A stretch of 64,000 nucleotides of DNA, taken from a virus. Taxonomy: Duplodnaviria; Caudoviricetes. The stretch covers positions 37,750-101,749 of the IMG/VR virus record IMGVR_UViG_3300023273_000812; one strand, 5' to 3'. Under the pieces are notes generated by a model. The model made no database searches and had not been told where the DNA came from. It saw only the letters and a list, made by a program, of their open reading frames with translations. The stretch's first letter is position 1, and the number at the start of each line of letters is the position of its first letter. Positions 1 to 64,000 of the stretch are shown here, piece by piece. The position numbers and the translations under genes are program-made.

Positions 1-425
1 GCTACTAATCCTTGACCTTGACATAAGAGTCTAAGGTTAAGATCTTTAGAGACTAGTACTACATGTTCGTATTGCTTTTTCATTTCTAAAGCACATTCCA
101 TAATCCACAGATCCATCTTTCTAGGATTAGTGGTAGACTGTAAAGCCTTAATACCAATGTCTGAAGTTGTGCCTATAACTTTCACATTAATGTCTTCTTC
201 TTGTAGGTAAACTCCTTTTTGTAAATCTTGGTCACCTTGAATGTCTTGTATATTTCTACTTGCCTCCCTAGACTTAAAACTAACATTAGTTTTCTTTCTT
301 TCTTTTAAGTCATCCAGTTCTATGATTACAAAGATTGGGAGAGCAACATCATTGCCTTTAAAGTTTGTAATACATTCTGGATCATGAATAAGTACAGATG
401 TGTCTAATACATATAGTTTTCTCAT
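1..425 (-). CDS. PIN-domain PhoH-family protein, N-terminal part (runs off the left edge)
   Basis: Manual translation from ATG at 425 (AGGAGGT RBS): MRKLYVLDTSVLIHDPECITNFKGNDVALPIFVIIELDDLK...VVLVSKDLNLRL. This matches the PIN domain of PIN-PhoH proteins. Not in the ORF track. Confidence 0.85.
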   Translation of the reverse strand, partial: MRKLYVLDTSVLIHDPECITNFKGNDVALPIFVIIELDDLKERKKTNVSFKSREASRNIQDIQGDQDLQKGVYLQEEDINVKVIGTTSDIGIKALQSTTNPRKMDLWIMECALEMKKQYEHVVLVSKDLNLRLLCQGQGLV

Positions 426-741
426 TAAGTACCTCCTAGTACATAAACCACACAAGATAGAAAAGAAACTAAGTTCTGTGTGTATAATTAAGTGTTTATT
501 TGGAGTGTGAAAGTGAAAAACATAAAAATATTTTTATACTTGTGTTTAGCAGTGTTTACTTTAAGACTGAGTGTGAACACTTATAGATGGTATTGTTTAA
601 ATAGGGATTGTACAGATTATTCCTCTAAAACAGAAAGAGAGTGTGAAAGAACCAAAAGATACTTGAGATATAGTATACGCAAGGCTAATAAATGATGGTG
701 TTTAAGTTTAATGTGTGTATTTTTATTTATGGGGGTGACCT

Positions 742-1629
742 GTGAATATAAAAAGTACATTGTTCTGGTCTCATTTAAAAATGTATGAAGACTGTCCTCA
801 AAGGTTTCTTTGGACAAAAGGTTGGGATGGTATTGATGTAGGTGCTGGAGAGGGTAAACCAAAACCAGTTACTAAACCTACAAGTAGACATGCTGCTATT
901 ATGGGTATTGCTATTCATCACGCTATTGAGTTGTTTTATAATGATGAGATTTATCGTAACGGAAAAGGTGTTACAGATTTACTTTGTACACTAGCCACAG
1001 AAAAGTTTAACACTTTATGTGAAAAGTCTTTTATAGACTATGAGGAAGCCAAGTTAACTAAACAACAGATGTTAGACTTAGTTATTAATGGTGTTAAAGG
1101 GTTTGTACAGACTTGTAAACACAATAAATTACTAGGTACATATTCCAAGTCCGAAGTAAAAATGATAGCGTGGATTGACCAGTATAACAGTATTGGTGGG
1201 ATTGTAGACATTGTTGTTCGAAGAGAAGACTGTGGTACTTTACTGTTAGATGGTAAGAACAGTCGTATAAAAGAAAAGGTAGACGAGGATCAATTACACT
1301 TCTATGCTCTAGTGTATAGATACTCTTATAGAAAGATGCCGGACAAGTTAGGGTTCGTTTGGTTTAGGTATCCGTATGTAGAAAATACACAAGACACAGG
1401 TATTACTTGGGTAGATGTTAGTCAACAAAAGTTGGACGAGTTAATTACAAGGGTACAAACGGCTAAGAAAAGTATGTATAAGAAGAAGTTTAAAGCCAAA
1501 CCTAGTAGAGATGCTTGTATCTTTTGTAATTATAAAGATCAATGTTCTGAATACCAAGAAGGTGAGCAGTTAGTAGAGGGTATTAAAAAAGTACCAAAGA
1601 ATAATGGTTTTGGAGATTTCTCCCTATAA
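742..1629 (+). CDS. PD-(D/E)XK nuclease (RecB/Cas4-like exonuclease)
   Basis: N-terminal CP.RF, G.AIH helix, E...GIVD...LLDGK catalytic motifs, QL.FY motif, C-terminal CIFCNYKDQC cluster. Confidence 0.8.
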   Translation: MNIKSTLFWSHLKMYEDCPQRFLWTKGWDGIDVGAGEGKPKPVTKPTSRHAAIMGIAIHHAIELFYNDEIYRNGKGVTDLLCTLATEKFNTLCEKSFIDYEEAKLTKQQMLDLVINGVKGFVQTCKHNKLLGTYSKSEVKMIAWIDQYNSIGGIVDIVVRREDCGTLLLDGKNSRIKEKVDEDQLHFYALVYRYSYRKMPDKLGFVWFRYPYVENTQDTGITWVDVSQQKLDELITRVQTAKKSMYKKKFKAKPSRDACIFCNYKDQCSEYQEGEQLVEGIKKVPKNNGFGDFSL

Positions 1630-1671
1630 CCTAAAACCTTAAAATAGTATATACAACATAAGGAGGTAGGT

Positions 1672-1935
1672 ATGACTACGGAAGACCGGTTAAACAAAGC
1701 CATTAAGTTAAGAGAAACTTTATCCTCAGACTTACAAAGAATGTTAGGAAAGAAACAAGCCGCAGAACAGTCTTTATTAAAAGTCGAACAAGAGATAAGA
1801 GACGCTAACTTAGATCCCAACACTTTACAAGAAACTTTAACAAAGTTACAACAAGCCCTTGAACAAACATTAAGTGAGTTCGAGGCTCAACTCAATCTAG
1901 TACAGGATAAAATGTCCTTATATACGGAGAAATAA
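1672..1935 (+). CDS. small coiled-coil protein
   Basis: AGGAGG RBS; heptad-rich L/E/Q/K sequence. Confidence 0.7.
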   Translation: MTTEDRLNKAIKLRETLSSDLQRMLGKKQAAEQSLLKVEQEIRDANLDPNTLQETLTKLQQALEQTLSEFEAQLNLVQDKMSLYTEK

Positions 1936-3068
1936 TGAAAATTGAAGTCGCAAGAAATGATTTAGAGTTCTCTCTAAATACTACCAGAACAGCTGTAGGT
2001 AACGGTACAGACATTACATCACACTACCTGTTTCGTGTACATAATAATAAAGTAGAAGTTCTTTCCCAGAACTTAAGAGTGTTTAGTGGTGCTCCAATTA
2101 TTTGTACCTTTGAAGGTGAAGAGGGCGATGCTTTTACAGTGGAATCTTGGCGTTTAGATAAGTGGTTGTCCGGTGCTTCAGATGGTGTGTTAACACTTAC
2201 TTATAATGGTGGTGGGGATGTACAAGCCAAGTCCGGTCGTTCCTCTATTCGTTTAAGATCTTTAGATCCTAGTAAGTTTCCTTTTTGGGATAAGTTAATG
2301 TCTACGGCTACTACTGTTGGAAATATTGCCCCTGAAAAGATTACAAGGGCTTTAAATCTTACTAAGAACTTTGTTAGTACAGACGACACACTTAAACCAG
2401 AATTGTGTCAAGTAGAATCTATTGATGGTACATTTTGGGCTACAGATAGAAAAGGTGTGTGTAGTGCAAAAGTTCCTATGGGTGACTTGAACATTCGTAT
2501 TCCTGCTAAAGACATTACTCCAGTAACAAAGTTCTTGGGTAATGAGGATTCTGTTGAAGTGTTAACATCTACTCGTGAAGATGATAGTGGTTCTTGTGTA
2601 TTGTTTAAGAAGGAAACAGGTCACTACTTAGGTGTTACTAAGCCTGTTACACAGTTTCCGACCTTGGCTTTAGATCCAGATAAAGTGCCAGATTGTACAG
2701 TTAGTTTGGATATGGACGAGTTAACAGCAGGTTTGGCTGTCTTGTCGGCTTCTGCTCCTAAAGGTCATGAGAGTGTTACTTTCCGTTGGGATAGTGAGAA
2801 TCAAAAGGTGGTTTTGTCAATGCCAAGTGTTGCCGGTGGCAATGATGAGTACCCTCTAAGTTTGGCTGGACTTACAGTACATAGTAAAGAGTTCGAAACT
2901 TTTACTATCGACTATCCGTACTTGAAAGGTATTGTTAACGCTTTTGGTTTAGATAAAATTGATCTTGGTGTTAATAGTATGGGTCGAGCAGGTTTTACAT
3001 CTTTTAAGTATGAAGAAGAAGTAGAAGAAGGAAACTCATACTACGCTGTAATTGTATGGAGAACTTAA
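1935..3068 (+). CDS. DNA polymerase III beta-subunit-like sliding clamp
   Basis: 377 aa; MKIEV.RNDL...L start, L.S.DP.KFP, ATD.K motif and FP linker as in the three-domain DnaN fold; clamp loader nearby. Confidence 0.7.
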   Translation: MKIEVARNDLEFSLNTTRTAVGNGTDITSHYLFRVHNNKVEVLSQNLRVFSGAPIICTFEGEEGDAFTVESWRLDKWLSGASDGVLTLTYNGGGDVQAKSGRSSIRLRSLDPSKFPFWDKLMSTATTVGNIAPEKITRALNLTKNFVSTDDTLKPELCQVESIDGTFWATDRKGVCSAKVPMGDLNIRIPAKDITPVTKFLGNEDSVEVLTSTREDDSGSCVLFKKETGHYLGVTKPVTQFPTLALDPDKVPDCTVSLDMDELTAGLAVLSASAPKGHESVTFRWDSENQKVVLSMPSVAGGNDEYPLSLAGLTVHSKEFETFTIDYPYLKGIVNAFGLDKIDLGVNSMGRAGFTSFKYEEEVEEGNSYYAVIVWRT

Positions 3069-3725
3069 TTGTCTACTTATGATCAATTAATGTTTGTGTA
3101 TAAGGGCTTAAGGGAGGATTACATCCGAACAAAAGCCCTTATTGATACACATAAAAAACAACATGAAGAGTTGTTGGAACAAGTTTTAGATCTAAAACAT
3201 CGAACAGATATATTAGATAAAACTTGTTCTGTTCTTCGTGGTTTAATTGACCATGAAATGGTAGCCAATATAACAACAGCGGAAACATTATTAACAGAAG
3301 GATTACAACATATCTTTGACGACTTAAATCTAAGTGTACGAGCGGACACTAGTATACAAAGAGGTAAAGTGTCTGTAGACTTTGTAACAGTACAAGAACA
3401 TACTACTGGCATGATAACAGAAGGTAGTTCTATGGATGTTTATGGTGGTTCTGTATCTACAGTACAATCCACTCTACTAAGGATTGTTGTACTAACAAGA
3501 AGAAGTTTACGACCTTTATTGTTATTGGATGAAAGTTTATCGGCAGTGGCTGAAAGGTATGTTCCAAGAGTAGGAAACTTTTTAAGAACACTGTCAGAAA
3601 AGTTAAACTTAGACATTCTAGTGGTAACACATAATCCAACATTAGTAGAGCAAGCGGATGTTGCTTATAGGATTAAAAAAATAAAAGGTTCGGCTACTTT
3701 CACAAAAATAGGGCGTTCACAATGA
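3069..3725 (+). CDS. SbcC/Rad50-like ABC ATPase, C-terminal half
   Basis: Coiled coil, then YGGS signature-like segment, Walker B LLLLDES and H-loop LVVTH; no Walker A. Confidence 0.75.
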   Translation: MSTYDQLMFVYKGLREDYIRTKALIDTHKKQHEELLEQVLDLKHRTDILDKTCSVLRGLIDHEMVANITTAETLLTEGLQHIFDDLNLSVRADTSIQRGKVSVDFVTVQEHTTGMITEGSSMDVYGGSVSTVQSTLLRIVVLTRRSLRPLLLLDESLSAVAERYVPRVGNFLRTLSEKLNLDILVVTHNPTLVEQADVAYRIKKIKGSATFTKIGRSQ

Positions 3726-4138
3726 AAACCGATGGTGAAATAAAACAACGATTAAAACAAATTCGTTTCCGAACTATTAAAAAAGAAATTGAAAACCTAC
3801 TTAAAAGAACCGCTTCTAACTGTAGGTTTAACTACTTATTAAAACCACAAGGACAAGACACTACTCAGTTATGTGATATGTTAGAAGGTGGTGTTTATAT
3901 TTGTAAGTGTCCAGATTACAATACACATATATGTGATACTCGTTTTTCTCAAGAGGACCCGGCTGTAAAATGTCCTTACTTTGACACTAGACACAACAAG
4001 GACTTAATTAAACAATCTTTATCTGGTTTCTTTGACAATGCCCCCGTAGAAGAAATCTTAGTAAGATTTCCACAGATAGCTACCCTGTTATGGGTGTTAC
4101 AAGAAGACGATGTAAAACCTACAACAGAAGAAGACTAA
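3722..4138 (+). CDS. Cys-rich hypothetical protein
   Basis: ATGA overlap with the upstream gene; several Cys, possibly metal-binding. Confidence 0.6.
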   Translation: MKTDGEIKQRLKQIRFRTIKKEIENLLKRTASNCRFNYLLKPQGQDTTQLCDMLEGGVYICKCPDYNTHICDTRFSQEDPAVKCPYFDTRHNKDLIKQSLSGFFDNAPVEEILVRFPQIATLLWVLQEDDVKPTTEED

Positions 4139-4650
4139 TGTTATTACAAGTTATTCAAATGAAGACACCCCAACCTCCTATTATGTTTGAATGCGGTGTG
4201 GATCAACAATTAGATGGACCTTACTTAGTTAGTTCGACGAAAGACTTTATATGGGTAAACAGACAGTTCCCAGGTAATCTATTAAGAGCCGCTACTAGGC
4301 AAGGGTCTATAAACGAGTTGTTTATGGACATTGTTTTTAAGTGTAAAGAAATGTCCCTACAATCCCAATGGGGTTCTTGTTTGGAATATAACAACACTAA
4401 TATACAGGATCGTTTACAACAGGTACAAGAGTACTTTAACTACTTTGGTTTTACAGAGTTTGATGTTTATACAAACGAAACAGTAAACGATGTTAACAGT
4501 ACCCTAGTAAGTTGGGTACCTGAAAAGTATATAGTTGTGACACCCAAGGATAAAACATACTTAGGCACTGTTTATAACTTTAACTCAAACTTAAATGGTG
4601 TAGTTGTACATAATCCTTCTAGGGGTATTTGTATCTTATATCCAGAGTAA
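4138..4650 (+). CDS. hypothetical protein
   Basis: TAATG-coupled start at 4138 is more likely than 4090. Confidence 0.6.
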   Translation: MLLQVIQMKTPQPPIMFECGVDQQLDGPYLVSSTKDFIWVNRQFPGNLLRAATRQGSINELFMDIVFKCKEMSLQSQWGSCLEYNNTNIQDRLQQVQEYFNYFGFTEFDVYTNETVNDVNSTLVSWVPEKYIVVTPKDKTYLGTVYNFNSNLNGVVVHNPSRGICILYPE

Positions 4651-4653
4651 TAC

Positions 4654-5364
4654 ATGAGAGAGTGGTTGTTAAACGCTATTAAGGATTTAACCTTACCGGA
4701 AGAAGCTTTAGGTTATGTTTTAGGTAGAGGTTTACCTTATACACTTGTACAGGAACTAAAAATAGGTGTGTGGAAAACACAAACGGAAAGAGCCCCAGAC
4801 TCGGACTTTCATACTAATGGTGTGATGGGTCATCGTTTACATGGTATGTTGTGTATTCCTATCTACTCTCCTAGAGGTGTGTTAATAGGCTGTGAGTTTC
4901 GTAATATGGAAGAGAAACTTGTTCGTAAGTATTACTTACCTGATGTTAAGTGGAATCCAGCTTTTGTAGGTATGTGTCCTAGTGTGTTTGAAGGAATTTG
5001 TAAGGGTTATGATGTGTGGTTGGTAGAAGGTGTGTTTGATCTAAGTATCCTAAAAGCCTTACCTAAAAATCATGTGTGTCTAGCGATGGGTGGTGCTAGA
5101 GTAACTCCTACACAAGTAAAGTTCTTACAAAGGTTTATACGACCTAAGGCTACTGTACATATATGTTTTGATATGGATGAAACAGGTAGAAAGTTAAGTG
5201 CTGGATATAAAAATGATCAGGGAAAACTAATTTGGGGTCTAAAACAGAAACTGGATACAGTACATATAAACACTAGGTTGGTTACTTACTTTGGAGGTAA
5301 AGATCCTGGTGAAATATGGGAAAGTGGTGGAACACTAGCCCTTAAAAAATCCTTTAACTTATAA
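4654..5364 (+). CDS. DnaG-like primase catalytic/Toprim protein
   Basis: Y..GRG, IPI.S..G...G...R, VEGVFD, CFDMD..G and KDPGE Toprim motifs; no N-terminal zinc finger. Confidence 0.8.
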   Translation: MREWLLNAIKDLTLPEEALGYVLGRGLPYTLVQELKIGVWKTQTERAPDSDFHTNGVMGHRLHGMLCIPIYSPRGVLIGCEFRNMEEKLVRKYYLPDVKWNPAFVGMCPSVFEGICKGYDVWLVEGVFDLSILKALPKNHVCLAMGGARVTPTQVKFLQRFIRPKATVHICFDMDETGRKLSAGYKNDQGKLIWGLKQKLDTVHINTRLVTYFGGKDPGEIWESGGTLALKKSFNL

Positions 5365-5381
5365 TCTTTGGAGATTAAAAA

Positions 5382-5840
5382 ATGTCTGCTACTATTTGGA
5401 AAGCACGAGAAGAAATTGTGTCTGATGTACACACCCTAATTCATAATAATCACCCACACTTATCTTACTTGGTAGATGAGATCTGTGTAGTGTTTCGGGA
5501 AAAGGCTACTATGTCTGGTGGTCAAACAGTCTTTGGTAAAGTAACTAAATGTTCTGACTTGATTAACGCTATGTCTGGTACAGATTACCAGTTGATTATG
5601 GAGTTGGCTGCAGATACTTGGACTAACGACTTAGATACACACGCACAAGAAGCATTGTTGGACAGTTTGTTGTGTTCTATTCATGTAGAAGAGAATCCTA
5701 AAACTGGTGACATGAAAATTAAAATCTTGAAGCCAGACATTATGGCACATCGTTCTAACATTGAGAAATATGGTATGTGGATGCCTAAACAAGAAGACTT
5801 GGACTTAGATAACTTAGAGGAAGTTGAAGAACAAGGTTAA
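5382..5840 (+). CDS. putative phage metallopeptidase-like protein (degenerate HExxH)
   Basis: HPHL...I...F, G.V.K, D....L..D.W, ALLDSLLCSI where the family normally has ALxDHELxH, PD........KYG. Confidence 0.55.
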   Translation: MSATIWKAREEIVSDVHTLIHNNHPHLSYLVDEICVVFREKATMSGGQTVFGKVTKCSDLINAMSGTDYQLIMELAADTWTNDLDTHAQEALLDSLLCSIHVEENPKTGDMKIKILKPDIMAHRSNIEKYGMWMPKQEDLDLDNLEEVEEQG

Positions 5841-5863
5841 TAATAGGTTGTTTATCTTGTATT

Positions 5864-5892
5864 AAAAGGAGAGTGATACACTCTCCTTTTTT
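5864..5892 (+). terminator. stem-loop / intrinsic terminator
   Basis: AAAAGGAGAGTG-ATA-CACTCTCCTTTT plus T-run. Confidence 0.7.
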
Positions 5893-5903
5893 AGGTTTAA
5901 GTT

Positions 5904-6938
5904 ATGGTAGATAGTAAGACAGTAGTAAAACGATATATACTCAGACAAGCGGCTTTACAGGCCTATACAGAAGCCACACAGTCTAGGTACGCTTTTAATA
6001 GTAGACAGGCCCGTAAAGTAAGACAAGAGTTTACAGTAGAGGTGTTTGAAGCTTTTACTTATCCTTTTTTAAAGAAGGCTGTAGATAAGTTTACAATCAA
6101 GGATGTGGTTAAAAAGGTTAAAGACATCTGGTTGGCTTTTCAAAAAGTTCCTAAGTATTGGGAACAGTTTAAAAGTATGTTAGGTATTACAGCTAAAAAC
6201 CTTATTACATTCACAGCACAGTTACCTAAAAAGATTATAGAGTTTTTCAAAAACGGATATAAAGGGTTTACAGATGTTGTTAAACAGATGCAAAGTAAAC
6301 TGTCCGAGTTTATGAAGGTGTTTAATGCTATAAGTAGTAACATTACTCCCTTTAACTTATTAATGGAAAAGGCTACAACATACCTAAAAGAATCCCCAGT
6401 CGGTAAACAGGTTATTGGTGTGTTAGACAACGGCAAGAAGAAAGCCGAAGACTTCCTTAGTAACATTAAGTTTAAAAGTGGTAATACTGGCTTAGACTTA
6501 ATGAAAGATATACTGAATACTTTTCTAGATGGTAAGGTATCCAATACAGTAGGTATACCTTTAAAGGCTTACATTTTCTTTGACATCTGGATTAGTGTGG
6601 CCGAGTTGTCTTGGGATTATACTGGAATCGTTAAAGGTATGTTAGGTCTTTTATCTTGGAGAGACTTGTTAGGAACACTACCTGAAAGTGGTGTGGGTTA
6701 CTTAGTAAATAAGTTTCTAGGTTTCGCCTTCCCTGGTTTTGCTATTTTTAAAGGATACTCTTTGTTGACAAAGATAACAGGTAATCGTTTGATGTTAGTA
6801 ATACCTGTGTTCCAAATTATTTACTTAATTAAAAATAAGTTAATAGCCATAGGCTCTTCCGTTATTAAGTTCTTTTGGGATAAGATGGGTATCCCAGACT
6901 TTAAGGACAAAGGATTGCCGGAAACAATAAGTTTGTAA
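5904..6938 (+). CDS. hypothetical protein with basic leader and C-terminal hydrophobic helices
   Basis: VVKRYILRQAA leader, amphipathic middle, hydrophobic C-terminal segments. Confidence 0.7.
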   Translation: MVDSKTVVKRYILRQAALQAYTEATQSRYAFNSRQARKVRQEFTVEVFEAFTYPFLKKAVDKFTIKDVVKKVKDIWLAFQKVPKYWEQFKSMLGITAKNLITFTAQLPKKIIEFFKNGYKGFTDVVKQMQSKLSEFMKVFNAISSNITPFNLLMEKATTYLKESPVGKQVIGVLDNGKKKAEDFLSNIKFKSGNTGLDLMKDILNTFLDGKVSNTVGIPLKAYIFFDIWISVAELSWDYTGIVKGMLGLLSWRDLLGTLPESGVGYLVNKFLGFAFPGFAIFKGYSLLTKITGNRLMLVIPVFQIIYLIKNKLIAIGSSVIKFFWDKMGIPDFKDKGLPETISL

Positions 6939-6999
6939 ATAATCCTAGTATTGTTGACACGCATATAGTATATATGTACAACAAGATTAGGAGATAGCT

Positions 7000-8370
7000 A
7001 TGGCTTTAGACACAAAGTACAGACCACGAAATTATGTAGATGTTTTAGGACAAGAATCTAGTACTGCTGTTTTAAAACAGTTTGTGAAAGAAGGAAAAGG
7101 CTTTCACCAGTCTTATGTGTTTTGTGGTCAACATGGTTCTGGTAAAACAACAATGGGTCGTATTCTAGCCCGTGCTTTATTGTGTTCTAATCCTGTAGAA
7201 GGTGAACCTTGTAATGAGTGCGAATCCTGTAATACCTTTCTAAGTGGTGGTGTACACGCTAACTTTGAAGAGTTAGATGCTGCTACTAGATCAGGTAAGG
7301 CTGACTTAGCACAAATTATAGAAGAACTTAACTACGCTTCCTTTTCAGGTAAAAGAAAGATTTACTTGTTCGACGAGTCCCATCGTTTATCTAAACAGGC
7401 CTTAGATGCGTTATTAAAACCGATGGAAGACACAATAGAAGGAAGTGAAGACAAAAGACTTATCTGTATTTTCTGTACAACAGAACCAGAGAAAATGGTA
7501 TCTACTATCTTCTCTAGATGTGCTCCAGCGTTTGTTATTAAAGCCGTAGACGCAGAAGGTATTGCTGAACGATTGGCTTATGTGTGTGAACAAGAGAGTA
7601 TTAACTATACTATAGATTCCTTAGTAACAATAGCGGAAGTAGCAGAGTGTCACATTAGAGACTGTTTAAAAATGGTTGAAGGTGTGTCTATGTTAGGGGA
7701 CATTAATAAGCAGACAGTTACTCAGTACTTACAGATAGGTGCTAATGATTATATTGTGGACACACTTTTAAACATTGGTGTGGATCTAAATCAATGTGTA
7801 CAGAATACAGATTTACTATCTAAAGAAGTTTCTCCAAGTGTTGCATATGAAAGATTAGCAGATTGTTGTATGGTGGCTTATCGTAAGTTTTTAGGTGTGG
7901 GTAAAGTTCCTAAACAATGGGAGGAGTCCAAGATAGAGGAACTATCTAAGAAGGGTGAACAGTTATTAACATTGTCTATGAAGTTTGCTGCTCCAATACA
8001 TAAACCTAGTAAACAAACATTGGTGTTAGATATAGCAATGTGTCATTATGGAGATAAGTTCCAAGTCCCAGATAATTGTGTTACAATAAACTTTAATAAC
8101 AGTGGTGCTAAATCTTCTACTAATGAGCATAAAAAATCAACAGTAGAAAAGATAAATGTAAGTAATATACAAAGTGAGGTTGTTAAAACAGACAAGCCAG
8201 TAAAGGGTCAGGTAAGTCAGTCTTTAACTCCTACAGGTGTCTGGGTAGACCCTAGAGCCATAAAAAGTATAAATACACAAAAAAGAATCACTAACGGGTT
8301 AGCACCTAATGAGTTTAGATCGATACTACTGTATCATCTGCGGAGACAAATAGATGGAGAGAGATGGTAA
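7000..8370 (+). CDS. dnaX: DNA polymerase III gamma/tau-like clamp loader
   Basis: KYRP, Walker A GQHGSGKTT, zinc motif CSNP..EPCNECESC, ELDAA, DESHRLS...DALLK..E, TTE, SRC motif. Confidence 0.92.
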   Translation: MALDTKYRPRNYVDVLGQESSTAVLKQFVKEGKGFHQSYVFCGQHGSGKTTMGRILARALLCSNPVEGEPCNECESCNTFLSGGVHANFEELDAATRSGKADLAQIIEELNYASFSGKRKIYLFDESHRLSKQALDALLKPMEDTIEGSEDKRLICIFCTTEPEKMVSTIFSRCAPAFVIKAVDAEGIAERLAYVCEQESINYTIDSLVTIAEVAECHIRDCLKMVEGVSMLGDINKQTVTQYLQIGANDYIVDTLLNIGVDLNQCVQNTDLLSKEVSPSVAYERLADCCMVAYRKFLGVGKVPKQWEESKIEELSKKGEQLLTLSMKFAAPIHKPSKQTLVLDIAMCHYGDKFQVPDNCVTINFNNSGAKSSTNEHKKSTVEKINVSNIQSEVVKTDKPVKGQVSQSLTPTGVWVDPRAIKSINTQKRITNGLAPNEFRSILLYHLRRQIDGERW

Positions 8371-8893
8371 AACTTGGGTAATCCTTCAGTTAACTCCTTA
8401 TGGGGAAGCCTTAGCTGAAAAGGGTGAACTGTATTCCAAACTTCGTAGGAGTATTCCTAGGGAAAAGGAAATCTTTATACCATACCATCGAATAAACTTC
8501 CAAGGAAAAATTACAAAGTTAAATGTGTTAGAGGGTTATTGTTTTGTAGAATCGGGTCTACCAGAAAATGATTACTTTAACTTTGGCTTAGAAAATTACA
8601 TTGAAGATGTTTTACATAGTAAAAGTAGTAAGAGAGGTCCTATTACTTTACAGACTGTAAGGGATGTAGATGTGCAAAAATTAAAAGACAGTCTACAAGA
8701 AATGCTAAGCCAAGACTTACAAGAAGATATGAGTGTAACTATTACAAGTGGTATCTACAAAGGTTTAGAGGGTAAGGTTGTAGGCTTTACAGAAGATAGG
8801 GGTGAGGCTTTTATTTATATAAGTTTAAGATCTTTAAAAGCCATCCGAACTGTTCCTACAATACTTTTAACTACGGAGGTAGAGGATGTCTAA
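8354..8893 (+). CDS. NusG-like transcription elongation/antitermination factor
   Basis: NGN-like W.ILQ...IFIP...LEGYCFV and C-terminal KOW V.I.SG.YKGLEGKV. Confidence 0.75.
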   Translation: MERDGKTWVILQLTPYGEALAEKGELYSKLRRSIPREKEIFIPYHRINFQGKITKLNVLEGYCFVESGLPENDYFNFGLENYIEDVLHSKSSKRGPITLQTVRDVDVQKLKDSLQEMLSQDLQEDMSVTITSGIYKGLEGKVVGFTEDRGEAFIYISLRSLKAIRTVPTILLTTEVEDV

Positions 8894-9491
8894 GTATTGG
8901 AGTAACTTTGTATATTTTGACAGCCATGACTTTGAAGGAATGTTTTCCAACGAAGACGGTATACATAACTTTCCTACATACAGTGAAGTCTTAGACGAAG
9001 ACTCCCAAGAGAAATTAGATAGTATTAGGGAAGTGTTAGAAGAATTACCACCAAGGGAAGCCGATTTTATTGACTTGTACTTTTTTAAAAAAGTAACACA
9101 GTTGGGTATAGCAGACTTGTTTGGTGTTTCTCAACCTACAGTATGTTATAGGTTAGCTAAAGCCGCTAAAAGATTAAGTTACATAATTAACACACCAAAC
9201 TATCCTATTAGTAGTGTGGAAGAAGACTTGAGGGGTGTGTTAACAGACGAGTTGGACATTAATATAATGTTGTTAATGTTACAAAAAACTTGTCAGTCAG
9301 AAGTAGCCCGAGAATTAAATGTTTCACAAGGATTAGTTCGTTATAGGTTTATGCGTAACTTAAAACAAATTAAAAACTTTAAGGATTTAGATAAAACCAT
9401 ACAGTGTTTAGAGCATGTGTCTAATCACTTTAACATTCTAAAAGACACTAACAGATCAAAACTAGAAGAGTCTATTACTTATTCCTTATAA
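8886..9491 (+). CDS. sigma-70 region 4-like protein with two HTH domains
   Basis: LEELPPRE..FI.LYFF...TQ..IA.LFGVSQPTV and a second QSEVARELNVSQGLV. Confidence 0.7.
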   Translation: MSKYWSNFVYFDSHDFEGMFSNEDGIHNFPTYSEVLDEDSQEKLDSIREVLEELPPREADFIDLYFFKKVTQLGIADLFGVSQPTVCYRLAKAAKRLSYIINTPNYPISSVEEDLRGVLTDELDINIMLLMLQKTCQSEVARELNVSQGLVRYRFMRNLKQIKNFKDLDKTIQCLEHVSNHFNILKDTNRSKLEESITYSL

Positions 9492-9539
9492 CAATAAATA
9501 CTTTATACATTACATAGTGTGTCAGTAAAAAGGATTGTT

Positions 9540-9845
9540 ATGGATAAATCTTCTACCAAAAGAGTACTAATGGCCCGTAGTGTGGCTACACAATGGTTAC
9601 AAAAACATAGTTCGGCTGAGTACAGACTGCATGTGTATCCTACATTAGGCACAGCACAAACTTTACCTTCGTGGTTAAAAGCTTTTAGGGATGGTAAGTC
9701 TAAGTTTGGTAGTTTACAATCTTTTGATTTTGCTGTTGAAATTGGTAGTGATTCCTTTTGTATTCGTAGTCGTGACAAGGATAGCCTCATAACTTTAAAT
9801 GCTAAGTTAGAAGAGATGGGTCACGAAACCTCAGGTGTTTGGTAA
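9540..9845 (+). CDS. hypothetical protein
   Basis: ATG 9540 after AAGGA; leader ARSVATQWLQKHSSA. Confidence 0.6.
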   Translation: MDKSSTKRVLMARSVATQWLQKHSSAEYRLHVYPTLGTAQTLPSWLKAFRDGKSKFGSLQSFDFAVEIGSDSFCIRSRDKDSLITLNAKLEEMGHETSGVW

Positions 9846-9846
9846 G

Positions 9847-10275
9847 ATGGCTGTTTCATTAGTACAATCCGAGTTTACTTACCAAAGTGGTACAGCACCT
9901 ACTTTGTATATGTTTACTATTGTATCTGATCTTAGTGGTACATTAAGTGTTCGAGATATACAAGACCCTTATGGTTTTATTATCTCTCCTTATACACAGA
10001 TACCTAAATCAGTAACTGACGACATACAAAGTGCTATGTTGCAAGTGGAGGGTCTTTTGAGTAGTACAAGTGCTTTTAATGGTAGTGTTAACTTTGTAGG
10101 AGAGACTACAAAAGTTATCACTTTCCCAAGTGTACAACCTAACCTAAATTACAGGGTTCATTTAACAAGTGATATATTCGCACCTTTCAAAGTTACAAGT
10201 AAAACACTTACAAGTTTCACTATCGAATGTGGTGCGGAAATTACAGCCACTGTTTCGTTCGATGTTTTTATTTAA
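9847..10275 (+). CDS. putative virion structural protein
   Basis: Beta-rich; C-terminal domain (NY.V.L.SD...F.V.SKT..SFTI) shared with 23502..24965. Confidence 0.55.
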   Translation: MAVSLVQSEFTYQSGTAPTLYMFTIVSDLSGTLSVRDIQDPYGFIISPYTQIPKSVTDDIQSAMLQVEGLLSSTSAFNGSVNFVGETTKVITFPSVQPNLNYRVHLTSDIFAPFKVTSKTLTSFTIECGAEITATVSFDVFI

Positions 10276-10287
10276 CAAGGATAAGTT

Positions 10288-11889
10288 ATGAATAGACAAC
10301 AAAAAGAAAACCTTAAAGGTCTACTAATGAGTGGAGACAAGGGTTCCATTAATCAAGCACTATCTTTGATGGATGCTTTAGATATGGCTACACAAGAAAA
10401 GGATAGTGAACTTATAAGAGAAGTTACTAATTACCTTTATGAGGAGGGTAGTGTAGACAACGATTACTTCGAACGCTCCCAAACTTTAAGAAAAGAAATG
10501 GTTCGTTTTAAAGGTGGTGTGGTTAAGGATTTAGTGGACTTTGTAGACGAAGTTGTACATGGTTGTTGGAAGGGTCCAAAAGGTAACAAACCTACAGGTT
10601 CCGCAATGCATAGTGAAAAGACTGTTTTTAATACAGATGAACTGGATTTTCTTTATTCTGTACAAGGTGATTATAGTGCTGAAAGTCGTAACTTCGGAAC
10701 GGCTTATAATTTTGTGAATTGTTTAAAACAATCCTTAAAACAGTATGGTCTAATACAAAAGGATGATCAAGTATACGCCCGCTATGATAGGGAAGACTTC
10801 ATGTTTGAAGTAAGCTTAGACTTAAAGCAGATTAACTTTAATAAACTAAAATTAGCAAGTACAGGGAGTGATACTATGCGAAAACTAGCTAGAACGGAAC
10901 GTAAAAAAGGTATTGAGGTTTGGGTTTCCCGTAGAACAACAAACTTTCCAAAAAATGTAAACGATAAAAAGTATTGGCAAGGATACTTAGAGATGTTAGC
11001 AGACGTTCATGAATGGGATGAAGACGTTTATGAGCAGATGAAGATAGAAACCGACGAGGACGTGCTTTTAGAGAATATAAAACTAACCGATATAAACGAC
11101 CTTGGAGACAATGCTATATTGACTTTCGATGTGGATGTTTCGTTTAATGATTCTTATTATAAACACGCAAGGAGTAATACTATGCGAAAATTAACTAAGA
11201 GACAAGCAAGTCGTAAACTGGATGAGTTGTACGGTCAACTCACTAACAATAAACAAGCCTATCTAACTAGAAGAGCAAAAACTGAAACCGTAAAGTTCAC
11301 TATGGACTTTAATGAGATGTTTTCGTATGCCCAATTACGAGGTCATGATATAACTGATAGAGGTGTTATTGAGGGATTATTAATCCCTGAGTGGCAGGTA
11401 GAGGAAAAGGCTGAAGACTTTGTTATGGGTAATTATGGAGACGTGGATTGGGAAATCTACACTACCAAAGTTAAAGGAAGACCTAGAATTGACTTACATG
11501 CTGTAAGTCAAGGATATGAAGATTGGGAGATGGATGATAGCCACTATGGTGGTACCGTTTCTGGAACACTGGAGGTAACCCTTCATATTTCTGACGATAA
11601 TTCTTCAAGACGTGCTCGTTTCTCTGAAGGACCCGAAGGTACAAAAGAGTTCGAAAAGTGGAAAGCCGAACAACCCGAAGAGTTCCAAGAAGAATGGGAT
11701 GCTAATACTGAAAAGTACAAAGATAAGTTTAAACAAGCCAAGTTAACTCGTAGACAAGCAAGTCGTGCTTTAGATCGTTTACATGCACAAGTTGTAGGTA
11801 CTAAGCGTACAGCAAGTTCTAGAATGACTAAACGTCAGGCCTCTAGAAAGTTAGACTTGTTACACAAAAAACTTACTACTAGACGATAA
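10288..11889 (+). CDS. modular protein with repeated LT(K/R)RQASR.LD motifs (candidate internal head polyprotein)
   Basis: Three LT/MT.RQASR.LD motifs; internal RBS+ATG at 10876 and 11182. Confidence 0.7.
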   Translation: MNRQQKENLKGLLMSGDKGSINQALSLMDALDMATQEKDSELIREVTNYLYEEGSVDNDYFERSQTLRKEMVRFKGGVVKDLVDFVDEVVHGCWKGPKGNKPTGSAMHSEKTVFNTDELDFLYSVQGDYSAESRNFGTAYNFVNCLKQSLKQYGLIQKDDQVYARYDREDFMFEVSLDLKQINFNKLKLASTGSDTMRKLARTERKKGIEVWVSRRTTNFPKNVNDKKYWQGYLEMLADVHEWDEDVYEQMKIETDEDVLLENIKLTDINDLGDNAILTFDVDVSFNDSYYKHARSNTMRKLTKRQASRKLDELYGQLTNNKQAYLTRRAKTETVKFTMDFNEMFSYAQLRGHDITDRGVIEGLLIPEWQVEEKAEDFVMGNYGDVDWEIYTTKVKGRPRIDLHAVSQGYEDWEMDDSHYGGTVSGTLEVTLHISDDNSSRRARFSEGPEGTKEFEKWKAEQPEEFQEEWDANTEKYKDKFKQAKLTRRQASRALDRLHAQVVGTKRTASSRMTKRQASRKLDLLHKKLTTRR

Positions 11890-11914
11890 GACTTAGTGTT
11901 TTGTGGTTAGACAT

Positions 11915-11944
11915 AAGGGTACACATACAAGTGTACCCTTCTTT
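11915..11944 (+). terminator. stem-loop / intrinsic terminator
   Basis: AAGGGTACAC-ATACAA-GTGTACCCTT followed by CTTT. Confidence 0.6.
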
Positions 11945-11960
11945 GTTTATAGGAGATAGT

Positions 11961-12236
11961 ATGGACTCTGTAAGATTTATTAGAGTATGGTGTGTTGTAA
12001 GAGATGGTTTTGTTTACACTAAACAAGGAAACCTAGGACAAGGACACACAGCAATACCTTGGCAGGTTTTATTAAAGTTACATTTTAAAGTACCTTACAC
12101 ACAAGAACTTATATTAAGTGATTGGAATAGTATACCAGATACTAATAAGAAGTATGTCTATATAGATAGAAGAGAACACCAAGTTGTACTACAAGACTAC
12201 TTAGGGGCTTTAGATGAATGGGTAGAACTTAAATAG
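11961..12236 (+). CDS. hypothetical protein
   Basis: AGGAG RBS before ATG 11961. Confidence 0.6.
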   Translation: MDSVRFIRVWCVVRDGFVYTKQGNLGQGHTAIPWQVLLKLHFKVPYTQELILSDWNSIPDTNKKYVYIDRREHQVVLQDYLGALDEWVELK

Positions 12237-12274
12237 TTAGTTTATACGCTAATACTATTAAAGTAAGGTTCAGT

Positions 12275-12997
12275 ATGAAAAAACAATCAAAAGCAAATCT
12301 AACACCTAAAAGACAAATAATGGCATCTAACCAAAAGGAAAATAAAATGTCAAGAAAAATAACAGCCAAAGAACTTTTAAGAGAAGTCAGAACTTTGAAG
12401 AAACAAGCAGGTGAGAATCCTTGCGCCCCAAGACTAATTGAATACTCCGAAGATAGTGAGTTAAAGTCTCTGATTGAGCGAAGCATAGGACCAGATGGTT
12501 TGATGTATGGTTGGGGACACTTTACCTTGAAAAATATAGAGGTAGTGGATGGGATCGCGTACTTTGATGGGAACATTTCGGGTGAAGTCCCTGTTATGAA
12601 AGTGACCCCTTGGTTTGAAACTGCTAACCACCCACAAGTACAAAAAGCATTCAAAGAACTTGAGAAAGAACTGAAGTCTTTTGTAGCGAAAAACGGTCTT
12701 TCCGATTTGAGGGTAGTCGCTAGTAACGACGATTATAACAGAAATGTAGACTGGATTACATCGGTTTCTATCGTAGATAGCATAACGAATCGAAAGGTGT
12801 CCTTTCTTATAGGAGGGTGGGACACTGATTCAGCCGTTGTAGAGTCATGGTTGGGAGACCATTGGTCAAAGAAGTTCTCCGGAAATATAGATGCAGATGT
12901 TGCTATGGCAGTTTCAAATATGAGGAAGTTCATCAATAAAGACCTACTCCAGCAAGTATTAGAATCCAGAGCAAAGTTCGAAGCCAGAAAAAGATAA
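12275..12997 (+). CDS. leader-cargo protein (hypothetical cargo)
   Basis: Leader MSRKITAKELLREVRTLKKQA; alternative start at 12347 with AAGGA RBS. Confidence 0.7.
   Translation: MKKQSKANLTPKRQIMASNQKENKMSRKITAKELLREVRTLKKQAGENPCAPRLIEYSEDSELKSLIERSIGPDGLMYGWGHFTLKNIEVVDGIAYFDGNISGEVPVMKVTPWFETANHPQVQKAFKELEKELKSFVAKNGLSDLRVVASNDDYNRNVDWITSVSIVDSITNRKVSFLIGGWDTDSAVVESWLGDHWSKKFSGNIDADVAMAVSNMRKFINKDLLQQVLESRAKFEARKR
12317..12384 (+). repeat. 68-bp direct repeat, copy 1 (identical to 13825..13892; partial copy at about 13508..13546)
   Basis: ATAATGGCATCTAACCAAAAGGAAAATAAAATGTCAAGAAAAATAACAGCCAAAGAACTTTTAAGAGA. Confidence 0.9.
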
Positions 12998-13001
12998 TCT
13001 T

Positions 13002-13838
13002 ATGCGAAAACAATCTAAAGCAAATCTAACACCTAAAAGACAACGAACTCAATACTCATGTATGGCTACCTCAATGAGTATGTGTTTACAGGCCTTAGAC
13101 TATCCACACGCTAATGAGGATGAAGTCAATAAGGTAATGGGTGCTTTACCGATGAGAGGGGCCGCTTGGGAACAAGCTTTGGCATGTGCTCAGCATTATG
13201 GGTGTAGAGCCACATTAACAATGCCTTCTACAGTTAAGCAATTAAAAGAATGGACTGACCGAGGTGTTCCTGTAATGATTGCTTGGAACCCAGAGGGTCG
13301 TGATTGGTCTCATGCTTCTGTAGTCTTCGATGTAGATGAAGACTTAAATGTATATGTTGCTGACCCTAACATTCCAGACCCAGATGAAACTGTAAGGGTT
13401 GTACCTAAAACAGAGTTCTATTCAAAGTGGTACGAGAAGTGGCCGAATTATCTAGTTCGTCGCCCTGCCTGCGCTATCGAGAGAGAAATAACTCCGGATG
13501 GGAGACAAATAATGGCATCTAAAAAGGAGAATAAAATGTCAAGAAATCCAGAAATAAGAAAAATTGCTCGAGAAATCGAATCTATTAAAGGTCAATTACA
13601 AGGCAAAACAGCAGGGACTTGGGATCTTGGAACAGAACTTTCTGCGTTGAAGAAAAACTCTGGAATCCATTTCAAGTTATCAGACAAGTTAATTGGGGAA
13701 GCCGTGGGAGAAGTGCAATTATACGAAGATTTGCGTAAAGGCTACAGCCTTTTAGATCAAGTAAAAGCGATGTTGCAACAAACAATAGAAGAAATCGAAT
13801 CCATGCAGAGAAAAATTAAGTCTGATAATGGCATCTAA
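13002..13838 (+). CDS. peptidase C39-like (papain-fold) domain fused to a leader/coiled-coil module
   Basis: Q.TQYSC.ATS.SM.L (Gln/Cys), G.PVMI.W, HASVV (His), VYVADP (Asp); internal RBS+ATG at 13536. Confidence 0.8.
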   Translation: MRKQSKANLTPKRQRTQYSCMATSMSMCLQALDYPHANEDEVNKVMGALPMRGAAWEQALACAQHYGCRATLTMPSTVKQLKEWTDRGVPVMIAWNPEGRDWSHASVVFDVDEDLNVYVADPNIPDPDETVRVVPKTEFYSKWYEKWPNYLVRRPACAIEREITPDGRQIMASKKENKMSRNPEIRKIAREIESIKGQLQGKTAGTWDLGTELSALKKNSGIHFKLSDKLIGEAVGEVQLYEDLRKGYSLLDQVKAMLQQTIEEIESMQRKIKSDNGI

Positions 13839-13892
13839 CCAAAAGGAAAATAAAATGTCAAGAAAAATAACAGCCAAAGAACTTTTAAGAGA
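13825..13892 (+). repeat. 68-bp direct repeat, copy 2
   Basis: Identical to 12317..12384. Confidence 0.9.
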
Positions 13893-14568
13893 GGTTCGTG
13901 CGATTAAAAAATTAGCCGCGGGTACAAGTATTCCATCGGTTTTTCCATCTATTACAAGACAATTAAACATTCCAGAAGGTGTACAGTTCCTTCCTGATGG
14001 TAGTGGTGAGTTTGAAATTATTACAGAAAACGGCGAACATATTTACGCTGTTTTAGGAGATAGTGGTTACGAAATTAGTGGAAAAGGTGCTAAGAAACCT
14101 TTTATTAAAGCAGACATTACTTTCGATGAAGAGGGTGAAGGTGTTACAAACGATCCTAAATCCATTGTGAGTGCTATTCAAACTATGTTAAACTGGTACG
14201 ACAATGCTTTGTTAACCTCTATTAAAGACGACGAACTGGAAATGAGAAAACTTTTCTCTATGGCTTTTAAAGGTAGTAGAACCTTTGATTATGATAGTTG
14301 GTATAAAAAAGGTAAGATTTATATTATTACAGGTAAGTCTTACGGTATGCCACAGCAAGTTGTTGGTGGCGGCGGTATAGAGTTTCAGATCTATAGAGAG
14401 GGGGATAATAAGGCCAGTGTAAACGCTTTATACCCAGATAAAAGACGACATATGGGAACTTATATTGTTAACAATGTCCAATGGACTGCTAATGGTGTTC
14501 CATTAATTGACCCACGAGAATTTAAAAAGATTTTCTCTAAGGTTAGCGCTAAAACTAAAAAATGGTAA
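13828..14568 (+). CDS. leader-cargo protein (hypothetical cargo)
   Basis: Leader MSRKITAKELLREVRAIKKLAA; likely start 13855. Confidence 0.7.
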   Translation: MASNQKENKMSRKITAKELLREVRAIKKLAAGTSIPSVFPSITRQLNIPEGVQFLPDGSGEFEIITENGEHIYAVLGDSGYEISGKGAKKPFIKADITFDEEGEGVTNDPKSIVSAIQTMLNWYDNALLTSIKDDELEMRKLFSMAFKGSRTFDYDSWYKKGKIYIITGKSYGMPQQVVGGGGIEFQIYREGDNKASVNALYPDKRRHMGTYIVNNVQWTANGVPLIDPREFKKIFSKVSAKTKKW

Positions 14569-14596
14569 TAACCTTACCCTCTTATAGGAATAAGTA

Positions 14597-15301
14597 ATGC
14601 CAGCACAAGGAATATGTCTAAGAGTAACACATACAGGGGCTGTAAAAGGACCTCTGTTAGTTACTGATATACACGATGGTATAGATGCCAATGGTCGTGT
14701 TCAGGCTAATAAACCTGGTGCTGTGTATATTCCTTTTAATGGTGTTGTGGACTTAATCTATACTTCACAAGTAGCACACTCTTTTGAAGTAGGAGCTATT
14801 CGTGCTTGGATTAATACTGGATACTTAACGGCTGTGTTTGTATTTGGTACTAGTTTCCACAACACTATTACTCAAACCTCTTCTATTATTGTACAAGATG
14901 AAGGGGTACCTGTAGAAACTGAAACCACCACACTTAACTTTATTGGTGGTAATGTTACAGCCACACCAGTAGGTGGTGGTGTTGTAGATGTAGTCGTTGT
15001 AGGTGGTGGCGCCAGTACTTATTGGAATGTGCTTACTACACTTGTAGATAGGGTGGCTACCAACTCAGAGTTCATTCTTATTGATAGTGACCCAGTTACA
15101 ATAACTTTACCTGTTCCTAATGTAAGTGATCACATTGCAGTAAAAGTGATAACACCCACCATTACAAATATACAAGTTAAGACTCATGGGGCGGGTGTTT
15201 TAATAGATGGTACTGATTACTCCGTTACAGGTCTTCCTTTAACCACACAATGGGAACAAGTTAACTTTATTAGTAATGGTACAAATTGGTTTATATGGTA
15301 G
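14597..15301 (+). CDS. putative virion structural/fibre protein
   Basis: VQDEG......TLNF.G..V motif and C-terminal TITLP...IDG...SNGTNW domain common in phage fibres. Confidence 0.6.
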   Translation: MPAQGICLRVTHTGAVKGPLLVTDIHDGIDANGRVQANKPGAVYIPFNGVVDLIYTSQVAHSFEVGAIRAWINTGYLTAVFVFGTSFHNTITQTSSIIVQDEGVPVETETTTLNFIGGNVTATPVGGGVVDVVVVGGGASTYWNVLTTLVDRVATNSEFILIDSDPVTITLPVPNVSDHIAVKVITPTITNIQVKTHGAGVLIDGTDYSVTGLPLTTQWEQVNFISNGTNWFIW

Positions 15302-15307
15302 GTTTAT

Positions 15308-16915
15308 ATGTCTTACAGTCCACAAGTTAGAAATACAATAGATGAGGCGAATAGTAGTATTGTACCTTTATTGGCCGGTCAAACTTTTACTGGAGGCTGG
15401 ACAGATATAACACTATGGAATGGTATTAGTGTTTTCCTTGATGGTAAGTCCTTATCCACAGCACCTGGTACATTACAAATGCAATTCTCACAGGATTGTA
15501 TTACTGTTAATGAAAGTATCCAAATTAACATACAAGATATAGACACTGCTAACTCTAGAACACTAGCGCCTATATCTAGATACTTTCGAGTTGTATATAC
15601 CAATGGTGGTGTTGATCAAACCGTATTTAACTTACAGACTATCTATCATACATCACAAGTAAGTTCTGTTTCTAGATTAAACCAAGACCTTGTAGGAAAC
15701 GAAGATGTTATTAATGTTCGTTCTGTGTCTACTGGACAACAACCTGATGGCGACTTTGTAAACGCAAAAGCTGACGGTACTGCTTTTGTAAGTGTTGTAC
15801 CATTAGGTGTTGGTGGTGTGTATGATAGTGGTTGGGTAGACACAGATGGTTTTGTATCTGTAGAGTTGTTTATAGCCACTGATCAAGTATCTTCCTCACA
15901 AGGTATTCAAATCCTGTTTACGGATGATGTGCAAGGGGCTGCTACAGTAAGAGCCATTGAAACTTATACTTATTCACAAGACGAAGTAGATAGAGGATTT
16001 CTATCTATTAACTTTGGAACTAGGTTAGATGGGTTTAGAGTTATCTATACTAATAACTCTGTAGCGCAAACAAGTTTCTTTTTAGAGTGTGACTTAAGAA
16101 CCAATACCATTCCGTTTAGAACTAGTAACATCGGTGCTATTGTAACAACAGATTTTCAAGTAGAAGTCGCTCTTGGTAATATACCTGGTTACAGTAATGG
16201 TACTAAGTTTGGCTCTATTAGATTGATTGACGCCGCAGACGCACAACCTTTAACTATATGGCGCTTGGCGGATGATGGTAGAACACCTTTACGAGTGGCT
16301 AGAAAGACTTTTCAGACTGTTGCGAGTAACGCTTGGGTGGCTAGTAATAATGCTTTAGACGCTGGTAAACAGATTACAGTTGAACTTAATGATAGTAACA
16401 ACAATTTTGTAACTCATACACTTACTTTAAATGGTGGGGATGGTAGAATACCAGTATCTACTGGTATTAGTGCTTTAGATTGTAATGTGGCTTTTCTAAG
16501 TGGTGATACCCAAACATTAAGTGGTGATGTGTATGTTACCAATGCTAATAACTTTACGAATGGTGTTCCTAACTTAGGTAGTGCGGTTCTTGCTTTCATA
16601 TCACAAGCAGATGGTAGAACACAACAATCTGTATACAGAGTACCTAGTGGGTATACAATGATTATTCGTAATGTGTATTCTACTATTACAGCGGGTACCT
16701 CTAATGGTTCTGTGCAAGTCACATTAAGAATTAAACCTGATGGTGGTTCTTGGTATGTGGTAAGACCTTATGCTATTACAACAGCCGTAGCTTTAGATAG
16801 AGAAGAAATAATTACTTTAAGTGAAAACAGTCTTGTAGAGTTTACTGTTTCGGACATAGGTGGTAATGATACCAATACTTTAGCATTCTTTAATTATGAA
16901 TTAATTGCTAACTAA
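15308..16915 (+). CDS. putative tail/fibre structural protein
   Basis: Two related jelly-roll-like units (F/YxxGWxD...FRVxYTN...Q..F.L) and a C-terminal beta domain. Confidence 0.6.
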   Translation: MSYSPQVRNTIDEANSSIVPLLAGQTFTGGWTDITLWNGISVFLDGKSLSTAPGTLQMQFSQDCITVNESIQINIQDIDTANSRTLAPISRYFRVVYTNGGVDQTVFNLQTIYHTSQVSSVSRLNQDLVGNEDVINVRSVSTGQQPDGDFVNAKADGTAFVSVVPLGVGGVYDSGWVDTDGFVSVELFIATDQVSSSQGIQILFTDDVQGAATVRAIETYTYSQDEVDRGFLSINFGTRLDGFRVIYTNNSVAQTSFFLECDLRTNTIPFRTSNIGAIVTTDFQVEVALGNIPGYSNGTKFGSIRLIDAADAQPLTIWRLADDGRTPLRVARKTFQTVASNAWVASNNALDAGKQITVELNDSNNNFVTHTLTLNGGDGRIPVSTGISALDCNVAFLSGDTQTLSGDVYVTNANNFTNGVPNLGSAVLAFISQADGRTQQSVYRVPSGYTMIIRNVYSTITAGTSNGSVQVTLRIKPDGGSWYVVRPYAITTAVALDREEIITLSENSLVEFTVSDIGGNDTNTLAFFNYELIAN

Positions 16916-16967
16916 TACTGTATAAAAGGTTTACAGTATGTAGTATATAAATATATACGGAGGGCAT

Positions 16968-17345
16968 ATGAAAGTAATTGGTATCAATGACATTAAAGGT
17001 ATGGTGTTCAAACAAAAGTCTATTGAACAGTTAACAGAGGGTTTCGACTTAAACTTTTCTTTAGAGGAGCAACAATACTTTAAGGATATGTTGTTTAGTT
17101 ATATGGAAGCCGAACACAATATACAAGTAGAAAAGTCTATGGAAGACTTTGATGTTTACTTAGCGTTATCCTCACAAGATGCTTTATTAGGTCGTATTAG
17201 TTTTGCTGTGGAAAATAAGATGATACTTTTATTGGCTACAGGTGATAATAGTATTCATGACATAGAGAATATGAAAGAACTGTTTATGGTAGTAAAGTCT
17301 TTTTATACAGTGTACAAACAGTTCAGTAAAGGTTTAATAGGATAA
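16968..17345 (+). CDS. hypothetical protein
   Basis: GGAGG RBS, ORF. Confidence 0.6.
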   Translation: MKVIGINDIKGMVFKQKSIEQLTEGFDLNFSLEEQQYFKDMLFSYMEAEHNIQVEKSMEDFDVYLALSSQDALLGRISFAVENKMILLLATGDNSIHDIENMKELFMVVKSFYTVYKQFSKGLIG

Positions 17346-17348
17346 ACT

Positions 17349-17756
17349 ATGGCTGACATTATAGACCTTAAAGAAAAGTTACAAAAGGACTTTTATACAG
17401 AAAGACTCTATAATGGTTTATCTTTAAAATTAAGTCCTGTAGAAGGTATGGAACTTAAGTATTTATTAAGAACATACTTAGAAGAGGATTTTATATACGA
17501 GACTTCCTATGATGTAAATGAGGATGTTTTAACAGTACTTAAAAACAACAAGCCTGTAATACTTCTTACATTCACAGAAGGAAGTCATGTTTATTTCACA
17601 CCCCCTTTAGACTTCATGGGACAAGACACCGAAGTACAAAACTTGTGTATATGTTTAGTAGTGTGTGACCAGTTTATAGAAGTTTACTTAGAACTATATG
17701 GTCCTCAAGACAGTTCTACAGATGATGGTAATGTGTTAACTTTCCCAATTAAATAA
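17349..17756 (+). CDS. hypothetical protein
   Basis: ORF in operon context. Confidence 0.6.
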   Translation: MADIIDLKEKLQKDFYTERLYNGLSLKLSPVEGMELKYLLRTYLEEDFIYETSYDVNEDVLTVLKNNKPVILLTFTEGSHVYFTPPLDFMGQDTEVQNLCICLVVCDQFIEVYLELYGPQDSSTDDGNVLTFPIK

Positions 17757-17804
17757 CTTGTTTATACTAATACAATAGTTAACAAGTTATTACAGAGGAT
17801 TGTT

Positions 17805-18371
17805 ATGGGACGAGGTATTGCAGGACAAAAGCCGTTTAAGATGTTGGTTGCAAATCTTAGACAAGGATCTGATCCTTCTAAAGGTGAAAGTGGAAACCCA
17901 CAGATCGTACGCAAAACATACACTACACAAAACTTTATTGAAGTTGCGGGTAAAGGTATACCTAAAGAAGGTAAGAGTGGTAAAACACCAGGTACGGGTG
18001 TTAGAATGGGACATATTGTACAAGGTAATGTTGCACCTACTTTTACGATTTCTGTAGATAATGCTGTTAGTGCTTTAAGTACAATGGAACCTACAGAACT
18101 TGTAATGGGTGATTATGTTATTGTAAGTCATGTAGACTTTGTAGTTGTTAATGGTGATGTAAATACAACGGCTACTAATTTGGCTACTACTATTGGTACA
18201 GACACACCTTTTTCTGCAGTGGCTGTAGGGGCTATTGTAACAGTGAGTTTACCTGTTGGATTAGAGTATAATAGTATGTACACAAAAGTTACAGGACCTA
18301 ACGCAGGTGATTACACGATGTCACAAGTTGTGGAAGGAGAACCTTATATTGGTCCTGCTATTATAGGATAA
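17805..18371 (+). CDS. putative structural protein
   Basis: GAGGA RBS, promoter-like motif upstream; TTATNLA..I segment similar to sheath/structural insertion domains. Confidence 0.55.
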   Translation: MGRGIAGQKPFKMLVANLRQGSDPSKGESGNPQIVRKTYTTQNFIEVAGKGIPKEGKSGKTPGTGVRMGHIVQGNVAPTFTISVDNAVSALSTMEPTELVMGDYVIVSHVDFVVVNGDVNTTATNLATTIGTDTPFSAVAVGAIVTVSLPVGLEYNSMYTKVTGPNAGDYTMSQVVEGEPYIGPAIIG

Positions 18372-18376
18372 TAAGC

Positions 18377-19054
18377 ATGAAACAGACCAAAGAAGAAAAA
18401 CAACATATACTAGATAACTTACCTGAAGGTACGAGAAGGATACAAGTTGTTTCTCCTAATGGTAAACAACAGTATAAAAGACCGGACGAAGTGGATATAG
18501 ACACAGATGAGATTTCTATAGCACCCACCGGAGCCCCTATTGTAATGAGGGGAAAACCTGGTCGTAAACCAAAAGTGGTTCGTAATGCTGTAACACCTCA
18601 AATCGCCCAAACTTGTCAAGCAAGAGACGAGCATGTTTCTGCTAATGAGTTGTCTAATACAATAAAAGAGGACTCTAACTCTGATCGTGTAATAGAAAAC
18701 ATTCTATTAGAAATGGCTCAGGACGCGGCTACCATAGACTTTGAGAAAGACGAGGCTAGTAGAACGGGAGGTGATGTTAGTGGTTTACTAACAAAGAAAG
18801 CCCGTATCTTAAAAGGTATGTCTGATATATGGCTTCGTAAAAAGTCTTTAGATGAAGGTGGTATTATAGACTTAGAGTCTGGTACTTTCGAAGCAGTGTT
18901 TGGTTTAATACTAGAAACTTTTAAGGAAACATTGTTAGAATCTGGTGTTCACGATGAACACATAGAAACTATTTTCGCTAAGTTAGTAAGTAGTTTAGAC
19001 GATCAGTGGAAGGAAGAAGCCAAAAGAAGAATGCGTCAAGAAAGAGGTAACTAA
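18377..19054 (+). CDS. putative terminase small subunit
   Basis: Directly upstream of and TAATG-coupled to TerL; helical; call is positional. Confidence 0.45.
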   Translation: MKQTKEEKQHILDNLPEGTRRIQVVSPNGKQQYKRPDEVDIDTDEISIAPTGAPIVMRGKPGRKPKVVRNAVTPQIAQTCQARDEHVSANELSNTIKEDSNSDRVIENILLEMAQDAATIDFEKDEASRTGGDVSGLLTKKARILKGMSDIWLRKKSLDEGGIIDLESGTFEAVFGLILETFKETLLESGVHDEHIETIFAKLVSSLDDQWKEEAKRRMRQERGN

Positions 19055-20949
19055 TGGGTTTAGGAGATTTAGCTGCCACTATTGGTAGAAGTAAGTCAAC
19101 AGATAAAAGAGATCCTGTAGACATTATTACTTTTATTGAGGCTCCTTGGGGTTTAGGTTTAAAGTTGTTTCCAGTACAACGAGTTATACTTAAAACACAT
19201 TATGGTATGACCTTAGACGACAACGAACTAGATTATCCTTTAGATGTACCTGTACCCGAAGATCATGAAAACTATGACCCTGAGTTGATGGATAGGGATG
19301 GTTATTACAAGTATAGATTAGTTATTACGGACTTTAGAAGAGAGAATGTTCAGTACTTCACAGAGGCCGGTTACTTAAAGTACTTACATAGTGAAGGTAG
19401 ATGTAATACAGATAAAGTAATACCAGGTGTACAAAGACGAGAAATGGTTTTAAGTGTGGGTCGTCGTTCTGGAAAAACACTTATTACATCTTGTATTGTG
19501 GCGTACGAAACTTATAAATTATTATTACTTGGTAATCCACAGAAACATTATGGGTCTTCACAGTCGAATGTTATACAGTTAATTTCCGTTGCGACAGATC
19601 AGGCACAGGCCTCTTTATTGTATAGGGAGGCTAGTGGACACTTCCAAAAGTGTGATTACTTTAAACCTTATACTGCGAATGCTACACAAAGTTACGCAAC
19701 TTTTCAAACACCTTTTGATATAGAAACTTATGGTAGTTATTCTAAGAATCCAAAAGCCCGTTATTCAGTTAATGTTACTTTTAGGTCTTGTGTGGCAAAA
19801 GGGCTTCGCGGGGGCGCTAACATTATGGTTGCACTGGACGAGGTTGCTCACTTTGGTGAACAAGGACAAGCCTCTGCAGATGAAGTGTATCAGGCTGTAG
19901 AACCTTCTACTAGAACCTTTTCTCCTAAGGACCCCTTAGACACTACAAAACCTGTTGGCGAGAACGAAGGTCGTATTGTTATGATTTCTTCTCCGTTAGG
20001 TAAACAAGGTTTGTTCTATAAACAGTTTGAGTTAGGTTTTGGTAATAACAAAGCGGCGGATAATCTTCTTTGTATACAAGCACCTACTTGGGAAGTAAAC
20101 CCAACAGTACCCGCGGAAACCTTTGTGGCTTCTTACTTAAAAGATCCTAATGTTTTCTATACGGAATTTGGGGCTGTGTTTTCGGATAGAACTCGTGGGT
20201 GGATTCAAGACGCTAAAGACTTATTAGATTGTATAGATCCCGCTTTAAGAAAAAGAACATCTGGTTTACCGAAAGCACCTTACTTTATGGGGATAGACAT
20301 CGCACTTGTAGGTGACTGGTGTGCTGTAGCAATTGGACATAACGATCAAAATGGTAATGTTGTTGTAGATTGTATGGAGCGTATTAAAGCCGGTGAGGGT
20401 AAGTACCAAGACTTAGAAAGATTAGACTTTGATGAGGTAGCGGATTGGATTACTAGTTTCACTAGTAGATTTTATATTAGAGAAGGTGTGTTTGACCAGT
20501 GGGTCGGTATACCAATGGAACAGGCTTTACAAAAAAGAGGCTTACCTCAGTTAAAGTCTTTACATCACACAAAACAGTTAACATCCCAGATGTTCCATAA
20601 CTTAAAAAACTTAATGTTTGATAGTAAGTTAAAAATATATGATGAACCTACAGAAGAAGGACATGCCGATTACATTCAAGAGTTGTTAGAGTTACAGGCC
20701 ACACAGGTTAGTAAATATGTAATAGAAGTAGAAGCCCCACAGACAGAAGGTAAGCACGATGACTACTCGGACGCCTTAGTTAGAATGTGTTGGTTGGCTA
20801 CAAAGGATTCAAATAAAAAGGTTATCTTATCTGGTACTCGTGGAAATATATACTCAAGTGGTAATTCCAGATTTGGAAGGTCTACTACAAAAACTCGTAG
20901 TGGGTCTCATGAGTCCAGACAATTACCTAGAAATAATAGGAGAAAATAA
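19054..20949 (+). CDS. terL: terminase large subunit
   Basis: Walker A GRRSGKT, Walker B ALDEVAH, motif III ISSP, nuclease GIDIA..GD and HDDYSDA. Confidence 0.93.
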   Translation: MGLGDLAATIGRSKSTDKRDPVDIITFIEAPWGLGLKLFPVQRVILKTHYGMTLDDNELDYPLDVPVPEDHENYDPELMDRDGYYKYRLVITDFRRENVQYFTEAGYLKYLHSEGRCNTDKVIPGVQRREMVLSVGRRSGKTLITSCIVAYETYKLLLLGNPQKHYGSSQSNVIQLISVATDQAQASLLYREASGHFQKCDYFKPYTANATQSYATFQTPFDIETYGSYSKNPKARYSVNVTFRSCVAKGLRGGANIMVALDEVAHFGEQGQASADEVYQAVEPSTRTFSPKDPLDTTKPVGENEGRIVMISSPLGKQGLFYKQFELGFGNNKAADNLLCIQAPTWEVNPTVPAETFVASYLKDPNVFYTEFGAVFSDRTRGWIQDAKDLLDCIDPALRKRTSGLPKAPYFMGIDIALVGDWCAVAIGHNDQNGNVVVDCMERIKAGEGKYQDLERLDFDEVADWITSFTSRFYIREGVFDQWVGIPMEQALQKRGLPQLKSLHHTKQLTSQMFHNLKNLMFDSKLKIYDEPTEEGHADYIQELLELQATQVSKYVIEVEAPQTEGKHDDYSDALVRMCWLATKDSNKKVILSGTRGNIYSSGNSRFGRSTTKTRSGSHESRQLPRNNRRK

Positions 20950-20951
20950 AA

Positions 20952-21524
20952 ATGGCAACCTTAGTTAATTCAAGTGTCGTAGATAGTGGTGATGTGGAGT
21001 TACAGTTCCCTGGTGATAGGTTTCCAGTTACAGTAGGACCTACTTTAAGAGCCCGTGGTTGGAGAGGTGGTTTGTTTGTACAATATGTACAAACAACACA
21101 AGAGTATACAGTAGAAGTTAGTGATGGTTCTAATGTGTGTGGATTTCTGTTATTCCAATCAGAAAACTACACTCCAATGACACCTGGTGGTATTAGTACA
21201 GGGTCTCCAGAAAACTTTATTGGTAAACAGTTTCGGGCTCCTGTAGGTGGTAACAATGTTGCTACAATGATAAATGGTGGTACAAGGGCTATGTTTAAGT
21301 TCTTTGAAACCACAGCCTTGACAGGTGGGGGAACTCGTACAGGAGGGGTTATTACTTATAACTTAAATGAGGCTTTACGAGTTTCTGAAAATGGTTTATT
21401 ATGTAATGACTCAGAAGCGAATCTAATAGCTGCAGGTGTAGTTAATCCTACACAAGTAGGATTATGTAGTAGTGTTCCAAAAGAAAGTAACTTTAATCGT
21501 TTAGGTATAGACCTGAAGTACTAA
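20952..21524 (+). CDS. putative capsid decoration-like protein (paralog of 34594..35256)
   Basis: FET..L.GG...G..ITY...E.L..S.NG.L...VG....P aligns by eye with the pre-capsid gene. Confidence 0.5.
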   Translation: MATLVNSSVVDSGDVELQFPGDRFPVTVGPTLRARGWRGGLFVQYVQTTQEYTVEVSDGSNVCGFLLFQSENYTPMTPGGISTGSPENFIGKQFRAPVGGNNVATMINGGTRAMFKFFETTALTGGGTRTGGVITYNLNEALRVSENGLLCNDSEANLIAAGVVNPTQVGLCSSVPKESNFNRLGIDLKY

Positions 21525-21778
21525 TGAGAAATATACAAGGCACATATGATGAACATTTAAAAAGGGCTACTAGGGAAATAGAGTCGGCTTTAAGACTTGT
21601 AAGTGGTAGTTCTTTAAGTATTCAGGATCGTAAAAAAGTTTTACGAAAACTAGATCCTGTTTTAATGTTAATAAAACAAAGTAGTCGTGTAAAATTAGTA
21701 AACGAAGAACAAGAACAAGATGTAAAGAAGACAAGGGGTAATAAAGATGGCAACAAACGAGGACGGAACGCCAATTAA
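21524..21778 (+). CDS. hypothetical protein
   Basis: TAATG-coupled ORF. Confidence 0.5.
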   Translation: MRNIQGTYDEHLKRATREIESALRLVSGSSLSIQDRKKVLRKLDPVLMLIKQSSRVKLVNEEQEQDVKKTRGNKDGNKRGRNAN

Positions 21779-23441
21779 AAAGATCCCTTCGGGTGATGGT
21801 AAACACAAGGCTAGTACTGGTAAACCTAGAAGAATTGTAACCTCCTCTATGAAATCCAGAACAGCCTCTTATGCTGGTGCTAATACTATTAACGGTATGG
21901 GTCAGAACTTCTACTCACCTGAGTTGTCTACAGATTTCTTAGAGTTACCACAAAGTTTACATGAACAGTGGAAGTTCTACAGATTCTTTTACAAGTCCGA
22001 ACCTTTTGTTGGTCAGGCCATAGACTTACATACTGAGTTACCTTTATCTAAAATTAGAATTGGTAAGCCTAGGTGTAAAAACCAAGACTTAGGGGATCAG
22101 GCTACAAAGTTTTGTGAGAAGTGGGCTAATAACATTGGACTACTACATAGACTTATTGCTATTGTACATGACCGAAATCTTATCGGTGAAGTGTTTATCT
22201 GGTGTGAAGACGCTAATCCAGAAATGCCTAGAGACATTAGGGAAGAACTTGTAAGAGTTGTTAAACCTGACGGTACAGTGACAGAGGATTATACATTAAG
22301 ACCAGACGCAGATGAAAGAGCCGCCAATTGGGTTCGTAAAAACTATAAAGGGTGGACCTCTGTAAGGGTTTTACCTCCAGAACAAATTCAGATGGAAACT
22401 TTTAACTTTACAGACGAGAGAATTGTGGAGTTAATACCAGATGGTAAAACTAAGTCTATAATAGACAAAGCTATAGCCGGTGATCCACAAGCACAACGTA
22501 TTGTAGAGTCAATGCCTCCAGATGTTGTACAGGCTGTAACAGAGGAACGTAATATACCCTTAAACACAGACCCATATGCAGGGTCCTTTGTTTACTATAT
22601 GGCTAATCGTAAGTCTGACTATGATACTAGAGGTAGTTCTATTCTAGAAAGATGTATGCGTCCTTTGGTATACCGAGACAAGTTAAGACAAGCCCAAACT
22701 AGTATTGCTTCCAGACATATGACACCTATCCGTATTGTTTACGGAGAAGACTTGAGTATGGAAGATGTAGACGCTTTAAGAGAACAAGTTGATCAGGCTT
22801 TACAAGATCCAGACTATTCTATTATTGCTAATTTTCAAATTAGTTGGGAAGAAATGGGTGCTGACCAAAGACTATTAGATTTAAGTGGAGAGTATGACTT
22901 AACAGATAGACAGATGTACGCTGGATTGGGTGTTACAGAATCTTTAATGTCTGGAGAAAGTTCTTACTCTGGAGACAGACTTAACTTAGAAGTAATCAAT
23001 ACTCGTTATATGTTACTTAGAGAACAGTTACAAGAGTTTGTTGAAAAGTTTATTTTCAAACCGATGTGTGCTCGTATGGGTTTTATCGAGTACGATGATT
23101 TCGGAGACGAGATAGTTATTACACCAACATTATCTTTCACTAGACTAGCCTTAAGGGATAATCAAGATACCTTTGATCAGTTGTATAACTTGTATACAAA
23201 GGGCTCTTTAGATGTAGATACTATTTTAGAGTTGTTAAACTTAGATCCAATGGCTGTTAAGGAACGCATTAAGAGAGACTTGTTTACAGTTAATGATCCA
23301 ACATTCAATGAAATGATGAGAGACATTTATGGTGGAGCCGGTGGCTTTATACAAGAGAACTCTGATGTAAATGAGATTATTGCCAAAGAGTTAGGTCTTA
23401 AGTTAAAACCGGCAGAAGACGAAGGGGATGGTCGTTGGTAG
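21747..23441 (+). CDS. portal protein
   Basis: 564 aa after TerL; FY..EP.V..AID.H, G.SIL.R, P.R.V..G, LGV.E.L.SG and helical C-terminus typical of portals. Confidence 0.8.
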   Translation: MATNEDGTPIKKIPSGDGKHKASTGKPRRIVTSSMKSRTASYAGANTINGMGQNFYSPELSTDFLELPQSLHEQWKFYRFFYKSEPFVGQAIDLHTELPLSKIRIGKPRCKNQDLGDQATKFCEKWANNIGLLHRLIAIVHDRNLIGEVFIWCEDANPEMPRDIREELVRVVKPDGTVTEDYTLRPDADERAANWVRKNYKGWTSVRVLPPEQIQMETFNFTDERIVELIPDGKTKSIIDKAIAGDPQAQRIVESMPPDVVQAVTEERNIPLNTDPYAGSFVYYMANRKSDYDTRGSSILERCMRPLVYRDKLRQAQTSIASRHMTPIRIVYGEDLSMEDVDALREQVDQALQDPDYSIIANFQISWEEMGADQRLLDLSGEYDLTDRQMYAGLGVTESLMSGESSYSGDRLNLEVINTRYMLLREQLQEFVEKFIFKPMCARMGFIEYDDFGDEIVITPTLSFTRLALRDNQDTFDQLYNLYTKGSLDVDTILELLNLDPMAVKERIKRDLFTVNDPTFNEMMRDIYGGAGGFIQENSDVNEIIAKELGLKLKPAEDEGDGRW

Positions 23442-23501
23442 AGAGTTCGCCCTTTAACAATAATTTTTCAATAGTAAATTAAAAGTTAATAAGGGGGTCT
23501 T

Positions 23502-24965
23502 ATGCCACAATCACCATTTCAAGTAGATCAGTTACAAATAGAACCTGGTTCAGGGGATACTATTGTAATAAACAGAGATGTTTCAGGTAACTTAACTTTT
23601 ACAGATACACACTTACCAACAGGTATAGCCTTACAACAGTTGTTGGGCTTACAAAACTTAAAAGATGTTTATGTTGTAGGTAAAGAAAATACTCCTTATA
23701 CAAGTGTACAAGACGCCTTAAACGCTATTCCAGACGCTTCTAGCGATACAAGTGTGGTATTAGTTACAAACGGTACTTACACAGAGAATATAAGTATTAC
23801 AAAGGACAATGTGATACTACAAGGTATTGGTGGTGTGTTAGTTAATGATGGAAACTCTTCCACAGTGACAGTAGAAGTTTCTACTACAAGTACTCCTAAT
23901 AAATTACAGATTAAAGACTTAGACATTCGTTGTACACAAGATGGTAAGTCTTGTGTAAGTGTTTTAGGTGCTAATCAGTTTGCTTCTGGTACAGTTACAG
24001 TCTCTGGTTTCCCTGTAGCGGGAGATAGTTTTACTGTTAATGGTGTGACCTTACTAGGTGTGGAAGGTAATCGTACAAGTGGTTTAAATAACTTTTCTGT
24101 TAATGGGGTTTCAACAGATAATATAGCAATCGAAATAACAGAAGCCCTTATGGATGAAAATAATGGGTTTGTTTCTTTTGTTACAAGTGAGGTTGTGGGT
24201 TCTATTGTTACACTTACAAGTGTACTGCCAGGTAGTATTGGTAATACTTATACACTTACTACTGCTTCTGGAAACTTTACCCTATCCGGACCAACCTTAG
24301 TGGGTGGTAGTTCTGCTGGAACTAGCTTAGGGTCTGAGGAAATAAGTATTAGTAATGTAAACTTATTTTCTACGGGTGTAGGAGGTTACTTTGTATATGC
24401 TGACACAATGAATAATCTTACACTAAATAATGTAAGTGGTAATGGTAGTGCTTTAACAGCGTCTATGTTGGTATCTAATGTGGCTAGTTTAAAACTTTAC
24501 AATGTAAAAGACTTTACAGATGTAAGTCTAAACTACGATAACGGTTTAGACCAACCTTCCATACTTACAAGTTTATATGAACTAAGTAATGTACAATGTG
24601 GTAATGTTGCGGTTAACCTAACAGGTGTAGGGTCTACTGTTATTAGTAACAGTGTTTTATCTAACTTAACTGTTAGTGGGGATCGTACAGTTAAGTTGTA
24701 TAATAGTAAAAGGGATGGGGGTAGTTATATAGACACACCCACAGTAGAAGAAAATACAGTATTATTACAAACTATTTTTACTGCTAGTAATAATGAGGTA
24801 GTGTCTTTACCTTTTCCACAATCAGATACAAATTATGTAGTATTAGTAGAGAGTCCAGACCTAACAGTTAAGTTTTCTGTGATTAGTAAGACAGTTAATA
24901 GTTTCACTATTGTAAGTGATAGTTTATATACAGGAACTATAAACAGTATAGTAAAGAGGTTTTAA
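23502..24965 (+). CDS. virion structural protein with pectinesterase-like beta-helix
   Basis: YTSVQDALNA....V.V.NGTY.E.I.I.K..V.L.G motif; S/T/G/V-rich. Confidence 0.6.
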   Translation: MPQSPFQVDQLQIEPGSGDTIVINRDVSGNLTFTDTHLPTGIALQQLLGLQNLKDVYVVGKENTPYTSVQDALNAIPDASSDTSVVLVTNGTYTENISITKDNVILQGIGGVLVNDGNSSTVTVEVSTTSTPNKLQIKDLDIRCTQDGKSCVSVLGANQFASGTVTVSGFPVAGDSFTVNGVTLLGVEGNRTSGLNNFSVNGVSTDNIAIEITEALMDENNGFVSFVTSEVVGSIVTLTSVLPGSIGNTYTLTTASGNFTLSGPTLVGGSSAGTSLGSEEISISNVNLFSTGVGGYFVYADTMNNLTLNNVSGNGSALTASMLVSNVASLKLYNVKDFTDVSLNYDNGLDQPSILTSLYELSNVQCGNVAVNLTGVGSTVISNSVLSNLTVSGDRTVKLYNSKRDGGSYIDTPTVEENTVLLQTIFTASNNEVVSLPFPQSDTNYVVLVESPDLTVKFSVISKTVNSFTIVSDSLYTGTINSIVKRF

Positions 24966-24967
24966 AA

Positions 24968-25516
24968 ATGAGTAGCTTTTGGGATAAGTTAAAACAAGGT
25001 TCTTCTACAAGTAGTTATGTAACTGCAATGGACCAACATTTACAAGGTAGTACTTTTGTATCTATGCAAGAGTTAACAGACACTTACAGACAAAAAAGTG
25101 CTTTACATCTACCAGTAGAAGCGGGTACCCGAGTTGCCTTTATGGGTTGGTTAGAGTCGTACTTAAGTTACACAGATCCACCACAAGATAAGGATATGGG
25201 TACAGTAGTAACGGCAAAATCCGCTAATGGGGAATCTACCTCTTTTGAGGATTTAGTTTTTGTAAAGTTCGATAACGGTAAACTATTAAGTGTCCATACA
25301 AGCCATTTAAGACTTGTAGAAACAGACACACAAGTAATCAAACAAGCAAGTTTCACTGTTAAGTCCTTTTCTGACTTAGATAGATTCCTAGTGTTAAGTA
25401 CTGATCATCTTGTACATAAATGTACACAAGACTTATGGTCTTTTAAAAAGGATGCAGATGGAAACATTACAGTAGAGAAACTATACGATGATAATGGTAA
25501 TCCATTAAAGGTGTAA
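24968..25516 (+). CDS. hypothetical head-module protein
   Basis: SH3-like GTRV...GTVV...VFVKFDNG segment; IKQAS motif. Confidence 0.6.
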   Translation: MSSFWDKLKQGSSTSSYVTAMDQHLQGSTFVSMQELTDTYRQKSALHLPVEAGTRVAFMGWLESYLSYTDPPQDKDMGTVVTAKSANGESTSFEDLVFVKFDNGKLLSVHTSHLRLVETDTQVIKQASFTVKSFSDLDRFLVLSTDHLVHKCTQDLWSFKKDADGNITVEKLYDDNGNPLKV

Positions 25517-25521
25517 TAGAT

Positions 25522-26145
25522 ATGTCTAAGATAGTAAAAAATGTGGCTCGTAGATACGCGGCGAATCAACAAGTAACAAAACAGGCCATGGTAAAACAAG
25601 CCGGTGAAGTTCGTTTTATTAAAGACAATACCTCTGGTGACTTGTCTGGAGATTGGGCTTACCAGAATACAGGTTCTAGTGCTAGAACTATTGGTAAGGA
25701 CTTTGTGTTTAATCCAAAGCAACTTAAACCCTTGGCTAAAACATTAAGGTCTGTATTAATGGCCTTAGGACACGCTACATCTGGATATAATACTTTTGTA
25801 AAGATTAAGTCTAGAAACATATCCCCAGACGGAAACTTGGGTGGTATGGGTTATATAATGGAAATTAGTAAGATCAGAAAAGGTTTAATGAACTGTATTG
25901 AAGCCTTATCTGCTATGTCTGATTGTATGTACGACGAGTTAGGTGCACCACACTGGAACCCTGAAAAGGATGAACTACATCCTAGAGATAGAGCCGAGGT
26001 TCAAGAGTTGGTTAAACAAGTGAACGAAATACAACAAGATCCAGAAGAGTACGCAGAAGAAGCCGAAGAAGAGTTGGATGAAGAAGTAGACGAGGCTGTT
26101 GAAAATTACAATGACTCAGACTTTGAACAAGATAGTGAGGATTAA
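25522..26145 (+). CDS. hypothetical head-module protein
   Basis: Leader VKNVARRYAA...TKQAMVKQAG; acidic C-terminus. Confidence 0.65.
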   Translation: MSKIVKNVARRYAANQQVTKQAMVKQAGEVRFIKDNTSGDLSGDWAYQNTGSSARTIGKDFVFNPKQLKPLAKTLRSVLMALGHATSGYNTFVKIKSRNISPDGNLGGMGYIMEISKIRKGLMNCIEALSAMSDCMYDELGAPHWNPEKDELHPRDRAEVQELVKQVNEIQQDPEEYAEEAEEELDEEVDEAVENYNDSDFEQDSED

Positions 26146-26148
26146 TCT

Positions 26149-28524
26149 ATGTCTAGGAAAGAAGAAAGTTTTTTAAAAGAATCACACCTACCTACCGATG
26201 TGTTCGGTAGTGCCTTTGAAACAGAGGGTACTGTACAGTGTGAAGACTTTGCTATTAGTATGACAGCAGACATTGATGTTTCTGTGGAATACATTGAACC
26301 TTCTATAGATGGTCTTAATTGTGGGTGTGGGGAACAAGTAGAATTACAAGACTATTTGTTTACACCAGAGTCTGATTTATCTTGGTTAGACCTTGAAGAA
26401 GAGTCTTTTGAGGTAGAGGACTATACTACTATACCAGAGTTAGAAGATCTATGGAGAACTTCTGACAACAATGGTTTATGGTTAGAGGCTAATACTAAAG
26501 ACTTAGATAGTGTTAAGTATGAAGAAGGTCTAACAAAAGAAAGTACACAACAGTTCGATGTAAATACTTACACAGAGATAGTATGTAAGGCCATGAGAAG
26601 ATCCGCTATGGGTCATGACTTAAATACTATTCTGGATGAAGTTGTTTTGAGTGCCGCAGAAAACTTATCACATTACAAACAAGCAATGGAAATGATTGTT
26701 AAAGATCACGGACTTGTAGGTAAAGTGTTTCTAAGAAAGTCAGCGTATCCAAATTATGAAAGTGGACAGTGGACTGAACATATTAGAAAACACTTTGGTA
26801 ATGTTAAGTACTTAGTTGTAGATAACACAGACTTTAACAGAACTTACATTACTGATGGTATGTGTACCATGACTAGAAAACAGGCTGTTACAAGTGTACC
26901 GTGGGAGAAGGCCTTCTCCCACTATTCTAAGCGGTTAGTTAGTACAGGACACAAGTTAGGTACAGGAACTCGAAGACAAGTTTTAAAAGAGGCTTTCTTA
27001 CGAGGACCTGAGGCTATTAAAGTAGAGTCTAACTTTCCTGTACAAAAAGACATTACAAAAGATGTTAGTTCTAAACAAGCCTTAGAAACAGTACAAAGTT
27101 ACTCACCAGAAGATGTTACAAGTAAGATACAAACCGCTAAACAAACTAGAGAGTTGGTACAGTTAAGACAAGCCGTACATAATAAAGTACGTTTGTTACA
27201 AGCGGGTGGGTTATTACCAGAAGAAGAAGCCTCTTCTTTGTTAAAAAGTACGGATCACCCAGAAGATGTTTTAAAGACTGCTACTTTTATTTCTACTAGA
27301 ATTAAAACTGGAACTTATAGTGGTCAGCCTAATAGTTTAGAGAGTATGACGGCTTTAGGTGAGTTAAGAGCATTAAGACAGCAAAATGATCTTAAACGAA
27401 TACAAGAACAAGTCGAAAAGAAGGCTCGTCAGTTAGAGTACGAAAGTACTTTCGAGTATAAAGCAGACCAAGTATTACAAAAAATGGCTAGTAAAGTACA
27501 AGGTGAGATTAACAGAGGTGTTAAGGGGTCCGTATTACAAGACTATATAGATAGAGTTGTGCCTACCAAAGTTAAAACATTAGTCCTAGAAAAAGTAAGT
27601 GGGTTAGAAGAAGCTTTAAGTAACACTACTACTCAAACAGCTACTTATTCTGATGTTGTGTACACACCACACAATCCTACAACACAAGTAGAAAGACAAG
27701 TTACTTCTAAGGAGATTGAGTCTTTAATTAATAAAGTACAGTCTGAAGTAAACAGAGGTATTACTGGAAACTTATTACAAGAGTTTATTCTTAGTACTGT
27801 ACCACAAAAATTAGCTAAACAAGTATTGTTTAAAGTTAGTGGGTTATCTGAAGCGTTGGAAGAAACGGAAGTGGAAACTAATACTTATGACAATGTTGTA
27901 TATACACAACACACAGCAAAACAGGCTACAAGAGTTGTTAACCCTAACGACATTAAAGTAGCCAGTAAGTGGGTTAGACAACAGATGTCGGAAGGTGTGG
28001 CTGGAGATGAGTTGGATTCATTAATCCAAAGTAAGTTCTCTACACAATTCTTAACGGATGCTCAACAAGAGTTAACTACTACAAGAAGAAACCACGAAGG
28101 TGCAAGTGGTTTCTTATATGTAGACACAGAAGCCTACGCTAGTCCAACAGGTGTAAAAGGTTGTGAAAAAGCTGCTCTTAAACATAGAGTTAATAACATA
28201 CCAGCAGTCACTGCAATGGATAGATGTAGTACTTGTGTACATAACAATGTTACAGCCGATGGAACTCCTAGATGTGCTTTGTTTAATAAGACTTTGTTGT
28301 TCGACACTGTTATTCCAGAAGACATTAAACAACAAAACATTAAAAGTGCTAACATGACAGACTTTGAAACTACAGCCTCTATGTTCAGTTCACAGAATGC
28401 TCCTTTGTATAATCCTAATGAGTTCGGTTTACAAAACGATGTGTTAGATAACATTAGTACAGATTTAGAAGTGAGTACAGAAAAGTTATCCAGTATACTT
28501 TTTGATGGGTGGAACATAGACTAA
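26149..28524 (+). CDS. large head-module protein with internal repeats
   Basis: Duplicated unit of about 80 aa (KVQ.E.NRG..G..LQ..I...VP.K....VL.KVSGL.EAL); Cys cluster near the C-terminus. Confidence 0.7.
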   Translation: MSRKEESFLKESHLPTDVFGSAFETEGTVQCEDFAISMTADIDVSVEYIEPSIDGLNCGCGEQVELQDYLFTPESDLSWLDLEEESFEVEDYTTIPELEDLWRTSDNNGLWLEANTKDLDSVKYEEGLTKESTQQFDVNTYTEIVCKAMRRSAMGHDLNTILDEVVLSAAENLSHYKQAMEMIVKDHGLVGKVFLRKSAYPNYESGQWTEHIRKHFGNVKYLVVDNTDFNRTYITDGMCTMTRKQAVTSVPWEKAFSHYSKRLVSTGHKLGTGTRRQVLKEAFLRGPEAIKVESNFPVQKDITKDVSSKQALETVQSYSPEDVTSKIQTAKQTRELVQLRQAVHNKVRLLQAGGLLPEEEASSLLKSTDHPEDVLKTATFISTRIKTGTYSGQPNSLESMTALGELRALRQQNDLKRIQEQVEKKARQLEYESTFEYKADQVLQKMASKVQGEINRGVKGSVLQDYIDRVVPTKVKTLVLEKVSGLEEALSNTTTQTATYSDVVYTPHNPTTQVERQVTSKEIESLINKVQSEVNRGITGNLLQEFILSTVPQKLAKQVLFKVSGLSEALEETEVETNTYDNVVYTQHTAKQATRVVNPNDIKVASKWVRQQMSEGVAGDELDSLIQSKFSTQFLTDAQQELTTTRRNHEGASGFLYVDTEAYASPTGVKGCEKAALKHRVNNIPAVTAMDRCSTCVHNNVTADGTPRCALFNKTLLFDTVIPEDIKQQNIKSANMTDFETTASMFSSQNAPLYNPNEFGLQNDVLDNISTDLEVSTEKLSSILFDGWNID

Positions 28525-28533
28525 GGAAGTTCA

Positions 28534-29529
28534 ATGTATTCAAGATACTCTTACAAAGATAAAAAAGTTGTAAAAACTAAGGATGGAGATGAAAGTACTA
28601 TATACGAGTACTCTCCGCAGGCCATTAATAAAAGACATAAAGAAAAGTCTGAAAAGGTAGAAAAACTTCGTAAGAGTATCGAGAAGTTAGAGAAGACTGT
28701 TAGTAAGGACTTGGACTCTAAAGAAAAGTCACAAGTAGCCTTAGCTGTTGCCTTAATCAACCATACTTATGAAAGAGTAGGGAATGATGGTAGTGCTGAC
28801 AATGGACACTTTGGTGTAACAGGTTGGCAAAAGAAACACATTAAGTTTAATGGAGATAAAGCCACTTTAACATATACAGGTAAAAGTGGTGTGGATCATG
28901 TAAAAGATGTCACGGACAAAAAACTTGTTAAAATGTTAAAAGACTTAACAAAAGAACATGATGAAGAAGATTGTATTTTAATGGATGTTTCCTCTACAGA
29001 TGTAAACGAATACTTAAAACAGTTTGGTGTAACTGCTAAAGACTTAAGGGGTTACCACGCTAATAGGGAAGTACAAGAACGCTTACAAAACATTAGAAAA
29101 GATAACGGTAAGTTACCTAAAGATAAAAAAGAAAGGGAAAAACAATTAAAGGAAGAGTTTAAACAAGCCATAGACGAGGCTTCTGAAGTTATTGGACACG
29201 AAGCCGCCACATTAAAAGGACAATACTTAGTTCCTCATATGGAGGAAACTTTTCTTAAAGATGGTACTGTTATAACTTCTTTAAAAATGGCTACAAAGTC
29301 AGATAGTGAAAAGGAACAAGAAGAAGACGAAAGATTAGTAAGACCTTCTCCTAAAAAGAAACCCCCTCGTAAGGACAAGCGTAGAAATAGAGTACAAGAC
29401 ACAGACTCTGACTCGGATAGGGATCAAGATAAGAAGGATCGTTCTAATAACGATAAAGACGCTAGTGTAAGAGTGGCTACGAGATACTTAAACAAAGTAG
29501 CTGTTCGTCTTGCGATGTTAAGAAGGTAA
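28534..29529 (+). CDS. DNA topoisomerase IB catalytic domain with charged C-terminal extension
   Basis: Catalytic residues in order: ERVGN (R), GKSG (K), KDLRGYHAN (R), GHEAATLKGQY (H, Y). Confidence 0.88.
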   Translation: MYSRYSYKDKKVVKTKDGDESTIYEYSPQAINKRHKEKSEKVEKLRKSIEKLEKTVSKDLDSKEKSQVALAVALINHTYERVGNDGSADNGHFGVTGWQKKHIKFNGDKATLTYTGKSGVDHVKDVTDKKLVKMLKDLTKEHDEEDCILMDVSSTDVNEYLKQFGVTAKDLRGYHANREVQERLQNIRKDNGKLPKDKKEREKQLKEEFKQAIDEASEVIGHEAATLKGQYLVPHMEETFLKDGTVITSLKMATKSDSEKEQEEDERLVRPSPKKKPPRKDKRRNRVQDTDSDSDRDQDKKDRSNNDKDASVRVATRYLNKVAVRLAMLRR

Positions 29530-29535
29530 GAGACT

Positions 29536-31488
29536 ATGAGTAATAGACATTTAGTAAGGTTGGCTGTTAGGTCTGTAATGAGTAAAGGTGAACTAGTTAA
29601 TGTAATTAATACAGAAACTGGTAAGGCTACCCAAGTAACCAAAGAGACTTTAAAATCAGATCCTTCCAAGTACAAGGAAGTTAAAGAGGAAGATTCTTCT
29701 AAGGACAAAGAAACTGAAAGTAAAAGTACTGAAAATGTAGAAACACCTAAACCTTCTAAAGAGGACTTAAAGAAACAGTATCCTAATGTACCTGACAATA
29801 TAATGCAGGAAGCCATAGATAACTACAACACTGAGGATCTTAAAGAGTTCTTAGAAGAAGAAGAGAAGTTGGTTCAAAAACAAAAAGAACAAGTTAAACA
29901 ACAAAAGAGACAACAAAGGGAACAGTCTAAACCTAAATTAAATGATGTGTCCCAACAGTTAAAACAAAAGAGAGAACAAGACCAAAAGGAAAAGGACCGA
30001 CAAGAGCGTGGCCAAAAGCCCCCTTCACAAGACGCGGTTAGGGAACAAATTAAACAGTCTGGGTTAGAAACATTTAATAACTTTAAAGATGCGGACTTAG
30101 ATTCTATACAAAGTCAAGTGTCCAGTATGGAAAGTTACTTAAGTAACTTAGGAAAAGACCCAGACGCCTCTGATGAAGAAAAAGCCGAGGCAATGGCAAA
30201 CTTAGGTGCTTTACGCGTTTTAGAAACAGTAAAAGCAGGTGAGGAGGCTACAGGTATTGGAACAGCGGCTTCTATGATGGTTAATCAGGCTGTAAACTCT
30301 GGGAACGAAGACTTAATCGGTAAGTTTATTATGTCTGACTTGTACGGAGGTCAGGCACAAGAAGCCTCCGTAGCCACACAAGCCGCTTATAGAGATACTT
30401 TAGATACTATTCCTACTAACGACTTAATGCATATCTTACCAGAAGATCATCCTGGTAGAGAGTTAGCTAAAATGTTGTCTGATGTGTCCAAAAACGGTCC
30501 TGCTAGATTTCTTAATGAAAAGGATAAAGCCGAGATAGGTGAGTGGCTTAAAGATATGTTACAGGCTGAAGCCAGTTTTATGGACCCCGCCTTATCTGGA
30601 CCAGATAAAACTGTAGGAGAAGCCAAAGTAGAAGCCAGTAAAGTTTACGGCGAGATTCAAGACGCGGACTTAGGGGGTTCTAAGGATCGTTCACAGTTTA
30701 AGATAAGAACCAAGTCCTTAGTACAAAACTTTATAGATAAGGCTACAAGTTTTGTTAGAGATATACAAGGGGACCCTATTTTAACAAGTGAAGATTATGT
30801 GAGAGAGTTAGAACGTAAACAAAAAGAGTTAGAAGCGGAAAGGGCTAAAGCCTTAGCAGAGTTAGAAAAGAAGAATGAAGAGATGAGTACACAAAATAAA
30901 AAATCCAGTATAAGTAAAAATAAATCAATACCTTCTCTATATCGTAGACCTATTAGTAGTGATCACTTTAACTTAATGTCTATAGATAGAACAATGACCA
31001 GAAAAGTAGCAGAAAACTTTGTTAATTACCAAGAGAGAGCCAATCAGTTTACAGTAGGTGACACTGTAACTGTTTATGGGTATCGTAAAGATTTCGCTGG
31101 TCGTGTTACAGGTGTTTACCCAGGTATCGGAATGGTTGATGTGGAATTTCCACAAGGTAATAAAAGGTATCCTGTAGAGCAGTTACAGTTGTTTAGTAGT
31201 AATGGTAATGTAGAACCTCCTTTAACACAAAGTGGTCGTGTTGCTATGACTAAAAGAGTTGCTTTATATTGGGCAGATAAAAATAGACAATACCGAATGA
31301 ACAAAAATGAGATCTCAAGTGGTAAGGCTTACTGTCCAAGATGTGGACAAGACCATCTTTTAAGTCCTACTAACTATAAGATGAGAGATGGTGTTAGAGA
31401 GCGTTTATTAGGTTGTGGAAACTGTTTATTCTTAGTAAAGGACTTAGACATTTTAAATAGTCCTTTTAAAGAAACAGACTGGGAGTAA
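29536..31488 (+). CDS. large head-module protein (probable fusion of two genes)
   Basis: Charged coiled-coil N-terminal part; C-terminal SH3-like domain plus CPRC...CGNC zinc ribbon; internal promoter-like motif at 30927. Confidence 0.65.
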   Translation: MSNRHLVRLAVRSVMSKGELVNVINTETGKATQVTKETLKSDPSKYKEVKEEDSSKDKETESKSTENVETPKPSKEDLKKQYPNVPDNIMQEAIDNYNTEDLKEFLEEEEKLVQKQKEQVKQQKRQQREQSKPKLNDVSQQLKQKREQDQKEKDRQERGQKPPSQDAVREQIKQSGLETFNNFKDADLDSIQSQVSSMESYLSNLGKDPDASDEEKAEAMANLGALRVLETVKAGEEATGIGTAASMMVNQAVNSGNEDLIGKFIMSDLYGGQAQEASVATQAAYRDTLDTIPTNDLMHILPEDHPGRELAKMLSDVSKNGPARFLNEKDKAEIGEWLKDMLQAEASFMDPALSGPDKTVGEAKVEASKVYGEIQDADLGGSKDRSQFKIRTKSLVQNFIDKATSFVRDIQGDPILTSEDYVRELERKQKELEAERAKALAELEKKNEEMSTQNKKSSISKNKSIPSLYRRPISSDHFNLMSIDRTMTRKVAENFVNYQERANQFTVGDTVTVYGYRKDFAGRVTGVYPGIGMVDVEFPQGNKRYPVEQLQLFSSNGNVEPPLTQSGRVAMTKRVALYWADKNRQYRMNKNEISSGKAYCPRCGQDHLLSPTNYKMRDGVRERLLGCGNCLFLVKDLDILNSPFKETDWE

Positions 31489-31493
31489 ATAAT

Positions 31494-32882
31494 ATGGCGT
31501 TCCTTAAGAAAGCAAATGCTGTTGTAGTACATCCTCGTATTAATACTCAAAACTGGTCTAACATTAGAACGGCTAGTGGTAATGGTTCTAACTTTACTAC
31601 ACAAGCAAAAGACATTTTAGGTGGTGATATAGATCCTAATAAGTACTTGTTTACACATTGTACTATTGTTGCTAGTGTAGATACAGATACTGTACCTGGT
31701 GTTAAAACAGGTTCCAAGGTCGTAGAAGGTAATAAGACTATTCAAAGACCTTACGCGGATTACTATATTAAACCACAATGTTCACAGTTTGTTAATAACA
31801 ACGGGGACAGTTGGTCTAGAGAAGTTTTATTAGCCTCCTACAGAAGTTTTATTGGAGCACATAACTTTCAAGAGCATGTTCAAATAGAAGAACAGTCTAA
31901 AGGTCGTATTATTGACGCAGTGGCTAGAGACATTGGGGATAGTGTATACATTGACATCCTTGTGGCCACAGATAGAAAACACGCTCAGTTAGTAAGTGAC
32001 ATTGAAAATGGAAACCTTACTACATTATCTATGGGTTGTACGACAGAGTTTACTATTTGTTCTCAGTGCGGAAACTTGGCTGTAGACGAACCACAATTGT
32101 GTGACCATATTAAGTACAGTAAACTTAATACTTTTATGGACGAGAGTGGACAGAAAAGAGTTGTAGCAGAGTTATGTGGACATAAAGATTACAGTACTAA
32201 TGGTGGTGTAAACTTTATAGAGGCTTCTTGGGTTGGTGTACCTGCGTTTACAGGCGCTGTAATGAGGAACATTATTACACCAGAGTCTATTCCAGTACAA
32301 GCCACACAAGTTTTAAATACTGTCCCCACACAATGGGATAATACACAATCTTTAAAAGCCGCAAGTTATGAAATGTTTAGACATGCTGAAGAAGGGGATG
32401 AGGTTGTAGAAGAAACACCAGTCCCTAGTAGTTCTTTTAAAGATTTAGAAGACGAGATGTACAACAGTATTAAAACCAGAGTACAAGATCGTATTAAACA
32501 AGAGTTGGAAAACTCTAATGTTAACTTACCTCCAGCAGATGGTCCTAATGACTCTATTATTAAAGAGGGTTCTAAAGTAAAACAGGCACAAACTATTTAT
32601 AAAGTTGCTATGGGTACTTTAGTAAAGACTAGTCAGGATCACTTTGATGTTGTAAGGGGTGTAAGTAAAGTTAATGAAAGTTTTGGTATTTACTTACCTC
32701 AAAGTTTATATGTGGCTGCTATTAAGTTAGGTTCTGTTCGAAAATACGGGAGTATTAATGAATACAGAAAAGCCTTAACAAAGGTAGCAACCTCTAATCG
32801 TTTTAATGCTGTTGGTATCCGAATGTTAGTTCGTATTGGCACATTACTATCCCAGTGGGAATCTTTTAACAATAAACAATAA
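31494..32882 (+). CDS. prohead (maturation) protease
   Basis: HK97/herpes-type motifs N.NGD, F.EH, G.IID, LSMGC (Ser), F.EASWV..PAF; immediately upstream of scaffold and capsid genes. Confidence 0.8.
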   Translation: MAFLKKANAVVVHPRINTQNWSNIRTASGNGSNFTTQAKDILGGDIDPNKYLFTHCTIVASVDTDTVPGVKTGSKVVEGNKTIQRPYADYYIKPQCSQFVNNNGDSWSREVLLASYRSFIGAHNFQEHVQIEEQSKGRIIDAVARDIGDSVYIDILVATDRKHAQLVSDIENGNLTTLSMGCTTEFTICSQCGNLAVDEPQLCDHIKYSKLNTFMDESGQKRVVAELCGHKDYSTNGGVNFIEASWVGVPAFTGAVMRNIITPESIPVQATQVLNTVPTQWDNTQSLKAASYEMFRHAEEGDEVVEETPVPSSSFKDLEDEMYNSIKTRVQDRIKQELENSNVNLPPADGPNDSIIKEGSKVKQAQTIYKVAMGTLVKTSQDHFDVVRGVSKVNESFGIYLPQSLYVAAIKLGSVRKYGSINEYRKALTKVATSNRFNAVGIRMLVRIGTLLSQWESFNNKQ

Positions 32883-32895
32883 ACAGGAGTCTAAA

Positions 32896-34416
32896 ATGAG
32901 ACGACGATCTTTTAGAAACCGCTCAGTTATGAGCAACTCCCGCACAGCAAACACCGCTAGACGGGATAGTTCTTTTGGTTCTAACACTGAAAGAAAAGCC
33001 AAGTTAACTCGTAGACAAGCTTTAAGAAGACTTGAAGCCTTGTCCTCTTTGCCAGAAGGTGAAATGGATCACCCAGCAGCACAAGCACAACCTGCTTTCA
33101 ACAAGTATGAAAAAGGTGACACTTCTGCTTGGGGTGAAGATGTACACTCTGGTCCTTACACCAATGGTGAACACCCAGCAACACCAGATGAAGGTCCTTC
33201 ACATCCAGCATACAAGTCGGCTCGTGAAATGGCTCGTTTGGAGCGCAAGGCTTCTAAGTGTGTTCGTATCGCAGAACTTACATTAGGTAGAACAGCCTCT
33301 GCTAGACAAATTGAAAACAAAGCTTTGTCTTTAATGGATACTCCTGATGCTATTCTTAACCGTCGTTTAAATCGTTTGGCTTCTATGGAAGAAAAAATGG
33401 AACACGAAATGATGGAAGAGTCCATGCAAGAAAAGATGGAATGGATGGATGGACAGATGGAAGAAGCCATGGAAGAAAGTGAAATGGTAGAAAGCATGAA
33501 GTCCGCACAATTGTTAAAGCGTTTGGCTGGTCTTGAGTCTAAACTTGTTAAGTTAGCCGAAGAAGAAGAAAAGGCTGAAGAACAAGTAGAAGAGTCTAAA
33601 GAGGAATCTAAGGAAGAATCTAAGGAAGAATCTAAAGAGGAAGCCAAGAAAAAAGCATCCTTGCTTCGTAGATTGTCTTTCTTAGAGCGTAAGTTAAAAA
33701 GACTTGCTGCTGAAGAAGAGGCAATGGAAGAAGAAGCGGAAGAAAAGCCTGAAGAGTCTAAAAAGAAAGCCCGTTTGTTAGCCATGCGTCGTAGAAGAGC
33801 CGCAGAGGAAATGGAAGAATCTAAAGAGGAATCTAAAGAGGAATCTAAAGAGGAATCTAAAGAGGAATCTAAAGAAGAAGCCAAGAAAAAAGCTTTTGCT
33901 AACTTGACTCGTACACAAAAACAAGCAATGTTCGAGTTCATGATGGACATGATGGGTGAAGACTTCGCTCCTGTAGTTGAAGAAGAAATTGTTGAAGAAG
34001 CAATGTCTCCTGAAATGGCTGAAATGATGGAAGCCGAAATGATGGAAGACCAAGCTTTGGAAATGATGTCTGACCTTGACGACCCAATGGGTGTAATGGA
34101 TGAGTCTATGTCTGATGCTGAAATGATGATCCTTTCACGCTTGTTTGGTAAGAACGCAGAAGATGCTGAAAAGAAAAAAGAAGACGAAGAAAAAGCTGAG
34201 TCTGAAGCGGCGGAAACTGTACAAGAGGAAGTAGAAGAAGAAGCCAAAGAAGAAAAGAAAGAAGAGTCTAAAAAGAAAGCCTCTTTAAGACCACAACCTA
34301 AGAAGGCTGCTACTGGAGCCACTAGATTGGGTGGTGTATCTAAAGAAGCCTCTGATGATCTTTCTGACTTGTCTAAACTTTGGGCATCTGCTCCTGACAT
34401 TCGTCGTTTCTTCTAA
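32896..34416 (+). CDS. capsid scaffold protein
   Basis: AGGAG RBS before ATG 32896; very E/K/M/A-rich coiled coil between protease and capsid genes; C-terminal LSKLWASAPDIRRFF. Confidence 0.75.
   Translation: MRRRSFRNRSVMSNSRTANTARRDSSFGSNTERKAKLTRRQALRRLEALSSLPEGEMDHPAAQAQPAFNKYEKGDTSAWGEDVHSGPYTNGEHPATPDEGPSHPAYKSAREMARLERKASKCVRIAELTLGRTASARQIENKALSLMDTPDAILNRRLNRLASMEEKMEHEMMEESMQEKMEWMDGQMEEAMEESEMVESMKSAQLLKRLAGLESKLVKLAEEEEKAEEQVEESKEESKEESKEESKEEAKKKASLLRRLSFLERKLKRLAAEEEAMEEEAEEKPEESKKKARLLAMRRRRAAEEMEESKEESKEESKEESKEESKEEAKKKAFANLTRTQKQAMFEFMMDMMGEDFAPVVEEEIVEEAMSPEMAEMMEAEMMEDQALEMMSDLDDPMGVMDESMSDAEMMILSRLFGKNAEDAEKKKEDEEKAESEAAETVQEEVEEEAKEEKKEESKKKASLRPQPKKAATGATRLGGVSKEASDDLSDLSKLWASAPDIRRFF
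33589..33636 (+). repeat. 12-bp tandem repeat (EESK x4)
   Basis: GARGARTCTAAR units. Confidence 0.85.
33814..33873 (+). repeat. 12-bp tandem repeat (EESK x5)
   Basis: GARGAATCTAAA units. Confidence 0.85.
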
Positions 34417-34439
34417 TCTTAGATTAGTTTAAACAAACT

Positions 34440-34467
34440 AAGGGTGGTTTTAAAACCACCCTTTTTT
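34440..34467 (+). terminator. intrinsic terminator after scaffold
   Basis: AAGGGTGGTTTT/AAAACCACCCTT plus T-run. Confidence 0.8.
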
Positions 34468-34482
34468 ATTATAAAAAACTAC

Positions 34483-34497
34483 AATACTTAGTTTATA
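34483..34497 (+). promoter_or_regulatory. putative late promoter motif AATA-N5-TTTATA (representative copy)
   Basis: AATACTTAGTTTATA upstream of the decoration/MCP operon; about 16 copies in the window (see findings). Confidence 0.65.
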
Positions 34498-34593
34498 CCT
34501 TTAACTTATATGTAGGGCACATAGTGTGTTCCTACTTGACTTTCATAATCAACCCTCACTGGTAAACAGTGAGTTAAAGCATAAGGAGTAATT

Positions 34594-35256
34594 ATGCCTT
34601 TACTTGGACAAGCGAGCGGTGGATTTACTGAGAGTTCATCTGCGTTGAGAATCCTTCACGTCGGTATTCGTAATACTGTGGGAATCTTGACTGACGATGC
34701 GTTCACTCAGACCAATCCTCCTCAAACAGCAACTGGTGTTGCTACTATCTCACAATCAATCGGACTTGATACTGCTGTATTGGGTGTTCTGAGTGGTTCT
34801 ATTGCATTTGCTAGACCAGACGCTGGATCAAACTACATTGGTGGTCCTTCTGATGGTGCTACAAACGCAGCATTCCAAGCACCTTTGGGTCTTTTCATTA
34901 ACAACGCTGTTGGAAACGCCTTTGAAAACACACCTGGTATCGCATCAGGAAAAGGACCTTATGTTTCTGGACAAGGTACTTACGCTTCTTCATTGTACGA
35001 AACTCGTATCTTAGTAGCTACTGGTGGTTTATCTGCTGGTGATGACATTACTTTTGTTGTTGGACAAGAGTTAATGGCTTCTTTGAATGGTTACTTAATG
35101 CCTCGTTTTGACGGTGCAACTGGTGTTCAACTTGACAACACTAATAACTCATTCGAATCTAAGAACTCTGCTAAGCAAGGAACTACCACTATTGGTATCC
35201 TTAAAATGCCTGCAGATTCTGTACAACAAGAAATCGTATTCGACCAACGAATCTAA
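34594..35256 (+). CDS. capsid decoration/cement protein (putative)
   Basis: Immediately upstream of MCP, strong RBS, G/A/T-rich beta protein, MCP-like codon usage. Confidence 0.6.
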   Translation: MPLLGQASGGFTESSSALRILHVGIRNTVGILTDDAFTQTNPPQTATGVATISQSIGLDTAVLGVLSGSIAFARPDAGSNYIGGPSDGATNAAFQAPLGLFINNAVGNAFENTPGIASGKGPYVSGQGTYASSLYETRILVATGGLSAGDDITFVVGQELMASLNGYLMPRFDGATGVQLDNTNNSFESKNSAKQGTTTIGILKMPADSVQQEIVFDQRI

Positions 35257-35271
35257 TAGGAGGAAATAATA

Positions 35272-36147
35272 ATGTCCGTATCTAATTCCGTTAAGGCAAA
35301 GTTGATTTCCGATTATATTGGAACAGCTGGTGGCCGTGCTAAACTTGCAGCATCTATGACACAACCATTGCGTCTTCGTAGAGACTATATGGCTGTTGGT
35401 CGTAAAACCTTTTTGGTTGAGCAACTTCCAGATGGTGCATTACCAATCTATGACAAAGATCCTGATGTAACTGCTTATGTAGTTGGTGAAGAAGGTGAAA
35501 ACATCATCGCTGTTACTAAGCCTCGTCGTGTTATCTTCCCATTGTTCGAGATTGCTTCTAACCCTGAGATTCCTTTGACTCAAATCAAAGAGCGTCGTTT
35601 CGACTTGATTGAAAGAGCACAAGACTTGGCTCGTGGCCAAATCCAAGCAGCAGAAGACGAAAGAGTATTCGCTGTTCTTGATGCTATCGCTTCTGATGGT
35701 TTCGATTCAATTGCTGGTGGTGAAAACCCAGACATTCCTGTTGTTGCTCCTTTGAATGGTTCTGTATTGGCTGACGCCTTTGCACAAGTTGAAAGACATG
35801 ACTTGCGTGTTGCTCGTGTATTCATGAACGCTCGTGACTACGCTGACTTGCGTAAGTTCGGTCGTGACATCTTGGATCTTGAAACACAACGTGACTTGTT
35901 GAAGACTGGTTTGATGGGAACTCTTTGGGGTGCTCAAATCATTACTTCTCGTTTGGTTCCTGTAGGTACAGTTTATGTATGTTGTGAGCCTGAGATGTTT
36001 GGTCGTATTCCAGTTCGTACAGAGTTGACTGTATTGTCTGCTGACGATCCTAAAGCTCGTACAATCGGTTTCTCTTGTTTCGAAAACTTGGGAATCGGTG
36101 CTTACAACCCTAAAGGTTTGGCTCGTTTGTCAATCGTTCGTTCATAA
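35272..36147 (+). CDS. major capsid protein (HK97 fold)
   Basis: Follows protease-scaffold-decoration; AGGAGG RBS; P.FEIAS.P.I, I...ED..VF, V.MN..DY.DL, G.LWGAQII.S..VP.G.VY; strong terminator after. Confidence 0.85.
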   Translation: MSVSNSVKAKLISDYIGTAGGRAKLAASMTQPLRLRRDYMAVGRKTFLVEQLPDGALPIYDKDPDVTAYVVGEEGENIIAVTKPRRVIFPLFEIASNPEIPLTQIKERRFDLIERAQDLARGQIQAAEDERVFAVLDAIASDGFDSIAGGENPDIPVVAPLNGSVLADAFAQVERHDLRVARVFMNARDYADLRKFGRDILDLETQRDLLKTGLMGTLWGAQIITSRLVPVGTVYVCCEPEMFGRIPVRTELTVLSADDPKARTIGFSCFENLGIGAYNPKGLARLSIVRS

Positions 36148-36170
36148 TCTGAACATTAGGTTGTAAAAGT

Positions 36171-36204
36171 AAAGGGTTCTACTCAAAAGGTAGAACCCTT
36201 TTTT
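36171..36204 (+). terminator. intrinsic terminator after MCP
   Basis: AAAGGGTTCTAC-loop-GTAGAACCCTTT plus T-run. Confidence 0.85.
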
Positions 36205-36267
36205 GTTTAATACTCTATCAAAAACACTTGTGGTACAGTAATAAGGAATAAGGACTTCGAGGTTTAT

Positions 36268-36516
36268 GTGTATATAGGATTAAGTATATTGGTAGTTTTA
36301 CTTTGTAACTTTATTGTCTACAGAGTAAGTTTTTATTTGGGTATTAGAATAAGTACGGACTTTATGGTAGACGAGTTAGAAAATAACGGATACATCGTAG
36401 AGTTTCGTGAGGACCAGATAATAGTAACACCTAAGTATTCTATCGAATGGTATAAACAACGAAGACAAAAAGTACTTAACTTAGGGGCCAAATATGATAA
36501 TGAACATGAACATTAA
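36268..36516 (+). CDS. small membrane protein
   Basis: N-terminal hydrophobic helix. Confidence 0.5.
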   Translation: MYIGLSILVVLLCNFIVYRVSFYLGIRISTDFMVDELENNGYIVEFREDQIIVTPKYSIEWYKQRRQKVLNLGAKYDNEHEH

Positions 36517-36922
36517 AATTAAAACTGTACATCCAAAAGCCGTTATTCCAGTATATGCTAAACCTGGAGACGCAGGTTTAGACTTAACTTGTACAGAGGT
36601 TAGTGTACAAGATAACATAGTCACTTATAAAACAGGATTGTGTATGGAGATACCTGTTGGGTATGTTGGACTACTGTTTCCTCGTTCAAGTGTGTACAAA
36701 CACGAAATACAACTCTCTAATAGTGTTGGTGTAATAGACAGTGGGTACAGAGGTGAGATAATGTTAAAGTATCGTTTATTAAACGATGGAACCTTTTACA
36801 CAGAGGGTGAGAGAGTGGGCCAGATTTTAATACTACCTTATCCTAAGGTACAGTTCACACAAGTAGATAGTTTGTCCGAAAGTGATAGAGGAACTGGCGG
36901 GTATGGTAGTACAGGAAAATGA
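36494..36922 (+). CDS. dut: trimeric dUTPase
   Basis: All five motifs: AGLDL, PRSS, GVIDSGYRGEI, GERVGQ, RGTGGYGSTG. Confidence 0.95.
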   Translation: MIMNMNIKIKTVHPKAVIPVYAKPGDAGLDLTCTEVSVQDNIVTYKTGLCMEIPVGYVGLLFPRSSVYKHEIQLSNSVGVIDSGYRGEIMLKYRLLNDGTFYTEGERVGQILILPYPKVQFTQVDSLSESDRGTGGYGSTGK

Positions 36923-37116
36923 AAATAGTAGATAGTAATTTACCTATTGTGGGTACAAGGTTGTTTCATAGTGTAGAGAAGTGGTATGGTACAATCTACA
37001 GATGTAGAAGACAACGAAACAAACTTATAGGGTTTGTTTGGGTGTGTGATTCTTATAAGACAGTAGACATTACTAATTGTTTATGGGATAACGATAAACA
37101 ATACTGGGTTCTATAG
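36919..37116 (+). CDS. hypothetical protein
   Basis: ATGA overlap with dut. Confidence 0.5.
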   Translation: MKIVDSNLPIVGTRLFHSVEKWYGTIYRCRRQRNKLIGFVWVCDSYKTVDITNCLWDNDKQYWVL

Positions 37117-37512
37117 TACGAACTTTTTAAGGTCTTCTTCTGACCATGGGTGTTGTTCTAGTACTTTGTAATCGTGTAACAGTGTGTACACTTCTTTAAT
37201 ACACTTTTTACGAGAGTCAAAAGGACCTATTTCTGTGCCGTCTGGAGCACATATAAACCAACAATCATTACCCACAAAATAGATTTCCATTAAGTAGTCT
37301 ATCTCTTGTGGGTTAGTACAGGTTAAAGTTTTCATTCTGAGGTACTCTCTAAAGGTTGGAAATATAACCTTATTACCATCGTCGAAAAATAATGGTGGAG
37401 GTACAATCTTAACTTGATTTAACTTTTCAAGTCTGGATAGTTCTCTAAGAACACAAGCCAAATTATTTGTGTCCTTTAACATTGTAGCGATGGTGGTATA
37501 TCTTTCAGACAT
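37111..37512 (-). CDS. hypothetical protein
   Basis: GAGGA RBS; W....PDG.E.GPF.S motif. Confidence 0.6.
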   Translation of the reverse strand: MSERYTTIATMLKDTNNLACVLRELSRLEKLNQVKIVPPPLFFDDGNKVIFPTFREYLRMKTLTCTNPQEIDYLMEIYFVGNDCWFICAPDGTEIGPFDSRKKCIKEVYTLLHDYKVLEQHPWSEEDLKKFVL

Positions 37513-37587
37513 AATACTTCCTCTATAACAGTATATAGTAAACGGATAGGTTTATTATTTATTAAAAAATAAAAAAGAGATTAACAG

Positions 37588-38388
37588 ATGGCCGCTAGAA
37601 TCAGATCAACAGTAAACGGTATTAACCCCTTGGATGAACAAAGTAGGGAAGATGTTTCCATTGGGAATGTTGTTTCTGTTGTTTCCATAGATGGGGCTAC
37701 TACCTATAATTGGGAACTTTCCTTTGTCCCAGAAGGGTCTACAGCTACCTTTTCTGGTACAAGTACAGATGCTTCACCAGGTTCTTTTACTGTGGACTTA
37801 GAAGGACCTTACTTAGTAAAACTAACTACAGATACAGGTTTAATAACGGAATCTGTACAATATGTTCGTGTGAGAGTAATAACATCTTTGTTAGGGTTAA
37901 AACTTGTAGCCGGTGGGGAGCGTAGAGATCCTACTGGTATTATACCTATCGACATTGACATTGAGGGTTGGGCTAATGATCAGAATAGTAACTTACAAAA
38001 ACTAGAAGTAGCCTCTACCTCTATAACAAATACACCTATATGTTACTTAAACAAGTTAGTAGAGGGTCCTAATACTACTGTTACATATAGTGGTTGGGTA
38101 AATTATAACTGTAGTTTAACTAGTGTTACTGTTAAGATGGATACAGTAAACACACAAGGTAATTACACATTACAGGTAAGTAATGTGGGTACAGGTAATA
38201 CTTGTTTAAGTGGTTTGTTTGACATGAATACTTTGGTAGACGGTGTTGTAAGTATTGTACCTTTAACTAGTGTAGTTTCGGACTTGTCTTTTGTACCTCA
38301 AGGTTCTTGGACAATAGAGTTAGTATCAGATTCTATTAGTTTTGATGGGTCTGGTATTTATGTTCAGTTAAACTTCGAGGTTGTGTAG
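37588..38388 (+). CDS. virion structural protein with PKD/Ig-like domain
   Basis: TY.W.....P.GS...F....SP..F.VD.EG.Y.V.L PKD-like pattern; paralog of the next gene. Confidence 0.6.
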   Translation: MAARIRSTVNGINPLDEQSREDVSIGNVVSVVSIDGATTYNWELSFVPEGSTATFSGTSTDASPGSFTVDLEGPYLVKLTTDTGLITESVQYVRVRVITSLLGLKLVAGGERRDPTGIIPIDIDIEGWANDQNSNLQKLEVASTSITNTPICYLNKLVEGPNTTVTYSGWVNYNCSLTSVTVKMDTVNTQGNYTLQVSNVGTGNTCLSGLFDMNTLVDGVVSIVPLTSVVSDLSFVPQGSWTIELVSDSISFDGSGIYVQLNFEVV

Positions 38389-38413
38389 AGACACTAAGAG
38401 ATAAGGAAAAGTT

Positions 38414-39181
38414 ATGGGAACAGCTATAATAGAAACATCGGTGTCAGGAAAACCTACTATTGTCGGGTCTTCTAGGGAAGACTTGGAGATAGGTGATGTT
38501 GTATTGTTAGACTCTGTAGATGTTGGTAGTAGTTACTCATGGAGTGTTATATATAAGCCAGACTTATCTACAGTAGCCTTTTCGGGTACTCCTATCAATA
38601 AAAGCCCCGGTACAATTACTTTAGACAAAGAAGGTACTTACTTAATAAGACTAATCTTTACAGATGGTACTGGGATAACAGAACAGTTTGTTGGGTTAAC
38701 AGTTCTTACAGAGTATGGTTCTTTACGACTTGTCGCAGGTGGTGAAACATTAGGACCACCAGCAATACCCTCTGACATCTCTCCAACAGGTTGGGCCGAC
38801 ACACAAAACTATAACTTGTTAAAGTTATTACAGTTAATACAAGACACAAAACCTACAATAGAGGTAAAAAGGTATAACTTTGACTTTAACAGTACAGTGC
38901 CACAAGTTATTACAGTTATGGAACCAGAGGAGTGTTTAATAAAAGTTTTTATTAACTGTGACACTCCTTTTAATAGTCTATCACCCACTATTAGTATAGG
39001 GGATGACTTAGATGTAAATAGGTTTGTATCTACCACAGATGTTAATTTAACATCTGTCGGTAAGTATGAGTTTCTAACAATAGATTCCATATCTATTAGT
39101 ACCAATATAAAGTATTACCCAAACTTGGGTACTTCAACCCAAGGAACAGGGACAATCCTTGTGCTAATTCAAAAGTCTTAA
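38414..39181 (+). CDS. virion structural protein with PKD/Ig-like domain (paralog of 37588..38388)
   Basis: Shared SRED..IG.VV, LVAGGE, IP.DI...GWA..QN.NL.KL. Confidence 0.6.
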   Translation: MGTAIIETSVSGKPTIVGSSREDLEIGDVVLLDSVDVGSSYSWSVIYKPDLSTVAFSGTPINKSPGTITLDKEGTYLIRLIFTDGTGITEQFVGLTVLTEYGSLRLVAGGETLGPPAIPSDISPTGWADTQNYNLLKLLQLIQDTKPTIEVKRYNFDFNSTVPQVITVMEPEECLIKVFINCDTPFNSLSPTISIGDDLDVNRFVSTTDVNLTSVGKYEFLTIDSISISTNIKYYPNLGTSTQGTGTILVLIQKS

Positions 39182-39194
39182 TAGGAGATTTATT

Positions 39195-39740
39195 ATGGCT
39201 AATTTTTCTAATCATGACGGGACCATTAAAGCGACATATGCTATTCAAGGTTTAAGTCTGGAAAACTCTGGTGGTGCTCTTTCTATCGGTGGTGCTGGAT
39301 CTTTGGTTACGGCTGCTGTTGCAACACCAACTGCAGGTGAACACGCGGCTACTAAAGCATATGTAGATGCTCAAAACGCTAACCAAGCGTCTTCTACTCA
39401 AGTTGCTTATGACACACACGTTGTAGCCGATGGTGACGGAGTATTCGCTACTACCGCTACTATGCCTGTAGGTGCTTCTGTGTTAAGAGTTACTCTTGAT
39501 GTAACTACTGCTTATGACCAACCTTCTACTATCAAGTTAGGTATTGCTGGTGACGCGGAAGCTTTCTTAGCGGCTGGTGAGATTGATCTTACTGTCGCTG
39601 GAACTTACATCATTGATGTTGCTTACACCAACGGTGGTCCAGCTGCAGCGGCTTTCCAAATTGACTTCACTGGTGGAGTTGGTTTGAGTGCTGGTGCCTT
39701 AAGAGTATTTTATTCTTATGTTGACACCCCTGCTGTGTAA
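39195..39740 (+). CDS. virion structural/fibre protein
   Basis: HAATKAYVD trimeric-fibre motif; Ala/Gly-rich; MCP-like codon usage. Confidence 0.6.
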   Translation: MANFSNHDGTIKATYAIQGLSLENSGGALSIGGAGSLVTAAVATPTAGEHAATKAYVDAQNANQASSTQVAYDTHVVADGDGVFATTATMPVGASVLRVTLDVTTAYDQPSTIKLGIAGDAEAFLAAGEIDLTVAGTYIIDVAYTNGGPAAAAFQIDFTGGVGLSAGALRVFYSYVDTPAV

Positions 39741-39750
39741 TAGGTAGTTA

Positions 39751-42700
39751 ATGCCTGTTTACCTGTCAGGTCCTTTAAGTAATACTGGTTATGGTAGTTC
39801 TACCTACGGGGATTACTATTATGGCAGTATTGCTTTACCCCGACCACCTGTGGCTACCACAGGTGGTTTTGGTGGTAATTCCTATTCTACATCTTCTTAT
39901 GGAAGTGCTGGATATGACTTACCTAGAATAACTTACGCCATAAGTTTATCGGGGTTCGTTATTAGAGTATACTTTTCTGCACAAATAGAAAACAACGCAG
40001 ATTTAGTTAATATAAACAATTACTTACTCTCAGAAATATATGGTGTACCTGTTACTATTTTACAAGTAACACCAGCTCTTTTTGGAGAGTTTGGTGTTCT
40101 TGCTATAGATCTTATACATACAGGAACAACACTAGGTGGAAACTACCACTTACAGATTTTTAACATTATTACATCTGTTAATGGTTGGGAATTAATAACA
40201 CCTGGTAATGAGATAAGTTTCTATACTTTAGGAGATACTGGGTACTCAGTAGCCACTTTAGATAGTCCCGATAATGGTAAAACTGTTAACTTACAGTTTT
40301 ACGATTCCTTAGATAGACCCCAACCTTTACTAACAGAACTTGAGTTTTCACCTGGTGTTGAGGATGTAAACTCTTATAGTTTTAATACGGACTATCCTAT
40401 ACAACCAGTAATAACAAGTGTTGTACAAAATCTAGACTTAAGTACAGTACGAATGAGTGTGGATTATATGACAACACTGGATTATGATGTTGTTAGTGGT
40501 CCGGCTTCTAGTATGGATTATACTGGTGGGTACTTACCCGAAGACAGTACAGAGTTTACAGGTGTACCTGTAGGTGTTGGTACATCCAGTGTTGCTACAG
40601 ATGGGTTATTTTTATCTAAAACAAATTCTAATGTTTATGGGTATGAGTTTTTAGACACAAGTACAAAACTGTTACCTAACTCTTCTTTTAGATTCGATTT
40701 TAAATTAGACTTTACACAAACTACTATCAATCCACCAGTGTTGGATAGTATCTTTACTACTTTACATATTAGTGATGGTCTTGTAGGTATTACATTAAAC
40801 TTACGAGATGTAAGTGGTTACAAAATTATACAAATTGTATCCGGTACATACACAACCGAAGTTTTATGTGATTGGACAGATGGTTCTAGGATCTCTTTAT
40901 TAAGAAATCAAAAGGCTGGTGTTTATACTGTAATTTGTAATGGTTATCCACAACATAGTTTTCCCGTTACCTCTGTAAACGGCACACCTACAATAGCCTC
41001 TGGTGTTTCTTTTGTATTAGATGGAAACTATGATGTTAGTTTATTAAAGTTAACACAACTAAAAGTTACTTCTTCTCAAACATTATTTACTAATGCTTGG
41101 AACTTTATTCATAATATGACAACCTCTTTGTTAGGTTCTGGTTTACTTACTAATGGTACACTTAAAACCAAACGAGGTCCTCTGGTTAGAGGTTGGGGTG
41201 ATAACACTCCAGCTGAAATAGAAGATGTTCATGTTTATATAGACGGTTTAAAAATAACCTTACAAGGCGTAAATCCGTACATAGGGGAAGTTTATCCTTT
41301 AGTACCTATTCCACTTATACCAATTGGATTGTTTACAATAACAGTGGATTACAAGTGGTTTAAGAACCCACAGATGGGTATGCTTGGATTAAACAAGCAT
41401 GGACTTAACTTAAACACTTGGGATCGTAGTATAAACCGGAATACTACTTCTACACAAACTAGTTTAGGTGTAACTAAGACTAATAGATTTCCGATGGGTA
41501 TCTCTTTAGGTCCAACACAAAGATCTATACCAAAGGAAATAGGTTATAAGTACATAGGCTTCCAAAATGATTATTCAGCCTTACTTAATAGTCAACACCT
41601 TTTACTTTTAAACAAAAATCCACACGCTATTAGTGAAGGAAATATACAAGCCTCAGCGGTATTAGATAAAGGTTTGTTTAACGGAAGAACAACACCAACA
41701 GAGGCTGGTTGGAGTATCTTTGGTTTAGATACAGGTTATGTAAACACAGATGGCACATATACATTAGTAGACAACACAAGTGGGTCTTACAGTTTAGGTT
41801 ATGAGGCTAACTACTATAAGGAAACAGACCTAAGTTTAGAAACTTTTCTTACTTTAATTGGTCGTTTTAAAATAGACACTTACACACCAGATGGTGTGTT
41901 TACAGGTGTGGGTGTAGGTGTTTATGATGGGTCTAATGTAGGCCTAGTAGGAGCCTTAGATATAAACGGAGTTCAACACTTTGGTTTATTGTTAGATGGT
42001 ACTAATCCACATCTACAAGACAGTTGGGAAATAGGTTTTAAAGTAGAAGCCACTGGTTTAACACAAAACATTATTACAATAGATTATAGTAGTTTACCTA
42101 ATGGTGTGGCTAGTGGGGATCGTCTTGTAATATATGAAGGTGGTCAGTCTGGTATATATACTATAGCTTCTTGTGGTTTAAACTTGGCTGGTAATGTTGT
42201 AGAAATTACTTTAGTAGAGACATTACCTTTAAATGTTAATCAGATAGGACAAGACAAGTTTAACATATACTTCGAAACTAAATGGGATACGGACTTAGTA
42301 AGTGTTCGTAATGTATACAACTATCCGACAGGTACTATTGATGTTTACATAGGCTCTAACATCTCAGGATTGTTCTTAAGTAATCAAACATTAATACCTT
42401 ATCCAGCACAAACTAGTTTACTGTTACCTAATCCAGATAAAGGTGTTGTATTTTGGGGTTCTATTTCTCGTAAGGCCACCAACACAAGTACTTGGGACTT
42501 AGTACAGTATATTAACAGTCCTGTTCAGTTATTAGAAACCTTACAAGGTAAAACTGTTTCCTTAGATATGAACACATTACCACAACAAGAATCTATGTTT
42601 TATCTTGTTGGAGGTTTTGGCTCACAATTTGTAGACAGTGGGTTGTTAACTTTAAATACGGATAGTTCTTCTAATACTATTGATGTAACAAACTACTATG

Positions 42701-44787
42701 AAACAGTAGAGCCTTATTTAAGTAATAAAACCAAAGTAGATGTTCAAACCACTTTCAATGTCACACTAGGAAATAACTCTTATGGTGAACATGAAGTATA
42801 TATGGAAGACGGTAAAAGAAGGGCTTCTTTATACACATTAAGGTACTACGAAGATCCTGTGGGTAGATATTTACTTACAGATACACCTACTATATCTTTG
42901 TCTGGTTTATTAGCGCCACAAAATGATGGGTGGGTATCTACAGGTACAGTAGATGTTAATACAACAGTTACAGGTCAAACTTTAAATATAGACAAGACTA
43001 GTACACAAATTACATCGTGGAATAAGAGTCTAACAGATACACAATTTAGTTTAGGTTGTGTGTTCGAAACCACTTTAACTTTTAACTCTTACACATTAGG
43101 TACAGCGCCTTTAAATGTAGTCCTAGATGTTGTAGGTGTAGGAGAGTCAAGACAAGTAATAATAAAGTGGGAACCCACACAAGTATTAGTTACGGATAGT
43201 GTAGGCACTGTTTTAATAACTTACCCAATAAGTCTTGTAGACAGTACACAACACACATATAAACTAGTGTGTGACCCACAAGGTGATGTTGTAAGTTTAT
43301 TTGTAGACAACACATTACAAGGTACTACTTTATATAGTAGTCTTACTTTAAGTTCTAAAGTCTTTTCTGTAGGTTTTAACTGTACTGGCACATCTGTTTA
43401 CAATATAGACTTAGACTACTTGTACTTAATCCCATACACTTTACATCCTTCACAAAAGACAACAATAGGACTTCTTAAAAGGGATGGTTCTTTAAATGAC
43501 ATAAACAGTTATGTTATACCTAGAACAGATGGTACACAGGCTCTAAACTCCAGTCTAACTGCTATACCTTTTGAACAAGACTTTACATCACCCTTACAAG
43601 TTAGATTACTTAGAGATCCTACACTAGGATTAGCTTTGTACTTACCAAACGAGTTAATGCCTAATGGTAATGTTTACATACCAGGGACAGAGGAAGTAAG
43701 TAACGCTTGGGCTTATGTTGAGTATAGAAACTTACCTGTACATATTACACAAAGGGGACATATTGGCTTTGGTAGTGTTTTACCTCAAGTTATATCTCAA
43801 GTAGTAGTGGACGACTTTACATACAGTGTAAAGAAACCTAATGTAGATTATGGTGTGGCCCCACAAGGTATGGTTTTAAACAGGGCTATTACTTTAACTT
43901 CTGGAGAATATAACTACGACATATCTTTAGAGGACTATACTTTCGAGTCAAGGTCTTCTACTTTAGTTTATATACCTGATAGTGGTGTATATGCTTCTAG
44001 AGTGTTTAAGTTAATAGTGGACAATGTAGTAATACCTAGTACAGACTATACTTTTGATAGGTTAACTCAGTACATTGTATTAAGCACACCACTAACAAGT
44101 TCTACTGTAAGAGTTATTTTCAATCCCGGTAATCCTATAAGTAAAACTTACTTATGTTCACAGCCTGTAAACCAAACTGTTACAGTTCTGAACGAAGGTA
44201 CACCAATAATCCCAACAAGTAAAGATTACTATTCGGATGTTCAGGTTTGTACAAAAGAACAAGGTAATGATGTACCAATTACGTTTATAGATGATAATAC
44301 AGGCTTTCAAGATATAGAAATAGAAGGACACTTTACAACGGACAACAAACCTTTAGAACAAGGTGTTGCAGGTGTGTATAATAAAAGTAGTTCTATTATA
44401 TCTGGTACGGCCACATTACATAACGCACCGGCATTACATTTAAGTGGTGGGTCTTACACTGGTATGGTATTACCAACAAGTACTGTCTCTACAATGTTGT
44501 ACACTAACATACCTGGTCAACAGATGGGTATGAACCAACAAACACTAATACAGTTAAGTAACATTACACATGAGGATACTTTTACAGGTATTGACGATAA
44601 TAACTCGTGTGCGTACACTATAACGGATTATGGTATTAGTACAGACAGATTAGGGCCTTGGGGTGGGCTAACATCTTTAACGGAAGCCTTGTTGGGTGGT
44701 GGTGTTCAAGAATCCGTAGAGTTATTTGTACTGCAAGGAGGTACACAAATTATACCTCCTACAATCACAGAAGGTGTTTTAAGTTAG
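39751..44787 (+). CDS. very large virion structural protein (baseplate/tail-associated, putative)
   Basis: 1678 aa, T/S/G/Y-rich beta protein with Ig- and lectin-like segments, in a structural operon. Confidence 0.6.
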   Translation: MPVYLSGPLSNTGYGSSTYGDYYYGSIALPRPPVATTGGFGGNSYSTSSYGSAGYDLPRITYAISLSGFVIRVYFSAQIENNADLVNINNYLLSEIYGVPVTILQVTPALFGEFGVLAIDLIHTGTTLGGNYHLQIFNIITSVNGWELITPGNEISFYTLGDTGYSVATLDSPDNGKTVNLQFYDSLDRPQPLLTELEFSPGVEDVNSYSFNTDYPIQPVITSVVQNLDLSTVRMSVDYMTTLDYDVVSGPASSMDYTGGYLPEDSTEFTGVPVGVGTSSVATDGLFLSKTNSNVYGYEFLDTSTKLLPNSSFRFDFKLDFTQTTINPPVLDSIFTTLHISDGLVGITLNLRDVSGYKIIQIVSGTYTTEVLCDWTDGSRISLLRNQKAGVYTVICNGYPQHSFPVTSVNGTPTIASGVSFVLDGNYDVSLLKLTQLKVTSSQTLFTNAWNFIHNMTTSLLGSGLLTNGTLKTKRGPLVRGWGDNTPAEIEDVHVYIDGLKITLQGVNPYIGEVYPLVPIPLIPIGLFTITVDYKWFKNPQMGMLGLNKHGLNLNTWDRSINRNTTSTQTSLGVTKTNRFPMGISLGPTQRSIPKEIGYKYIGFQNDYSALLNSQHLLLLNKNPHAISEGNIQASAVLDKGLFNGRTTPTEAGWSIFGLDTGYVNTDGTYTLVDNTSGSYSLGYEANYYKETDLSLETFLTLIGRFKIDTYTPDGVFTGVGVGVYDGSNVGLVGALDINGVQHFGLLLDGTNPHLQDSWEIGFKVEATGLTQNIITIDYSSLPNGVASGDRLVIYEGGQSGIYTIASCGLNLAGNVVEITLVETLPLNVNQIGQDKFNIYFETKWDTDLVSVRNVYNYPTGTIDVYIGSNISGLFLSNQTLIPYPAQTSLLLPNPDKGVVFWGSISRKATNTSTWDLVQYINSPVQLLETLQGKTVSLDMNTLPQQESMFYLVGGFGSQFVDSGLLTLNTDSSSNTIDVTNYYETVEPYLSNKTKVDVQTTFNVTLGNNSYGEHEVYMEDGKRRASLYTLRYYEDPVGRYLLTDTPTISLSGLLAPQNDGWVSTGTVDVNTTVTGQTLNIDKTSTQITSWNKSLTDTQFSLGCVFETTLTFNSYTLGTAPLNVVLDVVGVGESRQVIIKWEPTQVLVTDSVGTVLITYPISLVDSTQHTYKLVCDPQGDVVSLFVDNTLQGTTLYSSLTLSSKVFSVGFNCTGTSVYNIDLDYLYLIPYTLHPSQKTTIGLLKRDGSLNDINSYVIPRTDGTQALNSSLTAIPFEQDFTSPLQVRLLRDPTLGLALYLPNELMPNGNVYIPGTEEVSNAWAYVEYRNLPVHITQRGHIGFGSVLPQVISQVVVDDFTYSVKKPNVDYGVAPQGMVLNRAITLTSGEYNYDISLEDYTFESRSSTLVYIPDSGVYASRVFKLIVDNVVIPSTDYTFDRLTQYIVLSTPLTSSTVRVIFNPGNPISKTYLCSQPVNQTVTVLNEGTPIIPTSKDYYSDVQVCTKEQGNDVPITFIDDNTGFQDIEIEGHFTTDNKPLEQGVAGVYNKSSSIISGTATLHNAPALHLSGGSYTGMVLPTSTVSTMLYTNIPGQQMGMNQQTLIQLSNITHEDTFTGIDDNNSCAYTITDYGISTDRLGPWGGLTSLTEALLGGGVQESVELFVLQGGTQIIPPTITEGVLS

Positions 44788-44842
44788 TTTACTTTAACTG
44801 TTAAAACTCAACTAATACTTTATGTACAACAAGAAAAGTAAA

Positions 44843-45508
44843 CTAGTGAGTAAAAGAGTAAGGAAAGTCCATATCCTCTTTTACATATAAAGAGGGTGTG
44901 TCTGTGTCTGTCATTGTCCACTTAAAACAATTAATATAGACGCTATCCGCAAACCTTACCCAGTCTATCATTTCTTCGTCATACAGATTAATGTAATCTG
45001 TTTCTACAGTAGAGTTAGACTCTGGTAAACACAACAAAGTATCAAAACCACTTTGTGTTTTATTGAGGTTAATATAAAAATCTGGAGTGTTCTTATATGT
45101 TGTCTTAAACAACCAAGAACAGTATCCTAAACCACTACACATATAGTCATCATACACATCATTCATATTTGTAGTGTTCCATAAAACCACACTATTAGGT
45201 TCTGGTATTACATCTAAGGCGTGTGTTAAAGTGTGTAGGACACTTTTAAAGTCTGTATTACCTCTACCAAGAACTTGTAAAAGTTCCTGTTTATTTTGTA
45301 AAGAGACATAAAAGTCTACATACCACTTCCAAGGGTTAGTAACACCTGCAACAACACTTTTATTTTTAACTAAGGACATTGGTAATCCGAATGTATTAAT
45401 ATGGCCACTAACGATCTTAAAGTTAGGTTGGTTTTGTAATAATGGTGATAAACTATCTTGTGTTAAGATAGGGGGTACATATAAAAGATTGTGAGTGACA
45501 TAAACCAT
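44843..45508 (-). CDS. degenerate sulfotransferase-fold protein (putative)
   Basis: GH, V.NPW.WYV..Y and Y......WV...D...I..F match the Sulfotransferase_2 layout, but the PKTxGT loop is absent. Confidence 0.45.
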   Translation of the reverse strand: MVYVTHNLLYVPPILTQDSLSPLLQNQPNFKIVSGHINTFGLPMSLVKNKSVVAGVTNPWKWYVDFYVSLQNKQELLQVLGRGNTDFKSVLHTLTHALDVIPEPNSVVLWNTTNMNDVYDDYMCSGLGYCSWLFKTTYKNTPDFYINLNKTQSGFDTLLCLPESNSTVETDYINLYDEEMIDWVRFADSVYINCFKWTMTDTDTPSLYVKEDMDFPYSFTH

Positions 45509-45831
45509 TAGTTTTTATCTTCCTGAGATTCTTCTTCACTAGGTAAGTCTTGTTCTAACTGTTCAAACTTTTCGATGTTTTCGATTAGTTCTTTAAGTTC
45601 GAAAATACGACCAGAGATGTTATCCGCAAGTTTCTGGTTTTCCACTTTCCAGTTTTCTAACTCTTCGTCCATCTGTTGGAACTTTTGTGTTAGTCCAGCC
45701 ATTTCCATTAAACGAGCCTTTTCTCTTTCGTTGTGTTGTTTAATACGACCAAAGTGATTAGACATCTCTTTAAGTTCCGCTTGAAACTTTTTAACTCTGT
45801 CTTGTAAAAACTCTTTGTTTAAAGTAATCAT
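45508..45831 (-). CDS. coiled-coil protein
   Basis: AGGAG RBS; heptad pattern. Confidence 0.65.
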   Translation of the reverse strand: MITLNKEFLQDRVKKFQAELKEMSNHFGRIKQHNEREKARLMEMAGLTQKFQQMDEELENWKVENQKLADNISGRIFELKELIENIEKFEQLEQDLPSEEESQEDKN

Positions 45832-45840
45832 GTATACTCC

Positions 45841-46221
45841 TTACTTAGGTCTTGTAAAAGACACTTTAAGACCCCTATCTATATATACAACCTCTTTATC
45901 ACAATCCTCACCATAAAACAGATCTACAATCTCCTCAGACACTACTTTTACACCCCTACTTAGTATCTCACCTGTCATTACACCATATATTTGTGTACTA
46001 GGTGTAAGTGTATTAGGTACTAACATTGTAAGTTTATATCTGGAAGCGTCCGAGGGTACAGGGTCCATTAGAGTTCCCTCTGGTACAATAGGAACTTTAG
46101 TACCTCCAGTATCGAAATAAAAAACTTCAATAGAGGCAATGTCTGGATCAAACTTTTGTCCAGCGTCGTCTAAGAACAAGATTGTAAAAGTATAAGAGTC
46201 ACCAATAACACACTTACCCAT
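45841..46221 (-). CDS. hypothetical Ig-like protein
   Basis: Resembles the N-terminal domain of 60632..61531 (F.D..G...D, I..F.D..., M.VP...TP). Confidence 0.55.
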   Translation of the reverse strand: MGKCVIGDSYTFTILFLDDAGQKFDPDIASIEVFYFDTGGTKVPIVPEGTLMDPVPSDASRYKLTMLVPNTLTPSTQIYGVMTGEILSRGVKVVSEEIVDLFYGEDCDKEVVYIDRGLKVSFTRPK

Positions 46222-46372
46222 TTTTCTTTCCCTCTGTTAGTTGTTCAAACTCTTCTTTTGTTACCCATTTAATCCCTGTCCAAAATAAATTATCCTTTTG
46301 TGTACCCACAGCAATTGGTAATTGTGTTGTTTTAACAGGGGTTATTCCTACACTTGTTTTAGTGAACGCCAT
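46214..46372 (-). CDS. small hypothetical protein (52 aa, not in ORF track)
   Basis: GGAG RBS; MAFTKTSVGITPVKTTQLPIAVGTQKDNLFWTGIKWVTKEEFEQLTEGKKNG*; overlaps the start of the next gene. Confidence 0.6.
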   Translation of the reverse strand: MAFTKTSVGITPVKTTQLPIAVGTQKDNLFWTGIKWVTKEEFEQLTEGKKNG

Positions 46373-46577
46373 TTTTATACTCTCCAGTTTACAATAGTAC
46401 CTTTATACAGTAGTCCTAGTATATAAAAGATAGTTAGATTATTTTTGTTTAAAAAAGTTTAATTATTTTTTAATAGTTAGTCTATACCTGTTCCATATAG
46501 GTACATAGACTTCATATTAGATATATTAAAGATTGAGATACTCGTGCTAATGTATTTTTTAGACTAAGGAGTCTATT

Positions 46578-48470
46578 ATGGCATTTAAGGCTATTTCTCT
46601 TAACGAAGCGTCAGGTAAAATCCAAAAGGTAAAAGCATCAGAAGTGATGATCCTTGAAGGTTCTTTATCTGTCTCTGAAAGTGTATCTGTTCAACAAGAT
46701 GTTACTATCCAAGGTAACTTGACTGTTCTAGGTGCTTCTTCTGAAATCGAAATCAAGGATGCGAAAATTCTTGACGCTGTCATTGATTTAGGTATGGAAG
46801 ATAACGGTCTTGGTGGTTTAGGATTACCTACTGTTAACTCTGCAGGTATTAATGTTTACGGATTCCAGTTGAACTACTGGGACGGAGCAGCTCCAGCAAT
46901 CGCTTCTATCAAGTTTGACAAGACCTCTATGAAGTGGACTTTCATCCCTGGATTGATTGTTTCTGACTTAGAAGGTAATGCTTCTACTGCTACTACTTTG
47001 TTAAACCCACAAGACTTTGAAATCTCTGGTGACATCGTTGCCGCTAAGGTTTCTTTCGATGGTTCTGCTGGTGTTAACTTAGTATCTGTTATCCAACCAC
47101 AAGCGGTTGAGTTCTCAATGATGGACTCAGCAGCTTATCGTGACTCTGTAGAAGCTATTCGTGGTTCTTTAACTGCTAGTGACACTGAGTTCGCTACTGA
47201 AAAGGCAATCGCTCTTTTCGTAGAAGGTGCTGTTTCTAACTTGTCTAGTAACTTACAAGCAGAATTAGACGCTACTCAAGTTGCTGTTATTGGTTCTGAC
47301 ACTACTGCTAGTTATGTTTACGCACCACCTGCTGGATCTAACTACTTAGCAGCCGCTACATCTATGATGGACGCAGACGCTAAGTTGGACGCTCAAATTG
47401 CTCTTGTACAAGGTGAGTTGGATGGCACTCAAACAGGTGCTGGACTTGCAGCGGATGGTTCTTACACTGCTGTTGGAACTCGTAACTACATTGGTGCTGC
47501 TACTTCTTTGGATGATGCAGATGCTAAGTTGGATGCTGCTATTAAAGTTAACGAAGATGCTATTGCACAAGAAGTTACTGATAGAACACAAGCAATCACT
47601 GACTTGAAGTTTGTTGGTATTGGTTCTTCTAACCAATCTGTCGCTGCTCCGTTAGTACTTACTATCGAAGACTTAGACTCTACTTTGAGCGATGCTGATC
47701 TTCGTTTGGCTTCTAACTATAGCAAACGTCTTGGCTTTACTGTTAAAGGTACTGCTCTTACTAATAACTACATGGTTATTGATGCTAACGGTACTAGTAA
47801 AGACTTCGAATGGAGTATGTCTATCGAAGAAAACGGCGCTAACTTCCCTGCTCAAGGTGCTGCGTCACAAGGTACTTTTGCTTCTACTCAAGCAATCGTC
47901 GACTATGTACAAGCAGAGTTGTCTACATTGCAAGCAGCTATCACAGCGGCTTCTCAATGGGATTACGATGTTAACGGGGCTGTTGGTACTTTGGACTTCG
48001 CTTCTGGTGAGTCTTTCAAAATCACTTCTAGTGGTTCTTATGGAATTCTTGCTTCTGTTGATCCTCTTACTGACACTGTTCACTTTGAGTTAGATGCTAA
48101 CATTGCTACAGAACACTTGTACTTCAGCAAAGAACTTGTTCAAGACACAGGTGTTCTTGGATCAGTAGCGGCTTACGAATTGTTGAAGTCTGACTTGTCT
48201 GTCCCTACAGATAACGCAGAAAGAGTATTCGCAATGTCTGCTGGTGTTTCTCCAGATGGAAACCAATTGATCTTCGTTAACGGCCAAGTTATCCAAGATA
48301 TGGGTGCTGCTGTTTCAGGATTCGCTGTTGGTGATGACATCTTCTTGAGTGCTGGTGGTCAAATGACTAATGTTGCTCCATCTACTACTGGTGCGGGTGA
48401 GTTAATCCAAATCGGTAAGATGACAGCTGCTGGATTGTACTTGGAAATCCGTCACATCATGACTTACTAA
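46578..48470 (+). CDS. tail/head fibre-like protein
   Basis: GNLTV.G, L.GNASTAT.L...FDGS fibre motifs, two NY..AATS..DADAKLD repeats, coiled coils, C-terminal G....GD.IFLS..G.....P domain. Confidence 0.7.
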   Translation: MAFKAISLNEASGKIQKVKASEVMILEGSLSVSESVSVQQDVTIQGNLTVLGASSEIEIKDAKILDAVIDLGMEDNGLGGLGLPTVNSAGINVYGFQLNYWDGAAPAIASIKFDKTSMKWTFIPGLIVSDLEGNASTATTLLNPQDFEISGDIVAAKVSFDGSAGVNLVSVIQPQAVEFSMMDSAAYRDSVEAIRGSLTASDTEFATEKAIALFVEGAVSNLSSNLQAELDATQVAVIGSDTTASYVYAPPAGSNYLAAATSMMDADAKLDAQIALVQGELDGTQTGAGLAADGSYTAVGTRNYIGAATSLDDADAKLDAAIKVNEDAIAQEVTDRTQAITDLKFVGIGSSNQSVAAPLVLTIEDLDSTLSDADLRLASNYSKRLGFTVKGTALTNNYMVIDANGTSKDFEWSMSIEENGANFPAQGAASQGTFASTQAIVDYVQAELSTLQAAITAASQWDYDVNGAVGTLDFASGESFKITSSGSYGILASVDPLTDTVHFELDANIATEHLYFSKELVQDTGVLGSVAAYELLKSDLSVPTDNAERVFAMSAGVSPDGNQLIFVNGQVIQDMGAAVSGFAVGDDIFLSAGGQMTNVAPSTTGAGELIQIGKMTAAGLYLEIRHIMTY

Positions 48471-48513
48471 TCTAGGTTAGTTGGTTTACTTAGTTCTACT
48501 AAGTAATGTGGCT

Positions 48514-48542
48514 AGGGAGATAGGGAAACCTATCTCCCTTTT
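48514..48542 (+). terminator. intrinsic terminator
   Basis: AGGGAGATAGG-GAAA-CCTATCTCCCT plus T-run. Confidence 0.85.
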
Positions 48543-48593
48543 ATTTTGTTTATATGGTCTATATGTTGTAACTATACATACAGGTAGGAAACT

Positions 48594-48926
48594 ATGTTTA
48601 AGTATTCAAGATCCAAAGTACAATTAAACAGTACAAACGAATTACAGGCCGGTTTAGGAGACACTATTTTAGAAATGTTCTTCCTTCAAGAGTTAACAGT
48701 AAGGGGTATTGCCACAGAAATACAAACTCGTAAGTTAGCCCTTATTAAAGATGTACTAAATCAAACTGTTTTGGATTTCGGTATGGATTGTAATATGGAT
48801 ATGATTCCAGATAGTATCCAAGACATTGACTTAGATACTATGGCAGAGACTTCATGTTGTAGGATTACTAACTCTACAGCAACAACACAAAGAAGAAAAA
48901 CTTCTTCTTCTAGAAGACAAAAATAG
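48594..48926 (+). CDS. hypothetical protein
   Basis: DCNMDMIPD possible Ca-binding loop. Confidence 0.55.
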   Translation: MFKYSRSKVQLNSTNELQAGLGDTILEMFFLQELTVRGIATEIQTRKLALIKDVLNQTVLDFGMDCNMDMIPDSIQDIDLDTMAETSCCRITNSTATTQRRKTSSSRRQK

Positions 48927-48941
48927 AACTGAGGAGATACA

Positions 48942-49238
48942 ATGTTCTTAATGTTATTAACCGCTTATGGTTTATGTTTCTTTTTAATGAATAAGGCTAC
49001 TTTTCTATATAATAGAGTAGCGTTCTTTGACAAGATGTTCCAATGTGCTTTCTGTACAGGATTCCACACAGGTTGGATTTCTTTTGTACTACACACATTA
49101 GTTATTAAAGGTAGTGTATTATCTAATTGGCAAGACTTCCTAAGTGCTATCTTATTTGGATTTGCTAGTGCTTGTACTAGTTACTTGTTAGATAACTTAG
49201 GACAAGTGTTGGAAGCCTATATTCATCAAGAGGAATAA
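48942..49238 (+). CDS. membrane protein, DUF1360-like
   Basis: Hydrophobic helices around CAFCTGFH.GW. Confidence 0.55.
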   Translation: MFLMLLTAYGLCFFLMNKATFLYNRVAFFDKMFQCAFCTGFHTGWISFVLHTLVIKGSVLSNWQDFLSAILFGFASACTSYLLDNLGQVLEAYIHQEE

Positions 49239-49240
49239 AA

Positions 49241-49489
49241 ATGTTACAGGATGTAGATTGTACCATACAAGGTGAAAACTGTTTTGGAGAGTATGTAAAC
49301 GCTTTTCGAATACTACATGATGGTATAGACATCCTGTTAGACTTTTGTGTGTACTCAGAAGACTTGGGTACAGCAAAGTTAGTTTCTAGATTAAGAGTAA
49401 CAAAAGAGTTTCTAAGCATATTATTTAACAGAGTAAAAGAAACAATCGAAAGTACTCCACTAGGCACTATATACACATTCGGGGGATAA
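49241..49489 (+). CDS. hypothetical protein (DUF3467-like)
   Basis: GEYVNAFRI.H....LLDF ... VSRL.V. Confidence 0.45.
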   Translation: MLQDVDCTIQGENCFGEYVNAFRILHDGIDILLDFCVYSEDLGTAKLVSRLRVTKEFLSILFNRVKETIESTPLGTIYTFGG

Positions 49490-49490
49490 A

Positions 49491-49910
49491 ATGGCTATAG
49501 CAAGAATACCTAGTGCTGGAACAGGTGTCTTAATGACAGATAGTGTAAGAGCCATTCAAACCATACCCGCCTACGCTGCGGTAGGTATTGTAAACGATCC
49601 TGTAAGTAATAACCTAGGTGTTAAGATGGTAGGTTGTAGTTACTTTGGGGATAAGTTTATTGGGTTTCTTAATAGAGGTGTGGAAAGTGGTAATTTTGCT
49701 AACTTAATTTCACATCGTGGTTCAACTTTAACTCCTTTAAGAGAAAACGGTGTATTATTTGAAGTAGGTGATTCTGTTTACTTGTCTAAAACACCAGGGT
49801 ATGTAACTAACCAGTTTAGTTTAGATGCCTTAGATGTTTTAGTACAAGTAGGTATAGCAGTAACACCTACTAAGATAATGTTAAACACAGATTTCCATTT
49901 CATAACATAA
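49491..49910 (+). CDS. capsid fibre/cement-like protein (putative)
   Basis: F.VGD.VYLS..PG.VT......VQVG.A, similar to the C-terminus of 46578..48470. Confidence 0.5.
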   Translation: MAIARIPSAGTGVLMTDSVRAIQTIPAYAAVGIVNDPVSNNLGVKMVGCSYFGDKFIGFLNRGVESGNFANLISHRGSTLTPLRENGVLFEVGDSVYLSKTPGYVTNQFSLDALDVLVQVGIAVTPTKIMLNTDFHFIT

Positions 49911-49920
49911 GGAGTTTATT

Positions 49921-50799
49921 ATGTTTACAAAAGGTGACTTTCAAGAGTATAGAGCGATTACAAAAATTAATGTAGGGGCTTTAGATACTAACTTAGAAAA
50001 GGATGAAGTAATTGCTTTCGATGGTACTACAATGATTAGAGGTGGTTCCGAAGAAACTGTTCCTTCTTTACGAGGGGCTATTAAAGTAGGATGGCTTGTA
50101 ACAGTAGAAAACACTACTGCAACATATACACCAAAAGCAAGTGGTGTAAAAGTACATAAAGCTATTTCTACTGGAGAGAAACAAGAAGAGGTAACTCTAC
50201 AAACTATTGTAGAAGAAGAACGAGAAGTAAGTACTGTAACAAAAGACTTGTCTACTGTTTCAGGTGATCAAAACGAAGGTCGTGTTATTGCTCGTTTTAA
50301 AAACTCTCCAAAGGCTGGTACTGTTAGAGTAGACCAGATTACAGATACTACAATCCAAAGTATTGATAATAGTACTGTACAAATTGAAAAGGTAAAAACA
50401 GCTTCCACTACTTATACTGGAGATGTAGAAACAGCAATGGCTGGAGATACCTTGGAAGACATTCTACCTAATGCTGTTTCTACTGGAACACCTACAGCAA
50501 CTATTAAAGAAGCCCAAATTAAAGTAGATATGTTGAAAACTTTTGTAACAGATTTCGAGTACGACTTAACTTGGGATAACAATACAAAAGCCGACATGAT
50601 CTTTGCTTATCAAAACAACGAACCAGTGTTTAACACACTTATGTCTATTGAGAACGATACTGTTGTAGAGTATGTAAATGCTCTTATTACACAAACTACT
50701 ACAGAAGACACTACTACACAAACTGTAGAGAACACAGAAACTTTGGATTTGGATAGTGACACAGACACTGTGGACTTGTTCACATCCAGCGACTATTAA
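49921..50799 (+). CDS. hypothetical protein
   Basis: AAGGAG RBS; Thr-rich; VKTAS motif. Confidence 0.6.
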   Translation: MFTKGDFQEYRAITKINVGALDTNLEKDEVIAFDGTTMIRGGSEETVPSLRGAIKVGWLVTVENTTATYTPKASGVKVHKAISTGEKQEEVTLQTIVEEEREVSTVTKDLSTVSGDQNEGRVIARFKNSPKAGTVRVDQITDTTIQSIDNSTVQIEKVKTASTTYTGDVETAMAGDTLEDILPNAVSTGTPTATIKEAQIKVDMLKTFVTDFEYDLTWDNNTKADMIFAYQNNEPVFNTLMSIENDTVVEYVNALITQTTTEDTTTQTVENTETLDLDSDTDTVDLFTSSDY

Positions 50800-50874
50800 C
50801 AATAAACTTGTTATATAGTATCCTAGGGTAGGTATTTCGACCTACCCTGTTTTATTATAATAGAGGAGTACATT

Positions 50875-51384
50875 ATGTATTTATTATTAACGGGCTTATG
50901 TTTTGCCCAAGAGCCTACTTTACCGGAAGTACAACCTGAACAACAAGAAGTGACTGTAGAAGAAGTTGCTGTTGAAGAAGAAGGTGAACCCCGATCGGAA
51001 GAAGTTAAATCGGAAGAAGGTGAAGTACAAGTAGAAGAGGTTAAGTCTGAAGAGGTTGTAGTAGAAGAAACTATTGCTACTACAGACGAAGAAGCGTTAG
51101 AAGATGCAAAGGCTTTCTACAAAGCTGTTGAAACTCAAGATTGGCCGCTGGCTGCAGGTTTCCTTGTAATGTTATTAGTATATGCTTCTAATCGTTTCGG
51201 TTTAAAAGAAAAGGTTGGAGCACATAACATTCCTTATGTGTCTTTAGTACTTGGTATTCTTAGTTCTGTAGGTGTTTCTTTAGCCTCTGGTGGTTCTATG
51301 GGTGTAGCACTCGAAGCGGGTGTAATCGCAGGATTAGCGGCTATTGGTTCATGGGAGACTGTATTTAAGAAGTTTCTTAAATAA
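50875..51384 (+). CDS. exported/membrane protein, holin-like C-terminal TM domain
   Basis: Very short signal MYLLLTGLCFA, acidic linker, three TM helices ending GLAAIGSWE..KK. Confidence 0.55.
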   Translation: MYLLLTGLCFAQEPTLPEVQPEQQEVTVEEVAVEEEGEPRSEEVKSEEGEVQVEEVKSEEVVVEETIATTDEEALEDAKAFYKAVETQDWPLAAGFLVMLLVYASNRFGLKEKVGAHNIPYVSLVLGILSSVGVSLASGGSMGVALEAGVIAGLAAIGSWETVFKKFLK

Positions 51385-51465
51385 ACAATAATAAGTCTAT
51401 ACCTAAAACACTATGTACAGTATGTATGTGTACATAGTGTTTTTCATTGTAAACGGAGTAAAAAA

Positions 51466-51822
51466 ATGAGAAGGAATAAAGTAGCACGAGCCCAGCGCGT
51501 AGATAAAGCTTTAGATAAGGCTTTTAAAATACAGGAAAGAAAACCCCCTATTATGGGTATGCCTAATCTAACTTGGGTTAATGACGGTGGTGGTGATTTT
51601 TTTGTGAATATTAATGGGGACAAGGACCGAGGGGTTTACGGACAAATTCTGGAGACGCGTTGGGCCTTGATGACTTCAGATAAAACTTTAAAAAAGTTAC
51701 CTAAATTCTTGTACGCTGACATATATGAGAGTCCTAAAGGAATAATGATGACAGAGGACCCTGCCTATGTAATTGGGGCTATTGAAGAACTCGAAAAGAT
51801 GATTTTAGATTTACTAATGTAA
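51466..51822 (+). CDS. hypothetical protein
   Basis: GGAG RBS; basic leader MRRNKVARA. Confidence 0.6.
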   Translation: MRRNKVARAQRVDKALDKAFKIQERKPPIMGMPNLTWVNDGGGDFFVNINGDKDRGVYGQILETRWALMTSDKTLKKLPKFLYADIYESPKGIMMTEDPAYVIGAIEELEKMILDLLM

Positions 51823-51855
51823 GTGTGTTAATCCCTATACATAGTAGAGTACAAT

Positions 51856-51886
51856 AAAAGGATGACGGTTATAGTCATCCTTTTTT
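51856..51886 (+). terminator. intrinsic terminator
   Basis: AAAAGGATGAC-GGTTATA-GTCATCCTTTT plus T-run. Confidence 0.8.
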
Positions 51887-51930
51887 ATTAGACAATAATG
51901 TTTTTATACAAGATGTAAGGTAGGCGGTTT

Positions 51931-52563
51931 ATGAGTATACAAAAAGAAACATTCAGAAAAGCCAAAGGAAATATGAATATGGGTTTTACATTAGAACATA
52001 CAGATAAAACTACATCGTTTAAAGGTGAAGTGTTTATTGAGTTAGTAGATAGTAATGGTGAATTACTACATAAAGAACACAAAAAGAACATCATTACATT
52101 AGACGCTGGTATCTTAGCCGCTATCTTGTTTAAAGATCCAAGTTCAAGAAATAACGGTGTTAATATGTTGGCTGTAGGTACAGGTGCCACAGGTGCTTTA
52201 TTATCACCAGACGCTCCAGACCAAAGACAACGTAAACTCAATGCCGAAATCTCTCGTAAACCTTTTACACAAACTGTCTTTAGAGACGCAAGTGGAGCCG
52301 CTGTAGGTATACCTACTAATGTGGTAGACTTTACTTGTACTTTTGATGAAGGGGAGGCTGTAGGACCTTTAAACGAAATGGGTTTATTGTCTACTATATC
52401 GGATAACACTGGTATTAAGAATGACAATCCAGATAGTTTTCCTACAAGGGATTTAACACAAGACTTAACATTGTATGACATTCTTATTAACTACTTAACC
52501 TTTTCGGTTATTTCAAAACCATCCACTGCTAGATTAACAATTACTTGGCGTATAACATTCTAG
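51931..52563 (+). CDS. tail-collar/baseplate-type structural protein
   Basis: KNIIT..., AVGTG, L..EI.RK, F.....EA.G.L.EMGL, I.K.....L.I.W.I.F pattern of tail-fibre N-terminal/collar domains. Confidence 0.65.
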   Translation: MSIQKETFRKAKGNMNMGFTLEHTDKTTSFKGEVFIELVDSNGELLHKEHKKNIITLDAGILAAILFKDPSSRNNGVNMLAVGTGATGALLSPDAPDQRQRKLNAEISRKPFTQTVFRDASGAAVGIPTNVVDFTCTFDEGEAVGPLNEMGLLSTISDNTGIKNDNPDSFPTRDLTQDLTLYDILINYLTFSVISKPSTARLTITWRITF

Positions 52564-52572
52564 GAGACTCTT

Positions 52573-53013
52573 ATGAGTGAAATTAAAAAACTATACAGCC
52601 TAATAGCCCCGGCTATTAGAAAACAAGACCTGGATCTTTTAATCCAGTTGGAAGAATTAGACCTTGCTTTAAACGCGGGTTTACATAAACAGATTTTTAA
52701 CGGTGCTTTAGACATTGTACAAAAAACTTTTGAAGCCGGTCTGGGCGATGAATGGTTCGAGTATGATGATATGAATAATTACCAATGGGAATCTTCTAAC
52801 CCACTCTCTTACACATTAACAAACCTAGGTAGTCTGGGTTTCGCAGACACTCAGGCTTTTATAGGGGATATAAAGTCTGTGGATAAACAAGTAAACATTA
52901 AAGTCGATTATCCACGTGACGAAACAGTTATCACATTAACTTGGCCTAAGTTTAGATCTGTATTAGACATTAAAAAAGTAAACGAAGCCTTAAAGCGTTT
53001 TAGACGATTATAA
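52573..53013 (+). CDS. hypothetical protein
   Basis: AGGAG RBS. Confidence 0.6.
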   Translation: MSEIKKLYSLIAPAIRKQDLDLLIQLEELDLALNAGLHKQIFNGALDIVQKTFEAGLGDEWFEYDDMNNYQWESSNPLSYTLTNLGSLGFADTQAFIGDIKSVDKQVNIKVDYPRDETVITLTWPKFRSVLDIKKVNEALKRFRRL

Positions 53014-53022
53014 TCGGTTCGT

Positions 53023-53319
53023 ATGTATACAGTACAGTTTACTTTTAGTTTAGAGGGTCAGTCCTATCCACAGGGTGACCCTTTCCATTGTAGTACAGGT
53101 GAAGAAGCGGTTATTAAAGCCTTGTTATATTTAACAACGGCTATAAGTAACTGTGACTTTGTAGTTATGGAATTAAAAGACAACAGTACTGTAATATACT
53201 TTTGGGAAGACCCTAGTGTACAAATACAAATAACTCCCAATGTGTTAACAAAGGGAGTTACTAAGGTTGGTCCTAAGTCTTTAAAGACTGGAATGTCTGT
53301 AGGTGTTGTAGAACTTTAG
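53023..53319 (+). CDS. hypothetical protein
   Basis: ORF in operon context. Confidence 0.5.
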   Translation: MYTVQFTFSLEGQSYPQGDPFHCSTGEEAVIKALLYLTTAISNCDFVVMELKDNSTVIYFWEDPSVQIQITPNVLTKGVTKVGPKSLKTGMSVGVVEL

Positions 53320-54641
53320 AATGCTAGTTGAGTAATACCTAACTCTTTAGCCAGTTGGTTTCTATTGTCTTCACCTTTATAAATCTTACCTTCGAAGTAA
53401 AGAATACCGTCATGGATAGGAGCAGCCCAGATATGTTCTTGACCATTACTATCTAAGATACCAAAACCAACACCATGTTGCCAATCTGGTCTAGGAGATA
53501 CACCAGGTGTACCACCGTCAATACGACATAAACAACCTGGTTGCATTACAGTAATGTTTCTAGACCCTTGTGGTGTTTCTACACGACCACAAGCTAACTC
53601 TAAACCGTGACCATGTCCTTTCACCATTGAGTAAGACTTAGTACGGGCTAACTTACTTGTTACACCTTTACCATGTCCTTCGCCATGACAGATTTGAATA
53701 CAATCCCATAACCAGTAATCCGCAGGGAATGGTTTAATGTATTCAATTTCAAGTTGGTCTAAGTGTAGTAGTCTTTCAATACACAATGCAGGTAATGTTT
53801 CACCTGCAGGTGCTAAATGAGTAGTCTCGGGTAATAACTCTGTAAGGGCTTTTTGAATCCTTTGTTCGTGATTACCCTCTAACCATATTATCTGTGCTGT
53901 AGGACACGCTTCCCTAATACGACACAAGTCGTAATACAGTTCATTAATAGTTACAGATGTTGTCTGTCTATATTCAGGAGGTCTAGGAAACTTTAAAGAC
54001 CATTGTGCTAAGTCTAACATATCCCCTAACAGAACAATTACTTCTGGTTGCCAATCATAAGCCAGTTTAATAACAGCATCAATACCTTTACGATCGTGGA
54101 TAGGTTCTAACTTAGTATAGTCTGAACTCCAAACATGACCATGTTGTGTGTCTGGAATAAACAAAACCTTTTTATGGTTGGTAGACTTCTTAGGTGTTTT
54201 AGGTGCTTTAAGTTCGATCTTGTTAGCGGGTTTAATTTCGTCTACAAGTCTTCTTTCTAAACGGGCTTTGATTTGATACAAAGTAACAATCTGAGGTGTT
54301 CCACTCTCAGTACTTTGTGCTTGTTCCCATGTATTAATAGTATGTGCTACTACTGTCCACTTATCTAAGTCTGTATTAGTTGCTTGTAGTAGTTCTTCTA
54401 AAGAAGTAACCCTACGACCAATAGAGGAGTATTCTTTTTCGTATTCGTCATCACACAAAGTATCGATTCTTTGTTTAGTTAAAGGGGCCTTATTAGTTTC
54501 ATTGTGGTATCTCTTAATGTAAGAAGCGTACCCCATTGAGATACCAAGGATGTTAGAGATGTCTTTATTAGTGGCTTTATTCCAATCTACTAAGTGTTTT
54601 TTGTCTTGGTAGATTTGAAGTAAGTTTTGGCTGATTTTCAT
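53316..54641 (-). CDS. calcineurin-like metallophosphoesterase with N-terminal HTH
   Basis: PDTQH, LGDMLD, EGNHE, CHG, GHGH motifs; N-terminal NKDISNILGIS HTH-like segment. Confidence 0.85.
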   Translation of the reverse strand: MKISQNLLQIYQDKKHLVDWNKATNKDISNILGISMGYASYIKRYHNETNKAPLTKQRIDTLCDDEYEKEYSSIGRRVTSLEELLQATNTDLDKWTVVAHTINTWEQAQSTESGTPQIVTLYQIKARLERRLVDEIKPANKIELKAPKTPKKSTNHKKVLFIPDTQHGHVWSSDYTKLEPIHDRKGIDAVIKLAYDWQPEVIVLLGDMLDLAQWSLKFPRPPEYRQTTSVTINELYYDLCRIREACPTAQIIWLEGNHEQRIQKALTELLPETTHLAPAGETLPALCIERLLHLDQLEIEYIKPFPADYWLWDCIQICHGEGHGKGVTSKLARTKSYSMVKGHGHGLELACGRVETPQGSRNITVMQPGCLCRIDGGTPGVSPRPDWQHGVGFGILDSNGQEHIWAAPIHDGILYFEGKIYKGEDNRNQLAKELGITQLAF

Positions 54642-54648
54642 CTGTACC

Positions 54649-55503
54649 TCAAAGTTGGTTGATAACTGCTACAATATGTTTACACAGTTTGTTGTTTTGG
54701 TTTGGGTCTTTTACTTTCGGCTTAGTGGCTGTACCTTTCGGCTCTCCTAGTAAGTACCCTTGTTTAAAAGCCCAATACTCAGGACCCGAGTATTGGAAAA
54801 AGTTACAGTCACAGACTACATTAATAGAAGGCTCTGTTTGAACCTTTACCTTATAATCATTAGCCTTGAACAGTAATACACCATTCTTACTGTTAAGTTG
54901 TTTAATTTGTACACTGTCCGCGTTTTGTTTAATACTAGGGTTAAGACCCTTAGTTAGACTTTGTAGTGTGTTAGACTGTTTTGTGTACGCGTGTACAACA
55001 TTTAAAACAGAAGCCCTTCTTGTTGTATTACGATTCTTATTTTTCTGACGCCGTTTCTTTATTTGTTTCTTAACACTTGGTTTGCGTTGGTACTTCTTTT
55101 GGCGTTTAAGGATCTTTTGTTTATTCTTACGATAGTACTTTTTAGACTTTTGTTTATCCCGACCCTTTTGTTTCTTTTGTCTTTTCCAAGCGTTTTCTTC
55201 TTCTAACTCACCCTCTTTGTCCATACCTTCTTCTATAGACATATATCTGTCTACTACATTGGCAGTCATTGTTCTTCTAGTAACAGAGTACCCATCCTCT
55301 TTATATGGTACACCATATTGAGCACCGGGTAGGCTTTCTGTTCTTGGTTGTACATTCTCTGGTTTTGTAAACTCGACATTATCTATGTAAGTTTCACTAC
55401 GGGATTCTGGTAATGCTGAGTCCGGTTCTCTGTCGGAGTTTGTTGGTAAGTTGTAAACGGACTTAGGACTAACATTGTTGTTAAGTAAGTTAGATCTTTT
55501 CAT
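54649..55503 (-). CDS. SWIM-type zinc-finger protein with long basic tract
   Basis: CDC..F.Y....Y.A...DP......CKH; K/R-rich middle; likely start ATG 55503 after a promoter-like motif. Confidence 0.65.
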   Translation of the reverse strand: MKRSNLLNNNVSPKSVYNLPTNSDREPDSALPESRSETYIDNVEFTKPENVQPRTESLPGAQYGVPYKEDGYSVTRRTMTANVVDRYMSIEEGMDKEGELEEENAWKRQKKQKGRDKQKSKKYYRKNKQKILKRQKKYQRKPSVKKQIKKRRQKNKNRNTTRRASVLNVVHAYTKQSNTLQSLTKGLNPSIKQNADSVQIKQLNSKNGVLLFKANDYKVKVQTEPSINVVCDCNFFQYSGPEYWAFKQGYLLGEPKGTATKPKVKDPNQNNKLCKHIVAVINQL

Positions 55504-55587
55504 GTTATACCTGTTTATTAGTTTATAGTTTATATAGAAACATAAACTAAGTATTGTTTTCATGTTAAAATTAAAAAGGAGACTGTA

Positions 55588-55833
55588 ATGACTATTACAA
55601 TAAATATGTATAAAATTAACTCTAAGACTAACACTTATACCTTTCTTAATACTATGGAACTGGAGAGTGGTGATAACACTACTTGGAAAGAACATACACA
55701 TCCTAGAACAGGACAGTATGGTAAAGCCTTTAAAAAAGGTGTGTTAGAAGCCTTAAAGAAAGGACGGGCTGTAACAGAGTACAAAGAACCCCATGAAGGA
55801 TGGTTTCAGCTTGAGTTTACCATTAACGATTAA
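55588..55833 (+). CDS. hypothetical protein
   Basis: AAGGAG RBS. Confidence 0.55.
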   Translation: MTITINMYKINSKTNTYTFLNTMELESGDNTTWKEHTHPRTGQYGKAFKKGVLEALKKGRAVTEYKEPHEGWFQLEFTIND

Positions 55834-55894
55834 TGTGTTACAATAGACTTCCTATCCGTAGGATGAGTGTAACATTTAAAACGAGGAGACTATA

Positions 55895-56071
55895 ATGTTA
55901 ACAATGTTAGTATTGCTATTGGCTTGTGGAGATAAATCGGAAGACTCTGCATTAACCGAACCTTCAAACGAAGAAACAGCTACAGAAGAACAAGTAGAAG
56001 ATACTGGAGCAGAACAAGGTGAAGATACAGGTTCAGAGGAACAAGTAGAAGACACAGGCTCTGCAGAGTAA
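55895..56071 (+). CDS. small lipoprotein (58 aa, not in ORF track)
   Basis: GAGGAG RBS; MLTMLVLLLA-CGDKSEDS lipobox; three EDTG repeats. Confidence 0.75.
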   Translation: MLTMLVLLLACGDKSEDSALTEPSNEETATEEQVEDTGAEQGEDTGSEEQVEDTGSAE

Positions 56072-56095
56072 GTTTTAGTTATAACTAAATACAAT

Positions 56096-56125
56096 AAAGG
56101 CTACCTATCGTGGGTAGCCTTTTTT
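56096..56125. terminator. bidirectional terminator between convergent genes
   Basis: AAAGGCTACCTA-TCG-TGGGTAGCCTTT plus T-run. Confidence 0.8.
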
Positions 56126-56138
56126 ATTACACGTTTTA

Positions 56139-56993
56139 TTAAAGTCTGTCTAGTAAAAACCTAACCTCAACATCACCACCACTATATGTTTCCATACCAT
56201 TAGGATCTAAGAAGTTTAACTCTAGTATTAAAGTGTAAGACATCTTGTCTGTCATAATAGAACCTTCAAGGGTCTTTTTAGCGTCTTTAGGTATACTCAA
56301 AGAAAACAAGTTTCTTTGAACTAGGTTGTCCTCGTCTATAACAACATCAGACATATCAATAGCATGACGAACATCTATGTTATCTACAACACACTTTCGC
56401 ATTATAAACTCTTGTTGGTGAATACCTGTTTCGTCTTTTACAATAGCCTCTAACTCTAATTCTCCACTTACAATGTTTGAATCGTAGTCTATAAGTAGAG
56501 TACCCTCTAAAGCCGTTACATTATCTATCTTATAGGCCTTCTGTGAAAATAAAGCGTAGGGTTCCATCCCTAAGTGTTCGGCTACCATGTCCTCTACTTC
56601 ACTAGAAGATATAACTTTACCTTTGTATACATAGTTATATACCTTAGGCATAAAGTAAAGGTAATTATCTCTGTAGGATAAGTTGTCGTTAAACGGTTGG
56701 CTAGACCAATCCTGAAAATTACTTTCAAGTGGTGTTATATAATAATTTACTAAGGCCTTGTATACAAGTGCTATTAAACCTTTCTCTTCGGGTTCCAAAG
56801 TAACACTTAGTTCAAATGCTTGTTGGAAGTAATCTGGGTCGTTTGTTTTTAAAATTGTTTGTATCTTCTTACCATATTCGCCGTTAGAGGGCCTTCTTGC
56901 TATCTCTGAAGGATAATCATAAATAAATGTTTGGTATAACTCCCCCAGAGTAGAATCCTCAAAGGTTATGGCGTGTAAGTCAAAGATAGACAT
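56139..56993 (-). CDS. hypothetical protein
   Basis: GAGGA RBS; contains KIQTILKTNDPDYFQQAFEL helical module. Confidence 0.65.
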   Translation of the reverse strand: MSIFDLHAITFEDSTLGELYQTFIYDYPSEIARRPSNGEYGKKIQTILKTNDPDYFQQAFELSVTLEPEEKGLIALVYKALVNYYITPLESNFQDWSSQPFNDNLSYRDNYLYFMPKVYNYVYKGKVISSSEVEDMVAEHLGMEPYALFSQKAYKIDNVTALEGTLLIDYDSNIVSGELELEAIVKDETGIHQQEFIMRKCVVDNIDVRHAIDMSDVVIDEDNLVQRNLFSLSIPKDAKKTLEGSIMTDKMSYTLILELNFLDPNGMETYSGGDVEVRFLLDRL

Positions 56994-57064
56994 AACTATT
57001 CCTCATGTTGTTTATTATATATTGTGTATAGTACTATAATATGTTTATTGTAAGGAGTTTAACC

Positions 57065-57448
57065 ATGCCTTTTTATAGTTATAAGTGTGTAGAGTGTACA
57101 AGTGTTTTTAAAAAGTTACTACCTTTCTCCCAGTCCACATTAACACAAACTTGTACAGAATGTAACAGTACCAATACACACAAGGAAGTCACGATACCAC
57201 AAGTAGTGTTTAAGGGTGACGGTTGGGCTGATAAGAACGCTCGTATTAAACAACAGATGGGTATGAAAAATAAAAAGTTATCCAAAAAAGAAGACCAGAT
57301 AAAACGAGAGGAGTTAAATGTAAAGTTGGCTCCGAATGTTGAGGGTGAAAGAGTAGAATCGTGGGGTGAGGCTGTTAAGTTAGCCAAGTCTAAGGGGAAG
57401 GATACAACACTTTACGAAAAGAAAGCCCAAGAATCAAAAGAATCATAA
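57065..57448 (+). CDS. FmdB-family zinc-ribbon protein
   Basis: MP.Y.YKC..C...F........C..C.S, F.G.GW; AAGGAG RBS before 57065. Confidence 0.8.
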   Translation: MPFYSYKCVECTSVFKKLLPFSQSTLTQTCTECNSTNTHKEVTIPQVVFKGDGWADKNARIKQQMGMKNKKLSKKEDQIKREELNVKLAPNVEGERVESWGEAVKLAKSKGKDTTLYEKKAQESKES

Positions 57449-57493
57449 CAATAATGTGTTTATAGATTTAGTTTTGTTAGATAGGAGAAGTTT

Positions 57494-58183
57494 ATGTCCT
57501 TTGTAACATATCCAAATCTAATAGATAGATTCAATAACTCTGTATACTTACAGGTTGTGGAGAAACATTTAGATAAAAACACTTATAGTGTAAAACTACA
57601 AGGTTCTAAAACACTGAATCCACCTGTTGCGGGTGATATGGTTACAGTGTTAAAAGGGCAAGACTATATGTCTAGTTCTATTAAACAGAACCGTACAAAT
57701 ATAGTAGAGCGTTCTAGAAAAGGTTGTATGTACATTAACATTGACCCAGATGATTACGCTTCTACTACCTTTCATGGAGAAGGTGCTATTAACTTTGTTC
57801 GTATACTAGAGTTAGATAGTGCTGGATCTGTTCTTAAAACTGGTGGTTGGTTAGTTGTACCTACCGCTAGTTTTGTACATGCTCAACAAGGTCTACTGGC
57901 CGTCAATGGAACAGCCCCTAGTGTAAGTACACCTACTACTTATAGTGGATTACCTCCCGTAGATAGTATGAGTGTATTGTTTCCAAGTAAAGTTGAGCGT
58001 ATAACTTTTTACAATACTGGATCTAATCCTATTTTTATAGCCTTAGGTTCAGGTTTACAAGAGGTACAAGTTGCGAATGGTGATTCTATTACCTTTCACG
58101 ACTCTGGAACTTCAACTATCTTTCTTAGAGCCGTAGGTGGTACTTCCACCTTCACTTTAAATTGTGTGATACCAAAAGGTTAA
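57494..58183 (+). CDS. putative structural protein
   Basis: AGGAG RBS, promoter-like motif, beta-rich C-terminus. Confidence 0.5.
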   Translation: MSFVTYPNLIDRFNNSVYLQVVEKHLDKNTYSVKLQGSKTLNPPVAGDMVTVLKGQDYMSSSIKQNRTNIVERSRKGCMYINIDPDDYASTTFHGEGAINFVRILELDSAGSVLKTGGWLVVPTASFVHAQQGLLAVNGTAPSVSTPTTYSGLPPVDSMSVLFPSKVERITFYNTGSNPIFIALGSGLQEVQVANGDSITFHDSGTSTIFLRAVGGTSTFTLNCVIPKG

Positions 58184-58240
58184 CACATAATCCAAAACCC
58201 CTTATCACGAAAGTGATGTTTTATTTATTAGGAGAATATA

Positions 58241-58903
58241 ATGGCTAATAATGCTTATATCTGTCGAGTTCGCTCTGACATCCCTGCTGGAACAATGCAA
58301 GTTACTGATTTGCATCCTAACACTTCTCAGGCTTCTGGTGTTTACCATCCTGTAACTCAATCTGGTTATGTACCTGCTATCGCGGAAAACGATACTTTGG
58401 CTGCTTTGGTTGCTAATGCTACTGTTGCAGAATACAAAGGTCTTTCGGCTTACTTGATCGCTAATGTAATCGACGCTGTTTCTGGTGTTACTATCACTGT
58501 AGCAGTTGCTAACGATACTGCTATTGATCTTATCGCTCTTAAGAACGCTGGGTCTGCTATTACCTTGACTGTAGTTAACGCTCAGTTGGTTGCTAACGGC
58601 GCTGGTGCGGCTACTGCATTAAGTTCTGGTGGGTCTACTGGTTCTTTGGAAGCCGTTCTTAAAATCTTAGGTGGTGGTAAGTTCACTCTTCCTTCTGGAT
58701 CTATTGTAGGTGGTTTGGCTGCTGGATCTGGTTTAGGTTCATTTGACGATGACGGTTATCGCCAAATCTACATCACTGGATCTTTACAGTTGTCTTGTGG
58801 AGAAGGTGTATTGTCTAAGTTGGCAAGTTCCTCTTTCTCATACAAAGGAACTGCTGGAAGAGCTGTTGTTGTATACGACGCTTCTGGTAATGTACTGGCT
58901 TAA
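58241..58903 (+). CDS. putative abundant structural protein
   Basis: AGGAG RBS; Ala/Gly/Ser-rich; MCP-like codon usage; own terminator. Confidence 0.55.
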   Translation: MANNAYICRVRSDIPAGTMQVTDLHPNTSQASGVYHPVTQSGYVPAIAENDTLAALVANATVAEYKGLSAYLIANVIDAVSGVTITVAVANDTAIDLIALKNAGSAITLTVVNAQLVANGAGAATALSSGGSTGSLEAVLKILGGGKFTLPSGSIVGGLAAGSGLGSFDDDGYRQIYITGSLQLSCGEGVLSKLASSSFSYKGTAGRAVVVYDASGNVLA

Positions 58904-58925
58904 TTAAGTTTGTATGTGTAAGTAT

Positions 58926-58957
58926 AGGTGGTAGTAAAAATTACTACCACCTTTTTT
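58926..58957 (+). terminator. intrinsic terminator
   Basis: AGGTGGTAGTAA-AAA-TTACTACCACCT plus T-run. Confidence 0.85.
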
Positions 58958-58967
58958 AAAAGGGTTT

Positions 58968-59207
58968 GTGGTTATGTATAGAACAAGTGATTTATATTTT
59001 GCGGCTTATTTAAAAGTTGCGGGTGTTAAGTTGTTAGACACCGAGTGGGAAGGTAAAAGACTTTTCTTCATTTTCGAGGATAAAGGTCAAGACATAATGC
59101 GTAACTTAAAGAAAGAGTACTTCTCAGATTACGCTAAAGTTAATGCTATGTCTTATGTACAAGCAATTAAATTAATGAAGAATTTAACATTTCAAGATAA
59201 GAAATAA
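58968..59207 (+). CDS. DUF5659-like small protein
   Basis: YRTSDLYFAAYL...G..L.......R..F.F pattern. Confidence 0.55.
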   Translation: MVMYRTSDLYFAAYLKVAGVKLLDTEWEGKRLFFIFEDKGQDIMRNLKKEYFSDYAKVNAMSYVQAIKLMKNLTFQDKK

Positions 59208-59218
59208 AGGTATTTAAT

Positions 59219-60052
59219 ATGGATAAGACAAGTTCACATAAAGTAGCCTCTTTATATATTCTAGCACAACATGCGGATAGTATCTCTAAGTTAGAATATG
59301 AGTATAGACAGGCAGGTCTTAAAGACATATGGGAAACTTGGGTAACACGACCCATAGACAGTTTACTGAAAAGAGCACCTCAGTTCTTAGATAGTGCTGT
59401 AGATGAAGTTGTGGACGATATTTTTAGAGACATTGCTCCTTCTATTGTAGAAGAAGTTCAGAAGCAACTTATACAGAAAACATTTGAAGAGTATGAACAA
59501 GGTGCTTTAGCTGGGGCCTTAGATAGTGTTCGAGGTAGTAGACCTGAGTATAAAGGTATGTCTGGGTCTACTTGTAAAAGTGATTGTGACTGGTATGTGG
59601 AAGGTTACTTACAAGGATACTTGTCTCCAAGCATAAGTTCATCTAAAGGTTTGAAAGACAAGAAACTACAAAGGGAAGTCTTAAAGAGAATATATCAAGA
59701 AATGGAAGACGATGTTACAGAGAATGTGGTCTTCACTAAGTTAAAGGCTATATGGTCTACTATTAATCCTGTCAATGTTGTAAAGGCTATTATTGCCATG
59801 GTAAAACAGTATGGTTGGAAAGTAGGTGTTGGTTTAGCCTTAATTCAAATTATAGAAACTTTTGTTATCCCTGCTATTGCAACATTCTTTGGCGCTGGTC
59901 CAGTACTGGCAGCCATTCTATCACAATTACCGATTACAGAGGTGGCCATTCCTATTGTAGCAGCTCGACTTGGTATTGAGGTAGGCGAGGCGGATGTTAT
60001 TACGGATGACATCGATGAATGGTTGGTAAACAATCCTGATGTAAGATTATAA
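59219..60052 (+). CDS. hypothetical protein with basic leader and C-terminal TM helices
   Basis: HKVASLYIL...YRQAG leader; GWKVGVGLALIQII...AILSQLP hydrophobic stretch. Confidence 0.65.
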   Translation: MDKTSSHKVASLYILAQHADSISKLEYEYRQAGLKDIWETWVTRPIDSLLKRAPQFLDSAVDEVVDDIFRDIAPSIVEEVQKQLIQKTFEEYEQGALAGALDSVRGSRPEYKGMSGSTCKSDCDWYVEGYLQGYLSPSISSSKGLKDKKLQREVLKRIYQEMEDDVTENVVFTKLKAIWSTINPVNVVKAIIAMVKQYGWKVGVGLALIQIIETFVIPAIATFFGAGPVLAAILSQLPITEVAIPIVAARLGIEVGEADVITDDIDEWLVNNPDVRL

Positions 60053-60067
60053 ACTAAGGAGTAAACA

Positions 60068-60568
60068 ATGTCTAAAAAACTAACAGTACAGAACTTACTT
60101 AAAGAAGTAAGAGAACTTAAGAAACTAGCCAGTAGAGATTGGTTGGTAGACCAAGTAATAGAATACGAAGACCCTAGTGAGGTTAGAGGTAAGATTGAGC
60201 AGGCTTTGTCGGGTATGGTTTCACCTTATCGTATTACAGACATTCAAGTTAATGGTGACATGGCGAATGTTACTTATACAAGAACACAACCTGTTCGGTT
60301 AAGCCAAATTGAACCTTGGTGGAAAGATGAGGATTTAGTAATCACGTTGTTTCGTGGTGTTGCAGACCCACTACAACACCAGCACCAACAGTTCTTGATA
60401 GATTATGATAATGTTGGCGCAACACCACTTTATGTTTCAATCATAAGGGAAGGAACGTACGAGGTTGTTAAGTCTTATAGGTTCGACTTAACGCATAATC
60501 AAGATAACGATTTGCGAAACATATATCGAACATTAGAAAAGGACCTTAAGAAACTGAGTCGTAAGTAG
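60068..60568 (+). CDS. leader-cargo protein (hypothetical cargo)
   Basis: Leader MSKKLTVQNLLKEVRELKKLAS. Confidence 0.7.
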   Translation: MSKKLTVQNLLKEVRELKKLASRDWLVDQVIEYEDPSEVRGKIEQALSGMVSPYRITDIQVNGDMANVTYTRTQPVRLSQIEPWWKDEDLVITLFRGVADPLQHQHQQFLIDYDNVGATPLYVSIIREGTYEVVKSYRFDLTHNQDNDLRNIYRTLEKDLKKLSRK

Positions 60569-60631
60569 GTCTAAACAATAAACAGTTAATACAAACCCTT
60601 ATGTGTATACCAATCATGTAAGGGTTTTGTT

Positions 60632-61531
60632 ATGAGTGTAGTATTTCAACAAGGGCAAGTGTTGGGTCGCAATGACCTAGACATATTCTTAACTAATTCT
60701 AGTGGTAATCCTACAAACGTTTACTACATTAGTTACAGTATCTATTATGTAGACCCTAGCACAGACCAAGAAGTTCGTATTGGTCCAGATAATAGAATAC
60801 CAATGAACCCAGAAGTGGGTGAGTACTATGCTAGTTTAATGGTACCCGCTAACGCTACTCCAGGTGATTATCGTATTCGTTGGCACATTAAAGAGTTGTC
60901 TACTTCTTTATTAGAAGGTGCTGTACAAGAGTTTGGTATTGTAACACAACAACAAGATATAAGTGTAAGCCCTTATTCGGATTGTGTACAAGACCTTATT
61001 CATAAGATGAGAGTTCTTACAAGAGACAACAATCCAGATCGTAACTATAGATTTAATCCACCAGAGGGTGAAGGTACGATTGGTTGTTATAACCAAGTGT
61101 TTGGTTATATATGGACAGACGAAGAGTTCTATGAGTACTTAGAGATTGCTTTGTGGAAGTGGAATATACATCCACCAAGTACAGAACATCTTACTAGCAT
61201 CGATAGACTATGTTCACAGAATCCAAGTTGGAAAGCCGCCTTGTTATGGGGCGCTTTGGTAAACGCAGCTCAAGCCTTAGTTTATAACTGGATCGCTAAC
61301 GAGTTTGATTACAGTATTGGTGGTATTTCCCTTAACATTGAAAAGTCTTCTAAGTATGAAGGTATGAAATCTAACGCAGAAGATCAATGGGATAAGTTAA
61401 CGGAAGCTAAGTCTAGAACAGTTAAGTATATGCGTGGGTTAAAGCAATCTAAGTATGGTGTGGGTATTCGTAGTTCCTTTGGTCCGTATGTGGGACGAGG
61501 TGTTTTATCTCCAAGGGCTTATGTGTCTTAA
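60632..61531 (+). CDS. head-tail adaptor/neck protein (putative)
   Basis: W.DEE...YL..AL, helical bundle, then F.YSIGG.S..I.KS..Y beta-hairpin as in head-completion adaptors. Confidence 0.6.
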   Translation: MSVVFQQGQVLGRNDLDIFLTNSSGNPTNVYYISYSIYYVDPSTDQEVRIGPDNRIPMNPEVGEYYASLMVPANATPGDYRIRWHIKELSTSLLEGAVQEFGIVTQQQDISVSPYSDCVQDLIHKMRVLTRDNNPDRNYRFNPPEGEGTIGCYNQVFGYIWTDEEFYEYLEIALWKWNIHPPSTEHLTSIDRLCSQNPSWKAALLWGALVNAAQALVYNWIANEFDYSIGGISLNIEKSSKYEGMKSNAEDQWDKLTEAKSRTVKYMRGLKQSKYGVGIRSSFGPYVGRGVLSPRAYVS

Positions 61532-61581
61532 TAATTGGTTTATCTAAACTAACTATTGTAACTAAAAAAGGATGTACAGTT

Positions 61582-62135
61582 ATGAATGAAAACAAAAACT
61601 AGAAAACTTATTATCCAGTAAAGACCCATCTTTGGTTCAACAAGGTCTTGTTTTAAATGAAACATTAGAGTTAGTTTCCGAACAAGAAGTTTTGGAATTA
61701 GCCTTTGCACATATAACTGATGTATACAATTACTCTTGGATACATGAGAAATTAGAGTTTATCTGTGAAAGTCTTTCCAACATAGACTACTATAATAATT
61801 ATGGGCCGCAAAGTGGGTATTTTATTTTTAAGGGTCCTAGACGACATTGGGAGGATGGACAACATTACGGTGGTGGAAGTTATAGTATAAAGTTAACACA
61901 ACAAGGTCCATCACGCTTCACACTTTCTTTTTCGGACAGTACCGACCCAGAAGACTCTAACCTAACAAGGAAAGGGTGGAAAGATATGTTCGGGGATGTT
62001 TCAGGTAACGTAAGTTTTAGGGCTACTGATTACTTTAAGTTTCTGAATAGAGTAGAGAAAATTATTAAACGTAAACAAGAGGACTTAGAAGAGGCTTGGA
62101 ATGACCAAGTACCTAGTGAGTATTACGAGTACTAA
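61582..62135 (+). pseudogene. frameshifted leader-cargo gene
   Basis: ATG 61582 reads MNENKN*; a -1 shift in the GAAAAC run gives MNEKQKLENLLSSKDPSLVQQGLVLNETL, continuing into ORF 61632..62135. Confidence 0.55.
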
Positions 62136-62394
62136 GTTTTAGTAGTGGAAACGTTTAGGTTTGATGGGTTGGACTATCCTATGGATAGCATCTTTGCACA
62201 AGTAATGTGTAACTTAAGTTCCCACCTAGTTTCAGTTCCTATTCGAAAGAGTTATGGGACAACACAAGGGATAAGGCAGTACAAGACAATCTAACAGTGG
62301 AACAGTTGGAACTTAAGTTAAGTGCTAAGTTCCAATAATGTTTTAATAACCTAAGTTAACTGTAAACAATACCTAAATAAAGGAAAGTTTAATC

Positions 62395-63039
62395 GTGTCT
62401 ACTTATAAATCTTTACTTACAGAAGTAAGAACCCTTAAAAAGTTAGCCAGTGCAGACTTTAAGGAAAAACTGTTAAGTTTACTTAATAGTGGTGAAGAGG
62501 GTCAAATTAATCAAGCCATATTACTAAATGAAAGTTATGGGCTTATAGACCAAGAAATAGGTGACTTACTTATTCCTACGGTTATTATGTCTGGAAGGTA
62601 CAACACGCAAGAACATTGGAAACAAGATGGATTAGGTTGGGAACTTTTAGAAAAGTATCCAAAACACCCTCTGTGGAAAAACTTGCTTAAGTTGGACTTC
62701 CAGTATTTCAACCTAACCAGTCTACCTAGTTCAATAGGAAACTTAACTAACGTGTATGAGTTGTTGTTAAGGGAGAACAACCTAACCAGTTTACCAAAGG
62801 AAATAGGAAACCTAAGGAACTTGTATAATTTGAGTGTAAGTTTAAACAACCTAAAAAGTATACCTAAGGAAATAGGTAAGTTAAAGAACTTGTTATACTT
62901 GGACTTATATAGTAACAATCTATCTAGTTTACCAAAAGAGATAGGGAACTTAAAGAACTTGGAACAGTTGTACTTAACTGAGAACAACCTAACAATAGAA
63001 GATGTTCCTCCTAATCTTAGAAAGGTTACCTTATTCTAA
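62395..63039 (+). CDS. leucine-rich repeat protein with leader
   Basis: 23-aa repeats N.L.SLP.EIGNL.NL..L.L..N; leader LLTEVRTLKKLASA. Confidence 0.9.
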   Translation: MSTYKSLLTEVRTLKKLASADFKEKLLSLLNSGEEGQINQAILLNESYGLIDQEIGDLLIPTVIMSGRYNTQEHWKQDGLGWELLEKYPKHPLWKNLLKLDFQYFNLTSLPSSIGNLTNVYELLLRENNLTSLPKEIGNLRNLYNLSVSLNNLKSIPKEIGKLKNLLYLDLYSNNLSSLPKEIGNLKNLEQLYLTENNLTIEDVPPNLRKVTLF

Positions 63040-63052
63040 TCTAAAAAACAAC

Positions 63053-63092
63053 AGAACCCCTACAAGGTGTGAAAGTCTTGTAGGGGTTCTTT
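63053..63092. terminator. stem-loop between convergent genes
   Basis: AGAACCCCTACAAG-loop-CTTGTAGGGGTTCT. Confidence 0.8.
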
Positions 63093-63109
63093 GATACCTA
63101 GGTTACTTA

Positions 63110-63688
63110 TTAGGCTACTACAGGTTGATTACCATGCCAAGCCCATTCCAACCCTCGTTGGAGCACCTTTTCCTCTTCGACCATTTCAGCGATAGCCTTA
63201 CAGTGGCTATGTAGTTGGTCATCTTTCAGTTCTGTGATGAACTGTCTAAGATACTGTTTAGCATTTAACAATCTAGAACGAACCAGTTTGAGTTGTAATA
63301 ATAATCCGAACCGTCTTCTAAGTTCGCTGTCATTCCAGTACAGTTCACTGTTCTCGATAATACCATTGTGTTCTGGCCAGATGTGCTCTTCAAACCATTC
63401 AATGTCCTCGAACTCAAACACGATCTCTGCTGTTTCAGAACAATCCTCGTCTTCGTACCAGTTCTCGATGTACATTGTATATCCTGCAACGTTGGGTTGC
63501 CAGTCATCTTTAGCGGAAAACAACGGTTGGTCATAAGAACCAGTTCCAGTATGTACGTACACTGGTAAGGTATTACAAGAGATTTCAACCAACCCTTGCT
63601 CTACAGCATTGTCAATATATTCCAGACAACGGTCCAAGTCGTAGTTGAACTCTTTCATCATTTCATTAAAGGTCATTTTATTAGTCAT
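63110..63688 (-). CDS. hypothetical protein
   Basis: GGAG RBS before ATG 63688 (MTNKMTF...); the longer 63817 start crosses a hairpin. Confidence 0.6.
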   Translation of the reverse strand: MTNKMTFNEMMKEFNYDLDRCLEYIDNAVEQGLVEISCNTLPVYVHTGTGSYDQPLFSAKDDWQPNVAGYTMYIENWYEDEDCSETAEIVFEFEDIEWFEEHIWPEHNGIIENSELYWNDSELRRRFGLLLQLKLVRSRLLNAKQYLRQFITELKDDQLHSHCKAIAEMVEEEKVLQRGLEWAWHGNQPVVA

Positions 63689-63770
63689 TGTTGTTTCTCC
63701 AAGTGGGTAAGTATGTAAAGGATTTTTTAATGTGGTTTCCTTCCACATATATGTATAGGAAACGAAATTC

Positions 63771-63799
63771 AAAAGGAGAGTATTACACTCTCCTTTTTT
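63771..63799. terminator. stem-loop / terminator
   Basis: AAAAGGAGAGT-ATTAC-ACTCTCCTTTT; arms nearly identical to 5864..5890. Confidence 0.7.
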
Positions 63800-63807
63800 C
63801 TTTATTT

Positions 63808-63990
63808 TTATTGGCAAACAATGTCACCCCATACAGTCTCCGTATTTGTGTCTACAATAGAGGCTGATCTTGAAGTACGACTGAACACTCGAAGCTCTCC
63901 GTTAAGGCCTTGTGGAGCGTTTTGTACACATCCACTACCTGTATTACGCAAGTCGTGACAATGTACACCTGTGTTATCCTCGTAACACAT
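63808..63990 (-). CDS. small Cys-containing hypothetical protein (may extend past the window)
   Basis: GAGGAG before ATG 63990; frame open to the window edge. Confidence 0.45.
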   Translation of the reverse strand: MCYEDNTGVHCHDLRNTGSGCVQNAPQGLNGELRVFSRTSRSASIVDTNTETVWGDIVCQ

Positions 63991-64000
63991 AATCTCCTCG

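Follow-up and report, generated by a model that had tools for sequence, protein, structure and literature searches.

This locus raises the question of why several open reading frames (ORFs) of one phage begin with the same short peptide, and what that peptide is for. In the window (the whole 64,000-nucleotide stretch analysed), five ORFs carry at their front, or at an internal start, a 21-residue leader with the consensus M-x-[KR]-K-[LI]-T-A-K-x-L-L-x-E-V-x-x-[LI]-K-K-[QL]-A. Five such leaders had been picked out in an earlier sequence-only reading, and both a regular expression and a profile confirmed them. In a six-frame translation of the window the leader-core expression gave exactly five matches, every one of them on the plus strand (four at ORF starts, and one, at 13536, inside ORF 13002-13838). 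The profile recovered its own five members at E values of 1e-10 to 3e-16; the best value was 0.062 when the residues of the six-frame ORFs were shuffled 20 times. A Shine-Dalgarno-like AAGGA or AGGAG precedes the ATG or GTG of each leader by 6-9 nt. The ORFs are:

12347..12997, plus strand: leader gene 1, leader at 12347-12409 (MSRKITAKELLREVRTLKKQA), body of family 1
13002..13838, plus strand: C39-like cysteine peptidase (Peptidase_C39_2), a 278-aa ORF with the peptidase in residues 1-178 (13002-13535)
13855..14568, plus strand: leader gene 3, leader at 13855-13917, no body relatives found
60068..60568, plus strand: leader gene, leader at 60068-60130, body of family 1
62395..63039, plus strand: leader gene with a GTG start, short leader at 62395-62448, leucine-rich-repeat body

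The search for fusions of the leader to variable bodies, which the same reading had proposed, was productive. The five-leader profile found two further leader ORFs on the same contig outside the window, L001 11455(-) and 10737(-) (E values of 7e-9 and 2e-7), and 26 protein clusters at E<1e-3 among 1.84 billion representatives, with about 15 body families between them. In all 26 clusters the match begins within the first 14 residues, and in 22 at residue 1; the matched proteins are 31-295 aa long, the bodies of 32 leader entries fall into 15 unrelated groups, and in the largest leader family every invariant alignment column lies inside the leader. The proposal that the bodies are unrelated beyond the leader holds locally for four of seven, which show no mutual relationship by BLASTP, but not for those of 12347, 60068 and 11455, which are paralogues (family 1): 60068 and 11455 are 46% identical over 67 aa, and 12347 is joined to them through metagenomic members. 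Searches from single ORFs were less informative: ORF 60068 retrieved only itself by tblastn and word-index search, ORF 13855 had no usable match in the protein atlas, and a locus search with the five-row leader alignment returned one locus. In the AF2 model of ORF 60068 the leader is an isolated helix (residues 7-21) that precedes a small compact alpha/beta domain at residues 25-80; the model of the family-1 body is mediocre (mean pLDDT 64.6) and has no PDB match at E<=0.001.

Two of the window leaders are nearly identical together with the 30 nt upstream of them, as might be expected if the shared sequence were a translation-initiation or other regulatory nucleic-acid element, or the trace of a recent duplication, and not a functional peptide. 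We regard that explanation as very improbable, and indeed as already refuted: in the five-leader comparison pS is 0.28-0.80 and pN 0.06-0.30, which places the selection on the peptide, not on the DNA; the peptide persists although synonymous sites are close to saturation, and it persists in 26 diverged clusters. The leader is a modular tag, selected as a peptide, at the N-terminus of many unrelated bodies. Its sequences follow a heptad-like amphipathic pattern, and conservation breaks off sharply at K-K-[QL]-A, with a small residue next. At this junction P1 is Ala in 24 of the 26 clusters, P1' is S, G or A in 19, and P2 is Q (15), L (9), M (1) or K (1).

The leader genes act like exchangeable cassettes, found in arrays and at insertion hot spots. 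Eight of 12 leader-bearing metagenome contigs hold two to five of them; the window array lies upstream of the terminase and portal genes, and the contig pair is next to the tail sheath and endolysin genes. This pair is missing between the same neighbours in the relative G001, and the interval 10288-18376 is missing at the syntenic place in LR745208. Such properties recall the T4 internal proteins, a precedent that had been cited accurately: according to the available parts of two sources (PMC3012670, PMC12373910), the T4 Ip proteins have only an N-terminal leader in common, which directs packaging into the scaffold core, and their genes occupy a genomic hot spot. Here, likewise, a short N-terminal leader stands on otherwise unrelated small proteins (26 clusters and seven local ORFs), and the genes sit in variable loci that are swapped between related phages (the G001 and LR745208 insertions, and the arrays). 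The leader belongs to one lineage of phage-G-related huge phages, on hypervariable small accessory proteins; it was found in none of LR745208, phage G, Tunturi_5 and G004 by a search that recovered the contig leaders as a positive control. Since LR745208 and phage G have homologous head genes and no leader, any leader receptor must be lineage-specific. A k-mer search upstream of the leader genes found no late-promoter motif common to them, nor one common to leader and head genes. In the same search, GTATATA was enriched 5' of 11 genes.

Another key observation concerns the leader at 13536. It had been described as a leader ORF in its own right; the leader is indeed there, with its own ribosome-binding site and ATG, but it is internal to the 278-aa ORF, which runs in frame and without a stop from a peptidase, through a degenerate leader (13536-13601), into a 78-aa helical body. 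The ORF scores 37.3 bits against Peptidase_C39_2 (PF13529), for which the gathering cut-off is 24, and Q14, Q17, C20, H104 and D121 are among the residues that are invariant across 29 C39 homologues. All four C39 genes seen in leader-bearing phages (the window, G001, L194 and L212) continue in frame into a leader and a variable body; in L212 the order is C39, leader, body A, partial leader, family-1 body. Leader genes also adjoin the C39 gene in tandem arrays, and the window array looks, from its sequence, like duplications of a C39-leader unit. An in-frame ATG at 12275, upstream of leader gene 1, adds MKKQSKANLTPKRQIMASNQKENK, a stretch that corresponds to the two ends of the C39 gene, the peptidase domain between them being absent. 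We also considered whether 'KANLTPKRQ', found at the start of both ORF 12275 and ORF 13002, might be a second targeting motif; it proved to be the N-terminus that C39 genes conserve, a remnant of which persists in ORF 12275. Leader gene 3 has an alternative start at 13828, which would place MASNQKENK ahead of its leader.

The C39-like peptidase is a core gene of huge phages: its domain occurs at 66 distinct IMG/VR loci, at 61-92% identity. The domain is followed by a conserved segment, GRQ[VIM][MV]AS, which falls in a lower-confidence linker of the C39 model (block pLDDT 76 and 52), and then by variable extensions of 14 to >800 aa; minimal C39 proteins stop 14-20 residues past the domain. Its fold neighbours in the PDB are C39 domains, the closest of which include LahT150 with its leader peptide, PCAT1 and ComA. 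Among viral proteins, on the other hand, the structural neighbours are mostly cell-wall (lysin) peptidase domains, so that the C39-like peptidase may not process proteins at all. No transporter family that could provide an ABC transporter partner was matched, the C39 ORFs continuing instead into leaders or variable extensions, and in none of the 26 clusters does the leader end in GG, GA or GS.

In other huge phages, a short motif, AS-RVA-x-RYL, takes the position at which the leader follows C39 GRQ[VI]MAS. Alignment of the two profiles (hhalign, probability 0.15%) led us to reject the leader as a sequence variant of this motif; their only link is the shared position after GRQ[VI]MAS. The motif tags other proteins as well, including the topoisomerase IB of the window's head module. 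The remaining features of the window considered here are:

10288..11889, plus strand: 533-aa ORF just upstream of the leader array
28534..29529, plus strand: topoisomerase-IB-like gene of the head module, situated between the portal and prohead-protease genes and ending in ASVRVATRYL (29470-29490), the tag in its canonical huge-phage form
31494..32882, plus strand: prohead maturation protease, a serine protease (phrog_18299)
32836..34416, plus strand: putative scaffolding protein, likely start ATG 32896, acidic with basic amphipathic helices
35272..36147, plus strand: major capsid protein, 85% identical to that of LR745208.1 and 40% to that of Bacillus phage G

Tags of this kind are found also at C-termini and between the domains of long ORFs, a placement that fits polyprotein processing as well as targeting, and several C39 extensions carry theirs at the far C-terminus. 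RVAxRYL reaches >= 8 bits in 4/4 C39-positive sequences and in 0/2 C39-negative genomes, although these genomes are few and related. The tail of the prohead protease, which by eye resembles that of the topoisomerase, was rejected as a tag carrier: 13 relatives share a conserved helical domain there, with neither leader nor RVAxRYL. A PDB sequence search with this protease gave nothing significant.

The scaffold had been said to contain helices like the leader. Both of the peptides quoted in support do occur in ORF 32836-34416, the N-terminal region of which has KLTRRQALRRLEAL, but the leader profile detects no significant similarity (E=38). K[KR]xA sites are in excess in the scaffold (7 observed against 1.07 expected from 10,000 composition-preserving shuffles), but they are not independent, because they are located in repeated EESK..KKKA units. 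The ORF at 10288 has three copies of [KM][LM]T[KR]RQASR.LD.L (at 11191, 11743 and 11824), and one further copy lies near the N-terminus of the scaffold.

By analogy with the T4 capsid-targeting sequence (CTS), we tentatively favor the explanation that the leader is a detachable, cleavable sorting tag for packaging into the procapsid. The leader, a basic amphipathic helix of 21 residues at the extreme N-terminus of accessory proteins, would attach both these proteins and the peptidase to one shared assembly partner; their most probable destination would be the scaffold-filled procapsid, where they would be packaged and later, in the manner of T4 internal proteins, injected along with the DNA. 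The leader would be cut off at K-K-[QL]-A, with S, G or A next; as the enzyme responsible, the co-encoded C39-like peptidase seems to us somewhat likelier than the prohead serine protease. The N-terminal position, the peptide-level selection, the swapped bodies, the KK[QL]A boundary, the cassette behavior, the array near terminase and portal, the scaffold K[KR]xA excess, the T4 Ip parallel and the RVAxRYL-ended topoisomerase IB in the head module all speak for a sorting tag. Against it stand a scaffold that the leader profile does not detect and whose K[KR]xA sites lie in repeats, the absence of the leader from LR745208 and phage G, the untagged prohead-protease tail, the C-terminal and internal tags, the cell-wall-type C39 neighbors and the lack of a common late promoter.

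The close association between the leader and a conserved C39-like peptidase, which the sequence-only reading lacked, makes that enzyme a serious alternative protease and possibly points to a different mechanism. The leader might be a recognition helix for the co-encoded peptidase, much as double-glycine leaders are for bacteriocin C39 domains, and no capsid need then be involved; this is a possibility to which we give less weight. The peptidase would head a polyprotein or array and free leader-tagged bodies in cis and in trans; this would amount to pro-protein activation, or to a second maturation protease on the model of the adenovirus cysteine protease. The unbroken run of all four C39 genes into leader and body, the resemblance of the window array to duplicated units, the 66-locus distribution with its conserved segment and variable extensions, the solved folds closest to the domain, and the co-occurrence of RVAxRYL with C39 are consistent with such a role. 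Yet P2 of the junction is Q or L and not the Gly of double-glycine sites, the peptidase has no ABC transporter partner, the minimal C39 proteins have nothing to release, the far-C-terminal position in several extensions suits a tag better than a junction, the viral structural neighbors are lysin domains, and the co-occurrence comes from few, related genomes. It is also conceivable, though we think it unlikely, that the helix is a general docking or oligomerization element, neither removed nor virion-linked: a coiled-coil handle by which proteins attach to a hub protein of phage or host, to a membrane or to DNA. The heptad-like pattern, the isolated helix ahead of a compact domain in the AF2 model, and the use of RVAxRYL at N-terminal, C-terminal and internal positions (16, 10 and 7 of 33 instances) would suit such a handle; the sharp boundary with its small P1' and the polyprotein-like placement at domain junctions look more like processing sites.

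A wider proposal, which we offer as improbable in its full form, is that huge phages possess a sorting and processing system in which a papain-like C39-like peptidase and short linear tags mature virion-delivered effectors. AS-RVA-x-RYL would be the tag in most lineages and the 21-residue leader its expanded counterpart in the window's lineage; the peptidase, heading polyprotein-like ORFs or arrays, would recognize the tag as bacteriocin C39 domains recognize leaders, and would mature a changing effector repertoire by a cysteine-protease pathway of the adenovirus and poxvirus kind, operating alongside the classical prohead serine protease. A full-text literature search on the motif strings returned only an unrelated match and no description of a tag/C39 processing pathway; 'C39' did not appear in the available part of a jumbo-phage comparative review. 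Phage G has virion proteomes, though it lacks the leader, and the accessible portion of that proteomics literature yielded no cleavage sites. If the tag does load the capsid, the injected arsenal of uncultured megaphages, including such candidate anti-defence effectors as the leucine-rich-repeat protein, the peptidase and many orphans, would be marked by sequence alone, and the tag could be a portable means of packaging foreign proteins, as the T4 CTS has been. A putative processing pathway of huge phages is suggested both by the link with a core C39-like peptidase and by the wider AS-RVA-x-RYL tag.

Several known systems resemble parts of this arrangement. As with the T4 CTS (Ip1-3, Alt and others), a short N-terminal leader is the sole shared part of diverse small accessory proteins in variable loci; compared by description, this leader has about double the length and is strongly basic and helical, its junction is KKxA plus a small residue whereas that of T4 gp21 is L/I-x-E, and it is fused behind a cysteine peptidase, can be internal and is a putative packaging signal. 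Double-glycine leader/C39 systems (LahT150, PCAT1, ComA) share the papain-like C39 fold with its Cys/His pair, a helical, amphipathic leader with small residues after it, and one leader serving many cargoes. In those systems, however, the peptidase forms the N-terminal part of an ABC exporter, whereas here there is neither GG/GA at P2-P1 nor a transporter, the cargoes are folded proteins of 60-295 aa and not peptides, and the peptidase is fused to leader and cargo. Large DNA viruses have cysteine maturation proteases (the adenovirus protease with its pVIc peptide, and the poxvirus and ASFV core proteases); the likeness, at the level of gene content, is that of a viral cysteine protease paired with a short consensus motif near termini or domain junctions of several viral proteins, which here would be putative cleavage sites. 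In lambda (C/Nu3) and similar phages, protease and scaffold genes are nested, and the in-frame internal start at 13536 (ribosome-binding site and ATG) could similarly yield a peptidase fusion plus a free C-terminal product; the enzyme here is a C39-like cysteine peptidase, not a prohead protease, and the shared part is leader plus variable body. Finally, in encapsulins a short terminal cargo-loading peptide sorts diverse cargo into an HK97-fold shell; that peptide has no sequence resemblance to the tags described here, but they are alike in being short and terminal, and usable at either end.

The five positions at which the sequence-only reading had placed a shared N-terminal leader (12347, 13536, 13855, 60068 and 62395) were all correct: a regular expression for the leader core, run over six frames of the window, matches exactly five times, always on the plus strand. 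A profile built from these five copies of a basic, helical tag of about 21 residues scores them at E values from 1e-10 to 3e-16 among 1,783 six-frame contig ORFs; the best value over 20 shuffles was 0.062. The same profile yields two further leader genes among the contig ORFs, upstream of the window (contig positions 11455 and 10737, both minus strand), and a second, independent tool returned the identical set of seven. AAGGA or AGGAG lies 6-9 nt ahead of the start codon at each leader. Among the five leaders, synonymous divergence is near saturation (pS 0.28-0.80) while non-synonymous changes are few (pN 0.06-0.30); the conserved entity is therefore the peptide, not the DNA.

When 1.84 billion representative proteins were searched with the leader profile, 26 (31-295 aa) scored at E<1e-3, the match starting at residue 1 in 22 of them and at residues 4-14 in the other four. 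Stripped of the leader, a set of 32 entries (two of which duplicate local ORFs; one body shorter than 20 aa was left out) resolves into 15 groups unrelated by BLASTP. The biggest group (n=13) takes in 12347, 60068 and contig 11455, three of the seven local genes, so the earlier description of the leader-bearing ORFs as unrelated is only partly right. In the alignment of this largest family, invariant columns are confined to the leader. Conservation stops at K-K-[QL]-A: 24 of 26 clusters have alanine at P1, and at the following position 19 of the 26 have S (12), A (4) or G (3). Modelled with AF2, the 60068 family (mean pLDDT 64.6, rising to 85-90 over residues 31-80) shows a leader helix at residues 7-21 with a small α/β domain behind it; a PDB fold search with this model gave no match. 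Separately, LL.SG....INQAL.L is common to the LRR body at 62395-63039 and the N-terminus of ORF 10288 (10288-10390), and also stands behind the leader in metagenomic LRR relatives.

The source of the window is a huge phage. The window makes up the right-hand 64 kb of an IMG/VR contig of 101.7 kb (CheckV completeness 23%) and encodes a major capsid protein with 85% identity to that of LR745208.1, a 485-kb metagenomic phage, 48% to that of the Tunturiibacter phage Tunturi_5 and 40% to that of Bacillus phage G. The head genes are:

19054-20949, terminase (PHROGs)
21747-23441, portal (PHROGs)
31494-32882, prohead protease (PHROGs)
32836-34416, scaffold candidate (acidic, helix-rich ORF; position in gene order)
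35272-36147, capsid protein (PHROGs)

The scaffold contains seven K[KR]xA sites (1.07 expected), located in repeats; the similarity between leader and scaffold that had been proposed was not borne out, the leader profile failing to recognise the scaffold (E=38). A different motif, [KM][LM]T[KR]RQASR.LD.L, occurs in three copies in the C-terminal half of ORF 10288 (10288-11889), with a similar KLTRRQALRRLEAL close to the N-terminal end of the scaffold (window 33004); this motif and the leader have an opening K-L-T in common. Across the whole contig, the top enriched 7-mer 12-90 nt upstream of genes is GTATATA, often as AGTATATA (11 genes, binomial P 9e-7), and by eye these genes are mostly those of replication and nucleotide metabolism. 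It likely marks a promoter class, and the leader genes are without it.

Leader genes behave as a variable cassette. In G001, a closer relative (37.8 kb, genes 50-84% identical), they occupy the same site upstream of the terminase with different bodies, and both contig leader genes (11455 and 10737) are missing between the corresponding neighbours; LR745208 lacks all of 10288-18376 at the syntenic point. A degenerate DNA pattern, scanned once against metagenomes, picked out 29 stretches; by the profile these hold 24 distinct leader sites, spread over 12 contigs, of which eight carry 2-5 leader genes, mostly in tandem. A leader search in LR745208, phage G, Tunturi_5 and a further compared phage, G004, found none. 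In phage G, which has neither a leader profile match nor a C39 gene, gp20 (14471-14959), directly upstream of the scaffold-like gp21, begins MSKKISRLKKTA, and gp21 has KKTAKS close to its end; these may be a compressed counterpart of leader and junction.

Leaders are also coupled to a C39-like cysteine peptidase, a link that had escaped the sequence-only reading. The N-terminal domain of ORF 13002-13838 is Peptidase_C39_2 (37.3 bits; cut-off 24); no stop codon separates it from the 13536 leader and the 78-aa helical body that come next. This in-frame arrangement recurs in two metagenome loci and in G001, there with a different body and a peptidase part conserved far above the rest of the G001 genome; in all four cases seen in leader-bearing phages, the C39 gene continues into a leader. 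Metagenome locus L212 has the order peptidase, leader, body A, partial leader, family-1 body (the family of 12347). The N-terminal extension of ORF 12275 (MKKQSKANLTPKRQIMAS...) joins the start of the C39 gene to its end, without the domain between them, which gives the window array the look of duplicated C39-leader units.

The peptidase belongs to the core genes of huge phages; it was found at 66 distinct IMG/VR loci (contigs up to 618 kb, 61-92% identity) and in LR745208, and not in phage G or Tunturi_5. Q14, Q17, C20, H104 and D121 are invariant across 29 sequences. Its modelled fold (mean pLDDT 80) most resembles the pseudomurein endoisopeptidase PeiR and the double-glycine peptidases LahT150, PCAT1 and ComA, the LahT150 match including its leader peptide; within the set of predicted viral structures, lysins and tape-measure proteins supply the nearest matches, through their peptidase domains. 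In the remaining C39 ORFs, a conserved ...ERE[IV][TS]x[DE]G[RK]Q[VIM][MV]AS closes the domain; it sits in the model's low-confidence linker and precedes variable extensions of 14 to >800 aa. One C39 ORF (5896-7245 of L038, a 297-kb IMG/VR contig) has GRQVMA[FS] twice, 88 residues apart, with SRVAARYA behind the second; the repeat looks like a duplicated junction module. Homologues of a 190-aa ORF between terminase and portal (20952-21524) lie within 6 kb of the C39 gene at 16 of the 66 loci (median identity 52.6%).

A short motif, consensus A-[SA]-R-V-A-[SAT]-[RK]-[YF]-L, usually comes directly behind the segment that closes the C39 domain or else where the extension finishes; its strict form matches 36 times in the 66 loci against 0.65 in shuffles. 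The 33 distinct instances divide into 16 that follow a Met by at most 12 residues, 10 that come within 20 residues of a stop and seven internal ones, often between domains. Profile counts at a threshold of at least 8 bits (real/shuffled) are 1/0 for the window's own contig, 1/0 for G001, 3/0 for G004, 3/2 for LR745208 (2/0 at 10 bits) and 0/0 for phage G and Tunturi_5; the motif is thus present in 4/4 C39-positive and 0/2 C39-negative sequences, a small sample confounded by relatedness. Leader and motif profiles have no similarity (hhalign probability 0.15%), and a position behind the C39 domain is common to both: we treat them as putative functional analogues, homology being unproven. The sole window instance is the C-terminus (ASVRVATRYL) of a eukaryote/poxvirus-type topoisomerase IB (28534-29529; Pfam Topoisom_I, E 9.5e-28) located among the head genes, with portal on one side and prohead protease on the other; its longer LR745208 homologue has a C-terminal KVATTYLEAL and, by eye, an FDFDGTLF (HAD-like) domain in front. 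A 503-aa open frame of LR745208.1 (348706-347198, minus strand) has two RVAxR-type motifs (SQAARVAARH, SQSAARIASKYL) between apparent domains and two H-x-T-L motifs in the first, a pair that resembles 2H phosphoesterases; it may be a polyprotein-like effector.

As to purpose, our tentative first choice is a cleavable sorting tag with virion delivery: the tag would take the protein to the capsid, be cut at KKxA, and the protein would be injected. The main rival, possible though somewhat improbable, makes the leader a substrate of the C39-like peptidase, which would recognise it and cut it off, with or without a connection to the capsid, as bacteriocin C39 domains do with theirs. The two readings are compatible, in that the tag could deliver cargo that the cysteine peptidase matures. 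That the leader is a plain docking helix we consider unlikely, and that it is a nucleic-acid element very improbable indeed, being contradicted by the excess of pS over pN.

If the sorting tag with virion delivery is real, the injected effectors of uncultured megaphages would become readable from sequence; the unexplained peptidase link is the second main point of interest. No published description was found of the leader, its C39 coupling, the polyprotein-like fusions or the AS-RVA-x-RYL tag: a full-text literature search with the motif strings matched only an unrelated chemistry review, and 'C39' is absent from the accessible part of a jumbo-phage comparative review. The concept of one tag on diverse bodies is already known from phage T4, whose internal proteins likewise combine a single N-terminal tag, many unrelated small bodies and variable loci, and it is because of this matching pattern that we prefer, by analogy, a cleavable sorting tag with virion delivery.
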